NCBI GenBank assembly: GCA_965178125.1
Contig: OZ237756.1
Coordinates: 124,001-188,000 of the forward strand
DNA length: 64,000 nt
Direction: 5' to 3'
Source: Bilabrum cf. latius
Lineage: Eukaryota
The notes under the pieces are model-generated. The model saw only the letters and a list, made by a program, of their open reading frames with translations, ran no database searches and was not told the DNA's origin. Below are positions 1-64,000 of this stretch, in pieces; the first letter of the stretch is position 1, and the number at the start of each line of letters is the position of its first letter. Made by a program: the position numbers and the translations under genes.

Positions 1-2115
1 AATGCATCGATATACATCCTACGCGGCGACATTGTGAATCTGGCTCAGCGGGCTCGCCTGCTGCCGCCAGCTGGCGTGGTGCTGGAGGTGGGCAGCTTCC
101 ACGGCATGAGCGCGATGACGATGCTCATTGCACTGCGACGTAGGGGCAACTGGGCAGCACGGGTCCTATCGGTGGACCTGTGGATGGACCCGGATGATGC
201 GCAGAGCGCAGCCGCATCGGATTCCAGCCAGCAGTGGTACGCTTTCTAGCCCGCATGGCACAGGGCCCGGCACGTGGATGCATACACCGGCATGGTGGCT
301 TCTTCAGGTGCGGGTCACCAGGCGTACATGCTGAGGATGCACTCGGTGCAGGCGGCCTCGTTTGTTCCCCGGGGAACAGTGGATCTGCTGTTCATCGACG
401 GTGACCACTCCAAGGCGGGGGCCTACGCAGACATGGCTGCGTGGATGCCCACGGTGGACAGAAGGACGGTTGTGGCCGGCGGGGCGGCGGATGGTGATGG
501 TGGGAGGGACGACCCGAAGCCCAACGAGCTGCTCATGGGGGGCCGGGTGCTGCTGCACGATGGCTCGCCCAGTCTGCATCTTCGCTGTGGGCGTGGGCGG
601 GAGAGGCCATGTGCTGGACACGTGAGGGAGCAAATGGAGGCAGGGCAGTTGTCTGGCACCGGAGAGTAGGAGTTCGGTGTGATTGCTGCCGCATCGCAGC
701 TGTGCTCGTTGCACCAGCAGTGCTCAGTGATCACCACGCAGAATACGTAGGTGTACGGGCATCGAGCTATTCGGTTCTCATCAGCGGCAGGTGATGCAGC
801 GATGCGGTCCATTGGATGGAACTCGACCCAGCTAGCCTTGGATCTTGCTGGGGCTGGCGAGCCTCGCACGTTCTGGCCGTTGTCGCCTGTGGCAAGTGCG
901 GCCGGCCAGCTCACAGAACCTTCGCGACAGCTTACCTTGCAATTTCCACTGGAAAGCAGCGCGATGTCAGAGATCGTGTCACCGGCATGGACCATGCGAG
1001 CCTGTGTGGAGGACCTTGATGCATCCGGAGGCGGCGCAACTCCTAGCAGCAAGAACGGCTTGCCCCCTGGCACATCCGGTATCATCCGCTACCGCACCTC
1101 GCATCAGGCGCTTGCAGGTCCGTACAGGAGTATCGCTGCAGCGCTCGCCATGGTGTCCGTCGCTGCATCGACAGAGCGGGGAGCGGAGGACGGCCCCAGT
1201 GTCAGCAGGGACAGCGCACAGTCGATCATGCTGGAAGGGTGCAACTGCCCGTTGACCTCATCGGAGAACGTGATGGCGTCTGTGGTTGCTGCTGCTGGCG
1301 CTGAGTCTGTCGCAGATGGATCCACCGGGGCAGCTGGCGCAGGGTCAGACCCGAGGCACCTTGTGAATGAAGTATTGAGGCAGCTGATGGGCTTCAAGGG
1401 GTCATATCCCGCGGACTGGTCCGAAGCGGTGCAAGCCATGGGGCAAATCGCGTCCAGAGTAGCGGGGCGAGCGGCGGACATGTGCTGCAGGATGCCCATC
1501 GAGTACGACAGAGCAGCTAGCGCACCTGTCGGGCCGGTGGGTGCAGCTGAGGCCAATGTGTTGGACATGGACGGGCAGCCTATCCATGGGTGGCACAGCC
1601 TAGCATCCACTGTGCCACTGAGTAAGACGACAGGAATTCCTAGGTGCAACAAGATTGAGATAGCTGAGAGCGCTGTTGTGGACATCGCTGCCAGTGCAGG
1701 GAGGCCCAACCAAGGCATGCCACTGGCTCTGCCCAGCGAGTCGCAAGGTGCACTGAAGACTGAATCTGCGAGTGATGTGGGTCATGCGCGCACGACGACT
1801 GTACAGTCTGTGTGGGGCTCTCGGTCGGCTCTGAAGGGTGTCTTGCAGTCCCAGCGGTTCGCGCTTCAGGATCACGACGAGCCGATCATGTGGAGCTTGC
1901 GGGACAGCCCTCTAACCGCGTGGGCAGAGGCATGCGGTGTGCATGGGAGCGGCCCTGAGAGCATAAGTGAGGCTGGAGACAGTGCAATGTTGGGCGCATG
2001 TGCTGCTTTGAGAGGGCGGCAGATTGAAGGTGCCGGCAAGCAGCCTATAGTGGATCGGGTTGCGTCCCACCCTTCTCTGCCAGCTTATGTGATCCCTGAA
2101 CGTTGGCGACAATGA
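1..2115 (+). CDS. Class I SAM-dependent methyltransferase (Methyltransf_24-like) with long C-terminal extension; 5'-partial
   Basis: ORFs 34..249, 274..669 and 751..2115 share one frame, separated only by TAG (247, 667, 748), and end at TGA 2113-2115. Motifs VLEVGSFHGMSA, VDLLFIDGDHS and GGRVLLHD. The frame is open to base 1. Confidence 0.75.
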
Positions 2116-3187
2116 GTCAGTCTTGAAGTCCCTTGGATTCCCCGTCGGTGAGGCCAATCAGTTCTCTGGGATTTAGGTCACGCGTTGGGTACAGTAACAG
2201 TCCGAGGTGCAGGATCAGATGCGAAGCAGCGAAGCGGGGGAGGGATCGGTCGAAGAGGCCAGTCCAGCGACGCACGAGCCAGGAACGGCAATCATGATGG
2301 GTGAGAAGTACGAGGGCCTAGGAGAGAAGGATGTTGTCTTTGCTGCATGGTAGCTGCATTAAATGCCGATGCCCAGCTACACGTGTCCTCGTTTGAAAGT
2401 TGAAAGATCTAGCAAGCGCTGCTCCTCACCGCCCGTACAGCACACGGCTCGACTGGCTCAAGTCTCATTGTGACCTACCTTGTTCCCCACCTGCAAGTGC
2501 TCGGGTGATCCGATCCGGAGCCACTCCGATCACTCAGAGCCGCCCCCATCCGGACCACCTGTTACCCGGCACCCACACTTCAACCTGCCCCGTCTGAGTC
2601 TCCCACTTCCTATCCCTCGTAGCAACCAGAGGACCTCACCAGCCGCCTTCTCTATTTACCCTCCTCCTGCATGTTGTTCCATCATCCCTATCTCCTCCAC
2701 TTAATTGGATAACTATTAAATGGCGCCGCGATCCAATCCACCGATGGCAACGGAACCAACGCATCCGCGAGGTCAATCAATCCAAACATAACTCGGCCAA
2801 GCCAAAAACCAACTCGTGCTTTCCGGCTTGTTGCAGCCATGCAGCTATCTACAAACTGTGTGTCCGGGTGGCTTCTCATGTTGATCTGATACTCCTTCTG
2901 GCGGGCGGCACGGTCGAGGCTATACTCGTGAGCCGCGCTGATGGGCCGGGACAACCTTCGGGCCACGAGCTCTTTTCATGTGTTGTTGATGTAGTGTCTG
3001 CCCTTTGCAATGACCAGTTGCATCCTATGGATCGAGCTGCGCGTGTCAGTGAGCATGCCGACTCCCTAGCACAAGATCCACCACACCGGATCTGAGGATC
3101 TGATCTGGATATGGCAAGTCAAAATTTGTACGGCAGGAGTCTTCACACGACGCAAAATGATTCGTAGACTCTAGCATTGCCTGCAAA

Positions 3188-6100
3188 TCAACCAGTAGAG
3201 TAATTGGCCACCATTCGGTCCACACCATCATCGCCCACGGCAAGCAGCACGGTCAAGCGGTCCCCATCCTTGATCGTGCCCAGCTCGTCCTCCAGCAGCT
3301 CCAGCGCCATGCGTCGGACTGCCGATGTGCTCACAGCATCACCCACCAACAGCCGCCGCCCCTTGGCCTTGCTGCCGCGGAACACCACCATGGAGGCAGG
3401 GCCGCAGTCTACCAGCTACTTGGTGGACCGTCGCAGTTCGCTAAAATGTGCGTCACGACCTAGCTTGGCTGCAGCGCTGGCCCTGGCACAGCTCTTGTAC
3501 ACGTCCCGCACATTGGCGGCGACCATATTCATCTAAACCGTCACACGCTTGAAGACATCATCGTCGGCGTCCATTGGCCCACATGCGATCGTGACTCCGA
3601 TCTGTTCCCCGGAGCCGGCGCCCGCCCTGGTGGAGCGCCGGGGCCGAGAGGAGCCCACGGATGCCCTGCGGCCTCCTCTTGCCTGTCTCCTAGGCGCTTG
3701 CTCCGCCTCCGCATCGTCCTCGTCCTCGTCCCCGTCCTCGTCATCGTCGCGCTCTTCATCGTCGTCCCTGCTACTCATCGCAGGACGGCCCCTAGACCTG
3801 GAGCGGGTCATCGCGGGAGAGGGCGCGCCCCTGCGAGCAGCATTCCCTGACTTTGATTTGCCACCGCCTTTCGCGCGACCCCTGGCCGGAGGCATAGCGG
3901 CTCCTTTCCTCTTTGCCTTCGACTACGGTCTAGCCCTACCCTTGCCCTTGCCCGGCTTCCTCCCCTCATCCTCCATGGCCAGAGCCAGCTCCTCCAAGTC
4001 CTCGCCGCTCACGATGCACCCGTCCAGCCGCCTCCTCGCAGCCTTGAGCGACACCCCGTATTCTTCCTCCAGCTCGCCCTGCAGCTCCTCCAGGCCTTGC
4101 AGCAGGGCCTCTTCCCCCGCCTCCATGCCAGCCTCCTCCGCCCGCCGACTGGACCTGCCTCTCCTCCTCGCCCGCCTCGTGGCCCGGTCAGCGGCCCTCT
4201 CGGCTGCATCCAGCACGTCCTCGGCCCCGCGGACCAGGGCTACGGCCGCTGCGTTCGAAGCACTGGGGCCGGCGGAGGCAGCTGTCTCATCCTCGTCCTC
4301 ATCCTCCTCGTCGTATTTGCGTGATCCCTTGCGAGAGCCTCGCTTGGACTTGTCCTGGACCCCACCACGAGACTTCGCCTTGGTCACGGCATCATCCTCC
4401 TCCTCCTCGTCTTCCTCTTGATCGCTTCCGCTGTCAGCTGCCGTATTTCGGTCGTTTCCCTTGCTACTTCTCTTACCCCCTCCACTCTTGCTCTGCTTCT
4501 TCTTGGACCGCTTCCCGCTGGCGGCGATCTGCCGCATGTCGCGGAGAACTTCTGGCCCATCACTGTCACTATCGCTATCGCTTCCTGCAGCTGCAGCCCT
4601 GGCGCCACCAGCCCGCCGCCTCTTGACTCTGCCCCTCCGACCGTGTCCAGCACCTTCCTCTTCCTCGTCCTCCGCGTCGCTACCGCTGCCACTATCACTT
4701 TCGCTGCCATCTGACCCGCTGCTCGCCTGCTCCTGGTCCTCGTCGTCTCCAGACCCTGATCCTCGCCGTCCCCGTCCCCGTCCCCGCCCTCGTCCGCGCC
4801 TTGCAGGCCCCGACCCCTCAAGCCGGCCCAGCAGCTCTTTCCCCTGCTCTGCTCGCATGAGATCGTAGGCGTCCAGCTGCAGACCCGTGGTGCTGCCGAT
4901 GCCCTCAATCCCCGCATACTTCCCTAGGTTCGAGAGCGTCTGGTTGAACACCCGCACGAGCACTCGGACGCGAGGCAGATCCTGCCATCGGATGGATGCG
5001 GCAGAGGAAGAGGAAGAGGAAGAGGAAGAGGAAGAGGAAGAGGAAGAGGAAGAGGAAGAGGAAGAGGAAGAGGAAGAGGAAGAGGAAGAGGAAGAGGAAG
5101 AGGAAGAGGAAGAGGAAGAGGAAGAGGAAGAAGCAGCAGCGCTGCTGCTTCCAGTGGCTTGCCTCCTCCGATTTCGGTGGCGCCTCGCCCTCTTCCGCTT
5201 CATCTTTCTCCTCCTTTTCCTTTTTGCACCACTGCTGTCGCTGTCGCTGTCTGAACCAGACGAGGAGCTGTCACTGCTGGTGCGGGAACTTCGGCTGCTG
5301 GTGCTAGACATCGACGATGAATCGCTGCTGCTACTACTGTCGCTATCGCTGCTGCTGCTCCCCTTGTCTTCCTCCTTGCTCGAGCCAGCCCCCGCTCCCG
5401 CTCCCGCTCCTATCCCCATGACCGAGAGACTCACCTCTCGTTCGAAGGAGATCGAGCTGCGCTCCGTCCGCGACACGAAAGGAACCTTCTCTAGCCTCGC
5501 GTCGAAGGCTCGCCTCGCCTGCGACTCGGCCTGCATCAGCGACTGCTGCAGCACCCTGGCATGCAGCCCACTGACCGAGTCCGTCACCAGTACCCACTCC
5601 CTCGAGCTGCCCAGCGACTCACCGAAGGAACCCGGCGGTGCCACCCCGAGGCCCCCGCTCCCCGCGATGGCGAACGTGATGGTCCTGGCAGGCACCCTCC
5701 CGCTGGCCTCCTCAGCCGCGTCCCTGTTGGACTGCACGGCCTGAAGCCCCCCCTCCCCACCCGCCTTCTCCACCCTGATCTCCCCGTCTGGTGCCACCAC
5801 TATCTTCTGGCCTGAGCGCACCACCTGCGCCAGTCGGTCGAAGAGTGCCCTCACACGCACGTCCCTCTGCGACATGGCCTTGCGCCGTAGCCCGAATTCG
5901 AACCGCGGAGGCACGCCACGCTGGTTGAGCACGGGCCGCAGCCACTCCTCGTACGTGGCGGGGAACAGGATCCGCCCGTCCGGCACAGTCATGGTGTTGA
6001 TGGTCGCCGCCACGCGCACCTGCGCCTCTGCGAGGTCACCGATCAGCTGCCTCTCCTCCTGTCCCAGCTGCGCGAAGGTTGCGTCGTCGTCGTCCGCCTC

Positions 6101-7433
6101 CACGTCCCTCATCCACACGGGGTGTCCGTCTAGCAGCACCTGCCAGGCCTGCGCCTCGGTGGGGGGCGCCTGTCTGTTCCTCCTTGCCTCCTCCTGCATC
6201 TCCTCCCTCACCGCCCGCAGGCAGTACTTGACTCTGTCGGCCAGGTCCTGCTCCGTGCGACGGGGCAGCAGATGGCCCTCGCGGATGCCCTTGAGCCCGC
6301 ACGCGATCATGTCGGCAGCGCGGGGTCGAATCCCGTTGACGCTCTTGATGAACTGCATCACGTAGTCCACCTCCCTCTGACGGAAGGCCATCCGCCGGCC
6401 GTGCCTGAAAGCGATCCGCCCAGCGGTGCTATGGAATCCGCCCAACCCTGCCCCTGCCCCTGCCCCTGCCCCTGCCACCGCACCTGCAGCCCCAGACCCG
6501 CCCGCTAGCACTGCACCAGCCCCCACTGCACCAGCCCCCGCCCGGCCCGATCCCCCGCTCGACGGCCGTCGTCTCCCACGTGCGCTTCCACTCCCGTTTC
6601 TCTGCTTGCTCCCGCCCCGCTTGCTGCGCCCGAGATCATGTTGAATAAGGTCCCTTCTCTCCGCTGCTTCCTCGAGAGTCGCGTTGTGATCCCCCTCTTC
6701 CTCCTCCTCCTCCTCGCCGTCTTCGTCAATCGCGCTGCCAGACCCCCTGTCCTTTCTCTTACTGGCCCTCGCTCCGGCGGCTGCCTCGTCGTCCCGGTGC
6801 CTTGGCTCCACCTCCTCCTCCTCCTCTTCGTCGTTGTCGCCCTTGGCCTCTTCGTCGAAGCCTGCCACTGCGCCATCGTCCGAGTCGTCCGCAGTCCCGG
6901 CTGCAGACGCCCTGTTTCGCCTGGGCCTGCGCTTGTATTCATCTTCCCCTGGCAACGCCAAGTCACTGTCTTCCATGGATGGACTGCCGGCTTCTTGAGC
7001 TTCGCCATCTTCCTCCTCGTCATCAGAGGATCCACGGATCGCGGCTCGTGTAGGTGATGATTTTGCTTTCGAGGACCCCCCTACGCGCCTACTTTTTACG
7101 ATGCCCTCTGCTTTGCTGCCAGATTCGTCAAGCCCTCTGGCTTGATCTTGCTCGTCAATACTCTGCTGCGAAGCGGCAGCCGCTTCCTCACGTTTTCTCT
7201 AGGCTGCAAAATGTAGTGTATACACGACTAGGAATTGGGTGGAAGGTAACAAGGCGTGCGTAAGTCGACCGAGGTTGAGGCAGGTACGAGCAGTTCAGGA
7301 CCAGGTGCAACTGCATGAAGCAGAGGGTGCTGCGAAGCTGTGCCTGCAATGAGTGAACGAGGTCCGTGTTTCCCAACAGATGCAAATATTAAGTTCCAAT
7401 TTACTTACATCTGGTACGTTTGGCCCCTGGCAT
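3188..7433 (-). CDS. Large acidic/Ser/Arg-rich low-complexity protein with a possible Myb/SANT-like segment (probably nuclear)
   Basis: ORFs 3923..6976, 3533..3895 and 3188..3391 are one frame joined by TAGs, ending at TGA 3188-3190. Predicted exon 1 7433-7409 (MPGAKRTR), intron 7408-7204 (GTAAGT...TTTGCAG). Segment FRQREVDYV...PRRTEQDLADRVKY weakly resembles Myb. Contains basic NLS-like runs. Confidence 0.65.
5004..5129 (+). repeat. Perfect (GAGGAA)21 hexamer microsatellite encoding poly-Ser on the minus strand
   Basis: Directly visible; lies inside the 3188..7433 CDS. Confidence 0.95.
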
Positions 7434-7565
7434 GCTGCTCGGTGGCCTAGTGGTGGTACTTTTTCAAACGGCGCTAGTTTCTGCACGCAACTGGTCTACA
7501 CGCCAAAATGCGATTTACGCTGCTCACTCGAGAATTGCATCAATCTCACAAGGTCTCCAGCGAAT
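7434..7565. promoter_or_regulatory. Probable compact bidirectional promoter (132 bp between divergent ATGs)
   Basis: Inferred from the divergent starts at 7433(-) and 7566(+); AT-richer than the flanking CDS. No specific motif identified. Confidence 0.45.
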
Positions 7566-8950
7566 ATGGCCGCAGCAGGCGGAGCTAGTTCAAAAATGGT
7601 TGATGATGGCGCTGAATTGGCTGCGGATGAGGTCGTAGATGTATTGTAGGCAGAGGAAAAGAAACTCGGTATTGCTTAGCGAATCGGCGACATCATGCAC
7701 TTGCTTCGACTTCCAGAATCTGAGGTGCCATCAGCCGAAAAAGAGGAACAGAGAAATGAATTGCTTGATATCATCAAAGAACGAGGTGAGGGCACTTCTG
7801 GACCCAACTTTCGTTGGCCGGCCAAGCAGAGCGACGCCTGCCATCCTCGATCCCTGGCGTCGCCACTAGTAGCCTTCGGATACGTTCTGTGGATATTTTT
7901 TGTACCGAACTCCTCTGATTCGCAGGTATGGCCCCGCTCTGGGAAAAGTACGGTAGCGAACTGGGCCTCCCTTCCGGTGGCCCAGATTTCGATGGCATCA
8001 AGAAAGCAAACGAAGAAAAGGTGAAGGAATTGGAAGAAAAGATCGAGGATGCGAAGGAGAACTACGGAGATGCCGAGGTATTCGAGGGCATGAAGGATCT
8101 CGCGGAGCACGTGGCCCGAACGGGTGACGTGGAGGCCGCCGTGGAGGCATACGATGCCATCCCGACCAAGCTGTGCTCGACGGGCCAGCGCGTGGACTTG
8201 GAGATGGGCAAGACCCTGCTGCACTTCATGGTGGGCGACGCTCGATCCGCCCGCGCTACTCTCACCCGGGCCCAGGAACTCAACGAGAAGGGCGGCGACT
8301 GGGACAGGAGGAACCGAATGCAGGTGTACGAGGCCGCGTACAAGATCATGGCCAGAGACTTCGAGGGCGCTGCCGCCCTGCTTCTGGACAGCATCGCCAC
8401 GTACACCTGCTACGAGATGTTCGACTACAAGCGCTTCGTCTTCTTCACGGTCATCTGCTCGCTCCTCACCCAAGACCGGCCTGTGCTCAAGCGACAGGTC
8501 GTGGACTCGCCGGACGTCAGGGCCGTGCTGGACGAGCTGGGCCCGCTCAAGCCGCTGCTGCACTCCTTCCACGAGTGCAAGTTCGACCAGTTCATGGCGG
8601 CGCTCGTGGCGACACACCCGCTCATCCTGAGGGATAGGTTCTTGCGGGTGCACGCCAGCCACATGGTGCGCGTGCTGCGAGTCCGTGCCTACAGGCAGTT
8701 CCTTGGGGCCTACAAGACGGTCACGGTGGAGGGCATGTCCAAGGCATTCGGCGTGGGGACTGATTTCTTGGACAAGGAGCTGAGCGGGTGCATCGCCAGC
8801 GGGAAGCTGAGCGCCAAGATCGACAAGGTGGAGGGCGTGGTGGAGGTCACGCGGCCCGATGCCAAGAGCGCGCTGTACGGGGAGCTGCTCAAGAGCGGGG
8901 ATGCCCTCATCAACAAGATGCAGCGGCTTACCAGGTTCGTGAACGTGTAA
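7566..8950 (+). CDS. RPN7: 26S proteasome regulatory subunit RPN7/PSMD6
   Basis: Motifs GGDWDRRNRMQVY, LLDSIATYT, KLSAKIDKVEGVV and GDALINKMQRLTRFVNV. Exon 1 7566-7785 has TAGs at 7647 and 7677; intron 7786-7925 (GTGAGG...CGCAG). Ends at TAA 8948-8950. Confidence 0.95.
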
Positions 8951-9004
8951 ATGCAGCCTATACATGACCATATCGTAATCATCGTGCACGGAGGCAAACC
9001 TATT

Positions 9005-9928
9005 TCACGATACGCAGCACACCGCGCATCCCTGCGACGTCGCTGCAATCGCTGGGTCGCTAGAATTGCTAGGCTATGGACAGGGATCAGCATCTGGAAC
9101 AGGATCGGGATCTTTTCTCGGGGCCGCCCTCGTTGCCCTCGGCGCTGTGCCCTCCCAGTTGTCGTTGTGGCCGATTACCGTGGGCAGGTCCTCGCACAGC
9201 ATCCAGGGCTCGCGCCTGACTGCATCCAGAGCCTCAATGGCGCCGTCCCTGGCGACCTCCCAGCACGCTCTGCCCCCATGATCCCTCCCTCTCAGGTACA
9301 GGTCAGCGTTTTGCAAACCGTCAGCCAGTGCCCAGACGCAATCCCCGTGTCCCCCGGCGCATGCCGCCGTCAGCGCGTTCCAGCCATCCGAAGCGCGCAG
9401 TTTCTCATCTGGATCCGCATCATTCGCACTATCCGTTGCTGGTATACTCCCCGCGAATGTGTGCCCCCCCGCCAGCTTGCCCAGCCTTAGACGCTTGGCC
9501 AGCTCCAGAGGCCTGCCCTCGCTGGCTGCCTGGAACACCATCGCAGCATCTCGCTTGGCCTCCACTGCTCTCCTCCAGTGCAGCATGTGTCGCATGCGCT
9601 TCCTGAACGGGTTGTAGTACTGCACTCCTTTCAGCTGGTATCCTCGCTGTGGCAGCTCCGAGAACATCGATCGGAGCCATGCCTCATGGTCCAACGTCCC
9701 GTGCCGCTCTACCAGCCCGAGCAAGTACTGCTTCTCGACGTCTGTCCAAGTTGGCCCCTCGTCTTCATACAATTGCGACCTACGGAATGCCTCCTCCATA
9801 AACCAGTTCTTGTATCCGATTTCCTTGTAAACCCCGATGCTACGCAAGCAGGAACGGCCGTGCAGGAGCACCACGATAGCCTCGAAGCTCCGATACATGA
9901 CCGCTTGACAGAAGGTGTTATCATGCAC
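9005..9928 (-). CDS. Myb-like plus ankyrin-repeat protein; 5' exons unresolved (probably up to about 10550)
   Basis: WTDVEKQYLLGLVERHG is Myb-like and DGWNALTAACAGGHGDCVWAL is ankyrin-like. TAG at 9074 reads through to TGA 9005-9007, giving a C-terminal GCAVCCVS. Confidence 0.6.
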
Positions 9929-10670
9929 ATACAGCTACGAGGGGTACACAGATACACATAAGATGCTTACACGTACCTGCAGATGGACCAAGTGGATTCG
10001 ATTGCCTGATCTAGAGTCACACGCTCACTCTACTCCAGCTTTGTTTACAGAGCTGCCTGAAAAACAGGAACCATTCAAGCCGATCACGTATATTTCCTCG
10101 TATATGACCCACCCTTTGATAGTAACATTCCCTGTATTCCTTCGAATTCTGTCGTATCGCCGCCGCCCCTGGGTCAACTGCGTGGGTGCTCTGGGAAGCT
10201 AGTGGTAGCACAGGGGACGCAACGACTCAAGTATTAATGCTAGCGCCAAGTCCAACAAATTCAGATTCCGCGTGATATATATTGCTCACTGCGTTGCAAT
10301 CCAAGTGTCCACCATTGGTAGCCATGCAAGAGCCAAATTCATGCGGGTACCTTCTACCCATGCGCATCACTTTCGCCCTCAGCCAAAAGTCCTGCAAGTT
10401 GGAATATCAAATGACCACAGGAAATTCCAACGTTTCATGCAGATACTGCAGCTATGGAGAGGAAATCTGATGCGATATCGGACATACCTTCGTAAAACCT
10501 CTGCGACAGAGTCGGCAAACAATTCGCCCTGCTGGTCTGCGCAAGACATCACAAACCATATCATCCTTGACAGTTTTATAGACCAACGAAATCATATGAC
10601 AGCTGCACGACTGCTACACACAATATATAATTGGAAGAGAACGTTCCGTGATAAAGCTTCGGAACCGTCG

Positions 10671-13600
10671 TCACGCTTCATCCCTCCAGTCAACCGTCCG
10701 ACCGAGCCACCTCTGGCTGTTCCATCCCTGGCTCGAGCTCGAGCTGCTCACCCCAAGCCTCCGCCTGCCACCACCACCACCACCACCACCACCACCACCA
10801 CCACCAGTCCTCGCGGCACCCGCCACGGCCACAGCGTTCGCCGCCTCCTCCCGCATCGCCCCCGCAGCTTCCTCGCACAGCCTCAGCGCCGCCTCGGCAG
10901 CGGGCGCGGCCGCCTCCCCGCGGGCCAGCGCCGCCACTCTCAGGTGTCTCCTGAGCTTGCGGGCGGGCAGCAGAGAGGCCAACGCAGCCACCTCGACCCT
11001 CAGCCAGTGGTACCCAGCGGCGAACCCCGACAGGCCCACGACCAGCAGCAGCAGCAGAGCGAGCACGTCCACGCGGTAGTAAATCAGATACGCAGCAAGC
11101 AGGGCGGCGAACAGCGCGAGACACGCGAACACCCCGGCCAGCATCACCTCCCTCAGCATCAGCGGAACCGCGCACCCCCGGGTGGGGGCAAGACCCCCCC
11201 TTGCCGCCTTGACCGCAACACTGGCCAGATCCGCCCTGTCCCCCGCCGTCCTGTCTTGTTCCCTGGCCCTGGTCTTCTACAGCTCAGAGAGGGAGCCGCG
11301 CCCCATGGCTGACCGCTGCATGCTTGCCGCGATGCCTTCTTCTTCCTATTCCTTCTCCCCCTCATGCTCCCCCTTCGTTCGCCCACCTGCACCCATGTGC
11401 CTTGCCCACCGCCCGGACGATGCACCGCCACCACTCGTCACACCACCACCATTCTTCGACCCCCTGGGTGCCACTGCCACGAGGGCGGGGTGCAGCGGCC
11501 GCAGCGCGTCCACGGCGCGGGCCGCGGGCTCCCAGGAGTGAAGGTCCTTCTCGCGGCCGGACAGCTCCGCAGGTAACTGCCGCCCCGCCCCGCCCGCGCA
11601 GCAGCCGCAGCACCCAAGCGACGCAGGACCGGCGCAGCAGTCGACTCTAGCTGCCGCCAGCTCGCGCACCGCCACTGCCGCGTCCTTGCCCCTGGGCAAT
11701 GTGACGTTGCTGGGCGTGCAGGGGGACAGACACGAGGCCACGTCTTCCATCACCGTGTGGTGAACCCCTTGCTCTTGCTCTTGCTCTTCCTCCCCGTCAT
11801 CCTCCTCCTTTCCATACCCACCATCGGCCTCGCGCTCACCGCCCGCCTTGGACCACCGGATGACCCCGCACAGCACCAGCGCGTCCAGCGCCAGCCACAC
11901 GCAGCGCGCCTCGCAGTCGGGGCGGGGCGCGTGCTACTCGTCCTCACGCGCCACTTTGGCCACGTGGGCAGCGGCGGCGTGCTGCGCGGCCAGCGCGGTC
12001 CTGTGTGCCAGCCTCTCGTCGCCCAGCACGGCACCCCGCTCCATCGCCTCCGGGTCATTCTACTGGCCCTGACCCTGACCCTGGCCGTGCGCCTGCCCGC
12101 CGGCCGTGCCCCCAGTGGAGCGGCTCCCGCTCCCGTACGTGCCCGGCACCGGCTTACCCCCCGCCGTGGGCCGGCCCACGATCACCTATCCGTTGGGACC
12201 CATCACGCCCACGCCGTGGCTCTGACCCGCCGCCAGACTCGTGCGGCCCTCGCCGTCCGTTCCCACGCCTACGTCCAGGGGCGCGGGCGGCGGCTCCATC
12301 ATGTGCCGGTGTGACGAGTGCATGATGCTCTCGGTCCAAGCCCACGCCCCCGGGGGCCTGAGCTGCTCCCTCTGCCAGGCCCTCCAGTGTGACGAGCGGT
12401 GCACCCCATGCGGCCCCTCGCCTTCATCCAACCACCCAAGCGAGTAGCAAGCGGCTGCACAGGGGCAGCAGAACACCTGCCACGCGACACGAACGAGACC
12501 CACGAGCGCTCCCGCAGACCACACGCAGCACGCGCACTGCGGTCCGGAAAACACACCAGACGCCCCGCCTGACTCGTCGTCCTCGTCCTTCACCTTGCCT
12601 TCTCCATCCAAACCCCTGAGGCGAAGCGCCGCACCCGTCCCGAATCGATCCGCGGGTGCTGCCAGTCGGGGCGGAGGCACAGCCACCCTGATCCCGCCCG
12701 CGAACCGAAGAGACGCTGGGACCTCGTGGTGGTGCCTGGCCTTGTTCTTCGCGCCATCGTCCTGCCGGCTGCCTGCACCCCTTCCTCCTCCTCCTCCTCC
12801 TGACCCCGCCCCGCTGGCCTCGTGCACCAGCCTCGCCGCCGCCCTAGCCTGCGCCCCCATGGCCCTACTCGCAGCAGCGTCCTCCCTGCCAAGCAGCACC
12901 TGCTGCAGGCAACGGGGGGAGAAGTGGTCCAGGGTCCATCCGTACGATGCAGCGAACCGCAAGGCAGGGGGCACCAGCAGAGCCTTGCTGGCGATGGGGT
13001 CCCACTCGAGGCCCAGCACGCCGTCGTCCAGGTCTCCATCCTGCAGGAGGCCCGCAGGAGGCCGCATGTCCAGGGGGTATGGACCGGCCGTGAGACCCAC
13101 GCCGCGGACCACGGGGGCACCTGGCGTTCTGCTGGGGCGTTTCTTGCCCTTTGCGTGCTTGTGCGACCCACCGCTGCTGCCAGGGTGCCGCTCGTCCGTC
13201 GCACCCGATTCCTGTGCCTCTGCCTCGCCGCCTGCCAGCCCGCACGACATCACCCACAGCAAGCAGCCGCACAGCCCACCGGCACCGCAGCAACCATCCC
13301 CCCCCTGCTCCGCGCCCGCGACTGACCCTCCCCTCGCACCTACCTGCCGCCTCGCCCCGTGGCTGCCCCCGCTCTCGATGTCGCAGAGCTGAGCGAACCC
13401 AACCGCGTCTGACATGGGGAGCGCATCCGTGCCCACGGGCTCGAGACCTTCACCCCCTCCCGCCCCGGCCAGCGCGCCCATGATCTCGTCAGTGTCGGTG
13501 CCGCCGCTGACGCCGAACACGGCCGCGTGAGTCTCCCGTGTGAAAGGGAAAATCCAGGCCACACCCACGGCGGCGATCAGCACCAGGCCGGGGAAGAGCA

Positions 13601-16600
13601 TGGTGAAGAAGGCCAGCAGCCCCACCACGTCCTGGGGCTGCCTGCCCTCGCCGGGGGTGTACCCCGCCGCTGCCAGCATGGCCAGCACCACGGCAGTGGC
13701 CGGCACGTCGATCCAGTGCAGGGCTACGGCCAGGTAGGTCAGGTACTGCGCCTCTCGCCGGAGCCCCGTGAGCCGGGCATCGTAATCGATCGCGGTCTTC
13801 CGCATGGACTCGAAGAGGAACTCAACGCCACCCTCCGTGAGACCGGAGGCCGTGGTGACTAGTGCAAACCCGACGCCGTCCCCGGCCCCGAGCAGCAGAC
13901 CGCCGAAAATCACCGGGGGCACCCCGAGCAGCATGCCAAGCAGGTAGGCAGACTTCTGGTCGCACGCCCCGCGCCACCCGCAGCAGCACAGGCGTGCCAT
14001 CCACAGGGGGCGCGGCACGGCGTCACCGGCCGCGCCTTTGGGCCGTGCCCCCGCCCCCGCAGCCACCCACATCCACAAGGGGGTGGACAAAGCGGATGCC
14101 ACGAGCTCGAGGCTAAGCGCCAGCCCCAGCCAGAACTCGTAGTGCGGGAGCTGCAGCACGTACTGCGCGTAGAATGCCGTCAGGGAGTGCGAGACCACCC
14201 GGGCCAGCGACAGGAGCATCACCTGCGCCAGCAGCACGAGCAGCGCCAGGTTGACACCGGCCCAGTTGGCACCCGCACCCAGCGGCATGGGCTGCGGCTG
14301 AGGCTGGTCCCTGGGCCCGCCCTCGACCGTGGGCTGGCAGGCCTCATCCACGGGCATGGGCTGCAGCACCAGCCACGGAACAGCGGCGGGACGGGCCCTG
14401 GTGCTGCCCGCCCACCCTGCCCCGCCTGCTTCCTGCCCAGCGTGCTTCTGGCGGACATCAGCGAGCGCCGCGTGGGCAGAGTCGCCTGCATCGGCCGCCG
14501 GCAGGGCAGCGAAAAGCTGAAGGAACCTTCGGTCCGACCTCCACTCCACTCCATGGGTAGCAAATGCCTCCCGCTGCTGCCTGCTGGGGTGGATCTCCCC
14601 CGCGTCCCAGTCCGCGTGCGACCACAGTGCATCCACGGCGTGCGCGCCCTCCAGCCCAGCCTCACCATCATCATCATTATCGCCGCCGCCGTCGCCCCCG
14701 CCCTCCGCGCTCGTCACACCATCAGCGGTGGGGATGCTCTCCCACCCGTCCATCTCCAGCACCGCCTCGTGCTCGCCCACTGAACGGCTGCTACTGCCCG
14801 AAGACCTGCTGCGTGCCGCCGCTGGCAGCCGCCGCATGGTCCTGTCCAGCCTCTCGCCCCCGCCCTTTTCCATGGCGGTGGGCAGGAACTCCTTGCCTCC
14901 CAGGATCTCGTCGCTGACCGAGTCGCTCCTCGTCTCGCTTCTCGGAGACTTGCGCGGACTGCTCCCCAGAGTCTCGTCCCCCGCCGACGTGGTCTCCTGG
15001 GAGGCCTCCTGGATCGTCGGCATCCTCGAGCGGGCACCGCCACCGGGTGCGGCCGCCAGCGCTTGCGAGCCCGCCGCCACCTGCGCGGCTGCCCTGTCGA
15101 GCTCATCGTTTGCCGTGCTGTTCCCCACCCCCAGGGCTCCCGCGCTGGAGTGCAGCTCCGACGCGTCCTGCGCCGCCATCCCAGTGTCCTCCAGTGAGAC
15201 CATCTTGCGTGGACTCGACACGCCGGGCCGCAGCTTGAGCCGGCTCTGGAGCCCGCCGGTGCTCCCGCCACTTCCACTTCCACTGCTGCTGCTGCCATAT
15301 CCCTCACCCTCCGGCCGCAACGGCAGTGCCCCGCCCTTGGCCACATCGCCCGCACCCGTCCCCCTTTTGCCTGCCCCGCGCGCAGCATCGCCAGAGCTCC
15401 TTCCCACCAGCACCTTCACGCGGGTCAGCTGCCTCCCCAGTGACTCCGCCCATGGGAATGCACCGCGGGGGAGGTGACTCGCGGCCGCCGCCCGGAGCTC
15501 CTCAAGGGTGCTGAGCCCCTGCGACGCCAGTCCTGCAGCCTCCTTCGCTTCTGGCTCGGCCAGCCACTTGCGGGCAAGCAGCCTGGGCAGCCTGGCGCTA
15601 TCTGCGGTCAGCTCAGCTAGGCGCCCCAGCACTCGGACGGCATTCGCTTGGCTCCTCTCTGCCTGCGTCTTGGGGCGTTTGAGGGCACCGCGGGCGTGCT
15701 GCAAGGCAGTCTCTACCGTCAGTCGCCTCGGGATGAAGGTCGCGGCGAACCCGCCCAACAGCCAGTTCCGCTGCCTGAGGATAGACTCTGCCACGGACCT
15801 TGGAACCCGCTACTGGCTCACTACGAGCAACCCGGTGTGGGCAGGGATGACGACTGCTCCGCTCGGCACAGGATCCGATAGCCCGGGTCGTGATTTCTGC
15901 TGCCCACGGGCGCCACCAGGAGGGTGGCCGCCCCGTGCACCGCCCTCTCTCCCGCCATTGGACCCCTACTGGCCCACTTTCCCCTCCTCCTCCTCCTCGG
16001 CGTACAAGACGCGATGCAGGTCAGCAAACTCGCCATCCCCACCGTCTGCGCCGCCCAGTGCCTGCGTGCTGGCACGAGAGGAGCGCGATGATGGCGGTGA
16101 CGAAGACGACTGCAGGCCTCGGCCCGCGGCCTCCACCGCCGCCTGTTGCAGCCCCGCCAGCACAGGGAGGGCGATCGCCTGCCCGCTGGCCCACTAGGGG
16201 ACCGTCAACAACGCGTCATCGATGGCGGAATCATCTACGATGTCGTTCAACCCATCCTGGGCCGCGGTCAGGGACGGGGACAGGCGGCCCGCCTCGGATA
16301 GGATCGAGTGCGAAGATGACGTGAGGGGGAGCACTCTGTGGGAGGACGCGTGTGCCGAGCTGCTGCCACTCGAGCTGCCCCTCGAGTGAAGGGAAAGGAC
16401 GGGCCCCTGCGACTACAGAGAGGGGCCCAGGTTGGACCTGTTCGAGGGCAGCGACTGCAGCGAGCGGACTCCGGCCGGAGGAGCCTCCACGGTCTCGGTC
16501 GACTCGAAGACAACGCTGGCCTCCGGACCCGCGGCCGCCCCCGGACCGTACTCGCTTACAGGCGCGGCTGCTCCCCCGCCTCGCGCCTGGAACTGCACCG

Positions 16601-18416
16601 AGGCCCGCCAGCCCCTCCTCTGCACCGCCTGCTGCTGCCCTGGCGAGAATCCAGGGCCAGCATGCACGTGCTGCGGCTACGGCTGGGGGTGGGGGTAGGC
16701 TCGGGCCTGGGATCGGGCGAAAACGCCGTCTCCTGCACTCATCACACCTTGTCCAGCAGCGGACGCAGGTCGGCTCTCCCCACCGTCCTTGCTGCCCTTG
16801 CCGCCGACTGCACCCAGCCCCGTGCCGCTGTCTGCACCGCCGTCAGTGTCAGGCAGCACCCCGATGCGATCGTCACCCATCCGTCCATGATCAGCCTCTA
16901 GCTCGTGCTTAAGCTCGCCTCTCGCTTCTTTTTGGTTTAGGCCAAGTGTATCATCCGCGTCGAAGGAACCCCCTTGCGAGTCTCGGACCATGGAGCTGGC
17001 GAGTGCGCTCCCCGGCCTCGGTTGGCCAGGCACAGGCGACTCCTCCTCTACCTAACCGGGCATGGGGTGCTGCTGCATGTGGCCGGGTGCCGTTGGCGAC
17101 CCACTGGCATAGGTGCTGCTCCCCGTCACGCTGCTTCCCACCTGCCTCGACATGTCCTAGTAGTGCGAGAGGAGAGCCTGGAGGTCAGTCTCTGTGCCCT
17201 GCTCCGAGGCCATCGAACCCAAGTGCTGCCCCTGCCCCTGCCCCTGCTGCTGCTGTTTGACTGACCTACCTCTAGTCCTTGTGCCACCGCTGCCCTCCCC
17301 CCCGCTGTCGCTGCCACTATCATCGTCACTCCTGTCATCACCATCACTATCACCATCGCTGCTCCCACGCGTGCCACCCCCGCGCCCACCCCTGCCTCCA
17401 CGGCGGGACCCCCCAGTCCCCGGCCCAGACAGGCTCAGCTCCAGCTCCATGCCCACCCTAGACCACGCCGCAGCCCTGGCCTCCTCCCGTACCAGCAGCC
17501 GCACCATCTCGAGCGTGCTGGGCCAGGTGCGTCTCTGCAGGAAGGTGCAGCACGACCTCCCGCCCTTCGTGCTCCTGCCGCTGCAGCACATACCATACCC
17601 GTACCCAGACCTGCCTCCGGCACCCATCCGTCCTCCTCCTAGACCCGCGCCCACGATGAGCACAGGCTTCTCCCACAGCCCACCGTCCTGTCTCTGCGCC
17701 CTGCTGATACGCACCCTACGCGCGAAGGCGCTGTGCAGCATCGCAGAGGGCCGGGCCACGTCCAGCGGGGTTGGAACCCGGGTGTAGCAGGCCAGCAGGA
17801 GGATGGAACCCACCATGGAAACTTGTATGGCCACAACGAAGAGAGGGAACACCTGAGCGTGCGCCGCCCCGGTTCCTCCCACGATGGAGGCCAGGCCTGG
17901 CACCATCACCCCGAGCACCATGCCGACACAGGCAAACACGTGCTTCCAGCCGAACAGCTCGCCCGGCTTGTCGTAGCTGTCAGTCAGCTCCACACCCAAA
18001 GACATGTATGCCAGCGAAAGGGGCGTCATGTTGATGACACTAGCCGACATGGCGTACCAGAGGATGTTGGCGACCTCGCTCATCCCTTGGGGTATCGAGT
18101 ACATGCTGATGATGGCAAGCGCCATGATCGGGGCGCACAACACCAGAAATGGCCTACGCCTGCCATTGAGGCTGCCGCATTCGCAAAAGGTGTTGTCAAC
18201 GAGCCACCCAGCAATCGGGTACGAAAACAAGTCGATGATCCGAACCACTGCATTACAAAGCGCAAACGTCCTCGGGCTCATACCCACATCGTCAACATAG
18301 AACTTGGTCTAATATGTTACATGAAAAATACCTGCGCATGCCATACTGAACGCAGGGAGGGCGTATAACAGCATGCTGCCGATTGACAAAGGTTTGGGGC
18401 CTCGGTCCGAGCCCAT
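10671..18416 (-). CDS. Giant MFS transporter (GPH/MFS_2-like) with very long low-complexity insertions, 2581 aa
   Basis: ATG 18416 (MGSDRGPKPLSIGSMLLYALPAF...Y*TKFYVDDVG). ORFs 17157..18287, 16677..17033, 16413..16667, 15966..16163, 12186..15794, 11346..11900 and 10671..11159 are one frame separated only by TAG; stop is TGA 10671-10673. GPH motifs IAGWLVDNT..GRRRPF and IDYDARLTGLRREAQY. Confidence 0.8.
10768..10806 (+). repeat. (CCA)13 trinucleotide repeat (poly-Gly in the MFS tail)
   Basis: Directly visible. Confidence 0.9.
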
Positions 18417-18556
18417 GGCTGACAATTCCTGGCCTGTTGATGAGTACTGCTATATGCAACAGTCTGTCAGATTTGTAGAAGATATTGAGTTCCTCTATGC
18501 CCTGAAGGCAGAATTGTATCCGCGCTGGCTCGCTGCGCAAATCCGATTTACTATTT

Positions 18557-21500
18557 GCACGGTACTATAATAACCGGAAGCACCATCCACGGCTCGTCGT
18601 GCACCAACGGCCTATGTTGGCTGGACTCCATCCACACACTTGTGGGGGTCCAGTCAAGTCACGTCCCTGCCTTCGTCAGTTCAATCGTCCAATCATGCAA
18701 AGCACACATCGCCCATGAACGGACCACAACCACCGCGTCAAACGCAGCCACAGGAGGAGCAGCGGCAGAACACGCGGTAGCAGGGGCTGGAGACGCCGCT
18801 GAGTAGGAGACCGGTGATGGAGGCGAGGTACGCACTCCCACCACGGCAGAGCATCACGACACTCTCCCACTGTTGCGAGGCATCATGAGGGCACACCCGT
18901 ATGCACCCCAATGTCTGTCCTTGTACGCGGCCCGGCAGGGCTACCCACAAGACAAGATTAAGCAACTCGCGGACGCTGTTTCGACTCGAGAGCTGGACGA
19001 AGACAAGACCAAAGAGATCCTACAAAGCCTCGGCCCAACGGAAGACCGCGAAGAGAACTCATCGTTACAGCATCTGGAACGCGATCTTGTGGTGCTTACT
19101 CTAGCAATCATGGAGAGTGCCATTGGTAACTTCGTCAGGATCACGAAGATTGAGCCGGACTACGTCCCAGGCAAGTTCCTCTTCAGCAGTGAAGTTACTG
19201 CCTCACTCCCGGGCAACACACTCCAGTGGATGAAGGCACACTTCAACGCCAGCCTGTCTTTCATGGCCGGGACGACGACGACTGGATCGGAGGTAGCACC
19301 CCTGTGCATCCCATGGTGGCGCAGTTCGCACTACTGGCCACCAGCTGAGTGTGTGTTGGGACACGTAGCGGCAGTCCACGGAGTACACATCCCTATGTTG
19401 ACAGTGGGTACCGCCAAGGCAACACTATACCTCGCCCGACCATTAGTCACCCAGCGGTTACACACGCCCGCCAGGATGACGACAGCAGTAGCCATGCGTG
19501 CCCAGACTCTCGATGGGACTGATACCACTGGAGGTCACTACTTCCTCATGGGAATGCAGACAACATCAGTTTAGCCACGTAGAGGACCTCAGGCGCTGGT
19601 CAACGCTCGAACGATGCCCCGGATATTGCTGAGCAAACCCTCGGCCGCGTGCATTGCCCAAGACTCAACTGCTCTGGATTACGCAAGACACGGACTTGAG
19701 CTCGACCTCCCGCACGAACCAGTGGCCCTGACACGCGACGACGCACCGCCTGTCCCAGCGTCAAGTGCAGAACTTTGGGCACCAACTACAACGTGGCAGA
19801 AAAGGCTGCAACAGGCGGAAGACACCCTGGCGAGCCAGCACCCATCCGATGAGGACATGAAGTCTGCAGTGGAGACGATGGCCGAGCTCAACGGGGGCCC
19901 CATCCCGTCTGGAGAGGCCCTCCTGGATTGGTAGAGCTCCGGAGACCATGTCGTCGGATCGTACAGGCTCCCAGCTAAACAGTGTCATACGCTTGCCCTT
20001 CAGGTCGTCAGCGCTGTCCCCCTCTCAATGCAGTAGGCATGCCGCCTGTAGGACTCGGACAACTGCATCGTTTCGGCAAATAGGTGCACCACCATTGGGA
20101 GGATGCTGACAGCAGTGGCCCGCCTTGCCTCGGCGGATGGATACGACCACACGTGGTGCAGACCAATGGTGGCCAGCCCAGACATGGGCGTATCCAGCCT
20201 CCTACACAGCATGAGAAGGGCCATCGACGGTCCTGACCTGAAGCTTCCCTCTCGAGTCCTCCTGCTCAGCATCGACCACGCCGCTTCGATCATCACGATG
20301 AAGGCCTCGCCGACGGCCATGGCCAGCGAACAGAGGACTCCATACCTGTACGTCGACGGCGTAGCAAACGGTACCAGGGAGGACATCTCTGCGAATACAC
20401 TCCGACGTCTAACCCTGGGCTCCTACGCACCGGCGAAGTTCGACAAAGCTCCAGGCCCACGTCTTGGACACAAGTTCATCGCGGCAGTAGGATTCTGGGG
20501 CAGCCCTTCGAAGGCGCAACGTGCAGCCCTGGCCAAGTCGATCAACGCAGGATCATTCGACAAGATTGCCGGACGGGAACTACCAAGAGTGGCATACGAC
20601 ATGTTCCCCTCGGAGAGCCTGTTCAAGAGCCTTTGCGAGGGCAGCGAGTCCGAGCTCGTGGACTAGCACGACAGAGAACTATACAGACAATGTAGGAACG
20701 GCACACTGGAGGTGCCAGCTTTCTCCTCTGACCGCCGAGGTCGGCCGGAGACAGCGGCGATCGGCAACCGCGACTACCTGAACCGGTCCACAGTCGGATA
20801 CGCGGGGACAAGACGGACCATTACACCATCACGACGCATCAGGGAACACCGAGAGTACCGGCGACATGAGACAGAAGCCCGAGATGACCCAGCCTAGACA
20901 GTCCGTGCCATCTCACACAAGTAGATGACTCCTGAGAACGAAATGACTCTTGCCAAGCACTGGACCACTACCTGGGAAGCGGCACATCGCCCCCAAGAAT
21001 TCCGCTGCGGCCACCTGAATGTCAACAAGTCGAGGAAACTGAGTACCATCGAGCGTGCACTCCAACTAACGCAAGCCCCTGACTTGCTGTTCATGACGGA
21101 GTACGGCCGAAGCTCTGACTCGTCCATGGACCAGAAGCTACTGCCACTTGCAGTGCCAAACCTGACGTACAGAGGCGTGTGGCTAACACCCACGGAAGGA
21201 GGCACTCATGGGGTTGCGGCGGTCTGGAACACAAACCCACGACTAATGACCAAGTTCTGCCCCATTCAGCCAGCAGATATGCCCCAGGACATCCGGGACT
21301 GCCTCATCGTCAATGTGACAGTCGCAGGGAGCCGCACAGTTCACGCAGTTGGATGCTACAACCCCCTCGACGGCGAGCATCGCGGGGACTATAAGCGCCT
21401 ACTTAGGTGCATGCAAACAGGTTGGACCACAAGCAATGGGCAAAGGTTCGAGTTTGACCTGGATCAGACCGTCTTGATTGGCGACCTGAACACGCACCGA

Positions 21501-24500
21501 GAAGCGGACATCATGGAGGACGCCCCCACCAGGGAGGACGGTGAACCGTGTCTGAGCCTTCGGACCCCGTGGATGCCAACACATGGCGGAGGTAATTGCC
21601 TAGACGTGGGCCTCGCTGGGTCAGCGCTCTGGACAGGAGGTGCAGTCCTTCGAAATCCCGGATCTTAGGATCACTCACCCGTAGCCATGAGGGTAGAGAC
21701 TACCAGGTCACAAGTCTACAACGATCCAAGTGCTACCCTAGACACGGCGCCAGACAAGCTACGGAGACCACGTACCAAAGCCCAGGTCCGCCGATACCGC
21801 AGGAAGATGGCACAGTTGCTGGCCGAACAGCCATAGCTGATGGAGCTGAGCAAGCAGGCGAGCACAGCAGCCCTGACACTAGGTGAAGACTCGGGAGCGG
21901 GAGGAGATGAAAAGGCCAGCATCCTTGGCCAAGCCACGACAGTACTGGAACATCTGGTCTCCACGCTGGCAGACTGTGACTCCAAAGCCTGCGAGGCCGC
22001 GGTTGGACCAGCCCAGCGCCAACAAGCAGCCCCACGCAGCCGCCTCCAGCACCGTGCGAAGATCTCTCGCATGGTAAAAAGGGCCCAAAGAGCAAGACTC
22101 CAGCGACACAAGGACGCATCCCTTCTGACCGAGACTGTCTGCATCCGGGACACAGCTGCCTCCCTGCTGCGTAAGATCAAAAGCAAGCACGCAGACAGGC
22201 GCGAGACGTCAATACGGGAGATTGGGTCTGGCAAGTGCCCAGAGGCCAACGCCATGATCAAAAGGATCAGCAAACTGCGACGACGGGTACAGGCTAGGGT
22301 AGCGACCAATTGCGATTGGGGCAAGCATCTGCTCCCGACTGCACTGTCCTCCCTGGCCCCCGCAGACCTACAACCGAGCAACCTCGCGAACAAGATGGTG
22401 CTTCAACGAGTAGTTGCAGCTGCAGGAAGTGACACGATATCAGTGACACGTCTCACCAGAGATCGTATCCGCTGCGATGCCCACGCACTCCAACAAGCTC
22501 TGAAGGTCCTACCTGCCCGCGAGGCGTACCGCACGATATCGAGCCAACTCGGGGCCAGAAGATCAAAGCAACGAGCTATTGCAATGGTGGACCGCGAAGA
22601 CGGGACACGGACCTCCAATGCCTAGGAGGCAGTGGACGCCCACGCGGCATACTACTCCAGTAGCGCTACCAACGCAACGGCCAACACAGTGGACACGTCC
22701 ACTGATGAGGGTCTCTCAAGATTCATCGAGGTCCTGGGCCAACACATGCCAACATCCCCGAAAATCGGCATGCTGGTGACTGATGACGCTGCCGAGGAAC
22801 ACATCTCGACTGCAATCAAGTAGTTGAAGTCCGGAAAGGCTACGGGGCCGAGCGGGGTGCCAACACGCGCAATCAGACTCACATTCGATTTCGCCGACGG
22901 AGAACGCAAGTACCCTGACACACTCCTCAAGGCCCTTCAAGCTATCCACAATTGCGCAATGGTGTGCGGATAGTACCCGCTGACCCTCTTGCGCACTTTC
23001 ATTGCACCAGCCTTCAAAGGCAAGCCGGACGACCGTGACTTTCGATGCAGTGACTACAGATGCATCTAGTACGCAGACGTGATTGCAAAGGTATTGGGCA
23101 TCATCCTGCTGGGCAACTGCCAGGAAGTCATGGCTCAACGCCAAACGAAAGGAGCTTCGCAGTTCGGCTTCACGCTGCGCCGTGACCGAGTGATCGCAAT
23201 CCTGAAGATTCTGCAGCAGACCTTCACCGCGGGGAAGCAGGGCCTCGTGCTCCTGTTCGGAGACTTGAAAGCAGCATTCGACCGAGTCCAATGGCCTATC
23301 ATGCGGTACACGCTAGAGAAGGCTGGACTGAGCGCGACCGCTTCGAGTGCATTCGTCAATAGGATGAAAGCTAAAGCGGAGGTGTACCACCGCCCAAGCA
23401 ACACCCGATCGGAACCATTCGAGCGAGGAAAGGGGACATGCCAGGGAGATCCCATCTCCCCAGATGGCTTCGCGGTATCAATGGTACCTGCGAACGAGTA
23501 CGTCAGGCAGGCGTGCGCAGGACCGCAAGCGGCACCACTGACAGCCGATTGGGACATCGCACAGAAGGAGCCACAGACGCTGTACGCGGACGACACCTGC
23601 GTCACTATGTTGTGCAAGAGCGGCTCGCTGACGGCTGTAGCAGTGCTCTCCATTGGACACCATGAGTCTGGCCATGAGTTGGGCGTAAGAGCAGTCAGCA
23701 ATGGCTACACGAGCAAGACAGCTGTGATGGCGACCGGACTGACCCGTGAGGCGTTCGAAGCAACTGACGACGACGTGGAAAGCGGACGTGCAGTTGCATT
23801 CACCCCAGAGGAGCTCAATCTCAGGATCCAAGAGCAACTTCCTGGCACTCTAGCCACGGCACCACTGGAGCCAATCCGACTGGTCCACAAGTACGACTAC
23901 CTCGGCTTCCGTCTACACACCAGACGGGCACCGGTCAAAATGGCCGACGGAAGTACTAGACAGCTCCACGTCCTGGACCCAGTGAAACACTTGGAGAGGC
24001 AAGCCGGCAAGGCAAGACGAAGCATTGCGGACATCTGCCAAGCAGCCGTGAACTCTGACTGGAGCCTTGCACAGCTGTCCTCGATCCTGTACAGTGCAGT
24101 CTACGGGACGGTGCTGCAAGACCTCCACCTCTCAGCGGCACCAGCAGGCTTCGAGCAGGAGCTAAAACGCAAGACAGTGAAATGCACCTACGTACCAGGT
24201 ATAGTCTGGAACAAGGCAGCTTTGAACATTGTCGACGAGGTCCTAGACTGTGCCAGGGCCGCCCTGGTCGAAGCAGCCCCCCGACTTCCTAAGAAAGGAG
24301 GCGGCCGTTTCCTGCCGAAGGACACGGTCAGGGCGCTGGTCTGGCCGGCCGACGCGATGGCCAGAGCTGTCTCACAGGCGTACGGCTGCTCACTGGTGCT
24401 GCTGAGCGGAGACACGCCTGCCCACATGCAGCTAACCGCGTGGTACATGGTCAAGCACGAACCTAGTGCCCAGGGACCTATGGCGAACATGGCCGCAGTC

Positions 24501-25596
24501 TACAGGTGCCAACATGGCGCACGAGACCAGTCCGTCTTCCAGATGATCTTCAACACCAAGAACCGCAAGCAGCTGAAACGAACGTTCACCTCGTGGCTGT
24601 GCCCGTATATCCTACGGGACGCGACTGCACTGCTGAAGTCGAGCTCCAGCACGCACGCTGCCGGTATACTGCGCGAAGCAGAAACGATGCACCCGGTAGC
24701 GACAGACGCCTGGGCAAAGTTTGACGAGGACTCTGTAGGCATGAAATACCTACAGAGCTGCATCGGTTTGGACAATTCCCGGATCCTCGGCCCTTCGGCC
24801 ATGCCGGCGATAGCACGGAGCACCTGGCGAGGCCGAGACGGCCGCCTCATCCTACGATGGCTCACTGGGCGTTACCCTCGGGAAGGGACCATGCACCACA
24901 GAGGAGAACGCTCGGTACAGGCCGAGATGATGCGCGCGGAAGCCACGCACACGGACGTACCCTGGGCACCCACGGCAGTGGGGAGAGCACTATGGATGGA
25001 ACACGTCAAAACGGAGCAGGTGCTGACACAGGAACACCGAGGGGACGCAGACTCCTTGGAGCTCTCTATCGTCCAAGGCACCCTCGAACAACTCCAAGAA
25101 CGGTGCCGACGTGCAATCCGACGCTTGTAGCAGAGGGCCAATGAGAGCTTCGGACGAGCCATTGAGGGGTTGTAGTCCTGCCAACTGTGCGTAGCTGAAC
25201 AACTCAGCTCGGGCAGCCCAACAGCCCGAGACCTTGCAATCCGAGCCCACCCGCTCGGACACATACTGAATCCCTCCGAGAACTAGTTCATCGGAGAGTG
25301 GATGACAGGAACGCTGGGCCGTTGCGCCCTCAGCAAGGAGCTTCAGGTGCTAGAACGCATCTGGGCGAAGGGAACGGCAAGGCTAGCACGCTCCCGGATC
25401 TGGAGCAGGCAACAAGTCCTAGAGGCGGACTATATGGCGGTCTGGTGGCGAGAGGCTGAACGCCTCACGCCTCGCCAGGCCTTCCTCGCGCATGCTCCCT
25501 CACTGCGGACGTTCGACTGGGTCTGACTCCCAGGAGATCTCAACGCGATGCGCTTAGGACACGGGTCCTAGGCATGTATCGGTCTTAACCAGACCA
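18557..25596 (+). mobile_element. Non-LTR retrotransposon (APE endonuclease + reverse transcriptase); boundaries approximate
   Basis: Encodes APE and non-LTR RT domains and is visibly A/C-richer than host genes. ACTATTT at 18550-18556 and 25597-25603 is a candidate target-site duplication. Confidence 0.85.
18885..25526 (+). CDS. Single retrotransposon polyprotein (about 2213 aa): unknown N-terminal region, APE, RT, C-terminal Cys/His region
   Basis: One frame with 16 in-frame TAGs and no TAA/TGA until 25524. APE motifs HLNVN, LLFMTE, GCYNP, IGDLN and S*DHSP. RT motifs AIK*LKSGKATGPSG, SQFGF, GDLKAAFDRV, GTCQGDPISP, YADD and YLGF. CQLC...H near the C-terminus. First in-frame ATG is 18885, though the frame is open further upstream. 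Confidence 0.88.
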
Positions 25597-25777
25597 ACTA
25601 TTTCTTCAGAGGCCTTTTCAGGTCCTGACTGGCTCCGCCAACGCGGGTACAGCTGGGTCCCCTGTTAAGGTGCGCGTTACTTTGGTGGCAGTCCTCGGAT
25701 TGTCTCTGGTATTGAATTGCGTGCGAAAACTCTATTTTCTCTCTCTCTCTCTCGTCGCACTCGCACCGATCAACTAG

Positions 25778-26539
25778 AGGTTCAAGAAGGGAGCACGCGA
25801 GGGGGAACGCACCGGACCTGCGAAACCCGTGGGCTCGGACTACCAGGATGAGACTGCCTGGGTCAGGGGAGCATTCAGGAAGCACAGGGAGGTTCATTTG
25901 GAGGTGCCTCCGCACCGGAGGATGGCTGGTCGTATCCCCACGGGGGCGACGGGGAACCCAGTGAAGACGCTGAAAAATCCCAAAACGGTGATCTTTCGGG
26001 ATTTTGTGATCCAGCCTTCAGGCAGGATCGGAGATGGAGCCAGAGGGGTCCTCAAGCTGCTAGCACGCATCAGGCGTAAGCGGCTCGGGAAGAATGGGAG
26101 CAAGTCAGTGGATGCCCAGGTCAGGTTCTGGGCTCGGGATATCGCCAGGTTGGTCGCCATGCGGAACGCAGCTTTCACGAGCAAATTTAACCTTAACGCT
26201 TGTGAGCTGCTGAAGCAGAGGGAGGCAACCGGCGCACAGGGAGCGGCCGCAGCAGGAGCTGGTGGTCAGGTGGGAGAGCTGGCAGCGGGAGTTGCGCAGC
26301 TAGGAGTGGCACTACAGCAGGCTGGTGGAGCTGGTGGTGCGTAGGGTTTGGATGCAGCTGGAGCGCCAGCTGTGCCCGCAGTACCTGCTGCAGCTGCAGT
26401 AGGAGCTGAGGGTGCAGCACCGGACGAGGCGGCTGATCCGAACGCAATCGAACACGAAGGCATCGCGAACGCAGATGGACCGCAAGCAGCGCAACTCCCC
26501 CACGGAGGAGCGGCCCAGCTTGCGGAGCCCATGGCGTGA
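25778..26539 (+). CDS. Coding segment resembling the C-terminal half of a restriction-like endonuclease (RLE) of non-LTR elements, plus Ala/Gly-rich tail
   Basis: IFRDFVIQPSGRIGDGARGVLKLLAR...FWARDIARLVAMRNA resembles the RLE pattern F.P...E..G..G...L...RLS..LQRGNA. TAG 26342 reads through to TGA 26537-26539. Preceded by a pyrimidine tract and AG at 25776-25777. Confidence 0.5.
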
Positions 26540-26886
26540 GCTTGCTGATCCGTTCGACCTGCCCAGTGCGATTGCCTCTTGGGGTGGTCGTTGTAGTTGG
26601 GTAGTGTGTGCTTTGACTCAGACATATTATATTCTCTCTCTCGTCGAAAACAGAAAATCAGCTTTAGCAGGTTCGGTGAGGTGGATATGGTTTATTTGTT
26701 GGACTTGTACGATAAATTACACGCTAAAAATCCTGTATGCATCTCCAGTCCTAACATGCTCCTTTTCAGAGGCTGCATGCCCACTGCAAGAAACGTGTCT
26801 CAGATCCTAGATATATGCCGATTTGTGTCTCGTCTTCAGAACTGAGCGCAGCAACTCACTTTATTAAGCGGTTGAACGCGTAGAAC

Positions 26887-29085
26887 ATGTCTGGTAGGAG
26901 CCCGTAGAAAGATGAAACGCCTGCCCGAAGCTCTGGTGGTGCTGGACAGGTTGTGGGTGGACCTGAGGAGCATTTCACGGCATTGGTTGCTGACTACAAC
27001 GAGCTTCCGACGTATCCACGGAGAATCAGTTATAAAGAATACCACACCCGCCTCAGACCCGCGTCTCAGGTGGTGGTGTTCAACGGCTGTCCCACGGATC
27101 CCCACAAGCCTGCGAGCGTGCCAATCTATCAGACGGCTACGTTCGTGCAGCCGAGCTCGACGGAATTCGGGGCCTTTGACTACACCAGGTCCGGAAACCC
27201 CACCCGCATCGCCCTCGAGAAGCACGCTGCCATGCTGGAGAGCGCGCACGCAGCCTTCGCATTCAACAGCGGCATGGCTGCCCTCAACTGCGTCACCAGG
27301 CTGCTCACACAGGGCGACGAGCTCATCGTGGGGGCCGACATATACGGGGGCATGCACAGGCTGGTGTCCCGGGTGACCTCACTGCAGGGCGTCACCGTGG
27401 CATTCGTGGACACCACCGACCTGGCCAAAGTGGCGGCCGCCATTACGCCCCGCACCCGCCTCGTGCACATCGAGAGCCCGACGAACCCCCTCATGCAGAT
27501 CACGGACCTCCGGGCACTCGCCTCTCTCCTGCACGAGAGGGGGGTCCTGCTCTCCGTGGACTGCACGATGATGACCCCCTTGCTCATGAAGCCTCTGGCC
27601 CTGGGCTGCGACGTGGTGGTGCACTCCGCGACCAAGTACTGGGGGGGACACTCGGACTGCATGGGGGGGCTGCTGGCGGTTGCAACCGAGAAACTCGCCA
27701 ACAAGATCGCCTTCTACCAGAACGCCGAGGGCACCGCGCTCGCTCCCTTCGACTGCTGGCTGTTCCTCCGCGGCATCAAGACCATGGCCATTCGCCTGGA
27801 GAAGGCCCAGTCCAACGCCGAGAGAATCGCCGAGTGGCTGAGGAGACATCCGCGGGTCACCACCGTCAACTACGCGGGCCTGGAGCCGCTCTCCGCGCAG
27901 GACGCGAAGGCGCTGATCCTGGCCAAGAGGGAGGCCCTGACCCGCGCGAGGGTGGGCAGAGTGGCGGCCCTGAGGCGGACAAAGTCGGGAACTTTCGTGC
28001 CTGGCTCTCCGTGGCCTGTGCAGGAGGCGGGTGAGGAGGATGGGGGGAATGGTGCTGGGGCGGGGGTCGCTCGGCGCAGCGAGGAGGAGGAGGAAGAAGT
28101 CGAATGGCACGTGGCTGACCCTGCCTCGCTGCACCCGTTGCCCAGCGATGACGTGCTGGAGGCAGCGGCCCGACGGGCGGCCAAGGCCCGTGCGATCCAC
28201 GTGTCGCAGGCAAGCGGCGGCGGCGCGGTGATGAGCTTCACGACAGGCAATGTGGACACCTCCCGCCGAGTGGTGGACGCCCTGCGCATCTTCAAGATCA
28301 CCGTGTCCTTCGGCAGCTGCAACTCTCTGGTGGAGATGCCGGTCACTCTGTCCCACGCGTCCATCGCCAAGGACAAGAGAACCCTTCCAGAGGACCTGGT
28401 CCGGTTGTCCGTGGGTATCGAGGACGCGGAGGACCTCTTGGCTGACCTCAAGCAAGCGTTTGAGCTGGCGTGCAACCCAGCCGTGCCAGACGTGCAGGCT
28501 GTGGCGAGGCAGAGGAGGAACTCGGACGCCGTGTTCGTGTTCGGAGACGCCGCCCAGGGAGGGCAGGGGCAGGGGTCGCAGGGTTCGCAAGGGCAGGGGC
28601 AGGACGGGGATTCGAAGGAGAAGGAGGGTGCGGGGGAACAATCGGAGGCTGGGCGGACTGCGGGGGGGGGTGCACTCGGGGCTGCTTCGGGCGGTGCCGG
28701 TGGAGGAGATGCACCTGCGGCCAGCGGGAGTGGGAAGGGCGGGGTAATTGCTGCAACTAATGATGGCGAGGCCATGGCTGCAGGACGGGAAGAGGCTCTG
28801 GTTGGGCTTACAGGCGGGGGCAGCGGGCAGGGCACTCCCACGAAGATTCGGTTTGCGCCGTCCGCCGAGATGGTTGGGTACGGCGACGGGGTTGGCAGGA
28901 AGGGGAGAGCTGCTGGGGCAGGTGCGGGGTAGGACGGGCACTGGGAGGCCGGGCTTGAGGTGGGCAGCACTTGGCGGGCCGCGGGGCTGCTGGCGTTCGG
29001 GCTGGCGGCGGGGTGGATGGCTGCGAGCCTGACGCAGAAATGGAGGGAAGGACGAAGGTCTGGTGGCCCAGGGAGCTCCAGGTGA
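26887..29085 (+). CDS. Cystathionine beta-lyase / Cys-Met metabolism PLP-dependent enzyme with insertion and C-terminal extension
   Basis: Motifs PIYQTATF, YTRSGNPTR, ESPTNP, HSATKYWGGHSD (PLP Lys) and LVRLSVGIE. ATG 26887 with TAG at 26905; TAG 28930 reads through to TGA 29083-29085. Confidence 0.9.
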
Positions 29086-29421
29086 CGCTGGAGCAGACCG
29101 GCTGAACAGGTATTTGCATGCATGGGTTTTCGTTGAGCGTCATGTAGTTTCATTAGAAGGGCAGGCCTTGGTGACGTTTCTCTTCGGCGACGTCTGTATC
29201 AATCAATTGTGACGTGGGGTTTGCTATTGGTCGGCGTTCCGACATTTTCTGGAGGTGTCACGCTTCATTGCAGCGATTGCGATTTGTCTCGTAGACCACG
29301 CAACGATCAGCACCTTTTTGCTACAACTGTTCTATAATTGACCTGGTCGGAGAGGCGTGATATCGAGAACGTTGAAGTATCGACACTTTGCAAATAGAAA
29401 TCTATCACACCGCTGGATTTC

Positions 29422-32400
29422 ATGCTACTCAACCAACCAGCCAAGAAATAGGCTGAGCAGCGCCCCGCCCCGCCGCTGCAGGTGTTTGGTATCCACCCAA
29501 TGGTATGGGTGGCTGCAGTGCTTCTGATCGGCCTGGCAATTACAGCAATAGTCTCTGTAGTTGTCGAAGATGCAGCTCGAAACGCCAATCTAGATACTTT
29601 GCTCGAGCGTGCGCGAGTTCGCGTGAAAGGGTTGGCATATGAATTCTACGGACACATTGATGAGCTCGCAGCATTTCGGTCTGCACTAGAAGGTACCGCA
29701 GACAGCCACGAGTTCCTAGGTTCCAGGCCTTGGGCTCCAGAAGCAGTGGCGATGTCAATACGAGATCTAAACCCTGGCCGCATAACCGCCACAGCATTTC
29801 TAAAGGAAGTGGATCGGGTCCATATTGATGCTCTTGAGCTGCAGCTGGACCAAGCATTCCCCAACATGGTCCGCAAGCCGAATCCCTTCGAGCTCAATGT
29901 ATTTGCACCTGGCGGTGGCTTTGAGCTCTTGTCAGAAACGAACGAAACAAGGCTGCAAGACAGAAGAGTTGCAGCAATCGGGACAGCGGGCAGGTACAAT
30001 GCGTCCACAACGTTCTCAAAGGGAAGGGACCTCGCTTCCGATGACATGAGGTACGCCCTCATCGAGGCAGCCGCTCGGTATCGCACACAGGCCGTCTCTC
30101 CTCCCAACATCGTCACCACGCGGCTGGGAAGGCGCCGTGGGCTCGTGGTCATCGACCCCGTGTACTCCCACGACGGGCTCACGCGGTGGAGCGCCCTGAA
30201 GCTGCTCCCCCAGGACGTGGACGTGGCAAGCATCGCGGGGGAGGTGGCGCCTGGTGTGAATCGGATCACCAGCCCGCAGCATGTTGCGCAGCAGCACGCG
30301 CACAGCGCCAGCGACGCATGCGGGGCCATCTTCAGGTCCACCTGCCTGCCCTTCAACACGACTCGAAGCGGGGCTCTGGCTGCCTACAACCAGAGCCTCA
30401 TCGACGTCCGAGAGGGCAGAAGGGAACACCCCCTGGAGCCGTGCAGCAGCAGGTGCGCGGACGGGCATTTGCTGCGGGGTCACGTGGTGGGGGCGTTCTT
30501 CTTCGATGCGATCGCGAACCAGGCGCAGGTGCTGCGGGACGGGAAGTCGCCTCTGGCCATCTACAGCGAGGACGTGACGGATCTTGTACGGGCGGGGGAG
30601 GGGCAGGACGGCGGATACGCTGCAGCCGCCATCGAGGGGGGACTGGTTAGCGGTGACCCCGGGTCGCCCTACGAGCGGCTGCAGCTGGGTGCGGGGGCGC
30701 AGCCGCCTGCTCATAGCTTGCCGCCCGGGCTCGGCGAGTTCCAGTTCGGCCTAAAGGACGGCGAGGACGTTGGTCTGGCTGGGAGCGACGAGGCGCAGGA
30801 GGCGGTAGTGTCCTTCCTGCGAGAGAGGGCGAGAGAGGACAGCAGGCAGGTGCTTGGTTTCCTCCTCCCGGTGGGGAACAGGGTGTGGTCCATCCACGTG
30901 GCGGGTACGGACGAGTTCTTCGACAACTTGGGCAGGCGAGCCTTCGTGGCTCCTTTGCTGGCGGGCGTGCTGGTGTCTTTCCTGGTGTCTGCCATGCTGG
31001 GAGCCATGTACTTCTCTTTCAGACACCAGCAGATCCAGGACCACGAGGCGGCGAGAGTGCTGCGGCTGAAGGCCGAGCAGCATGCGCACGAACGGCTTGT
31101 GTCGTTCATCGTGCACGAGCAGCGCAATCCCCTGCACCTGTGCAGCGGCAGCCTGGGCATGCTGAAGGACGGCATGCAGAGCGCGGAGCAGGCGCTGGTG
31201 GGTGCCATGGGGGCGGTGCAGGCGATGGAGGAGAAGCAGGCCATGGCGGGGGCCAGGTGCGACCATGCAGTGGGCAAGTTGATCGAGGCCATGGGGGGGC
31301 TGCGAGAGGCAATGGCTGGGACAGGGGCAAGGGAAGCGGAGCAGACACAGCACAGTGCGCCAGTGGCTGCGGCTGGCCATCAATTGGATGCATCTGCACA
31401 GGTGATATCATCTTCCATTGCCTAGTAGGCACTGCGCGAGCTGGGAGGTGCTCGCCAGGCCTTGGTGGAAGCCATGGGTGGGGCAAGGAGCACTCGGGTG
31501 TGGCTCGGGCAGGCAGGGCTGGAGATAGAGGCCAGTAAGGGTGATGTAGGGACCGCAGACCAGGGCACAGAGACCCTGCATCGGCTGGTGAACGACATGC
31601 TGGACCTCAGCAGGCTGAGGCAGGGCAAGCTGCCCGTGACAGTGGCACCGGTCGACCCCCGTAGGTTGATCAAGGCAGCGGCCTCTAGCCACCAGACGTT
31701 TGCCCAGGTGCCTCTTCGGTTCCACATCTCCGCCGCGGTGCCCTCTGTGATCCTCGCTGACTCAGTTAGGATCACGCAGATCCTGGCCAAGTGAGTCCAT
31801 GTGACGCGGGCCAACTGCTGCACCCGCGGCATTGTATTGTGGAGACTGCTTCATCCGACTGCCGTCAATTTGTCTTCCTGCTTCACGTACTGCTCTTGCT
31901 TGCATTTCTGTGTTCACTCTACCACCGCAGCGGGCTGACGAACGCGGCCAAGTTCTGCACCAAGGGGTACATTTTGCTGGACCTGGACATCCGGCTCAGG
32001 GCGGTGCCCCGGGAGGTGCTCGAGGAGGAGGTGAGGTCGAGCCAGCTGGCTAGGAGGTACCTGGCACAGGGCGCAAGTAGCCCCAGGGTGTCAGGGACAG
32101 TGTCTGAAGAGGACCATGGCAGGTCGGGTGGTCAAAAGAGGGGCTGGAGGCAGCATGCCGTCGGGGACAGAGGGTCAGCCAATGATGCAGTACCGATAGC
32201 TTCCATGCTGCGGTGGGTGGCAGGCGAAGAGCAAGGCGCAGATGGGAGCGAGCACAGCGGTATGTCTGGTGCTCACGATGCCCCTGACGGCGGTGGAGTG
32301 ACCTGCGGATGTGAGGGCTAGTGCGGCAGTGGCCTGGGATCCAGGCGTTCCTCAGGCGGGGAAGGCGCGACAGGGCTGCAGGAGCTGATGCATGAGTAGT

Positions 32401-34301
32401 TGCAGTCGTGCGAAGATGCTTGCGGAGGCAAGGCAGGGGCAGGAGCTGCCATTTTGCGTGCATCTGACGTGAGAAGATGCAGGGCAGACCGTCCACTGGC
32501 GGCGCAGGTGATTCGGAACGTGAGGGCCGCATGTCGGTGGGGCGATGCCGAGGCACGCGTGGGGTCGGTGGGGCTGGTCATGGCCAGCGTGCCAAGTGTC
32601 ATGGATCGGGTGGTAGATCGGGGCTCGCTATTGGGCGGGCTGGCAGGTCAACGAGACACCACGCGAAGCACGAGCCGATCTAGGACATCCCAGGGCACGA
32701 AAGCGGCCGGCTCGAGTGACGGTATCGGCCATCTTGCGCGTGTAGAAATGGGCGGCGCGGGCGAAACGCATTTCCAACCCAAGCCATCTGCCAGCGCACT
32801 TGCAGACAGACTCGGACACCCGCTCACGTCTGCCTCGTATGAGCCAGACAACTTTGACTGGATGCCTGGTGACACAGACAGGCATGGCAGCGTGCCTGAT
32901 ACAAGCGCCCGTCAATCCCAGGCACGTGATGTGCTGCCGCGCCGGAGCAAGTAGCGATCAGCAGGGTCAGAGACCCACGATATGGGGGCAGGCGAATAGA
33001 GCCCCGGCTCCGACAGCGAGCTGGAGCTGGAGACCGACGAGCGTAAGCTGCTGACCGAGTGGGGCGGCGAGTCTGTGCACCTTGTGCCCATGCTGGTGTT
33101 CAGGGTGATCGACACAGGGAAGGGACTGGGGAAAGGCAGGGCTCGAGAGGGGAACAAGTCGTTGTTCAACGCGTACACGACGGGCGAGACGAAGCAGGAC
33201 CGCAGCGCGATCGTGTCGTCTGCCAGCAGCGAGCACTCTCACTCGGACGATTCCTCGAGCGCCTCGGGCAGAGAGTAGTCCAGGGACCGGTCCACATCCC
33301 GCAGCGTGTCTCAGTCTGTAGGCGACGTAGACGCGTCCACTGACTCGGACGATGCATCGAAAGATACCTACAGCCCCAAGGCGCCGGATGGGAGCGCCAG
33401 CTCGGTGGCCAAGCAGAAGGGCTCGGGGCTTGGGCTAGCCATGGCGCAGGAGCTGACCAAGCAGATGGGCGGGACCATCGAGTTGAGGACGGAGAAGAGG
33501 AGGAAGAGGACCGTGCTGGAGGTGGCGCTGCCGCTGCGGCCCCCGTGGCGCGTGATCCGCAGGATGGAGGCCGGGGCGGTGGCTCGCCTGCCCACCGAGC
33601 TGGACACTATGCGGCAGCACAGCTTGGCGGAAGAGGCGCGCGCGCTGCACCGGGCTCTGGACGTGCTTGCACAAGGAGACCAGCGTGATGCACTGAGTGC
33701 TTGCTCTGCGAAGGCAATCCACAGTCGCAATCCTGCGTCGAAGGCAGAGCCGTACCAAGGCGCTGTTGCTTCATAGGAATTGGGAGAAGGGCCGCGTGAG
33801 GTTTTTGCACAGGGAGCGCCTGCCGAGGGAGTTGACCAATCTAAGGGTAGCACCACCAGCACGTCACCGCATGATGCGGCGGCAGGCAAAGCAGTCATGT
33901 CCTAGTCTGTTGCAAGGGCAGGGTCATCGTCGTCGGAAGGGTACTGGAGGAAGCACGAGCACCCGGTGAAGCAATCACGGCCGTCTACAGGCTCGAATGG
34001 AGGTGGCAAGCAAGGAGGAGAGCATCCCAGCAGCTCCGGTGATGGTGCTTGGTCGCAGTCAGGGTCGGGGTAGGGAACGAGTCGTAGCAAGCAGAGCTCC
34101 GCGGATCGCGCTAGAGAGCCAGACGCAGAGGCTGAAGCTGGTGCGAGTGGTGACCGCACTCTGTCCAAGAGGAAGCAAGCGGTCCTTCGTGCGCTGCAGT
34201 GTCTCCTGCAGATGCGGCAGTCCATGCAGTCTGAGAATGGAAGTTTTGCCCCGGGCAATGGCAGTCTTGGGTCTGGGAGAGAGGCCTCTCCTGTGTCGGC
34301 G

Positions 34302-34335
<34 letters not shown>

Positions 34336-35921
34336 GTGCTGGTAGTGGTGGTCAGGTGAAGGACGCCCAGTTCATGGCGACCTGCCTGTCGGCGCTGCCC
34401 GATGCGTTGCGGGATGGATTGCTGGTGCACATGCGATCATGGTCTGGCAGGGCAGATGAGAAGAAAAGACATGGGCAGAAGCAGGTTTTCTCTGTTCCGA
34501 GCGCAGTGGCCCGATGGAGCGGGCGGGGGGGACAGCCACCAGATGCTCGTCGTCCTGAGGATTTGCCGCATCCTGCAGTCTCGGGCAGGGAGGCAGAAGC
34601 AGCTAGATCTACTGGCATGGCAGGGGCGACGGGTCTACTATCGCCGTCAGGACCGCCGCTATCTAGCGAACACCTTGATGCATCTAATGATATGCAGACA
34701 GGTGGTGCAGCTGGTCGGCCACCTCGCGGTGAGCACCGACACAGTCTGCAGAGCGCTCTGAGCCGAGCATACCAGGATGGCATGCAGGCCGATGGGACAA
34801 CACCTGCATCAAGGCACTCAGTGAGCGATTGGAACTCCGTGTTCGGAGCAGGCATCCTGACACCCATCGGTCTGGCTGAGAGATCCACCACGCAGGCAGG
34901 TGCTGAGATGCGGCGGCATGTGTCCTGGGCCACGAGCCAGGCGAGCTCCAGTCTTGCCGATGGAGAGAGCACTGGCACGGCAGTTGGCAGCAGCAGACAC
35001 ACGCACAGCTCATCTCCGTCCGCCACGCCTGGGCAAGCAGCACCTGCTGGACCCCTCTCTGGGCTGCATGTGCTGGTGGTGGACGACGAGCGGGCACTGC
35101 GCAGAATGGCCACCCGAATGCTGCAGCGGCTGGGGGCCACGTCAGAGGCGCTGGATGATGGAAAGCACGTGCTGCGGGTGCTGAGGAAGCGGGGGCAGGT
35201 TCCATTGAGGACAAGCGGGAAGGGGGCATAGAGCAGCACCACGGTCTTGTCGCGAGAGGGCTCGGATGCGGGATCGAGCCAGGCGTCTGCGGCGCCTGGC
35301 CCTCGGTTCGACTTGATCCTGATGGACATCGTGATGGTGCACTCCAGGGGCACGGACGTGTGCAAGCACCTTTTGGAGGCGGGCTGCGTGGTGCCGATCT
35401 TCGCCATGACGGCCAACCACGATGCTTGGAATCTGCCCGGGTACAGGGAGGCAGGGTTCTATGGGCTGCTGCCCAAGCCGTTCTCGCAGGGCCTTGTGAG
35501 GACGAAGCTTCTGGCCTTGCGTGAGAGCGGGGTGCTTGAGGCCGCCAGAGGAGAGGAAGAGGGGCGGCGGGGCGTGGGGCTGGATGAGCTGTGGGGGGCG
35601 AGGGACCCTCGGCTGTACCCGCGCAGAAGTAATGATGCTGCTGATGATGATGAAGCTGCGGGGGCATAGGGAGCTAGCGATGGGTTGGGCAAGCCTAATG
35701 GGGAGGACGAAGATGAGGCTGCAGTTTGGCCAGGCGCTGTCCAGGTGAAGGTGCAGGCTCAGACAGGTCCAGTGTCAGGTGCGGAGGGTGCGTCATCACT
35801 TGCACCTGCACCAGCGGCTGAGCAAGAGGGTGGGGCAAAGAGCAAGAAGGGACGAGGCAGGCGGGTGGTCCGAAAGAAGAAAAAGAAGGAGAAGGGTGCA
35901 GAGGGCGAGGGCGCAACCTGA
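29422..35921 (+). CDS. Membrane hybrid histidine kinase: TM-CHASE-TM, HisKA, HATPase, receiver
   Basis: CHASE-like GRDLASDDMR...GLVVIDPVY; H-box FIVHEQRNPL; N-box QILANGLTNAAKF spanning intron 31791-31930; G1 VIDTGKGL; G2 GSGLGLAM; receiver VLVVDD, DLILMDIVM, AMTAN and PKPF. Pieces are joined only by TAGs, including tandem TAG TAG at 31423-31428. Stop is TGA 35919-35921. Confidence 0.9.
34303..34333 (+). repeat. (GCT)n trinucleotide repeat (poly-Ala in the kinase linker)
   Basis: Directly visible. Confidence 0.85.
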
Positions 35922-36168
35922 GCACGTTTGTTACCTGAATTTCCGGTTATTGAATACTGGGCATTGTTTCCGGGGTTATCCTGAGCTCAGTACACGTTGT
36001 AAGCATAAACGTAGTGCATATTTTTGCGGAGTTTATCAGCTATTTTGCTCGGATTCAACGCGAATCGCAGCCCCGGTTTCCAGTAGCACATCACCAGCAG
36101 CGATATAGGTGCTGGATCAAGTGCTCTCCCCAGTGCCATGCCACGGCTTGCCATGCCTTGCCTTGCCA

Positions 36169-38670
36169 TCAGATCTCCTCTGAATTGGCGTCGTGCTCTT
36201 CTTCTTCGCCTTCCATCGGGACACTTCCCTGGTGCGGGGCGCTCGCCCTCCCCGTGTCACCATCACCGTGACCACTGGCAGGGCCGTGCCCCCGAGCCAC
36301 TCCCCACCCGCTCGTGTCCCCACTTCCAGTGGTAGTACCAGCGGCAGATCCCGAATCCTCAATGCCAAGTTGCATTGGTGCAGATCCAATGGATTGACCC
36401 TCCCCGAACAGCTCCTCCCAAGAGCCGAATCCCCTCGACCTCGAACTGCCACTGCCACCCCTCCTTGGTTCTGAAGCGCTGCCGCCTCCTTCTTGCGTCA
36501 TCCCTCCCCCTTCCGTTGTCCATTGGTTTGCGGGTCCCGTGTCTGTCATTTCACTCATAGATTTGCTCTTGCGTTTGCCCGTGCTCTTGGTCTTGCCCTT
36601 GCTCTTGGTCTTGCCTTTACCTCCTCTGGCGGCACCCGGCAGCCAACCGCCCCCCTCCTCCTCCTCCTCCGATTCCCACTCACCACCCATCCCTCCCATA
36701 GTTCCCCCACCCCCATCGCCACCCCATCTGCGCGACGGATCCTCACCGGCACCGGCACCTGAACCCCACTCCTACTCCTCCTCACGTCCTCCAAGGGCCT
36801 GCAGCCCCAGCACCCCCCCTTGATACAACTGGTACTTTGCTTGCTTCAACTTCTTCGCCGCACGAGCCCTAGACACTCGTCGCGATTCCTTCTCATAATC
36901 ATTTAGCAGCCCCTCCCCCGCTGCCTCATCATGCCCAAACCGAGCTGTGCGTCGCCTGTCCCTTCGGCCCGCTCCGGCTGCTGCCCCCCGCATGCCCGGG
37001 TGCCCTTCCGCCGTTTCCGTGCCTCTGGCATCGGCTTCGGCCTGCAACACATCCGGCGGGATCCTTGGGGGGAGGGTGTTGCTGTAGCGGTTGAGGGATT
37101 GGGCAAAAATGTGCTGAAATGCCCCGCAGATGGCTTCATTCACTGGGCTAGTAGCGCTGGTGCTGGCGCTGCTGACTGTGTCGGTACTAGCCCTGCTTCC
37201 TCTCATAGCAGCAGCACCACCAATAGGTCCTATGCAGAGTGCCATGGCTGCCTGGACTGACTGCCTCAATACGTGTCCTGCGAATTCCAAGGTGGGCTCT
37301 CGGACCATGTCAGCGGAAGGGACCTGCGACCCGCTGGGAGACTGCCTCAGTGCCCTGACACTCGAATCGTGGGCCATCTGGAGAGACGCAAGCCAGCGGT
37401 CGCCGATCGTCCCTGAAGGTTCAAACCGAATTCTCCGCGAGTCACTGGCACGGCCTTGCATGGGTCCCTGGGCCGATGACCCGCTTGCCGGTGGAGCCTG
37501 TCCACCCGAGGCCGATGACCCGCTTGCCGGTGGGGCCTGTCCACGCTAGGCCGACTGGACAGGGAGATGGAACCTCCCACCACTGCCGGTGCTGTGACCC
37601 CGAGGCGCGCCCGGCCACACGCCCCACGCATCGCTAACGGGTGGCAGGCCCTCCGGTGGAAGATGAAGACTCAGTGAGGGTAGGGCCCTTCGGTCTCCCC
37701 CTGCCCCTGCCCCTGCCCCCGACCCCGACGATGTGCTAGCGCCTCCAGAGGATCCCGAACTACTCATGCTCGGCTGCTTCCCGCTGCTAGCCTGTGTACC
37801 TGCCATGATGCCCAGATCCTCCTCTTGCTCCTCCTCATCCCCCTCCTCGCGCACGAGACTGTCCAGCACGGCGTCATCGTAGAAGGGCTAGTCGGGGGCT
37901 CCCAGCGGCCACTGCTCGCGGGCGACCTCGAATATCACGTACCGGAGTGGTACTATCCAGTTGTTGAGGCTTCCCGTGAAGGTGATCCGCTCCGCGCTCC
38001 AGGTCGCTGCTCCGAGGAGGTTGATCAGCTCCTGTGTCCGGTGGGGCAGCGCATCGAGTCTGGTGCCGGCGAGCTTAGCGATGGCGAGCACCGCTATACT
38101 CATCGGGTTAGCTGCAATAATAAGTCAAAAAAAAGTAGATAGAGCGCGATATTTGACTGGAATAGAAGTGCGGGGTGCATCGAATGGGCCGGAGGTCCAC
38201 AGAGCCGGCTGCGGCCATGGCGCAGCGGAAACCGCCTTTCTCTCACCGTTGCAGCTAATGATTCCAGGTTTACGCACTACGATCCTGAACAACAACTCAA
38301 TGCCACTGTTGACTTCACCGGTAGCAAAGCGAATCTCAACTGTATCGGTCGACTGGACCGGTCCTCCCTTCGCATCAACTGCAGTGAGCCGCGCGGTCCC
38401 ATCGAAGATCAGGCTGCCGTAGATTGTCACTCGAACCTGAACGTTCTAGAAGAAGCAGCTCTAATACTTCGATGTGGAGAAGTCAGACCCGCCGACCGAC
38501 GATACGTCCCTGTCAGTCAGCTTCAGCGGTCTGCCGGATGCACCCACGGCCTCGCTCACGGCCGCATGCCGATTCCGCCGGAAGGTGCCGTGACACTCGC
38601 CCGACACTGCCAGCGCAATTAGAAGGAAGAGTACAATCATTATGCGCGCCCTCTTAGCATCAAGTACCAT
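36169..38670 (-). CDS. Uncharacterised protein with N-terminal signal/anchor and low-complexity C-terminal half
   Basis: Six ORF fragments share one frame, joined by TAGs and by intron 38246-38112 (GTGAGA...TTGCAG), which removes the only internal TGA. Hydrophobic start IMIVLFLLIALAVSG. Stop is TGA 36169-36171. Confidence 0.65.
37471..37554 (+). repeat. 39-bp tandem duplication (2 copies plus partial) inside a CDS
   Basis: GGCCGATGACCCGCTTGCCGGTGG(A/G)GCCTGTCCAC at 37471 and 37510, with GGCCGA again at 37549. Confidence 0.9.
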
Positions 38671-39735
38671 CTGCTACTATGCACAGTTGTGCGACGAGTG
38701 CCGCGTTACTGGATGATGGAATGTCTGAGGACAGCCGGTCGCTACTACAACTCTGGCAGAACCGTTGCATTACTTCAGACTGGTTGCATTACAGTGTCTC
38801 TCATATAGTTAAAATCTTAAGCGATACACAGAAATGGCTATTCATGCGTCAATCTACAGATGTGCAGCAAATCCTCTATCGGTTGCTACAGCAGTTTGCG
38901 ATGGCACCACGATTTGGCAGGGAAGCGAATGGAGAGCAATTTGGTATCAATGAGAGGCAATTTGTTCCTGACTTTCCTGCGTCGATGCCCCCTCTGCATT
39001 GACGGCGCGGAACCGGATTGATTGCAGTTCGGATCGAAGTGCAACTGCGCCATCGTAGCTCGTTTGGGACGTACTTGCGCGAAAATTGCGCTGCTAGTGA
39101 ACCGTGCATTTAATGAATATCCGAAGAGTGCTGCTTGACTCGGGAATAGAGGAGAAATTGAAGCCATTAGGCCTGCACGATACTACAGCATCATGGTACT
39201 ATTAGGCGTGCAATAATCCAAACAATCAATAAAACATTCAAATTATGGCAAGACGGCAGCAAACAAACAATCGTGTGGAGATTCGGTCCATGAGTCTTGA
39301 ATGCTTGCCGCGGACCCTGTCCACCGGGACCGTCGACAGAGGCAAGCGAGCAGAGGTGCCTCCGAGAGTCTCAGGCCAAAGCTGCGCGCACAGGCTAGCT
39401 CCAACTCCCACTGCGCCTATCTCATGATGAACCGTATCCGCCTGTCTCACTGGGGTTAGCGTGCGACCCGAGCCCCAGCCAGTAAGTAGTAGCATAGGTC
39501 ACTGGGCTCTGGGAGAGGCTCCTCGATTCCTGCCATGAGCCGGGCGTGCTGCCAGTTTTGGGAGATCAACAATAGCTGACTATTGCCTGTACTGGAAGAC
39601 AGGTATTCGCAAGGTGGCAAGACCCGAAGCATGGATTCGCCATGCACTTCCATCGCTGTTGCCGCGCGCTACATCTACTCGGCTGGGTCTGGCAGTGGCA
39701 TGTCTGGGACGGCTGGTGCTACTCGAACAAAGCTG

Positions 39736-40514
39736 TCACACGATCTCTCCCGTCTTGAGCAGGTGCTCGGCATACTTGGTCGCATCGCTCTTGGTCTTTG
39801 GCTTGAGCTCCGCCAGCACCTCCCCCTCGTCCCCCGCCTCGAGGGTCCAGCCCACCTCCTGGTTCATGGTCAGCGGCCGCAGGAGTTCGTCCTTGGGCCC
39901 CAGGAAGGGGTTCTGGCCGCGGCGGCGCTTCTCGCAGAGGGCGTCGTAGGAGTACTCCTTGGGGTCTCGCTTCATGTCGCTGTGGGGGTCCCCCACGGCC
40001 TTGGCGGTCGCGTCGGCCTCGTCTCTCATCTGCGCCATGAGTGCGATGGTCTCGGCGCGGGTGGCGCGGCCGCGCTCGCCCGAGGAGCCGACAAAGTCGG
40101 CAAGGCGCTCGCGGATTCGGGCGAGCTCTGGGCCGGGGGGTGGGCCGTGGAACAATTCTGTCATAAATCCTAGCGTCTGCGAGGTTCCAACAAGGTTGTG
40201 GTGCCGACAGCCGGAAGAGTTGGACTCGAAGCATCCCAATCGGCGGCAGTCGGTGCACCCGGTCGGTCTCACGTCTTCGGCGTCAAGAAAGCCATCCTTA
40301 GCAATTTTGTCAAACGCCTCCCCAAAGTCTTCGTCAACAAACAATGAGACGTCCAGCGCCTCTGCGGGTATTAGAACTAAGGGAGAGTGCATAATTCGCT
40401 TGTGCGTTGTGTGTGGCATTGGGATCGATGCACCATGCAACTAGGCAGCTCACCTACATGAATTACAGTAAAAGGGTTCTGCGGGCCAAGCTTTGTGTTG
40501 CCAAAGAAGGCCAT
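39736..40514 (-). CDS. TEX49/SPMIP11-like ciliary microtubule-inner-protein candidate with EF-hand-like insert
   Basis: N-terminus MAFFGNTKLGPQNPF and C-terminal PLTMNQEVGW...KSDATKYAEHL resemble the TEX49 family (recalled similarity). Intron 40453-40362 and probably 40272-40177. Stop is TGA. Confidence 0.5.
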
Positions 40515-40638
40515 GGCTGCAAGAATTGTACGTAAATGATGGACAAGAACGGACACATTGAAACTGTACCTTACATTTCTCACGAACGTTCATGAATCAC
40601 AAAAGTGAAGAAAGGGCCTTTCCTGTCGAACACCAATC
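40515..40638. promoter_or_regulatory. Probable compact bidirectional promoter (124 bp)
   Basis: Inferred from the divergent starts at 40514(-) and 40639(+). Confidence 0.4.
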
Positions 40639-41967
40639 ATGCGGCACAGATTATGTCGTCAGGTATGCCGTAGTACCAGTAAATGTACCTCATTGGTGGC
40701 GGCGAGCCAACGGCTCGCGCTTTGCAGTCAGTACTCGTTGTCCCATCGAACAGAAGCGATACGACTGCTGCACGCAGGATGGTCCACTGCTGCTCTCGGC
40801 AATGGATCAAAGGAACCCCAGCAAGAGTAGCTGAACTCGGACCTGTTTGATGTCCAGCCGAGCGCCTCGCCCGGCTCTCCCCCGATAGATTCAGGTCCCA
40901 GTGCCGCTGCGTCCACGTCATCTGATTCGTAGCAGCCGCACGAGGCAGCAACTGGCAGCAGCACCGCTGGGTCGCCGCATGCATCTGCAGAATCTATCGA
41001 AGGCGTGCTGGGCAGTCGCTCTCGCCGCGTGATGGCCCTCCGAAAGCAGCTGCTCGCCGAGGACACGGAGGCGGCTCTCATCGGCCCCTTCCTCTCCTCG
41101 GAGCAGCGCGAGTGCTTCTTCACACTCAGGGCACTCAACGCGGAGACGGCTAGGGTCATCGATGGGGCGAGGGGGAACGCGCACATGGCCGCGGTGCGGT
41201 TCCGGTTCTGGTCCGACATCGTGCGGGCTGCCTTTCGGTCGGACGCTGCTGCTCTGGAGCACCCCCACCCCTTCGCCAGGCAGCTGCGGGCCGTGGTGCG
41301 CGGGGCCAAATCCCCCATGTCCGAGCGTCTATTGCTCCGATCGATCGAGGCACGCGAGGCCGCCAGCGATTCCCAGCGGCAGTCGCAGACGATCGAGGAC
41401 ACGCTGCAGTACGCCCGCGACACGCAGTCCTCGCTCCTCTTCCTGTGCCTCCAGCACGCGGGCATCGATGGAAATGAGGCCACCGAGGCCGCGGCGGATC
41501 ACCTTGGGCAGGCCATGGGGGTGGCCACGCTGCTCCGATCGATGCCTCACCTGCACGCCCGGGGCGAGATCCAGCACATCCCCGCGGAAGCCATGGAGCA
41601 CCGTGGCCTGACCCCCGAGCTGTACCAGGTGGGCTTGGAGCGGAAGGCCCCCAAGGAGGGGGCGAGCGAGCAGGTGGTGGAGAGATACGAGGCGTTCAGG
41701 CAGCAGGTGAGGGACGTTGCGTTCGACCTCGCGGTGGCGGGTCACGACCAGATGCAGGCGGCGTTTGCGCACGAGGGCAAGGTGGACAAGGGGGCGCTGG
41801 GGCTTTTGTTGCCGGCGGTAACCACGGCTAGGACCTACAGGTTGCTAGAGGAGCACAACTTTGACCCGTGGAGCGAAGAGCTCGCACAGGCACTTGCTCC
41901 GTCCAGGCACCAGCTGGCCATTTCGGCCGAGCTGGCCAGGCATTGGATCTTTGGGAAATGGTGTTGA
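40639..41967 (+). CDS. NDUFAF6: NADH dehydrogenase complex I assembly factor 6 (squalene/phytoene synthase fold), mitochondrial
   Basis: Motifs LRALNAETARV, RFRFWSD, HPHP and AADHLGQAMGVATLLRSMP. The Arg/Ser-rich presequence-like N-terminus (MRHRLCRQV...) is in frame across two TAGs. Ends at TGA. Confidence 0.85.
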
Positions 41968-42176
41968 GTGCTGTAATTAGCATGTTATGCTATCAGGAGT
42001 AGATGCACAGAAGGAAATCACAACGTGCAGTTGCAATGGTCGCGGCCTGACCTGGGCTCAGTTGCAGTTGCAGTTTCGCTGCTCGAAAAGGAACGTTCGG
42101 CCAATACCCCGTGTTCCTTTTGGCTTCGATTTCCACATTTTTCAACGCCCAGTCGGCTTGCAACAGAACCAATACG

Positions 42177-44378
42177 ATGCCAAAGCATAGAGAAGATAGG
42201 AAAAAACCGCACAAGAGGAAGAAGGCCCCTCGCAAGGGTCTTTCGCAGCTCAGCGAGGAGCGCCTGCGAAAGATGTCTGGTAGGGAGCAGCGGAAGGGAG
42301 AGGCTGGCGAGGCCGCAAACTACATTACTAGGACTTAGGCCGTGAAACGATTGCAAGTGACACTCCGTGACTTCAGGAGGTTGTGCATTTTGAAGGGGAT
42401 TTATCCCAGGAAGCCCAAGAAGGTTTCTGGAGACCGCGCGCAGACGTACTACCACATTAAGGATATCCAGTACCTCTTGTACGAGCCACTTTTGGACAAA
42501 TTCCGCGATCTCAAGGCGTTCATGAGGCGCGTGAAGAACTTGGTCGGGAAGGGCGACCTCGGGGAGGCCCGCCGCCGGTACGCCGAGCGGCCCGTGTACA
42601 CGCTGGACCACCTGATCAAGGAGAGGTACCCGCGCTTCGCCGACGCCCTCTCCGACCTGGATGACGCAGTCAGCATGGTGCACCTGTTCGCACAGCTGCC
42701 CGTGGGGGAGCCCGTGGAGCCGGAGCGCGTGGCAGAGGCAGCCCGCATCGCAAGGCAATGGCAGCTGTGGGTGGTCCGCTCGCGTTCCCTGCGGAAGGTA
42801 TTCCTTTCCGTCAAGGGTGTATACTACCAGGCCGAGAGCCAGGGCATCCCCATCACCTGGTGCGTGCCCTACCCGTTCACCCTGCAGCGGCCCAGAGACG
42901 TCGATTTCAAGGTGATGCTTACCTTTCTGGAGCTGCACGCCACCATGCTCAAGTTCACCATGTACAAGCTGTACGGGGACATGGGCCTAAAATACCCTCC
43001 CCGGATCAACGAGGCAGCAGACGGGGATGGGGCCTGGCTCAGCGCCATGGTCACAGAGAAGGCAGCCCAGGAGGGTCAACAGGAGGAGGAGGGGGAGGAG
43101 GAGGGGGGATCTAGGAGCAAGAGGAGGCGGGTGGACGAGAGCAGCAAGGTGGCTGTGGACGAGGAGGCGCAGGCGGTTGTGGACGGTGCCGTGGCCGGGC
43201 TCAAGAGCAGGGGCACGGGAGCCGAGGGGGAAGGGGTGGATGCGTCGGCCGAGGCCGCTGCGGTGGAGGCGGCCGAGGCTGCCGAGGACGAGGAGGAGGA
43301 GCTGGATGACGTGTTCGGGAAGGGAGACGATGCGGACAGCAAGGCGCGTGCCAGTGCCCGCGCCCTCCGCCGGTTCCAGAAGATGTTCTCCACTTGCGTG
43401 TTCTTTTTGAACCGCGAGGTGATGCGCGAGGCATTCGAGTTCATGATCCTCTCCTTCGGGGGCCAGGTGGGCTGGGACGGTCCCTCGAGCCCCTTCACCG
43501 CGGATGACCCCAGGATCACTCACCACGTGGTTGACAGGCCCCTGCGCCCCGATGCCCTGCGGCAGGGCAGGGACTACGTGCAGCCTCAGTGGGTGTGCGA
43601 CTCGATCAACGCCAGGATGCTGCTGCCCATCAAGAGGTACGCCCCAGGGGCGGAGCTGCCGCCGCACCTGAGCCCCTTCGTAGACGATTACGCAGAGGGG
43701 TACATCCCCGAGTACAGGACGGAGCTGGACCAGCTGCGGTCCGCTGCGGCGGCGGCGGCAGGGGAGGGCGAGGCAGCCACGGGGGGTGCAGCCGGGGCAG
43801 GGGAGGAGGGGGAGGAGGCTGATGGGGAGGACAGCGATAGCGACAGTGGCGCAGATGATGACGATGATGAAGAGGACGAAGAGGCGGATGAGGAGGCCTA
43901 TGCTCGCCGCATCGCTCTCGAGAAGGCCGGGGTTGGGCAGGAGGACCTTGAGTCCGGGTCTGATGGGAGCGACGAGGATGAAGAGGACGAGGATGAGGAC
44001 GAAGCGGAGGCAGATGCGGTGCTGGCGCAAGAAAAGGCAGCCCAGGAGGCGGCAGCAGCTCGCAAGAAGGGCAAGAAGGCCGCCAAGAAGTCTCGGGAGG
44101 AGACTGCCGCGGAGGAGAAGCTGGAGATGCAGATGATGATGATGAGCAACCGCAAGAAGAGGCTCTACCACGAGGCAAAGGCGCCCGAGGAGGAGAGGAA
44201 GGAGACGGCCGCCAAGATGATGGCGAAGAGGGAGGCCATCAAGGCAAAGAAAGGCAAGGGCAAGGGGAAGGGGAAGGGAAAGGGGGCAGGTGCCGCGGAG
44301 GGCAAGGGAAAGGGGGCAGCTGCGGGCGGTGCTGCCAAGGGCAAGGGGAAGGGCAAAAAGCGAAGGAGGGGCGAGTGA
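42177..44378 (+). CDS. PES1: Pescadillo / Nop7 ribosome biogenesis protein (BRCT domain)
   Basis: Motifs [56 protein letters not shown] and LPPHLSPF. TAG at 42336-42338; stop TGA. Confidence 0.97.
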
Positions 44379-44707
44379 TTACCTGCAAGGCTCTCAACTC
44401 TTTGTGTATGTAAGCCAAGAAGATCATATTGTAGATGGATCCACGCAACCTGCCTATTGCCGGCGAGGATGCACACGGCGTGCACACATCGCCGGGGATG
44501 CTGCTCGAGTCCGCAAGTCTGCACGCACGAACTAAACCAAGCTAACCGAGCGGATCATTGCAGCACATTCAAGGGTTGCCTTTGTAAACAGCTCCTGCGT
44601 CCTTACGGCTTACGTCTTGTGCTGTCACTGGCCTATCGGATCGGCCTTCACTCCAACAGGCCCAGGCATGGCGCGAACAGCCAGCAAGGCGCCCACCGCG
44701 CAAGCCA

Positions 44708-46885
44708 TCATGCCCGGCAGTGCTGCACGGTGTTTTCGATCGTGGAGTGCCACGAGGCAGCCTTTTCCGGTGTCACTGTGCTGAAGTTGGTGCCCGCCAT
44801 CGGGCACCACACGTTGTTGTTGACGACGTTGTATACCGGCACGCAGGGGTACTCCTGCGTGATGTTGACCAGCACGGGGTAGTGCGTGGACCAGGGGGGC
44901 TACTGGTAGTGCAGGGCCTGCAGCTCCTGGATGAAGTGCCCTGTCTTGGGATTGCAGTACTCCTTCTGCCAGGTGAGGCCCCTGTCGTCCATCTCGAATG
45001 GCTTGAGCACCTGCTCGAAGTAGTTGTCGTGCACCGAGTGCCGCCTGCCACCGCCCACGAACACGCCCTGGTACAGGTCGAAGAAGTAGTTGTACGCCGC
45101 TTCGTGCGCTGAGAGCTCGTCGTCGTAGTAGATCCCGTGCGTGGCCAGAGACCCGAGGTAGGTGGGCTCCCTGTCCTTGCAGTGCACGAACGTGTTGTTG
45201 AACAGCCGTGACCCGCGGTGGGCCCATGACCTCCCGGAGTACCACGCTCCGGAGTCGCTCACCTCGTACACGAGAGTGTCAAAGGTGTTGTTGAAGAAGA
45301 AGTGGTCGTTCCCGCTGCCGATCATGCCGATGTGGGGGGCGCTCGCCACACGGTTGCCTCGGTACGTGTTGCCCACACCGGAGAACCCCAGGCCCGGGTT
45401 GTACGTCCTCGTCCACCGGGCGTAGAAGTCCGCGGTGCACCCCTCGGCCAGGTTGTTCCCTGGGGTCAGCGAAGGTTCGTCGCCCCCTCCGAGGTGCATG
45501 GCGGCGCACCCGCACCCGGACGAGCTCACGCTCCGCAGGGTGTTGTTGCTGCCCTCGATAGAGACGGCCCCTGTTCCCTGGTTGGATGCGTCCACGTCCT
45601 CGATTGTCACGTTGTTCGCGCCGCTGAAATGGATCCCGCTGCGGCCGTACTTGACATGCAGGCCCCTCAGGGTCACGTGCTGCAGCGCAGGGCTCCCGCG
45701 CGACGCTTCCCGGCGGGCCTCGTCCACGTCGCTCCAGTCGCGGCGCCGCGCAGCGTACAGTGCGGAACCAGGGCCGTCCTCCTGGCCCGTGAGTCCAGCC
45801 TGGATGTCTCTCTGGAAGTGCATCGCACGAACTCGCCGCTCGGCTGCGTCTGCAGCTGCGGCCCCGGGGTCTGCCCCGCCGGTGCTGGCGCTGCTTGCGA
45901 GTCCCACCACCTGGGGAGCAAGGCTCAGGTATCCGTTGAGCTGCGGGGCCTGGCCCCCCTCCGGTGCAAAGTAGAGCGTCATGGTGGACTTGTCGATGTA
46001 GTACTCCTTCTCCTGGTCCAGCTCCACCAGCAGGTTCACGCCAAAGTAGCGTGCCTTGGCCTTGAAACCGTACACGGGCGGCGTGCTTGCATTGACAGAG
46101 ACCTTCCCCGATGCGGAGTCGATGCCCGTCAGGTGCACGTAGCTGTCGGCCCACCCGTAGGTCCAGTAGCCCCCGGCCCACACGTCATTTGTTCTCTCCA
46201 TCTCGCCCACCCACCGAGCCAGCCTCGTGCGGTCCGCCTGGCTGGCAGTGAACTGTGTCCCGCTGTCCTTGGCCTCGATGTGCAAGAAGGAGGGCAGAGG
46301 GAGCGACGGGTCCGAGTAGTTCAGGTTGGGATACCGCGCCAGCACCATGGGCTCATCCCCGTAGAAGAACTCCATGAGACCCCCCGAGGCGCACTACCCC
46401 AGGCCCCCGCCTGAGAGGGAGCCGGCCTGGCTGGCGGTGAGACCGAGGGAGCCGAGGTCTGCCTGGAACACGGGGATTGTGGCAGTGCTGTTGGCCGGTA
46501 GCGCGGCGGGCTTCCACAGCGACGGTGGAACAGGCACTCCACCTAGCAAAAGTGGCGGGTTGGAGGCGTCCTTGGCGGCGTACGTGATGGGAGCTGCCGC
46601 CGAGCCGCTGTCGGTGGTAGGATCCAAGGCGAGCACCGGATCGGCGGGAGAGCCCACTGGAGAGTAATTGCCCCCAGCTGCGTACACAGTTACGGCTTCG
46701 GTCAGTTCATCCGACGCTTTCAGCGATCGTATGGCGTCGCGGGCCCGCTCGAAGGACTTGAACGGCTAGGATTCCGATCCTGGGTTGTTGTCGTTGCCGT
46801 CCGGTGAGACATAAAAGGAACTCTCTGCGCGGGAAAGCCCGCACGTCATATTTAGCAGAAGCAAGAAGCTCAGAGTTGTGAGCAT
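44708..46885 (-). CDS. Secreted right-handed parallel beta-helix protein (pectin-lyase fold, GH141-like architecture)
   Basis: Signal peptide MLTTLSFLLLLNMTCG. Motifs FYVSPDGNDNNPGSES*PFKS, LARYPN, GYWTYGWAD, NLLVELDQEKEYYID, DSGAWY, GIYYDD, GGGR and YQ*PPWSTHYP. TAGs at 46766, 46394 and 44900; TGA 44708-44710. No introns needed. Confidence 0.85.
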
Positions 46886-46953
46886 GGTGCCGACGAAGCT
46901 GCACAGACGCGGTGGAATGAGTGCAGTTGCAGTTTGCGACCAAACTCTGGTTT

Positions 46954-48074
46954 ATGGCATCAAATTGCACGGTACCACGACAATCAGCTGGCGGAAATCG
47001 GCGCTATTGCAAGAGAATGAAACGGTTCGGGGCGCCTTTGACTGCATGGCGATGGATTCGATCCGTATTGATTGCAGTAGGCGTGCTGCTGGGTGCTGCA
47101 TTTGTCTTGTACATCCAGCAAAACCCTGACCGACCAGTCGAGACGCTCGCGTACACTGGGCTGTTCAAGTTGTCAGCTGTGGCGTGTTTCAGCTTGGTAT
47201 CATTTATGCAGGCTATTACAGGAGTAGCAAGCGCAACTGATGTATCGGAAGGCCCTGCGAATGCCAGTGGCATGTACTCGATGATGCTGGGATGCGGGCT
47301 GCTCCTATCTTGCCTTGGCGACTTTTCACTCGAAATGCACCTTTCGGGAAGAGAGGTGCTCTTCATGGTGAGTACATTCCCCACCATCTCAGCAGCTCCT
47401 TTCCTGCTTTGCGCCCATCCGTGCTTTCCCTATTACTCGCTTGTGCCACCATCTCGAGACTCCCTCACCTGTTGCAGGCTGGCCTTGGATTCTTCCTGGT
47501 GGGCCACATATGCTACATTGTGGCTTTCTGGGCCTCAGGTATGACCTGGACCAGCCCTACCTTCCTCCTCGCGGTGCTGCTCAGCGCTGGGTACGGCACA
47601 TGGGCTGCCTCACAGCTGGTGGGGGGCATCCCCGCTGACCAGTCTCCTCTGCAGGGGCCAGTGGTCGCGTACGTGGCCATCATCTGCGTCATGCTCGCCT
47701 CCTCCTTCGGGTGGACCCCCAGGCTGCAGGAGGGGAAATCCCCCGTGGAGGCCAGGGGCAGGGCGGGGGCCACTTTGGCCACTGCCAGGATGGTCGCAGC
47801 CATCGGGGCGGTGATGTTCACTCTGTCGGACAGCATCCTGGGATTCGACCGGTTCCGGCCGGACATGGTCAAGGCGCTCACAGCGGCAGTTGGGGCGCCC
47901 TGGCTGCTGCAGCACGTCAGGGCGGCCGTGATGGTGACGTACTACGGGGGGCAGTGCCTTCTGTGCTGCTCGGGCGAGTGGTGCGAGCTGGGCATGGGGC
48001 AGGCAGTGGAAGACATGGGCAAGGGGGGCCAGGAGGTGGGAGACAGCGAGGAGGGGAGCAAGAAGGAGAATTGA
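46954..48074 (+). CDS. YhhN/TMEM86 lysoplasmalogenase-family membrane protein
   Basis: Motifs LSCLGDFSLE, FMAGLGFFLVGHICY (across intron 47368-47477), GAVMFTLSDSILGFDRF and VMVTYYGGQ. The start could instead be ATG 47017. Confidence 0.85.
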
Positions 48075-48215
48075 GATGCGTGGGTGGTTTGGTCGATACG
48101 GGCGCAGGATTGCCCATGCAGATTGGCACCGAGCGCGCGACATGAAACATACGCCTAGATCGATGGAAACTCTAATTCTGAATATGCCTTCATGACAGAT
48201 CAGAGCAGGTTCAAA

Positions 48216-50739
48216 TCAGCCCATCATGCCCCCGGGCATGCCTCCCTGCCCATCATCCGGCTTGGAGATCTTGATGAAATCGTCGATCCGCAGCACCGTG
48301 ATGGCCGCCTCGGTGGCGAACCGCAGCTGCTTGACCTTGCTGATGGCCGGCTCAAGCACGCCGGCTGCCAAGTTGTCGCGCACCTGTGTGAGAGAGGAAG
48401 GGAGAAAGCAGCCTTTCGGCAGGATCCTCGAGTTGCTCACGCAATATGCCGAGGCACACGAAAAATAATCGCACCAGGCACACTCAAAAACAAGGGTGCA
48501 AGTGCATTGAATTGCGGCACCGCTCGAAAAGGGCCGCGCCAGGGGTGAGCGAGACGCGGCCCGTCCCTAAGCAGTGCCCCTCCAGCGCTTTGCGACAGGA
48601 GGCCGATGTAGCCCCGGGGCTCGAGCCGCATTCCACGGGTTAAATGCTGGAAGCGGCCCTATTTACCGGGGCGAAGGGGGGGAAGGGGGGATAGGTAGCG
48701 GGACCAGGACCAAGCCATTGCAACAAGCAGGCAGCAAGGCAACAAGCACCAACACAGGCACCAGGCACCCAGCCCAGGCCCTGAAACCGACCAGGACGCG
48801 CACACGCACGCACACTGCAAAGAAATACAAACTGCCGAGCGAACAAGCCCTGCACGCAAACGACAAAAACAAACAAAAAACAAACAAACAATTCGTCTCA
48901 CCTCTCCCTTGACCAAGTCGAGTCCCATGAACCGCATGGTCTCCTTGCCCGACACGGTCTGCGCCGCGTTGTGGAAGGCGCAAAGCTTCGCCACCAGGTC
49001 CGTCGCGTCCTTGGCCGCGTTCACTGCCAGTGTCTTGGGGATGACGAGGAGTGCATCCGCGAACGCCTTGACGGCCAGCTGTTCCCTCGTGCCCAGCGTC
49101 TTGGAGAATGCGTCCAGGTAGACGGCGAGCCCCGCCTCCACGCTGCCCCCGCCCACCACGAGTGACTTGCTCTCAAGCACCCTCTGCACCACGCACAGCA
49201 CGTCGTGGAGGGACCTCTCCATCTCGTCCAGCATGAACTCGTTGGCCCCCCTGAGCACCACGCTGGTGCTCCTCGTGCTCTTGCACCCCTTGAGGAAGAT
49301 GAGCTCCCCGTCTCCCACGCGGTCCTGGGACACCTCCTCCGCCTGCCCGAGGTACCTAGCGTCGAAGGACTCGTCCCCCTCCAGGTCAGCCAGGCTGGGG
49401 ATGACCGTGCCGCCGGTTGCAACCGCGATCCTGCGCAGGTCCTCCTTCTTGACCCTCCGGATGCCCAGCACGCCGGCCTCCACCAGGTACTTCTGGCAGA
49501 GATCGTCCATGGCCTTTGTGGTAAGAATCACGTTGGCCCCCGCATCGATGATCTTGCCGATCTTTTCCTTGGCGATGTCCGCCTCCCTCCTCCTTAGCTC
49601 CTCGATCTTCTCGGGGTCCGTGACCAGCACCTCGATGCCCATGGCCATGCGGTGCACCTGCAGGTTGAAGTCGAGCAGGGCGATCTTCGCGTCGGGGACC
49701 CTAGGAGGCATGGCCGTGGAAGCCCTCACGCAGTTGAGGGCAAACCCAGCCACGAGCTGTGACTCGGTGGCGGACTTGCCGTGTGCCTTGAGGATGTTGA
49801 TGGCCTTGATGGGGTACCTCTCCTTGCCGTCCGCGCCCACCCTGCGGATCCCAGTCACCGCCTCCACCGCGATCTCGGCGAAGAAATCCGCGTGCGTCCC
49901 GATGATCTTGGAGCTCATCGAGGTGCGGGCGGCAGCCATGAGGAAGGAGCGGTCCAGCGCCTTGGTTGGCACTCTGAGGTTCTCCTTGATGAAAGCCTTG
50001 CTCTCACGGAGCGCCAGTCGGTATCCTGCCATGATGCTCGTCGGGTGGATCTTGGCCAGGACCAGGTCGTTCGCTCGTTTGAGGAACTCGGCTGCCAAGA
50101 TGGTCACGCTCGTCGTGCCGTCGCCCACCTCCTTGTCCTGCGTGTCTGCGAGCTCCACCAGCACCTTGGCTGCGGGGTGCTCGACCTCTAGCAATTTCAA
50201 AATCGTTGCGCCGTCATTTGTGACGGTGACTTCTCCAACGTCGTCGACCTGCGCAGCGCGGTGGGACGGGCGGACGTCGAATTCGAAGCGCTTCACGGCC
50301 ACTGGGGCAGCAGCAACATAGTAAAAGTGCAGGTATGCGGGCTTGCAATGCCAAGACGGCTCACTAGCATCTTATCCAATCCTACCGGGCCTAAACTGCT
50401 CTTCACTATGTTTGCGATAGCCATGCAAGCGGTCACTGCGGGGGGCGCAGCTTGAATGTTGCAGTATGTAAAGCTCACAGTGCTGGCAAAGGCGATTCAG
50501 TTGAGCAAGAATCAAAAACGATATATGGCTGTGACAAACGCGCAATCTGCGGCGCTCTTACCATTCTGAGTTCGGACATCCTAGCCTGCGAGACGAGCCA
50601 TTCAAGCGCAAAGCAGCAGGCGTTACGACAAGCTTGTGCAAGGTGGCACGGACGAATACGCTGCCACAACATAGACAAAGTCGGCATAAAACTTACCGGA
50701 TGTCCTTTCACCATCTAGTGCCATCCCTGCGGCCGCCAT
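48216..50739 (-). CDS. TCP1: T-complex protein 1 subunit alpha (CCT1)
   Basis: Exons 50739-50697, 50585-50562, 50435-50365, 50248-48902 and 48383-48216, all with GT-AG introns. They give GERTSG*DVRTQNVTACMAIANIVKSSLGPVGLDKMLVDD, GDGTTSV and FATEAAITVLRIDD. Stop is TGA. Confidence 0.96.
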
Positions 50740-51174
50740 TTTCGAATCGGGCAGGTGCAGCAGATAGCGGCCACATTGATACTGGTTTATCGTATTGTAC
50801 CGTGTTGTTTTCTACCCGACTTAGGCCTAGCCTACCTTCTACGTGCACGCCTCAAGTGAAGCCTGAACTGTTCATGGATAGATAATAAAAGTGTATCTGT
50901 GTGCTTAAGGGGGTTGGCGCTATCAATTCACCCTCTGGTGCGCCATGGGATGCGTGCAAACCTCTTTTATGCTCTCCGAGAGTTCGTTCTACACTGTCAG
51001 GCCCAAGTAAAACTTCTAAACCAAAGGAAATATTTAAAGAAGGTTCTATCTGAGCTCTGAACAAGCGTATCGATGCTGCACAAGGAAGTTGCAGTTGGGG
51101 ATTGTAGCGAGCTGTTTTAACTTTTCTGCGTAAAACCGCCTGTGGTCGGACATAGTTTCTTTCGCCCTTATACC

Positions 51175-52117
51175 ATGCTGTGCAAGAGCTTTGCTGTTGC
51201 AGTTGCAGGAATTTGTTCCGTTACGTTTGCTGCAAACATCAGGGGCAATGCAGACAGCGTGCTTGGTGGATGCGTATCGAGCGATAGCTACGACTACATG
51301 CTCTTGGTTGAGCAGTGGCCACCCGGCGCTTGTGCGCAGTTCGGCTGCAATGTGTCGACGCCGTACTTCACACTGCATGGACTGTGGCCAAACAACAATG
51401 ATGGGACCTACCCGTGCAATTGCAATGGCTAGGCTTTCAACCCGAACGACCTCACAAGCATCGAGTCCGAGCTCAACAAGTATTGGCCGTCGTACAACGG
51501 AGCTAACTCCGGGTTTTGGGATCACGAGTGGACTAAGCATGGTGAGATTACGCTACGTCGATAAAACGTTCGCGGCGTTCAGATCTGTTGGCTATATCAC
51601 GGCCAAGAACGTTCCGCACCCTACCCTGATTGGCTCAAGATGCGGCGGAGCGTATGGCGCACGAACTCACACTGCCACCAGAAAATGCCCTTATGGCTGC
51701 AGCTAGATACAACATAACGTCCGTGGAATGTGCTCGCACCAACCCGATTGACGCTCTGCATGCATGCTCAACTTGCTCGCAGGCACCTGCGCGGTCGCCG
51801 GCGGCCCCGGCGTCCTCACGGACGAGCTGAGCTTCTTCCAGCACACCCTCGACCTCCGGAGCAAGAACGATCTCGCATTTGGCCTCCGGTCGGCCGGTAT
51901 CGTCCCCTCCAACACGCAGTCGTACAGCCTCTCTGACGTGCACGCCGCTATCCAGAAGGCCACCGGGCACACGGGGGCCGTCACCTGCGACGGCAAAGGC
52001 TCCATCTCGAGCATCGTGTCCTGCGTGGGCAAGGACCTCTCCGGCATGGACTGCCCCTCGGCCACTCCAGACCAGTGCAGCCAAAGCAACGTGTACCTAC
52101 GCGCCTCCACCACGTGA
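51175..52117 (+). CDS. Secreted ribonuclease T2
   Basis: Signal peptide; CAS I FTLHGLWP; CAS II FWDHEWTKHGTC across intron 51542-51782. TAG 51430 lies between the two active-site motifs. Stop is TGA. Confidence 0.93.
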
Positions 52118-53126
52118 GTGGGGCACTGGCAGGCAGTGCAGGCAGTGTCGCTCGCGAGGCAACACGAGGTTGAGGGAAAAGGCACGGGCGGTGGGATGGC
52201 GGTATGCTTGGTGGTCACTAGCGCGTTAAGACTGTGAGGTGGGGTCTTTCATGTCACTGCAGTGGAAAGCTCTTTTGTGCAGGCGAGCGCCGGCGATGGA
52301 CCCTGTTCGGCTTGCGTGCAGCTAGCTGCTGTCCGAAGTGCACTCATCTCGTGAGTGTTCGAATGCGTCAAATAGCGTGCTTCGTTGGAAATACGTGAGG
52401 CATGCTTTGGATGCAGTGCTGTCGCCAAAATCCATGGGGCGGACAAGACCTCCACGATCGAGCGGAGCTAGAAAGGCATGTGAAACGATTTGGCCACTCT
52501 GGATGGCCGCACGACTGGTATGGACTAGGCGGTTTGACTTGCAGGTAGCGTGAGGGGTGAGTGGCACGGAAGGCAGCGGCCACCACTTCCCATAATGGTG
52601 TGCGCTTGCGCCTCTATAGAGGCGCAATGTGGAGGGCCAGCCAGTAATCAGGCTTGCCCACCAGAAAGCTTGTTTGCCTTGAGATCATAAGAATGAAATC
52701 ACCTCTTTGCTTTGCTTTGAGAGCTCATGGATGGATTGGCTCGCTCTTCGGGTCGAGGGCAGCAGGCCCACTCGCTGGAATTTGCCACCACACATTTTCG
52801 CGTGGCACTGCACGCCTCCCTCTTGATCAAGACCCATGACAAGGCACCCAAGGGCCTCCTTCGCGCCAATAACTGTACCGGCAAACTCAGTTCATACGGG
52901 TACACGTTTGTCATCGCAAAGCGCAAATAGGATTCGGCTCGCATTGCGACCAGGCCAGGGGCGAACAGTCGCAATCGCAGGCGCGGCGGCGATCAACTGC
53001 ACCGGGGTCGCAGCATAAGTTGCTTGCGAATACCTGTGATCTCACCAGATCTGAAGCCGAGATCAAGGCCATTAAACGCACCATTTCTTGAAACTTCACC
53101 ACGCTGGCCTCTGCTACGTCAGAAGT

Positions 53127-55382
53127 ATGGGATGCGCGGCATCTACGCCAGCTGCGCTGGGCTGCACCGCCGAAGTGGAGACCGAACGAAGGGTACGTCG
53201 TGTATCGCTTTGCAGACTATGCTTCACAATGCGAGGTTGTCAATTCAATTATCACAATCATGCTGTGGTGATCCATGTGGTTTTTCATTCTTTGCAGAGC
53301 ACGACGGGAGCCTTGCAGTCTGCAACTAAAGCCAGCGATTCGGTCGAGTGGTGCCCAGGTGACAACACGAAGCAGCTAAGGACATCATCCATCCATACTG
53401 GTATCGATTGCGAACAAGACACATCTGATCGTGCAAAACAGAGCGATTAGACGGGGCGTTACCGCGTGAATCGCGACTAGTTTCCCTGCTCACAAGAACG
53501 ATCGCTATCTCCAAGCCAAGCTGGTATCTTGTACAGTTACTGGGCAGTCTGCATACAACGGACGCCATCTTCGAGGGTTTCATTCGCTCCCGGCGCACCA
53601 GACACAAGCATCGTAGTGTCATGGTTCAGCGAAGCGGACACGAAACTTGAAGCGGTCAGACTGCTCCAAGGTCAACAAACCTCGCCTCTGCCGGCAGATG
53701 CAGACCTAGATACTAAAACTCCTACAAGTACTTTCAAAGACAGCAGTACGGAAGTTTCAACAAAAGGAATGGTTGCAGGGTGGGGCCTCTCATCAGCTGA
53801 GAAGGCAGAGTGCGGTATATCCGCCCCGAGCCTATTGCACGTGTCGCCGGTAGGAAATTTTGATTATTCGAGTGATACACAAGCCTGCACCGGGAACTTT
53901 CGAGGCACGGAGCATCATAATTTATCTGCTGGGATGGCCGCGCCCGACAGATTCAACGCTGAGAGGCTCCGCTCCGAACTGAGGCTGAGAGACTTGACGC
54001 ATACCCGAACGCAGATAGCGGTGGCTAGCACGACCGAAATGCAGGTTCCTTCGCATTGCTTCCCGTTGCCCCGGGGGCTCAGAGCTCGGCCTGTAGGCGT
54101 GGCGGTAGATGCCCGGCGGCGGCCGGCGTAGGCCAAACCGGAATAGCCGGGTGCCGGCCAGCCTGAGGTTGGGTGTGGCAATGACCGTCCCCCAGTGCTT
54201 TCCAACCTACCAGAATACCCTGATGAGGAAGGGGGTCCGGACTTAGATGACTAGAATCATGTCCCACATATGCCCGGCATGGAGGTGGGAGCCGGCGCCG
54301 GAGGGGCAGGGCAAACGGAGGGGCAGGCATCTGCCAGTAGCATCTCAGACCGCAGCCGAACAGGGACAGGCAGCTTCGTAGACATGCGGCTGAGCAGCCC
54401 GTCGGATGCCAGCTTCACGAGTTTCTTCGGAAAAGCTGTCGGCAAGAAGGGGTAGAGCAAGACCAGCGAACTTTCATTGGGGTTGGCTTAGAAGGTCTCC
54501 TCTGGCGCACTCGGCAGGTCCAAGGCCGGGGGCAAGACCACGGGCAAGGGCTGGGCAAGAGCAGCAGGAGGAGGCTCAGCACACCCGCCCGCGGCAGCAG
54601 CTACACTTATCTAGGAACAAGGACCTAGAGCAACACCAGGAACATGGGCAAGGACAGGGACAGCGATAGACAATCGCGGCTCACTAGCAGCGGTGAGTGC
54701 CCCATCTCCACTTCCTTCCAACCAACGGCCGCCCCCGAGTCCATCACCTCCGAAACAAATCTCCAAAGTGAAGCCGTCGCACCGTGTGAGGCGCTTCAGC
54801 ACCCGGGCACATGATTGTTGGGCCACAGAACTGCCACAACCTGCTGCTGCGGAACCAGCCGTACGCGATGGCTACTATCGGTTGTGCCCCGCGGAGGTGC
54901 TTGTTCCCCAGGGAGCCGACCTTCACTTGTTCCGATCGGGGCACACCCGCAGCCAGTCCGCGTTCAGGGGGGGGCGAAGGGACAGCGGCCGGCCAGAGGT
55001 AATCTCGCGGTGGAGGTCTGATTAGTACGCTGGGACTGCTGGGTTTAGTGGTCCCAGCGCCGGCGCGGGTTCTTCAGGCGACTACAACTTGCGACTAGAT
55101 CATGACAGACAGCGCGAGAGCGTAATGTCAACTAAAGGTAGAGGCCAAGGGCGCTGGAGGAGAGAGGCAGGCAGCATGCCAGTGGGGGGCGCCGGTGGTG
55201 CACGTGGGGAAGTAGGAAGGACTGCTCCCCTGCGGCCGCTCTTCCTGCTGCGGCTGCCAGGGCCCGTGTGGCCCTGGCTGCTCCGACGGGAGGATTTCCT
55301 CCGGAAGCTGCGCAAGTTCCTTGGTCTTGCCACACTGGTTCTAGTCCGCTTCGATGTGCGCATCGGATTGGGAGGCAAGTGA
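53127..55382 (+). CDS. Uncharacterised protein, paralogue A (MGCAAS acylation-type start, conserved N- and C-terminal blocks)
   Basis: ORFs 53088..53450, 53529..54131, 54270..54455, 54693..55025 and 55089..55382 form one frame joined by TAGs. Probable intron 53193-53297. Similar to 55673..58525. Confidence 0.7.
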
Positions 55383-55672
55383 TCGTGCCGCTCGCATTGA
55401 ATTACGTGGCTCGCATCCGAAAAGGCTCACCAATACATTCACTGTAACTAATTTAACAATACTGGTTGGTTTTTTATGGCATCTATCCCTTCAAGAGTAA
55501 GCTTGACCGAATTGACTGCAAGGAAAAATGTGGTGACGCCGAATATTTCTTGAAGATGAAGCAAACAATTGTGGCACCAAAAGTCGAGCGACCTTCCCAG
55601 ATCGTTGCGACTGCATTGGCGACTTCGCGAGCGTCTATAGTGAACAGAACGGTACATCACATACATTTTGTT

Positions 55673-58525
55673 ATGGGATGCTGCTCGTCTGCACATGAAA
55701 GCCGGGTACACGTGAGTAATGTTCATTTGAATGTTTGTTTCCCTGGACGAGCAGGCTTGCTTGAATGTCATCCACCACATCGCCAGCTGACTGCACGCAT
55801 CGCAGATCAATCATCCGCATTTAGATGATAGCTCAAACACATCTACTGGATCACCGTAAGCCAATGCTATCTCAAAAAGGCAAGAAGGATGCGTCTCTTC
55901 ACCAATCGCGATACTTGAACTGATCGATGCATCCATGCCTGAGTTCGCAGGCATCGTATCAATTGTGTCGACTTCCCGCGGCCTAAAGATGAAGTTCATT
56001 CGTGCTGGTCCGACAAAGCTCCTGCTACCAGCCTGTGGCTGCTGAGTGTTCCGTAGCAAGACAAGCGCAGGGTGCTCTTCGCTCCTCGCTCTCGCGAGAA
56101 AGACATGCTCGAGACATGGTTGAATCGAATCAATCATGCAATATAGCGTGTACTGGACGATCGGATGGCACGAGCAAATCGCTCTGGTGCTGCACGCTCT
56201 GGCAGCCTTGTACAGGAGGGAGCCGCAGCCGAACATGAGCACAGCGCGGACATGCAGCGGATAGCGAGCGCGTTGGCTGCAGTAGCTCCTGTCGTCTCGC
56301 TGGCAGCTCCTGGTGGAGACATATCAAGCAGTGATCGCTGGCCATGGGAGCCGCAGTCGCCGGGGTCAATTCTGCTCCGACACGGCCAATACGCCGGTAA
56401 TGGACGGTAGAATGCCGAAGCTATCGGTCCGGTAAAGACCAAGCAAAATGCGAGCCAGACAGGCGCTAAAAACACACCCAAGCTCAAACGATTAATACAT
56501 CATCTGCTGCGTGGTCTTTCAGGGACCTTCGGCAACCTGCAGCCCACGAGCCCCATCCCGGAGCAGCGGAATTCGAACTTGCAGCAGCACGGCCGAGCTG
56601 TGGCAGAAGCGGGGTCCGAAGACGCTCAGTTGCACCAGCCGATGTTCGCATGGAGGCTCTCGAACGTCCTTGCCGTGCCATGCTCCATGGCTCCCGCGGA
56701 CGACGGGCCGTGGTCCGACCCCGGCTCCTCCGAGTCGCTCCCTGCGAGCACTCGGCCAAAGGGGCAGGCGAGGGCACAGGAGCGCGCAGTCGCAGTTTGG
56801 GCCTCTCCCCGGCAGCAGACAGGTGGCTCAGTTGGCGCCTCCTCGCTGGCTGCTCGAACCAAAATAGAGCTCGCCTCTCAACCAAGCGCGAGGGCAACCA
56901 ACGGACCGACCGACGTGCTGGTGGCAGTGTCAGGTTCCTCCTCCCTGCCTTCAATGAGGCAGTCGACAAGGCGGCCCCGCCGGTCATGCCTCAAGGGCAG
57001 CAGGGCCTAGGCATCCAGCGGCAGCAGGTCTTCCACTCACAGCAGCAGCTCCAGCTGGAGCTCCTCGAGTCGTGCAGCAGCAGAGACCCATGCGGCTGTG
57101 TCGGCGGCAGTGGGGGGCGAGAGCCACGCGTCTGCAGCCCCCGGTGCTGCCCTGCTCCCTGCCGGTGCGAGCGAGAGCTTGATGATGGGGGCTGGTCTCC
57201 GGTCTAGCCTAAGGCTTCCTTCTGGGTCAGGATCAGGATCAGGATCGGGGTCAGGGTCGGGGTCTGGTGGCAGCTCCGAGCATCGCACGCTGTCGGATGG
57301 GGGGCTCAAGCGGCTGATCGCGGCGTAGTGGTCGGATACCGGGGGAGGGGATGCTTGCACGCGCGGGGATGCTTGCGCGTGCAAGCGGGGCGTGCGGGTG
57401 CCAAGGGCGATGCTTCTTCCTGACAGCACCGATGATGATGATGATGATGATGACACGCAGTAGCAATCGCAAGATGACGGTGACGGCGCATAGGAGGCGG
57501 TCAAGGCGGTTCAGATCGAAATATCGTCCGAGCTGCCGGGAACCAAGAGTGCCGCAACAGGAGGAGAACAGGGTGGAAGCGGCAGTGCCCTACCACGGCA
57601 CACGAGGTGGGGCGAAGCGCAGAACCCCACGGCCGCGGGCGAAGGTAGATCCTCCAGCTCGACCGGGGCCCGCTCCTCCTCCGCAGTCAAGGTGTCTGCC
57701 TCCTTCCGTGGAATCATGGAGAAAAAGGGCCCCGAGTCCATGAGCACAGTCTTCGCCAGACAGCCCTCGGATTCGAGCAGCTTGGTGGGCACTGACGTGC
57801 ACAGCCAGCGGGTCGGGGCGGGCGGGACCACCCTCACTGGGCGCGGGGGCTCAGACCGGGGACAATCTGGATTCGACCGAATACCCACGAGTCTAGCGAC
57901 AAGACCGCTATCCCGCGGCAACAGCCAGGCGTCTGGCCGTGCCATGAAGATGAAGAGAGCAATCGCTGGCACGCCTCCGCCTTCGGAGACTGCGGGCGAT
58001 CCGCCCACCGGAGCGGGGGCCAAGCTTGGGGTTAAGCTACAGGCGGGCGGCAGTGCAAAGGGTAAGGGCAGCGCCCCCGGCCCCATGGCGGCCTCGGTGA
58101 CCATGCTACCGGTAGAGGCCTTCTTCGTGGACAAGGGGTCCAGGAATAAGGCCTCTCAGGCTGGGGCGCCTGGTCGTGCCAGCGGCGGAGGGGGGGAGAG
58201 AGGGGTGCACGCGCCTGGGGACGGCAAGGCAGGCAAGCAAGCGAGCGGATCAGGAGCAGGCGATGCAGGATCCAGTGGTGCAGATGAAAAGGGGGGCACC
58301 ACTACCGCTGGCACTAGCGTCGCCACCGCCACGCTGGAGCGGGGCCGGCTGCCCGACCTGCGGGTGAGCCCGCTCTTCCTGATCCGGCTGCCAGGGACGG
58401 CCTGGCCGGACCTGCTGCGGCGACCGGCCTTTTTGCGCGTGTTCAAGAGGTACCTGGGCCTCGGTCAGATGGTCTTGCTTCGGCTTGAGGAGTACGCGTG
58501 CCGCTGCACTGCAATGCACGGTTGA
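55673..58525 (+). CDS. Uncharacterised protein, paralogue B (MGCCSS start)
   Basis: Predicted exons 55673-55711, 55806-55855 and 55951-58525 (donors GTGAGT and GTAAGC; CGCAG acceptors). The last exon is one frame with only TAG interruptions and ends at TGA. Confidence 0.7.
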
Positions 58526-58974
58526 CGTGGTCGCTGCATTCAGCAGTTGTCGCTGTGTTATCCTCTTGTCGTTGTGAAACCATTTGCAATACCAGTGCAT
58601 TAGTGAAAAGGTTACATTGTGGAACAATTTCATACTCTCTGGCACCGTATTCTCTGTAATTTTGCCTATCTTCTGTGGTGTCACGTGAGTGGTTGCAACC
58701 GCACCAATCCACCGATGGCGGGTTCGCGACCCGAGCTGTTCTCTGCCACGTATACAGCTAGACTGAGCACACAGTGAATTTAGGACCTAAGGCAGTATCT
58801 AACTTTGAGGCTTTTCAGAGTACTGTTTCGACTTCCACGACGATCAACGCAAGGGCCACGGGAGGACCAAACTTGCAAAACAGATAAGGCAGTCGACGGC
58901 CCGATCACCAAGAATATTGAGGAAGATACGTCCAATTACCTAGGGTTTGAACGCAGAATCCATCATAAAGACAT

Positions 58975-61900
58975 ATGTCATACCAACAAAGCCGACCTGA
59001 GCAAGAGGGATCGCAAGTTGGCTTTAGTATGAGAGATCAAGCAGGCCTTCAGGATACCCAGAAAACCTCTGGGTCTAGTTTTCAGGAGCTATTTAGGGCA
59101 TCACAAGTAGGATTGTTTGGCTTGGGATTCGTGTTGATTAAAGCTCAAGGCGTGAGGACCAAATTGTGCAGAGGAGGAGTGCCTCTTAGTTTGTTAGGCG
59201 ACACGCGGCACTTTGGGTATTCCTGGTTCCCACACCTTTCCATCGCAGCCCATCACGATTACGTTCATTCTCTCGTACATCATTGATATTGCACAGATCC
59301 TGTCTTTCCCGCTGAGCGATAACCCTCGACTGCCATGGAGAGGCTCAACTGGTCTTGGTCCGATCTCAGCAACTCTGTCATATGTCTCGGCAACAATTAC
59401 TGCGAGGGAAAATGCCGTGGTCTTCATTCCTATCCTGGTGCTGGTCATGATTTGGACCACCATGTATATTGCCTTGGCATTTACAGTTGCTGTGCGATTC
59501 AGCCAGGACTAGCCACAGCAAGAGCTATCCTTAAAAATCCTGCGAGCCGTCACACAGTTGTCAAGTGGGCCTCTGTACATTCCCATATCTACAGTACTGC
59601 TGTAGGCAATGCCATGCAATGGATCCAGCTGGCTTGGTACAGGGCTAGCGTGCCCAAGTGCATGGCACGGGGTCATTGCATTTATTTTGGGCATGGCTTT
59701 GCTAGGCGTGTCGTCGTTGGCAGTATTTTCATCGCTCATATGGGTGGATAGATCGCCGGCGTCGCAAAGCTGGGGCGCACGGCAGCATGGACGATATGGA
59801 GCTGCGATGATTGCGACCAAGCTGATCTTGGGCTTTTGCTACGCAGTTCTGAACGAACAGCTCGTTGGCACCGTCTTCATGGCGGTCGTGCTCATGACCC
59901 TCGGCATCGCCCAGGCGTACTTTCACGCTGCTGCCCCTGCTTTTGTACACCGGGACGTAAATGCTATGTATGCGGGAGGTGGATGTGCACTATTTTGTGC
60001 CTCGTTCTGCCTTCTAATTGCGCAACTGTTTGGACCAGAACAAGCCTACCTGTGCGTCTTCGTCGGCGTGCCTCTCGCGTTTGCGGCCGGCTTCTTCGCA
60101 ACTAGGAGAAGATTGGATCAGATTGGAAGAGGGCATTTGCGGCAGTGCTAGTCCCTCGCAGACGTGCACGTGTGGGCTCGCCGCCGCATGCAGAGGTACG
60201 CCGCGCTGAAGGCACTGGCAGAGCGCATCAGCGCAAACGACGGCATGGACGGACGCGGCCGCGCTGGAAGTCGCCACCCGGCTGGCCGGAATGCGCTTAT
60301 GACCTTTTAGCGCGAGTTGGACTCTAATGTTGCCAGCAACTGGAATATGGGCGTTGGTGACAGCTCTAACAGTGATGGAGAGGACAGCATCCACGCAGAC
60401 GGCGTGGCTAGCCGAGTCTCTGGCGGTTCCACAGTGGCTCGAGATGTAGACGTTTCACACGCTACATCAGCGGCGGGTGCACCTGGTCGTGCTCGACAAC
60501 GGAACCACGGGCATGGCGAGAAGCTTGGCGCCGGTGTGCCTGCCGCGCGTGGGGTGTGCTTGCTGGTGGCGGATACCCTGGATGCGCTAGATCTGCAAGC
60601 AGAACTCAAGCAAGCAGAAACTGAGGCGGAGAGGGGCTACCAGTACGGCATGGAGCGGTACAGCCAAGACGAGATGGCTTTCATACAGTACGGAGTCTTC
60701 GTGCGTCATTTTGTTCCATTCAGCTACCTCGAATGCTGCGCTCTGAACCGGGCTCTGAAGCTGAGGCCAAGGGTAGACTCGTAGTTCTTCAGTAAGTCGA
60801 CATCCAGAAGGCGCACTCGCAAAAAACGCGTGATTTGCTCAATCGTTATATTTCAGCATCCTAGTGTGCCCTGTTCTTGCCGTTCGAATTGCTACTCACC
60901 GCAGTCTACACCAGAATCCGAGCGTTGCGGGAATCTGACGGCAGTGGCCTCAGCCCCGTGGATCGTGTTCTCTTCGATGGCGCATTCAAGGAAGTCATGC
61001 AGATGCGGTTGAAGGTGTACCGTGATATGTCTACCCTGTGGGACGTCGTCGGATCGGCAGTGCCTGACATGGCCATCGCGATAGAGAAGGGCATGTCGAT
61101 CAAGGAAACCTTGGAGAGAACCGACGGCGCCTTCCGCCGACTCATGGCCATCAACCCGGAGAACACGGCCGTTCTTCGGTCGCTGGCCATGCACCTGACA
61201 CAACTTCGCTCCTAGCCTGTCAAAGCAGCCGAGCTCCTAAACAAGGCAAATCGCATCGAGGAAGCCTCCCGCAAGCAGCGCACCAAGGTGATGCAGACCA
61301 TCGAATTCGGGGCCTCCACGCAGGCCCACTCCGTGCTGGAGGACGGGGTGCCCATCGTCACCATCAGCGGGAGCGCGTTGCCCGGTTCCACCACAAAGCT
61401 GGGCGAGATTGTGCACGCGAATCTGGCGGCTGCGAGGATGTTCCAGTACGGTCCCTCGCAGCTGCTGGGCTAGAATGTGTCGATCATCGTGCCACCGCCC
61501 ATCGACGCGATCCATGACGGCCTCATTTCCGGGTTTGGCCGCAAGAAGCGATCCGAGGTTGTGAACAAGACAAGATTGGTTTTTGGGCAGCGCAAGTCCG
61601 GCTTTATCTTCCCGATGTGGCTGCAAGTGAAAGAATCGCCTCCGGATGAAGACACAGCCGAGCCAAGGTTCACAGCGGTGCTGCATGAGGTGGCGACCCA
61701 GCAGGAATTCATCATATTTGGGGGGTCCAGAGTACAGTTTCGGGTGTACGGATGCAGCTCGAACGCTGTGGACATTCTTGGCTCCGATCACGAGAGCATC
61801 AGCGCCGGAGATGTGTCCATGATCGACCGCTTCCCCTCCTTGGACACCTCATACCATGGCAGTGTGACTCTCACAGAGGCAGACGTGAAAGCAGCGGAGG

Positions 61901-64000
61901 CGCTGCCGATGGGTGCTCGACTCAGCGATATACTGGGCAGGCCGCTGCCTGGTGGTGGGCTTGCTTCAAGCCCTCGGGTCTCCCGCAAAGGCTCAATGGA
62001 CTCCGCGGAGGGGATGGAAGCTGGATTCAACAGACGCGGGAGTATCACAAAGAGGAAAAGCTCGATCGATGCAATGATACAGCCAATCAAGATCCAGATG
62101 GACGGCATGTCAGGCGTATCCAAGGTGCATCCGGAGCCAACAACGGCTGGCCGGCACATCACATGGACCAAGCAAACCCCATTCGGTTCTCGCACTGGCG
62201 CTTCTCTTGGGCTATAGCACGGGCAGGAAGGGGGCATTAAAGCGTTCATGGGTCCGCTTAGAAAGCAGCGCCATCCTGGAATCGTCCCTGCCGTCTCACA
62301 GGAGGGCGATCAGCTCTTGCTGCTCGGTTGCTGCCAGCGAGTCTCTATCGCGGCATGTCCGGCGTTCTACGTCTTTCGGTACATGAAGCTGAGGCGACTG
62401 CTGACAAGCAGTGCACCACTCATGACTGCCCGTGGAGTTGCTGGAGACCAGTCGTGTGGCGTCCAGGGCATGATGCGGCAGCGGTCAACCCTAGATAAGG
62501 TACGCAGCACCAGGACCGACACGAAGCAGCCCCATGTCGACCCGATCCCGCTTCCGTCCGCTGCTCGCATGCACGGCAGTGACGCAGACCTTTTGGACCT
62601 GGCCGAGCTGGAGGACCCGGTGGTCGGCGCTGATATCGGAGAGGGCGTCGCAGTGGGCATGAAATGCGAGAAATTCCATGAAAGGGAGCGTGACATGGGC
62701 AAGATGTAGCGAGTCGGCGCTAAAACCGATACCTCCAGTCATGATGCTACCAGTAAAAAAAAATAGGACGATGGCGATGCATCGCGCGCGAGTGCTGATG
62801 CAGGCGCCGTAGTGGCGGCGGCAATGCCCAGAACTAGACCATTGGGATTCCAAGAATCTAAGCATCAGCAATCAATCCCTTCTGACAGCTGGTAGCCGAG
62901 CGCCGGCTTCTAGAATAGCGCGACCATGGATCCAGGACCACGCAGCGAGCAAAGCGCCAACATGCCCTCGGCACGCAGCATGCGAATACCCTCTGCTCGA
63001 AGCCTAGCGAGCGGTCTTCAAGCGCGGCTGGAGGGTGCTGGGGTCATGAGCCAGCCCAGTGGGACTGGATCATCCCTCACCACTCGAACACAGATCTAGC
63101 GACTCGTGAGGAGCCAGGTGGAGCCGGAGATCCGATCCATCCGGGTCATGGTGCTGGTGCTGGCGGCTGCCGTGGTGTGTCTCGGAGTGGGCGTGGTGCT
63201 GTACATACGACAAGTGACATCGAACGTCATGAACTCCTCCTCGTCGGTCTGGGTCGCGGGGCAGAGGCGCAGCGCGCTGCAGACGGGGCTGGATGCGGTG
63301 CTGTGGCTGAGTCTCCACAGCACTGCTGAGCAAGAGCGAGTATTGGCCGGTGCCAACGATCCGTCCTCGAGGCGGCTGTCCAGGATGTACCTGCCAATGA
63401 ACAGCAAGCTCGATGCCCTCGAGTCACTGCGGAATGCGGCAGGTGAACTAGATGCTGCGCAGACTAGGCTGTTTGAATTCGATGTGGATGAGTCCGTGCG
63501 CGACTTCGAGCAAGTGCAGGCGATGGAGCTGCAGCTGCCCGGACAGCCGGCGGGTGTAGTGCCAACTCGCGTGCCGCTCGCGCAGCACGTGCAGGAGGCG
63601 ATTGCCGCCATGCGGAGAATCGCTCGGGTGCCGCCTGGGAACATTACAGCGGTGCATCCCGACGTGCAGTTCCTGACTCTGAACAGCGACTTCTGGGACA
63701 TGGCCATGGGCCACTCGCTGAACCTAAGGTACTCCGAGTTCTCTGCTCTTTTCCCGCGCACTGTGCGTACCGTGATCATATTCGGGTCTGTCGCCGTGGT
63801 GCTTTACAACGTCGTGGGAGCCGTGTTCTTTGCTGCGCTCGTGCGATCCATTGGCGCGAAAGTACAGTGGTCTCTGAGCACTCTGCTCCTTCTGCCGAGA
63901 CGGTCTGCCAGAAGACTCGCGGGGCAGGCGCGAGTGCAGCTGACTCGACTAGCGAGCGAGATGCAAGGCGGGATGGATTCCGATAGCGAGCAGGATGATG
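58975..64000 (+). CDS. Multi-pass membrane PAS-domain protein (TmcB/TmcC-like); 3'-partial
   Basis: N-terminal TM cluster (LKILRAV...LYIPISTVLL*AMPC), TPR-like region, and PAS segment IVHANLAAARMFQYGPSQLLG*NVSIIVPPPIDAIHD, with further TM segments after 63140. Introns at about 59152-59197 and 60792-60904. Otherwise only TAG interruptions. Confidence 0.75.

What the first reader, a model, noticed from the sequence alone, without database searches (positions are those of the whole stretch)
1..64000. Non-standard nuclear genetic code: UAG = glutamine, while UAA and UGA remain stops
Seen: dozens of in-frame TAGs interrupt otherwise intact genes on both strands, with no frameshifts and no in-frame TAA/TGA. 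TAGs at positions where I recall the family consensus as Gln: PES1 42336 (ITRT*AVKRLQ vs ITRxQAxxKLQ), CCT1 50581 (SG*DVRTQN vs SGQDVRTQN), RPN7 7677 (IA*), PAS 61471 (LLG*NVS), RT 22821 (AIK*LKSGKA), beta-helix 46766 (*PF) and 44900 (YQ*PPW). CAG TAG CAA also occurs near 57457. TAGs separate essential parts: the RNase T2 active sites, kinase boxes, the receiver domain, and the NDUFAF6 presequence. Known: in eukaryotes UAA and UAG are nearly always reassigned together. UAG-only Gln (equivalent to table 15) is known from few lineages, such as the fornicate Iotanema spirale and some ciliates. Inference: this GC-rich, intron-containing, aerobic (complex I) protist resembles neither, so this may be an independent and undescribed code change.
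Basis: partly seen in the sequence, partly recalled or inferred. Interest (0 to 1): 0.95.

Follow-up and report, generated by a model that had tools for sequence, protein, structure and literature searches.

The report
TAG read as glutamine in stramenopile
This stretch of a GC-rich protist chromosome, apparently from a relative of the flagellate Cafeteria, uses the stop codon TAG as an ordinary glutamine codon while TGA (and once TAA) ends genes, a rare code variant that I could not find reported for this branch of life.

Summary
The window is 61% GC and has spliceosomal introns. 16 of 18 gene models carry in-frame TAG: 92 in 16,664 codons examined, plus one in a CCT1 microexon. None needs TGA or TAA read through. 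The TAGs are in DNA contigs of two studies and in spliced contigs of two more, unedited.

The residue is glutamine.
- A 95.4%-identical orthologue has Q at all three TAG sites of the beta-helix gene.
- Q is also the commonest residue at the TAG columns of CCT1, Pescadillo, a PAS domain and one further site.
- Profiles from distant homologues alone are weak, and several columns prefer other residues. This is reported in full.

Of 17 gene ends, 16 are TGA and one is TAA (RPN7, at the homologous C-terminus). A metagenome relative only 52% identical in the orthologue also has in-frame TAGs, one at the same site.

CCT1 and RPN7 trees place the organism with Cafeteria. Six literature searches found no nuclear UAG=Gln code reported in stramenopiles. 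tRNA-Gln(CUA) and eRF1 could not be examined, because no genome is held.

Verdict: a known code variant in a new lineage.

The parts
1..2115 (+). ORF with a Methyltransf_24 domain, open at the window's 5' end. In-frame TAGs at 247, 667, 748. Ends TGA.
3188..7198 (-). Long low-complexity ORF with poly-Ser and acidic or basic runs, no Pfam match. TAGs at 3925, 3535, 3418. Ends TGA.
7566..8950 (+). RPN7 / PSMD6 proteasome lid subunit. Exons 7566-7785 and 7926-8950, with a GT..AG intron between them. TAGs at 7647 and 7677. Stop codon TAA at 8948-8950, at the homologous C-terminus.
10671..18410 (-). Giant ORF for an MFS_2-type transporter whose two halves are separated by more than 1000 low-complexity residues. 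13 in-frame TAGs, including 18311 inside the MFS_2 domain and 16679 inside a PQPxPQ repeat. Ends TGA.
18804..25526 (+). Non-LTR (LINE-type) retrotransposon ORF with an RVT_1 domain. 17 in-frame TAGs, no TAA or TGA in about 2240 codons. Ends TGA.
26887..29085 (+). Cys/Met-metabolism PLP enzyme (cystathionine lyase/synthase family). TAGs at 26905 and 28930. Ends TGA.
29338..35921 (+). Hybrid histidine kinase (HisKA, HATPase_c, Response_reg) with an intron at 31791-31930. 14 in-frame TAGs. Ends TGA.
   Evidence: (joint 31790->31931, GT..AG)
36169..39204 (-). Gene of unknown family with an intron at 38112-38246. TAGs at 37890, 37548, 36774. Ends TGA.
39736..40620 (-). Spliced gene of unknown family (introns 40177-40272 and 40362-40453). 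No TAG. Ends TGA at 39736-39738.
40639..41967 (+). NDUFAF6-like protein (SQS_PSY domain). TAGs at 40828 and 40930 in the N-terminal extension. Ends TGA.
42177..44378 (+). Pescadillo (PES1/Nop7). TAG at 42336 in Pescadillo_N. Ends TGA.
44708..46885 (-). Secreted right-handed beta-helix protein. TAGs at 46768, 46396, 44902. Ends TGA.
47019..48160 (+). Multi-pass membrane protein gene (my recollection: YhhN/TMEM86-like, not tested) with an intron at 47367-47476. No TAG. Ends TGA.
48216..50739 (-). CCT1 (TCP-1 alpha). Exons 50739-50697, 50585-50562, 50435-50363, 50246-48902, 48383-48216. TAG at 50583-50581 inside the 24-nt microexon. Ends TGA at 48216-48218.
51175..52117 (+). RNase T2. One TAG between the two catalytic motifs in the first exon (51121-51561). 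Ends TGA at 52115-52117.
53127..58525 (+). Two paralogous genes of unknown family (53127-55382 with 9 TAG, 56105-58525 with 6 TAG) that share a C-terminal motif. Both end TGA.
59300..63999 (+). TmcB-like membrane protein with TPR_TmcB and PAS domains, in two frames (59300-60790 and 60931-63999), running off the window. 13 in-frame TAGs, including 61213, 61471 and 63097.

Best explanation
The organism's nuclear code reads UAG as glutamine. UGA is the usual terminator and UAA an occasional one.

Shown here:
- TAG is a regular, fairly rare sense codon: 92 TAG against 496 CAG and 149 CAA, about 12% of Gln codons.
- It occurs in housekeeping genes, lineage-specific genes and a retrotransposon.
- It is present unchanged in spliced transcripts.
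- It corresponds to Q in close and distant homologues.
- A more distant relative shares the trait.

Inferred, not shown:
- Decoding is by a tRNA-Gln with anticodon CUA, one base change from the CUG isoacceptor.
- An eRF1 has lost affinity for UAG but kept UAA and UGA.
- In a GC-rich genome where nearly all genes already ended in TGA, TAG stops became rare enough to be captured.

The organism is a stramenopile that groups with the bicosoecid Cafeteria.
For: 1. TAG is sense. 16 of 18 gene models need TAG read through and none needs TAA or TGA. Pfam domains and homologue alignments run across TAGs. TAG is not depleted in frame (5.5 against 6.3 per 1000), while TGA and TAA are absent in frame against about 240 and 31 expected.

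2. The TAGs are not an artefact and are not edited.
- A DNA contig of a second study (X5) matches 43610-51100 and 40743-42729 with 0 other letters.
- Spliced contigs with GT..AG joints (X7, X9) carry TAGs 32319, 32397, 32952, 32997, 33276, 37890 and the CCT1 microexon TAG.
- No listed base difference lies at a TAG.

3. The residue is Gln.
- P0291 is 95.4% identical (687 of 720) and has Q at window TAGs 46768, 46396 and 44902, 3 of 3.
- P0441 (56% over 86 residues) has Q at 63097.
- PAS site 61471: Q in 6 of 11, including all 5 closest.
- CCT1 site: Q 45, K 30 of 95 non-gap rows.
- PES1 site: Q in 3 of 4 solved Pescadillos, and Q is the best of 10 residues by Pfam score.
- Site 44902: Q in the 3 nearest outgroup homologues.
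- Summed profile log-odds over 6 columns: Q +6.0, K +3.5, E +1.3, M +0.7, L -5.8.
- TAG/CAG = 0.19 lies between TTG/CTG = 0.27 and TTA/CTA = 0.10, the other synonymous first-position T/C pairs.

4. Stops. Of 17 gene ends, 16 are TGA and 1 is TAA, the latter at RPN7's homologous C-terminus.

5. A relative shares the trait. Metagenome contig L001 (55% GC) holds the 52%-identical orthologue with 3 in-frame TAGs, one at the same column as 44902. It has 18 TAGs in 5 ORFs, all of which end in TGA.
Against: Distant-homologue columns are noisy, and several prefer other residues:
- RPN7 7677: M 63, L 25, Q 4 of 99. RPN7 7647: no Q.
- MFS_2 site 18311: L and Y score 3.0 bits above Q.
- 61213: D4 N2 E T K V, no Q in 10. 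60862: T, T.
- LINE 23067 aligns with S of human L1 and 22971 with I.
- In L001, one CorA TAG sits at the M of the YGMNF..MPEL motif. Over 4 CorA columns M scores 5.0 bits and L 1.1 bits above Q.
- L001 GH65 columns give Q/T, E/K and W/Y. Two other L001 beta-helix TAGs align with L in the window.
- Over 10 Pfam columns my sums relative to Q are M +1.8, A -1.3, S -1.6, L -2.6. Profiles alone therefore do not decide.

The weight rests on P0291. Its Q residues are real CAR codons only if the collection's gene caller read TAG as stop there, as it did for the window's own entries (P0241 is bounded by two TAGs; P0002 ends just before TAG 48661).

P0291 has no TAG in 723 codons, where about 4 would be expected at the window's rate.

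No tRNA was found in the window or in L001. No eRF1 and no peptide evidence are available. TAA as a stop rests on one gene. 'TAG never terminates' is partly circular, because I read it through.
Confidence: 0.86

Rival explanations
1. TAG is a sense codon but encodes a residue other than glutamine. Met, Lys, Leu or Ser are the candidates that some columns favour.
For: Met or Leu is preferred at RPN7 7677, at MFS_2 18311 and in the L001 CorA columns. Ser is seen at the L1 position matching LINE 23067. The summed Pfam scores over 10 columns put M 1.8 bits above Q. UAG=Leu and UAG=Ser nuclear codes exist (PMC11687900, passages read).
Against: Q stands at 3 of 3 TAG sites in a 95.4%-identical orthologue. 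No L, and only 1 M, appear among 95 CCT1 rows. The candidate residues disagree with each other from column to column, whereas Q recurs in CCT1, PES1, PAS, beta-helix and site 63097. The flanking residues of TAG are hydrophilic, unlike those of L (p = 0.027) or M (p = 0.003). Six-column log-odds give L -5.8 against Q +6.0.
Confidence: 0.06
2. TAG is ambiguous. It is glutamine inside genes and also a terminator near mRNA ends, as in Condylostoma or karyorelict ciliates.
For: I read every TAG through, so a terminal TAG would have been missed. For example, CBL has a TAG at 28930, 52 codons before its TGA. Such codes exist (abstracts seen in the listing).
Against: Where homologues fix the C-terminus, the stop is TGA or TAA with no TAG at that point: beta-helix against P0291, RPN7 against P0295, and CCT1. 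A dedicated stop, TGA, is abundant.
Confidence: 0.05
3. TAA is reassigned too (a UAR=Gln code, NCBI table 6), but is too rare in this GC-rich genome to show in 64 kb.
For: UAA and UAG nearly always change together (PMC5304391, PMC11687900, passages read). TAA is rare here, 342 triplets on both strands, and ends only 1 of 17 genes.
Against: There are 0 in-frame TAAs in 16,664 codons. At the TTA/CTA or TAG/CAG ratios applied to 149 CAA codons, about 15-28 would be expected (my arithmetic), and 31 at the off-frame rate. RPN7 ends with TAA exactly where its homologues end. L001 has no in-frame TAA either.
Confidence: 0.03
4. The TAGs are not translated. They would be assembly errors, lie in introns or pseudogenes, or be edited to CAG in the mRNA.
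For: None found.
Against: The same letters appear in contigs of four studies. TAGs are retained in intron-skipping contigs, and one lies in a 24-nt microexon flanked by two confirmed joints. No TGA or TAA accompanies the 92 TAGs. An independent metagenome relative shows the same pattern.
Confidence: 0.01

Closest known systems
UAG-only to Gln nuclear code of the fornicate Iotanema spirale (PMC5304391; passages read)
   Same: UAG is read as Gln while UAA stays a stop. It is an isolated case outside ciliates.
   Different: Iotanema is an anaerobic metamonad known from a transcriptome, with a T32G change in eRF1 proposed as the mechanism. Here the organism is an aerobic, GC-rich stramenopile, and its eRF1 has not been seen.
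UAG to Gln in phyllopharyngean ciliates (two origins) and Protocruzia tuzeti (PMC11687900; passages read)
   Same: The same codon change, with UAA not following.
   Different: Those are ciliates, a group prone to code changes. The window's CCT1 and RPN7 group with Cafeteria, not with alveolates.
UAR to Gln codes (NCBI table 6): many ciliates, Hexamita, ulvophytes, Streblomastix, Amoeboaphelidium (PMC11687900, PMC5304391, 10.1101/233882; passages read)
   Same: Stop-to-Gln capture, presumably through a mutated tRNA-Gln anticodon.
   Different: Those read TAA as Gln too. Here there are 0 in-frame TAAs and one TAA terminator.
UAG to Leu in the rhizarian exLh, UAG to Ser in Scotinosphaera (PMC11687900; passages read)
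   Same: UAG is decoupled from UAA in a non-ciliate nuclear genome.
   Different: A different residue. Leu and Ser are disfavoured here.
Cafeteria roenbergensis/burkhardae nuclear genome (PMC6972860; abstract and passages read)
   Same: It is the nearest named relative in both trees. It is GC-rich (about 70%), has few short introns, and is a heterotrophic stramenopile.
   Different: That paper reports a non-standard code only for the mitochondrion (UGA=Trp). CCT1 is only 64% and RPN7 41% identical to the window's proteins.

Membership tests
UAG=Gln-only nuclear code (NCBI table 15 type) | In-frame UAG inside conserved protein-coding sequence | tested here: met
   92 in 16,664 codons. 16 of 18 genes carry one. 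Pfam and homologue alignments span them.
UAG=Gln-only nuclear code (NCBI table 15 type) | UAG positions correspond to Gln in homologues | tested here: met
   3 of 3 in the 95.4% orthologue P0291. Q is the commonest residue at the CCT1, PES1, PAS, 44902 and 63097 columns. Several variable columns disagree.
UAG=Gln-only nuclear code (NCBI table 15 type) | UGA and UAA absent in frame and used as terminators | tested here: met
   0 in frame. Gene ends are 16 TGA and 1 TAA of 17. The TAA evidence is a single gene.
UAG=Gln-only nuclear code (NCBI table 15 type) | UAG present in mature mRNA (not spliced out, not edited) | tested here: met
   7 TAGs lie in contigs that carry GT..AG intron-skipping joints, and no base difference is listed at a TAG. 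These are contigs, not raw reads, and run X7 is labelled 'RNA? (probably DNA)'.
UAG=Gln-only nuclear code (NCBI table 15 type) | Cognate tRNA-Gln with anticodon CUA | not testable with these tools
   No tRNA in the window or in L001. No whole genome is held.
UAG=Gln-only nuclear code (NCBI table 15 type) | eRF1 N-domain changes that weaken UAG recognition | not testable with these tools
   eRF1 is not in the window and no genome is held.
UAR=Gln code (NCBI table 6) | In-frame UAA as well as UAG | tested here: not met
   0 in-frame TAA against 15-31 expected. TAA terminates RPN7.
UAG=Leu code (rhizarian exLh type) | UAG positions correspond to Leu | tested here: not met
   0 L among 95 CCT1 rows. 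Six-column log-odds are L -5.8 against Q +6.0. P0291 has Q. Some single columns do prefer L.
Ambiguous stop/sense codes (Condylostoma type) | The same codon also terminates at gene ends | tested here: inconclusive
   No homologue-anchored C-terminus ends at TAG. All TAGs were read through, and no 3' ends were mapped.
Stramenopiles, Cafeteria-containing clade | Conserved proteins branch with Cafeteria rather than with other sampled eukaryotes | tested here: met
   CCT1: 17-row clade, SH-like support 98. RPN7: 17-row clade, support 98. These are FastTree trees of the top database hits only. Most rows are unnamed and no rRNA is available.

The most novel reading that the evidence does not exclude
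This is the first non-standard nuclear genetic code in stramenopiles. It would be an independent capture of UAG by glutamine in a GC-rich, Cafeteria-related clade. It is old enough to be shared by relatives only 52% identical in an orthologous protein, and it is already used by the host's own LINE retrotransposon. It would have arisen where TGA had become almost the only terminator, that is, under GC rather than AT pressure.
Probability: 0.55. Interest if true: 0.75.

Novelty: new member of a known kind. Interest (0 to 1): 0.66.

Why it matters
UAG and UAA almost always change meaning together, and the papers read here name only a handful of nuclear lineages that break that rule. A further, unrelated case makes three questions testable.
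- This case lies in a GC-rich, aerobic stramenopile that turns up in several sequencing studies, which may mean it can be cultured. Does decoupling need a particular eRF1 change?
- Does near-exclusive use of TGA pave the way for the capture of UAG?
- How fast do TAG codons spread? The window has 3 in one gene, while a 95%-identical orthologue has none.

There is also a practical point. Standard gene callers cut this organism's proteins at every TAG, and the public protein collection holds them as pieces (P0001, P0241). Annotation and contamination screens will therefore mis-handle it.

Tried and rejected
- Whole genome: none is held. A genome-wide codon inference, a tRNA-Gln(CUA) search and an eRF1 check were therefore impossible.
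- PDB search with RPN7 exon 1 alone gave only chance hits. The exon is too short.
- Naive-Bayes classification of TAG from its neighbouring residues gave negative scores for every residue and did not discriminate. It was dropped without the planned cross-validation. The simpler flank-hydropathy comparison only disfavours hydrophobic residues and does not separate Q from E, K, D, R or S.
- Pfam score differences with TAG read as each of 10 residues cover 10 columns and favour no residue clearly. T, I, V, N, D, G, H, F, C and P were not tried.
- Paralogue comparison 53-58 kb: the aligned C-terminal part holds no TAG.
- Exact look-ups of 10 further TAG-bounded window ORFs: 0 of 10 are in the collection, so no more near-orthologue comparisons were possible.
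- Synteny between L001 and the window: only the beta-helix gene is shared.
- The paper search for the accession prefix of an EukProt hit found nothing.
- Earlier findings of this scan: none for this genome or for look-alikes.
Parts without cover are not used.
- The script machine was lost. A BLAST tally of all 150 TmcB hits was replaced by an alignment of 11 chosen hits, so the other 139 hits were not examined.
The SDH remark is my recollection only.

Full report
WHAT THE WINDOW IS

The window is 64 kb of eukaryotic nuclear DNA at 60.9% GC. It has short GT..AG introns of about 90-140 nt. ARAGORN and Rfam found no tRNA or other RNA family. No whole genome is held for it.

I built 18 gene models from open frames, Pfam matches, homologues and spliced contigs:
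- a Methyltransf_24 protein;
- a low-complexity protein;
- RPN7;
- a giant MFS_2 transporter;
- a LINE-type retrotransposon;
- a Cys/Met PLP enzyme;
- a hybrid histidine kinase;
- two genes of unknown family;
- an NDUFAF6-like protein;
- Pescadillo;
- a secreted beta-helix protein;
- a membrane protein;
- CCT1;
- RNase T2;
- two paralogues of unknown family;
- a TmcB-like PAS protein.

Read-through control: reading TAG through raises frames of 1000 codons or more from 2 to 5, and the longest from 1207 to 2660 codons. Reading TAA or TGA through instead leaves 2.

In 21 coding pieces (16,664 codons) there are 92 in-frame TAGs, and one more lies in a CCT1 microexon. 16 of the 18 genes carry at least one.

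In-frame TAG density (5.5 per 1000) is close to that of the other five frames (6.3 per 1000). TGA and TAA are absent in frame, against about 240 and 31 expected at off-frame rates. The pieces were chosen as TAA/TGA-free, so those zeros are partly built in. Their lengths, and the domain and homologue alignments that cross TAGs, are not built in.

THE TAGS ARE REAL AND ARE IN THE TRANSCRIPTS

Contigs of four runs from four studies were laid on 31700-51100.
- X1 may be the source of the assembly.
- X5, from another study, matches 40743-42729 and 43610-51100 with no differing letter. That covers coding TAGs 40828, 40930, 42336, 44902, 46396, 46768 and 50583.
- X7 and X9 hold contigs that skip introns with GT..AG (or CT..AC) ends at eight places.
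- Contigs with such joints carry TAGs 32319, 32397, 32952, 32997, 33276 (histidine kinase) and 37890.
- Through two joints that frame a 24-nt microexon, they also carry the CCT1 TAG.
- Only two base differences are listed in the whole stretch, and neither is at a TAG.

Raw reads were not available.

WHICH RESIDUE

The clearest evidence is a near-orthologue. The cluster of the window's own beta-helix fragment also holds P0291 (723 aa), which is 95.4% identical (687 of 720). It has Q at all three window TAG sites...GSESQPFK......GGLGQCAS... and ...HYQQPPWS....

The collection's gene caller treats TAG as a stop. The window's own entry P0241 is exactly the piece between two TAGs, and P0002 ends just before TAG 48661. 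So these Q residues should be CAA or CAG codons.

Further support for Q:
- P0441 (56% over 86 residues) has Q at TAG 63097.
- At the PAS motif LLGxNVSIIVPPP, 6 of 11 aligned homologues have Q, including all 5 closest. The others have K, K, H, H and R.
- At the CCT1 site SGxDVRTQN, 95 non-gap rows give Q 45, K 30, E 7, R 5, A 3, D 2 and G, T, M one each.
- At the Pescadillo site, 3 of 4 solved structures have Q and human has K. Q is the best of ten residues by Pfam score.

Results against Q, in full:
- RPN7 7677 aligns with M 63, L 25, I 5, Q 4. One of the four Q rows is the closest outgroup, P0125. RPN7 7647 is variable, with no Q.
- MFS_2 site 18311 scores L and Y 3.0 bits above Q.
- The RNase T2 site is uninformative.
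- Site 61213 has D4 N2 E T K V. Site 60862 has T, T.
- LINE sites 23067 and 22971 align with S and I of human L1 ORF2p.
- In the relative L001, four CorA columns favour M by 5.0 bits, with one TAG at the M of the MPEL motif.
- Three GH65 columns show Q/T, E/K and W/Y in two solved homologues, and Pfam slightly prefers A, S or E there.
- Two L001 beta-helix TAGs face L in the window.

Summed scores:
- Over ten Pfam columns, relative to Q: M +1.8, A -1.3, S -1.6, L -2.6, E -4.4, R -4.5, K -4.7, Y -6.9, W -14.8. The sums are my arithmetic.
- hmmbuild profiles of six further columns give Q +6.0, K +3.5, E +1.3, M +0.7, S +0.3, L -5.8.

Distant profiles alone thus give Q only a small lead, about 3.5 bits over M. 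The dissenting columns disagree among themselves, whereas Q recurs, and the close homologues are unanimous.

Side evidence:
- TAG flanks are hydrophilic, unlike those of L or M.
- TAG sits inside PQPxPQ and TQxQSQ runs.
- TAG/CAG (0.19) lies between the other synonymous first-position T/C ratios, TTG/CTG (0.27) and TTA/CTA (0.10).

I put Gln at about 0.9.

STOPS

Of 17 gene ends in the window, 16 are TGA and one is TAA. The TAA closes RPN7 exactly where its homologues end (P0295).

This 16:1 ratio is about what the triplet frequencies alone would give, so it says little about preference. TAG as a terminator cannot be excluded for genes without an anchored C-terminus, because I read it through. 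The anchored ones (beta-helix, RPN7, CCT1) do not end in TAG.

A RELATIVE SHARES THE CODE

The one metagenome scan, seeded with the 53%-identical hit P0242, returned a 7.4-kb contig, L001, at 55% GC. Read with TAG as sense, its beta-helix orthologue is a 748-codon frame with three TAGs. One is at the same column as window 44902, and the frame ends in TGA.

Four more ORFs carry 15 further TAGs with no TAA or TGA inside, and all end in TGA: glycosyltransferase, GH65, CorA and one of unknown family. The trait is therefore clade-level, not a strain oddity.

P0291, in contrast, has no TAG in 723 codons, where about 4 would be expected. This may be chance together with my finding it precisely because it is unbroken, or it may reflect lower TAG use in that relative.

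WHO IT IS

Close relatives exist only as unnamed records: RPN7 at 98, 90, 87 and 69% identity, CCT1 at 99% and then 71%.

In FastTree trees of the top database hits, the window's CCT1 falls in a 17-row clade (SH-like support 98) with Cafeteria. Its RPN7, together with five close relatives, falls in another 17-row clade (support 98) with Cafeteria. Oomycetes, ochrophytes, green algae and Capsaspora lie outside.

The sampling is limited to the best hits, most rows are unnamed, and there is no rRNA. I therefore call it a Cafeteria-related stramenopile with moderate confidence.

KNOWN OR NEW

From passages of PMC11687900 and PMC5304391:
- UAG-only reassignment is reported for the rhizarian exLh (Leu), Iotanema spirale (Gln), Scotinosphaera (Ser), Protocruzia tuzeti and two phyllopharyngean lineages (Gln), with other residues in further ciliates.
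- UAR=Gln is reported for ciliates, Hexamita, ulvophytes, Streblomastix and Amoeboaphelidium.

Six full-text searches that combined UAG or TAG, glutamine, genetic code, stramenopile, bicosoecid or Cafeteria returned no report of a nuclear code change in stramenopiles. The Cafeteria genome paper mentions only the mitochondrial UGA=Trp code.

Subscription journals and supplements were not searchable, so 'undescribed' is provisional. The code itself is a known variant. The lineage appears new.

MECHANISM

Shown: TAG is translated, as Gln, in genes of every kind, including a retrotransposon.

Inferred from what is established for other stop-to-Gln codes:
- a tRNA-Gln(CUA) derived from the CUG isoacceptor;
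- an eRF1 that no longer binds UAG well;
- capture after TAG terminators had become rare.

None of these three could be tested here.

Noticed in passing
window 18804-25526 (+): A LINE-type retrotransposon has an unbroken frame of about 2240 codons only if its 17 TAGs are read as sense. The mobile element has therefore adapted to, or arose under, the host's code.
   Followed up: partly
window 10671-18410 (-): One frame of about 2580 codons encodes an MFS_2 transporter. Its N- and C-terminal membrane halves are separated by more than 1000 residues of low-complexity sequence.
   Followed up: no
window 50562-50585 (-): CCT1 has a 24-nt microexon flanked by introns of about 111 and 126 nt. Both joints are seen in a spliced contig, and the microexon carries the gene's only TAG.
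   Followed up: yes
window 3188-7198 (-): An uninterrupted run of more than 40 serine codons lies inside a long ORF rich in acidic and basic runs. It has no Pfam match.
   Followed up: no
window 53127-55382 and 56105-58525 (+): Two neighbouring genes of unknown family share only a C-terminal motif (…PLFL[LI]RLPG..WP.LLRR..FLR…), 55% identical over 51 residues.
   Followed up: partly
P0051 versus P0018 (CCT1 hits): The CCT1 filed under 'Symbiodinium sp. KB8' is almost identical to that of Cafeteria roenbergensis (branch lengths 0 and 0.002). This suggests Cafeteria DNA in that dinoflagellate assembly.
   Followed up: no
P0291 (Logan record, orthologue of window 44708-46885): A 95.4%-identical orthologue has no TAG in 723 codons, while the window has three. 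TAG use may differ sharply between close relatives.
   Followed up: partly
runs X1-X9: Near-identical sequence is held by runs filed under four different organism labels in four studies. This would fit a small flagellate that travels as a companion in other organisms' cultures. I did not pursue it.
   Followed up: no

Follow-up and report, generated by a model that had tools for sequence, protein, structure and literature searches.

The Dualen/RandI elements of green algae have a very long single ORF, in which a Josephin-related cysteine protease lies N-terminal to the APE endonuclease and the reverse transcriptase (RT), as set out in the accessible portions of PMC9977147 and 10.64898/2026.06.17.732966. 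The retrotransposon analysed here shares the very long single ORF, and a candidate papain-fold protease whose top fold matches include Josephins precedes its APE and RT. It differs from Dualen/RandI by showing no RLE/RNase H signature, and by having two candidate protease modules, a hydrophobic N-terminus, short TSDs and targeting through an upstream motif. An OTU-type module upstream of a LINE RT is present in an ORF2p of Symbiodinium necroappetens, together with a 2A-like peptide and a second RT (accessible part of 10.64898/2026.06.17.732966); in our element the OTU assignment is at motif level only, and a second papain module follows. Dictyostelium TRE5-A, also an APE-type LINE, keeps a fixed spacing to a bound factor when it inserts: it uses TFIIIB/C and lands some 50 bp 5' of tRNA genes (accessible part of PMC3159450). 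The landmark of the present element is instead a word of 6 bp, which may lie in either orientation, and its distance is looser. No tRNA gene was found in the 64-kb stretch of DNA analysed here (the window). The two-ORF LINEs of the L1/Tx1, L2/CR1 and RTE types share with the element an APE-RT core, 5' truncation, a 3' repeat tail and variable TSDs. In contrast to them, the element has no separate ORF1, and its RT is only 24–34% identical to theirs and, on a quick tree, lies on a separate long-stemmed branch.

The window is part of contig C22 of a 48.6-Mb assembly, and the element copy in it belongs to a family that we call A (Table 1). A frame interrupted only by TAG had been described there by the first-pass annotation, and it proved to be real. 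When translated with UAG as Gln, it has no TAA or TGA in 2213 codons before the terminal TGA. The TAG at codon 928 (21666) stands immediately 5' of the APE Asp-His, and that at codon 1313 (22821) is within the N-terminal region of the RT. The remaining frames over the same interval give pieces of at most 578 aa with the same code. About 710 aa precede the APE in this ORF, rather than the 680 or so first given, and they can no longer be called wholly unrecognised, as at least one papain-fold protease module is predicted inside.

Table 1. Features of the family-A copy and its surroundings (positions counted from the first nucleotide of the window)
Feature	Position	Strand	Remarks
CCGGAA genomic word	18574..18579	+	24 nt upstream of 5' junction; family-specific insertion-associated motif
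5' TSD copy, family A	18593..18599	+	7 bp
Family-A LINE copy	18598..25753	+	5'-truncated, 1892 nt shorter than the 9047-bp C17 copy, 99.67% identical
Module 1, OTU-like, motif level only	18600..19550	+	Cys codon 18615-18617, His codon 19536-19538
ORF of the first-pass annotation (P0001)	18885..25526	+	2213 aa, 16 TAG = Gln, TGA stop
Module 2, predicted papain-fold cysteine protease	19968..20519	+	Cys C367 19983-19985, His H465 20277-20279 (P0001)
APE endonuclease	21015..21674	+	Pfam Exo_endo_phos, weak, aa 711-930, E 0.006
Reverse transcriptase, non-LTR type	22758..23948	+	Pfam RVT_1, E 2e-9
Thumb and C-terminal region	23949..25526	+
3' UTR	25527..25753	+	(TC)n tail at its end, about 25738-25753
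3' TSD copy, family A	25751..25757	+	Overlaps left copy of element B 14-bp TSD (25744-25757)
Element B, 3' fragment of unrelated (TC)n-targeting LINE	25758..26632	+	Inserted in family-A tail; right TSD 26633-26646

The element can be assigned to the APE-type non-LTR retrotransposons from its RT, which lies downstream of an APE with intact catalytic residues, and from the structure of its copies. The Asn, Glu, Tyr, Gly-Asp-x-Asn, Asp and Asp-His catalytic positions of the APE are invariant in five of five aligned family rows. In six families, the region after the thumb shows no conserved Cys/His knuckle, no acidic RLE/RNase H residues, and no invariant Cys or acidic/Lys motif, and an RLE was not matched by Pfam. 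The copies of family A have a common 3' end with a (TC)n tail, variable 5' ends and mostly short TSDs (mostly 4–9 bp among the element copies), and they have no LTRs. The neighbouring element B has (TC)n runs as its insertion sites, which are often family-A tails; its TSDs are mostly of 12–25 bp, and its C-terminal motifs are ones that we take to be RLE/CRE-like.

A longer copy of family A is located on another contig (G000:C17:919000-909954). Over 7155 nt it matches the window copy at the identity given in Table 1, and it extends further in the same frame to 2955 codons from stop to stop with 23 TAGs, which gives a polyprotein of about 2935 aa counted from the first ATG. Its limits were set by the flanks, which rejoin with a 4-bp TSD into a repeat; one copy of this repeat at C17:907175 and two on C14 are without the interruption. 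For the additional 1.9 kb, a search of the rest of the genome gave low-complexity matches only. Just 13 nt precede the first ATG, and the putative full-length 5' end rests on this one copy. A 74-bp repeat upstream of the C17 copy was considered as a LINE 5' signature or ribozyme and rejected, as it is the target repeat of the insertion; Rfam gave nothing at E≤1 in three loci.

Because the C17 copy runs 1892 nt further and has defined limits, ATG 18885 of the window copy is an internal Met of the longer frame (Met743), the first ATG left after truncation. The window frame is open from 18489, upstream of this ATG, the 5' junction lies at 18598-18600, and the stretch from that junction to 18885 contains no Met in frame. 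The window copy as a full-length element was thus ruled out, and the description of the copy as intact was not borne out: compared with the C17 copy, 1892 nt and about 630 aa are missing from its beginning, and the codon of one conserved Cys is located 5' of its ATG. The window copy is a typical 5'-truncated, recently inserted product of a young family. About 180 nt separate it from a host gene in head-to-head orientation.

A 24-nt tag at the 3' end of family A has 34 exact occurrences in the genome. Among the other family-A copies, 20 of 26 aligned pieces are at least 99.4% identical, with one new TGA and one frameshift in these 20, and older copies on C27 and C32 carry frameshifts and one TGA each. 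Between the window and C17 copies there are 13 synonymous and 8 non-synonymous codon changes, though only 25% of sites are synonymous, and one of the codon differences is CAG/TAG. The identity of the copies and the synonymous excess indicate that family A is young and was under purifying selection. The earlier suggestion of a potentially active element agrees with recent activity at the level of the family, as seen from the 34 exact tags, the (TC)n tails, the near-identical copies and the short TSDs. A search of sequencing runs listed no RNA dataset, and six entries from three studies contained at least half of the query words.

Related families (D, D1, E, F and G) are present in the same genome. 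The longest copies of family D have single frames of about 2800 codons, coding for about 2750 aa, and a metagenomic contig (L207, 39% identical) has a frame of at least 2933 codons with 43 TAGs and no TAA or TGA. The layout with no stop before the APE and no separate ORF1, as it was first annotated, therefore recurs in the C17 copy, in family D and in L207; a separate ORF1 ending in a stop before the APE was absent from all three frames. These comparisons indicate that the single ORF is the real layout of the predicted proteins of this element family. Between D and D1, dN/dS was 0.08–0.49 in nine of nine regions (0.37 for the hydrophobic N-terminal part), and 19 of 31 TAG codon pairs were opposite Gln codons.

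The RT was called divergent in the first-pass annotation, and both the database matches and the tree agree with this. Generic matches are 24–34% identical, and the named ones are animal LINE RTs. The tree was a quick one, with 87 rows that a redundancy filter kept out of 155; a length cut-off had removed the RLE outgroup. In it, the 10 family rows lie on one side of a long branch (SH-aLRT 99), against 77 database RTs. It was built without named clade references, and look-ups in Pfam and in clusters gave no clade for the outgroup RTs, so the clade labels of the outgroup are those that we presume. On this quick tree with presumed labels, the RTs appear to form their own long-stemmed clade. No relative was found in the viral contigs searched.

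The N-terminal region of the long copies begins with hydrophobic segments, whose Kyte-Doolittle peaks are weak in family A (1.65–1.76) and reach 2.76 in family D. A linker with 42% Pro/Ala and a region with 19% Lys/Arg come before module 1. In L207, no obvious hydrophobic segment was seen by eye in the 570 aa before module 1. The Cys box and the His-Tyr box of module 1 are kept in A, L207, D and D1, and dN/dS of the module-1 region is 0.22 in family D. These boxes look like what we take to be OTU motifs, and similar boxes were seen in OTUs of the host. However, module 1 as an OTU had no Pfam match and no relevant PDB sequence match, hhalign against OTU gave E of 0.007–0.01 with probability below 6%, and the AlphaFold model was poor (pLDDT 35). 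A PSSM scan reached significance in D and D1 alone, and there only in the His box, and a homologue search returned one fragment only. We rate an OTU-type module 1, as a candidate at motif level, at slightly better than even.

For module 2, the Cys and the His are among seven invariant columns in five rows that are 15–31% identical. Family D has lost the acidic residue that would be the third of the set. Its model is of moderate quality (pLDDT 57, pTM 0.57) and places the Cys at the start of a helix and the His before a strand. The closest folds were BpJOS (Z 6.5, rmsd 3.9, 129 aligned), a C39 peptidase (6.4), PaJOS (6.1) and the Josephin domain of ataxin-3 (5.5). BpJOS and PaJOS are Josephin clippases, the C39 peptidases tie with the Josephins, and every Z is below 8. 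In a VIA fold search, about 40 of 50 listed rows were papain-type proteases by their titles, and the best Foldseek match was ZUFSP (E 5e-4). Sequence profile searches found no link of module 2 to papain-fold or Josephin proteases, and a BFVD fold search gave nothing at E≤0.001. Judged from this moderate model, module 2 is predicted to be a papain-fold protease-like domain with conserved Cys and His. In the accessible literature, no direct description of a LINE with transmembrane or OTU parts was found.

The word CCGGAA was first spotted by eye in the flanks of family-A copies. From 26 listed family-A junctions, tandem insertions and those with short flanks were dropped, which left 22 independent insertions. 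In a de novo k-mer count over the 60 nt upstream of their 5' junctions, CCGGAA ranked first and was present at 13 of 22, at positions -23 to -45, with 7 on the plus and 6 on the minus strand. In the controls, the word occurred in 0/22 downstream windows, in 1/110 taken farther upstream and in 2.3% of the 3924 that served as background. Among held-out family-A copies, 6 of 10 had the word at -27 to -44 (P 3e-8). The exact word is missing at 13 of all 32 family-A insertions, and where present it is always on the 5' side of the element. In contrast, family D had CCGGAA at none of 17 sites (20 listed; Fisher P 8e-5 versus family A), and the count for D gave no exact word of similar standing, but A/T-rich 5- to 7-mers only. 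A general role of CCGGAA in host promoters was not supported: it is not enriched before 78 rough (first-ATG) host gene starts, where the 300 nt next to the start have 10 occurrences, the more distant upstream sequence 16 and 600 nt of coding sequence 26. The offset and the free choice of strand point to a tether rather than a sequence preference of the endonuclease.

The host nucleus reads UAG as Gln (table 15), as the first-pass annotation had assumed for the element. In 43 DEAD-domain matches of the host, every in-domain stop is TAG. Twenty-nine of 30 fetched helicase loci were aligned with TAG entered as X, and 36 of 39 TAGs fell in well-filled columns, where Gln columns were 6.9-fold enriched and the next, Glu, 1.5-fold; five of the TAGs occupy the invariant Gln of the Q-motif. 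A nuclear tRNA gene with the CUA anticodon (69.8 bits), the candidate cognate tRNA, has a D-arm like those of Gln and Glu tRNAs and an acceptor stem like that of tRNA-Tyr. The DEAD-box Gln sites, this tRNA and the TAG-Gln pairs of D and D1 agree on the same code for host and element. In a Pescadillo tree (41 rows, one gene), the host adjoins Cafeteria (58% identity, SH-aLRT 92), so it groups with Cafeteria-related flagellates and would be a stramenopile. UAG as Gln with UAA and UGA as stops is reported for Iotanema spirale, Protocruzia tuzeti and two lineages of phyllopharyngean ciliates in the accessible text of PMC11687900, where the cases are ciliates and Iotanema; the word stramenopile is absent from the main text of that paper and of PMC5304391. 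The code change is thus the same as in these organisms, whereas the present host groups with Cafeteria instead. No report of a UAG=Gln code in a bicosoecid or stramenopile was found in the open-access literature. Gene callers fragment such elements, and three of the nearest database matches stop exactly at a Gln of the query.

Of the Gln codons, TAG accounts for 14.5% in family A and 10–16% in the sister families. The host values are 12.2% for the window ORFs, 7.3% for the DEAD cores and 2.8% for Prp8. Because the use of TAG matches that of host genes, no special adaptation to UAG=Gln is seen, contrary to what had been proposed. The TAGs are ordinary Gln codons at a host-like frequency, as expected of a resident sequence with that GC3. 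All of the five metagenomic relatives have in-frame TAG, which fits confinement to hosts with such a code but does not prove a barrier. A barrier against transfer to standard-code hosts, also proposed earlier, would follow as a matter of logic from the 23 in-frame TAGs of the C17 frame.

Four other explanations were weighed. That the window copy itself is intact, active from ATG 18885 and specially adapted to UAG=Gln is very improbable. The frame is open, all the APE and RT residues are present without a frameshift, and the promoter of the head-to-head host gene might drive the copy; but the copy is shorter than that on C17, the Cys of module 1 is upstream of an ATG that no in-frame Met precedes, and its share of TAG is host-like. 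It is unlikely, though less so, that the element is a member of Dualen/RandI that lost its RLE. One giant ORF with an N-terminal Josephin-like protease followed by APE and RT is Dualen-like (accessible part of PMC9977147). On the other hand, none of the six families keeps a C-terminal knuckle or RLE/RNase H residues, the TSDs are mostly 4–9 bp compared with the very long ones of Dualen in the same text, and no intact relative of Dualen size stood out in the best 150 RT matches. The element was not classed as Dualen because its C-terminus has no RLE or RNase H signature.

The protease-like modules might be dead scaffolds or plain deubiquitinases in a polyprotein that is not cut, which we give roughly one chance in three. 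The folds closest to module 2 are ubiquitin/UBL proteases, its acidic third residue is missing in family D, and the accessible part of 10.64898/2026.06.17.732966 describes fusions of DUB domains to LINE ORF2p and gives no evidence that they cleave themselves. Against this, the Cys and His of module 2 stay invariant across lineages as different as 15–31% identity, and a hydrophobic N-terminus on a nuclear enzyme would demand release by cleavage. A host DNA-binding protein touched by an element protein, as TFIIIB/C is for TRE5-A, could also bring about the CCGGAA targeting, and it is a close rival, somewhat short of an even chance. The loose distance of 23–45 nt and both orientations of the word are expected of a tether, and no DNA-binding domain was recognised in the element ORF, in line with a tether supplied by the host. 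However, CCGGAA is not enriched before host gene starts and is constantly on the 5' side of the element. A reader encoded by the element is favoured because the word is specific to family A and ignored by D.

Taken as a whole, the explanation that we consider probable is a young APE-type family A with a recent, 5'-truncated copy in the window, representing a one-polyprotein LINE of a Cafeteria relative that reads UAG as Gln. The polyprotein of the long copies, about 2900 aa, would consist of hydrophobic segments, the Pro/Ala linker, the basic region, the OTU-like module, the papain module, APE, RT and the C-terminal domain. The basic region may replace ORF1p as the RNA binder. The protease modules may free APE-RT from the hydrophobic N-terminus by cutting the polyprotein, may act as deubiquitinases, or both. 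New copies would arise by target-primed reverse transcription, often primed via TC microhomology with the tail. A protein bound to CCGGAA would keep the nicking machinery 20–45 nt away, and this protein is most likely a domain of the element because sister family D ignores the word. A stronger version is tentative and somewhat doubtful as a whole: an undescribed deep LINE clade of UAG=Gln bicosoecids, in which a membrane-anchored, self-cleaving polyprotein with two different papain-type proteases replaces ORF1 and ORF2, with its own CCGGAA reader (family A, 20–45 nt) and an independent, unreported change of UAG to Gln in stramenopiles.

We regard the element as an APE-type LINE in a new form. 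The interest lies in its polyprotein architecture, in its targeting by a motif at a distance and in the apparently unreported code of the host, for which a code-dependent ORF is ordinary. With the protease modules and the hydrophobic N-terminus, one can test how LINEs with a single ORF do without ORF1p. Since CCGGAA is used by family A and not by its sister D, the choice of target is testable by domain swaps, and loose targeting by a 6-bp word might point to a new means of directing retro-insertion to chosen sites. The reassignment of UAG alone in a relative of Cafeteria would be an additional, independent case for studying why UAA and UAG tend to be coupled.

The window copy of family A, the young APE-type LINE under study, lies head-to-head with a host MFS transporter frame; about 180 nt separate the 5' junction of the LINE from the position where this frame putatively starts. 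Low-complexity sequence of about 1200 aa interrupts the host frame. A hybrid histidine kinase and a TmcB-like PAS protein were each found as two overlapping frames, which in both cases are probably joined by an intron.

Features located in the window and elsewhere in host assembly G000 (C, contig; L, locus)
Feature	Location	Strand	Remark
MFS transporter frame, host	window 10671-18653	-	2660 codons
Hybrid histidine kinase	window 29338-35921	+	HisKA, HATPase, receiver; two overlapping frames
TmcB-like PAS protein	window 59156-63999	+	two overlapping frames
Element B	window 25758-26632; L094:6225-9740
Family D LINE copies	C22:766391-774799 (L188); C10:563865-572249 (L177)		plus more than 12 others
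Direct repeats	C14:1065736-1072990		about 7.1 kb apart; related repeat sites C17:907175 and 919074
ORFs near one LTR-like repeat copy	L085:1385-2530; L085:3222-4562 (C36)		two ORFs
OTU-like genes	C22:738344 (L201); C22:843908 (L202); C14:335723 (L204)		three, near-identical, scattered
tRNA gene, CUA anticodon	C23:907607-907679 (L097)		nuclear
eRF1	C35:455983-456282 (L211)
Small tRNA-dense contig	C111		38.4 kb; includes a tRNA with UCA anticodon

Element B, the 3' fragment in the family-A tail, is by its motifs presumably an RLE/CRE-like LINE. It targets (TC)n runs, and tandem pile-ups were observed on the tails of both family A and element B itself. Family D is a very young sister LINE family with a tail made of an 8-bp tandem repeat, and in its longest copy an A-run and a signal-peptide-like segment come first; after them lie a Cys-rich stretch and several hydrophobic helices.

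The longer family-A copy on C17 was inserted in one repeat of the type found on C14. In the codon matching window 22917-22919, three neighbouring bases of this copy are changed, which brings the site into agreement with a similar sequence located about 55 nt further downstream; a template switch or conversion may have produced the change. The direct repeats on C14 have the look of LTR-like or Ngaro-like termini, and no frame of at least 350 aa (code 15) was found between them. The two ORFs on C36 have motifs that we take to resemble those of a tyrosine recombinase and a DDE transposase. The three dispersed OTU-like genes possibly belong to another mobile element.

For the host code, the CUA tRNA has an acceptor stem resembling that of tRNA-Tyr and a D-arm resembling those of Gln/Glu tRNAs. 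In host eRF1, the Ser of the TASNIKS motif is replaced by Val, and eRF1 itself carries an in-frame TAG, opposite which the two homologues shown have Gln and Leu, respectively. The tRNA-dense contig is probably the mitochondrial genome, with UGA read as Trp.

TAG is used more heavily by the metagenomic relatives L205-L208. It makes up 27% of Gln codons in the metagenomic contig L207 (GC3 0.54), which terminates in a tandem tail of 4-bp units. These relatives point to additional hosts that would share the UAG=Gln code.
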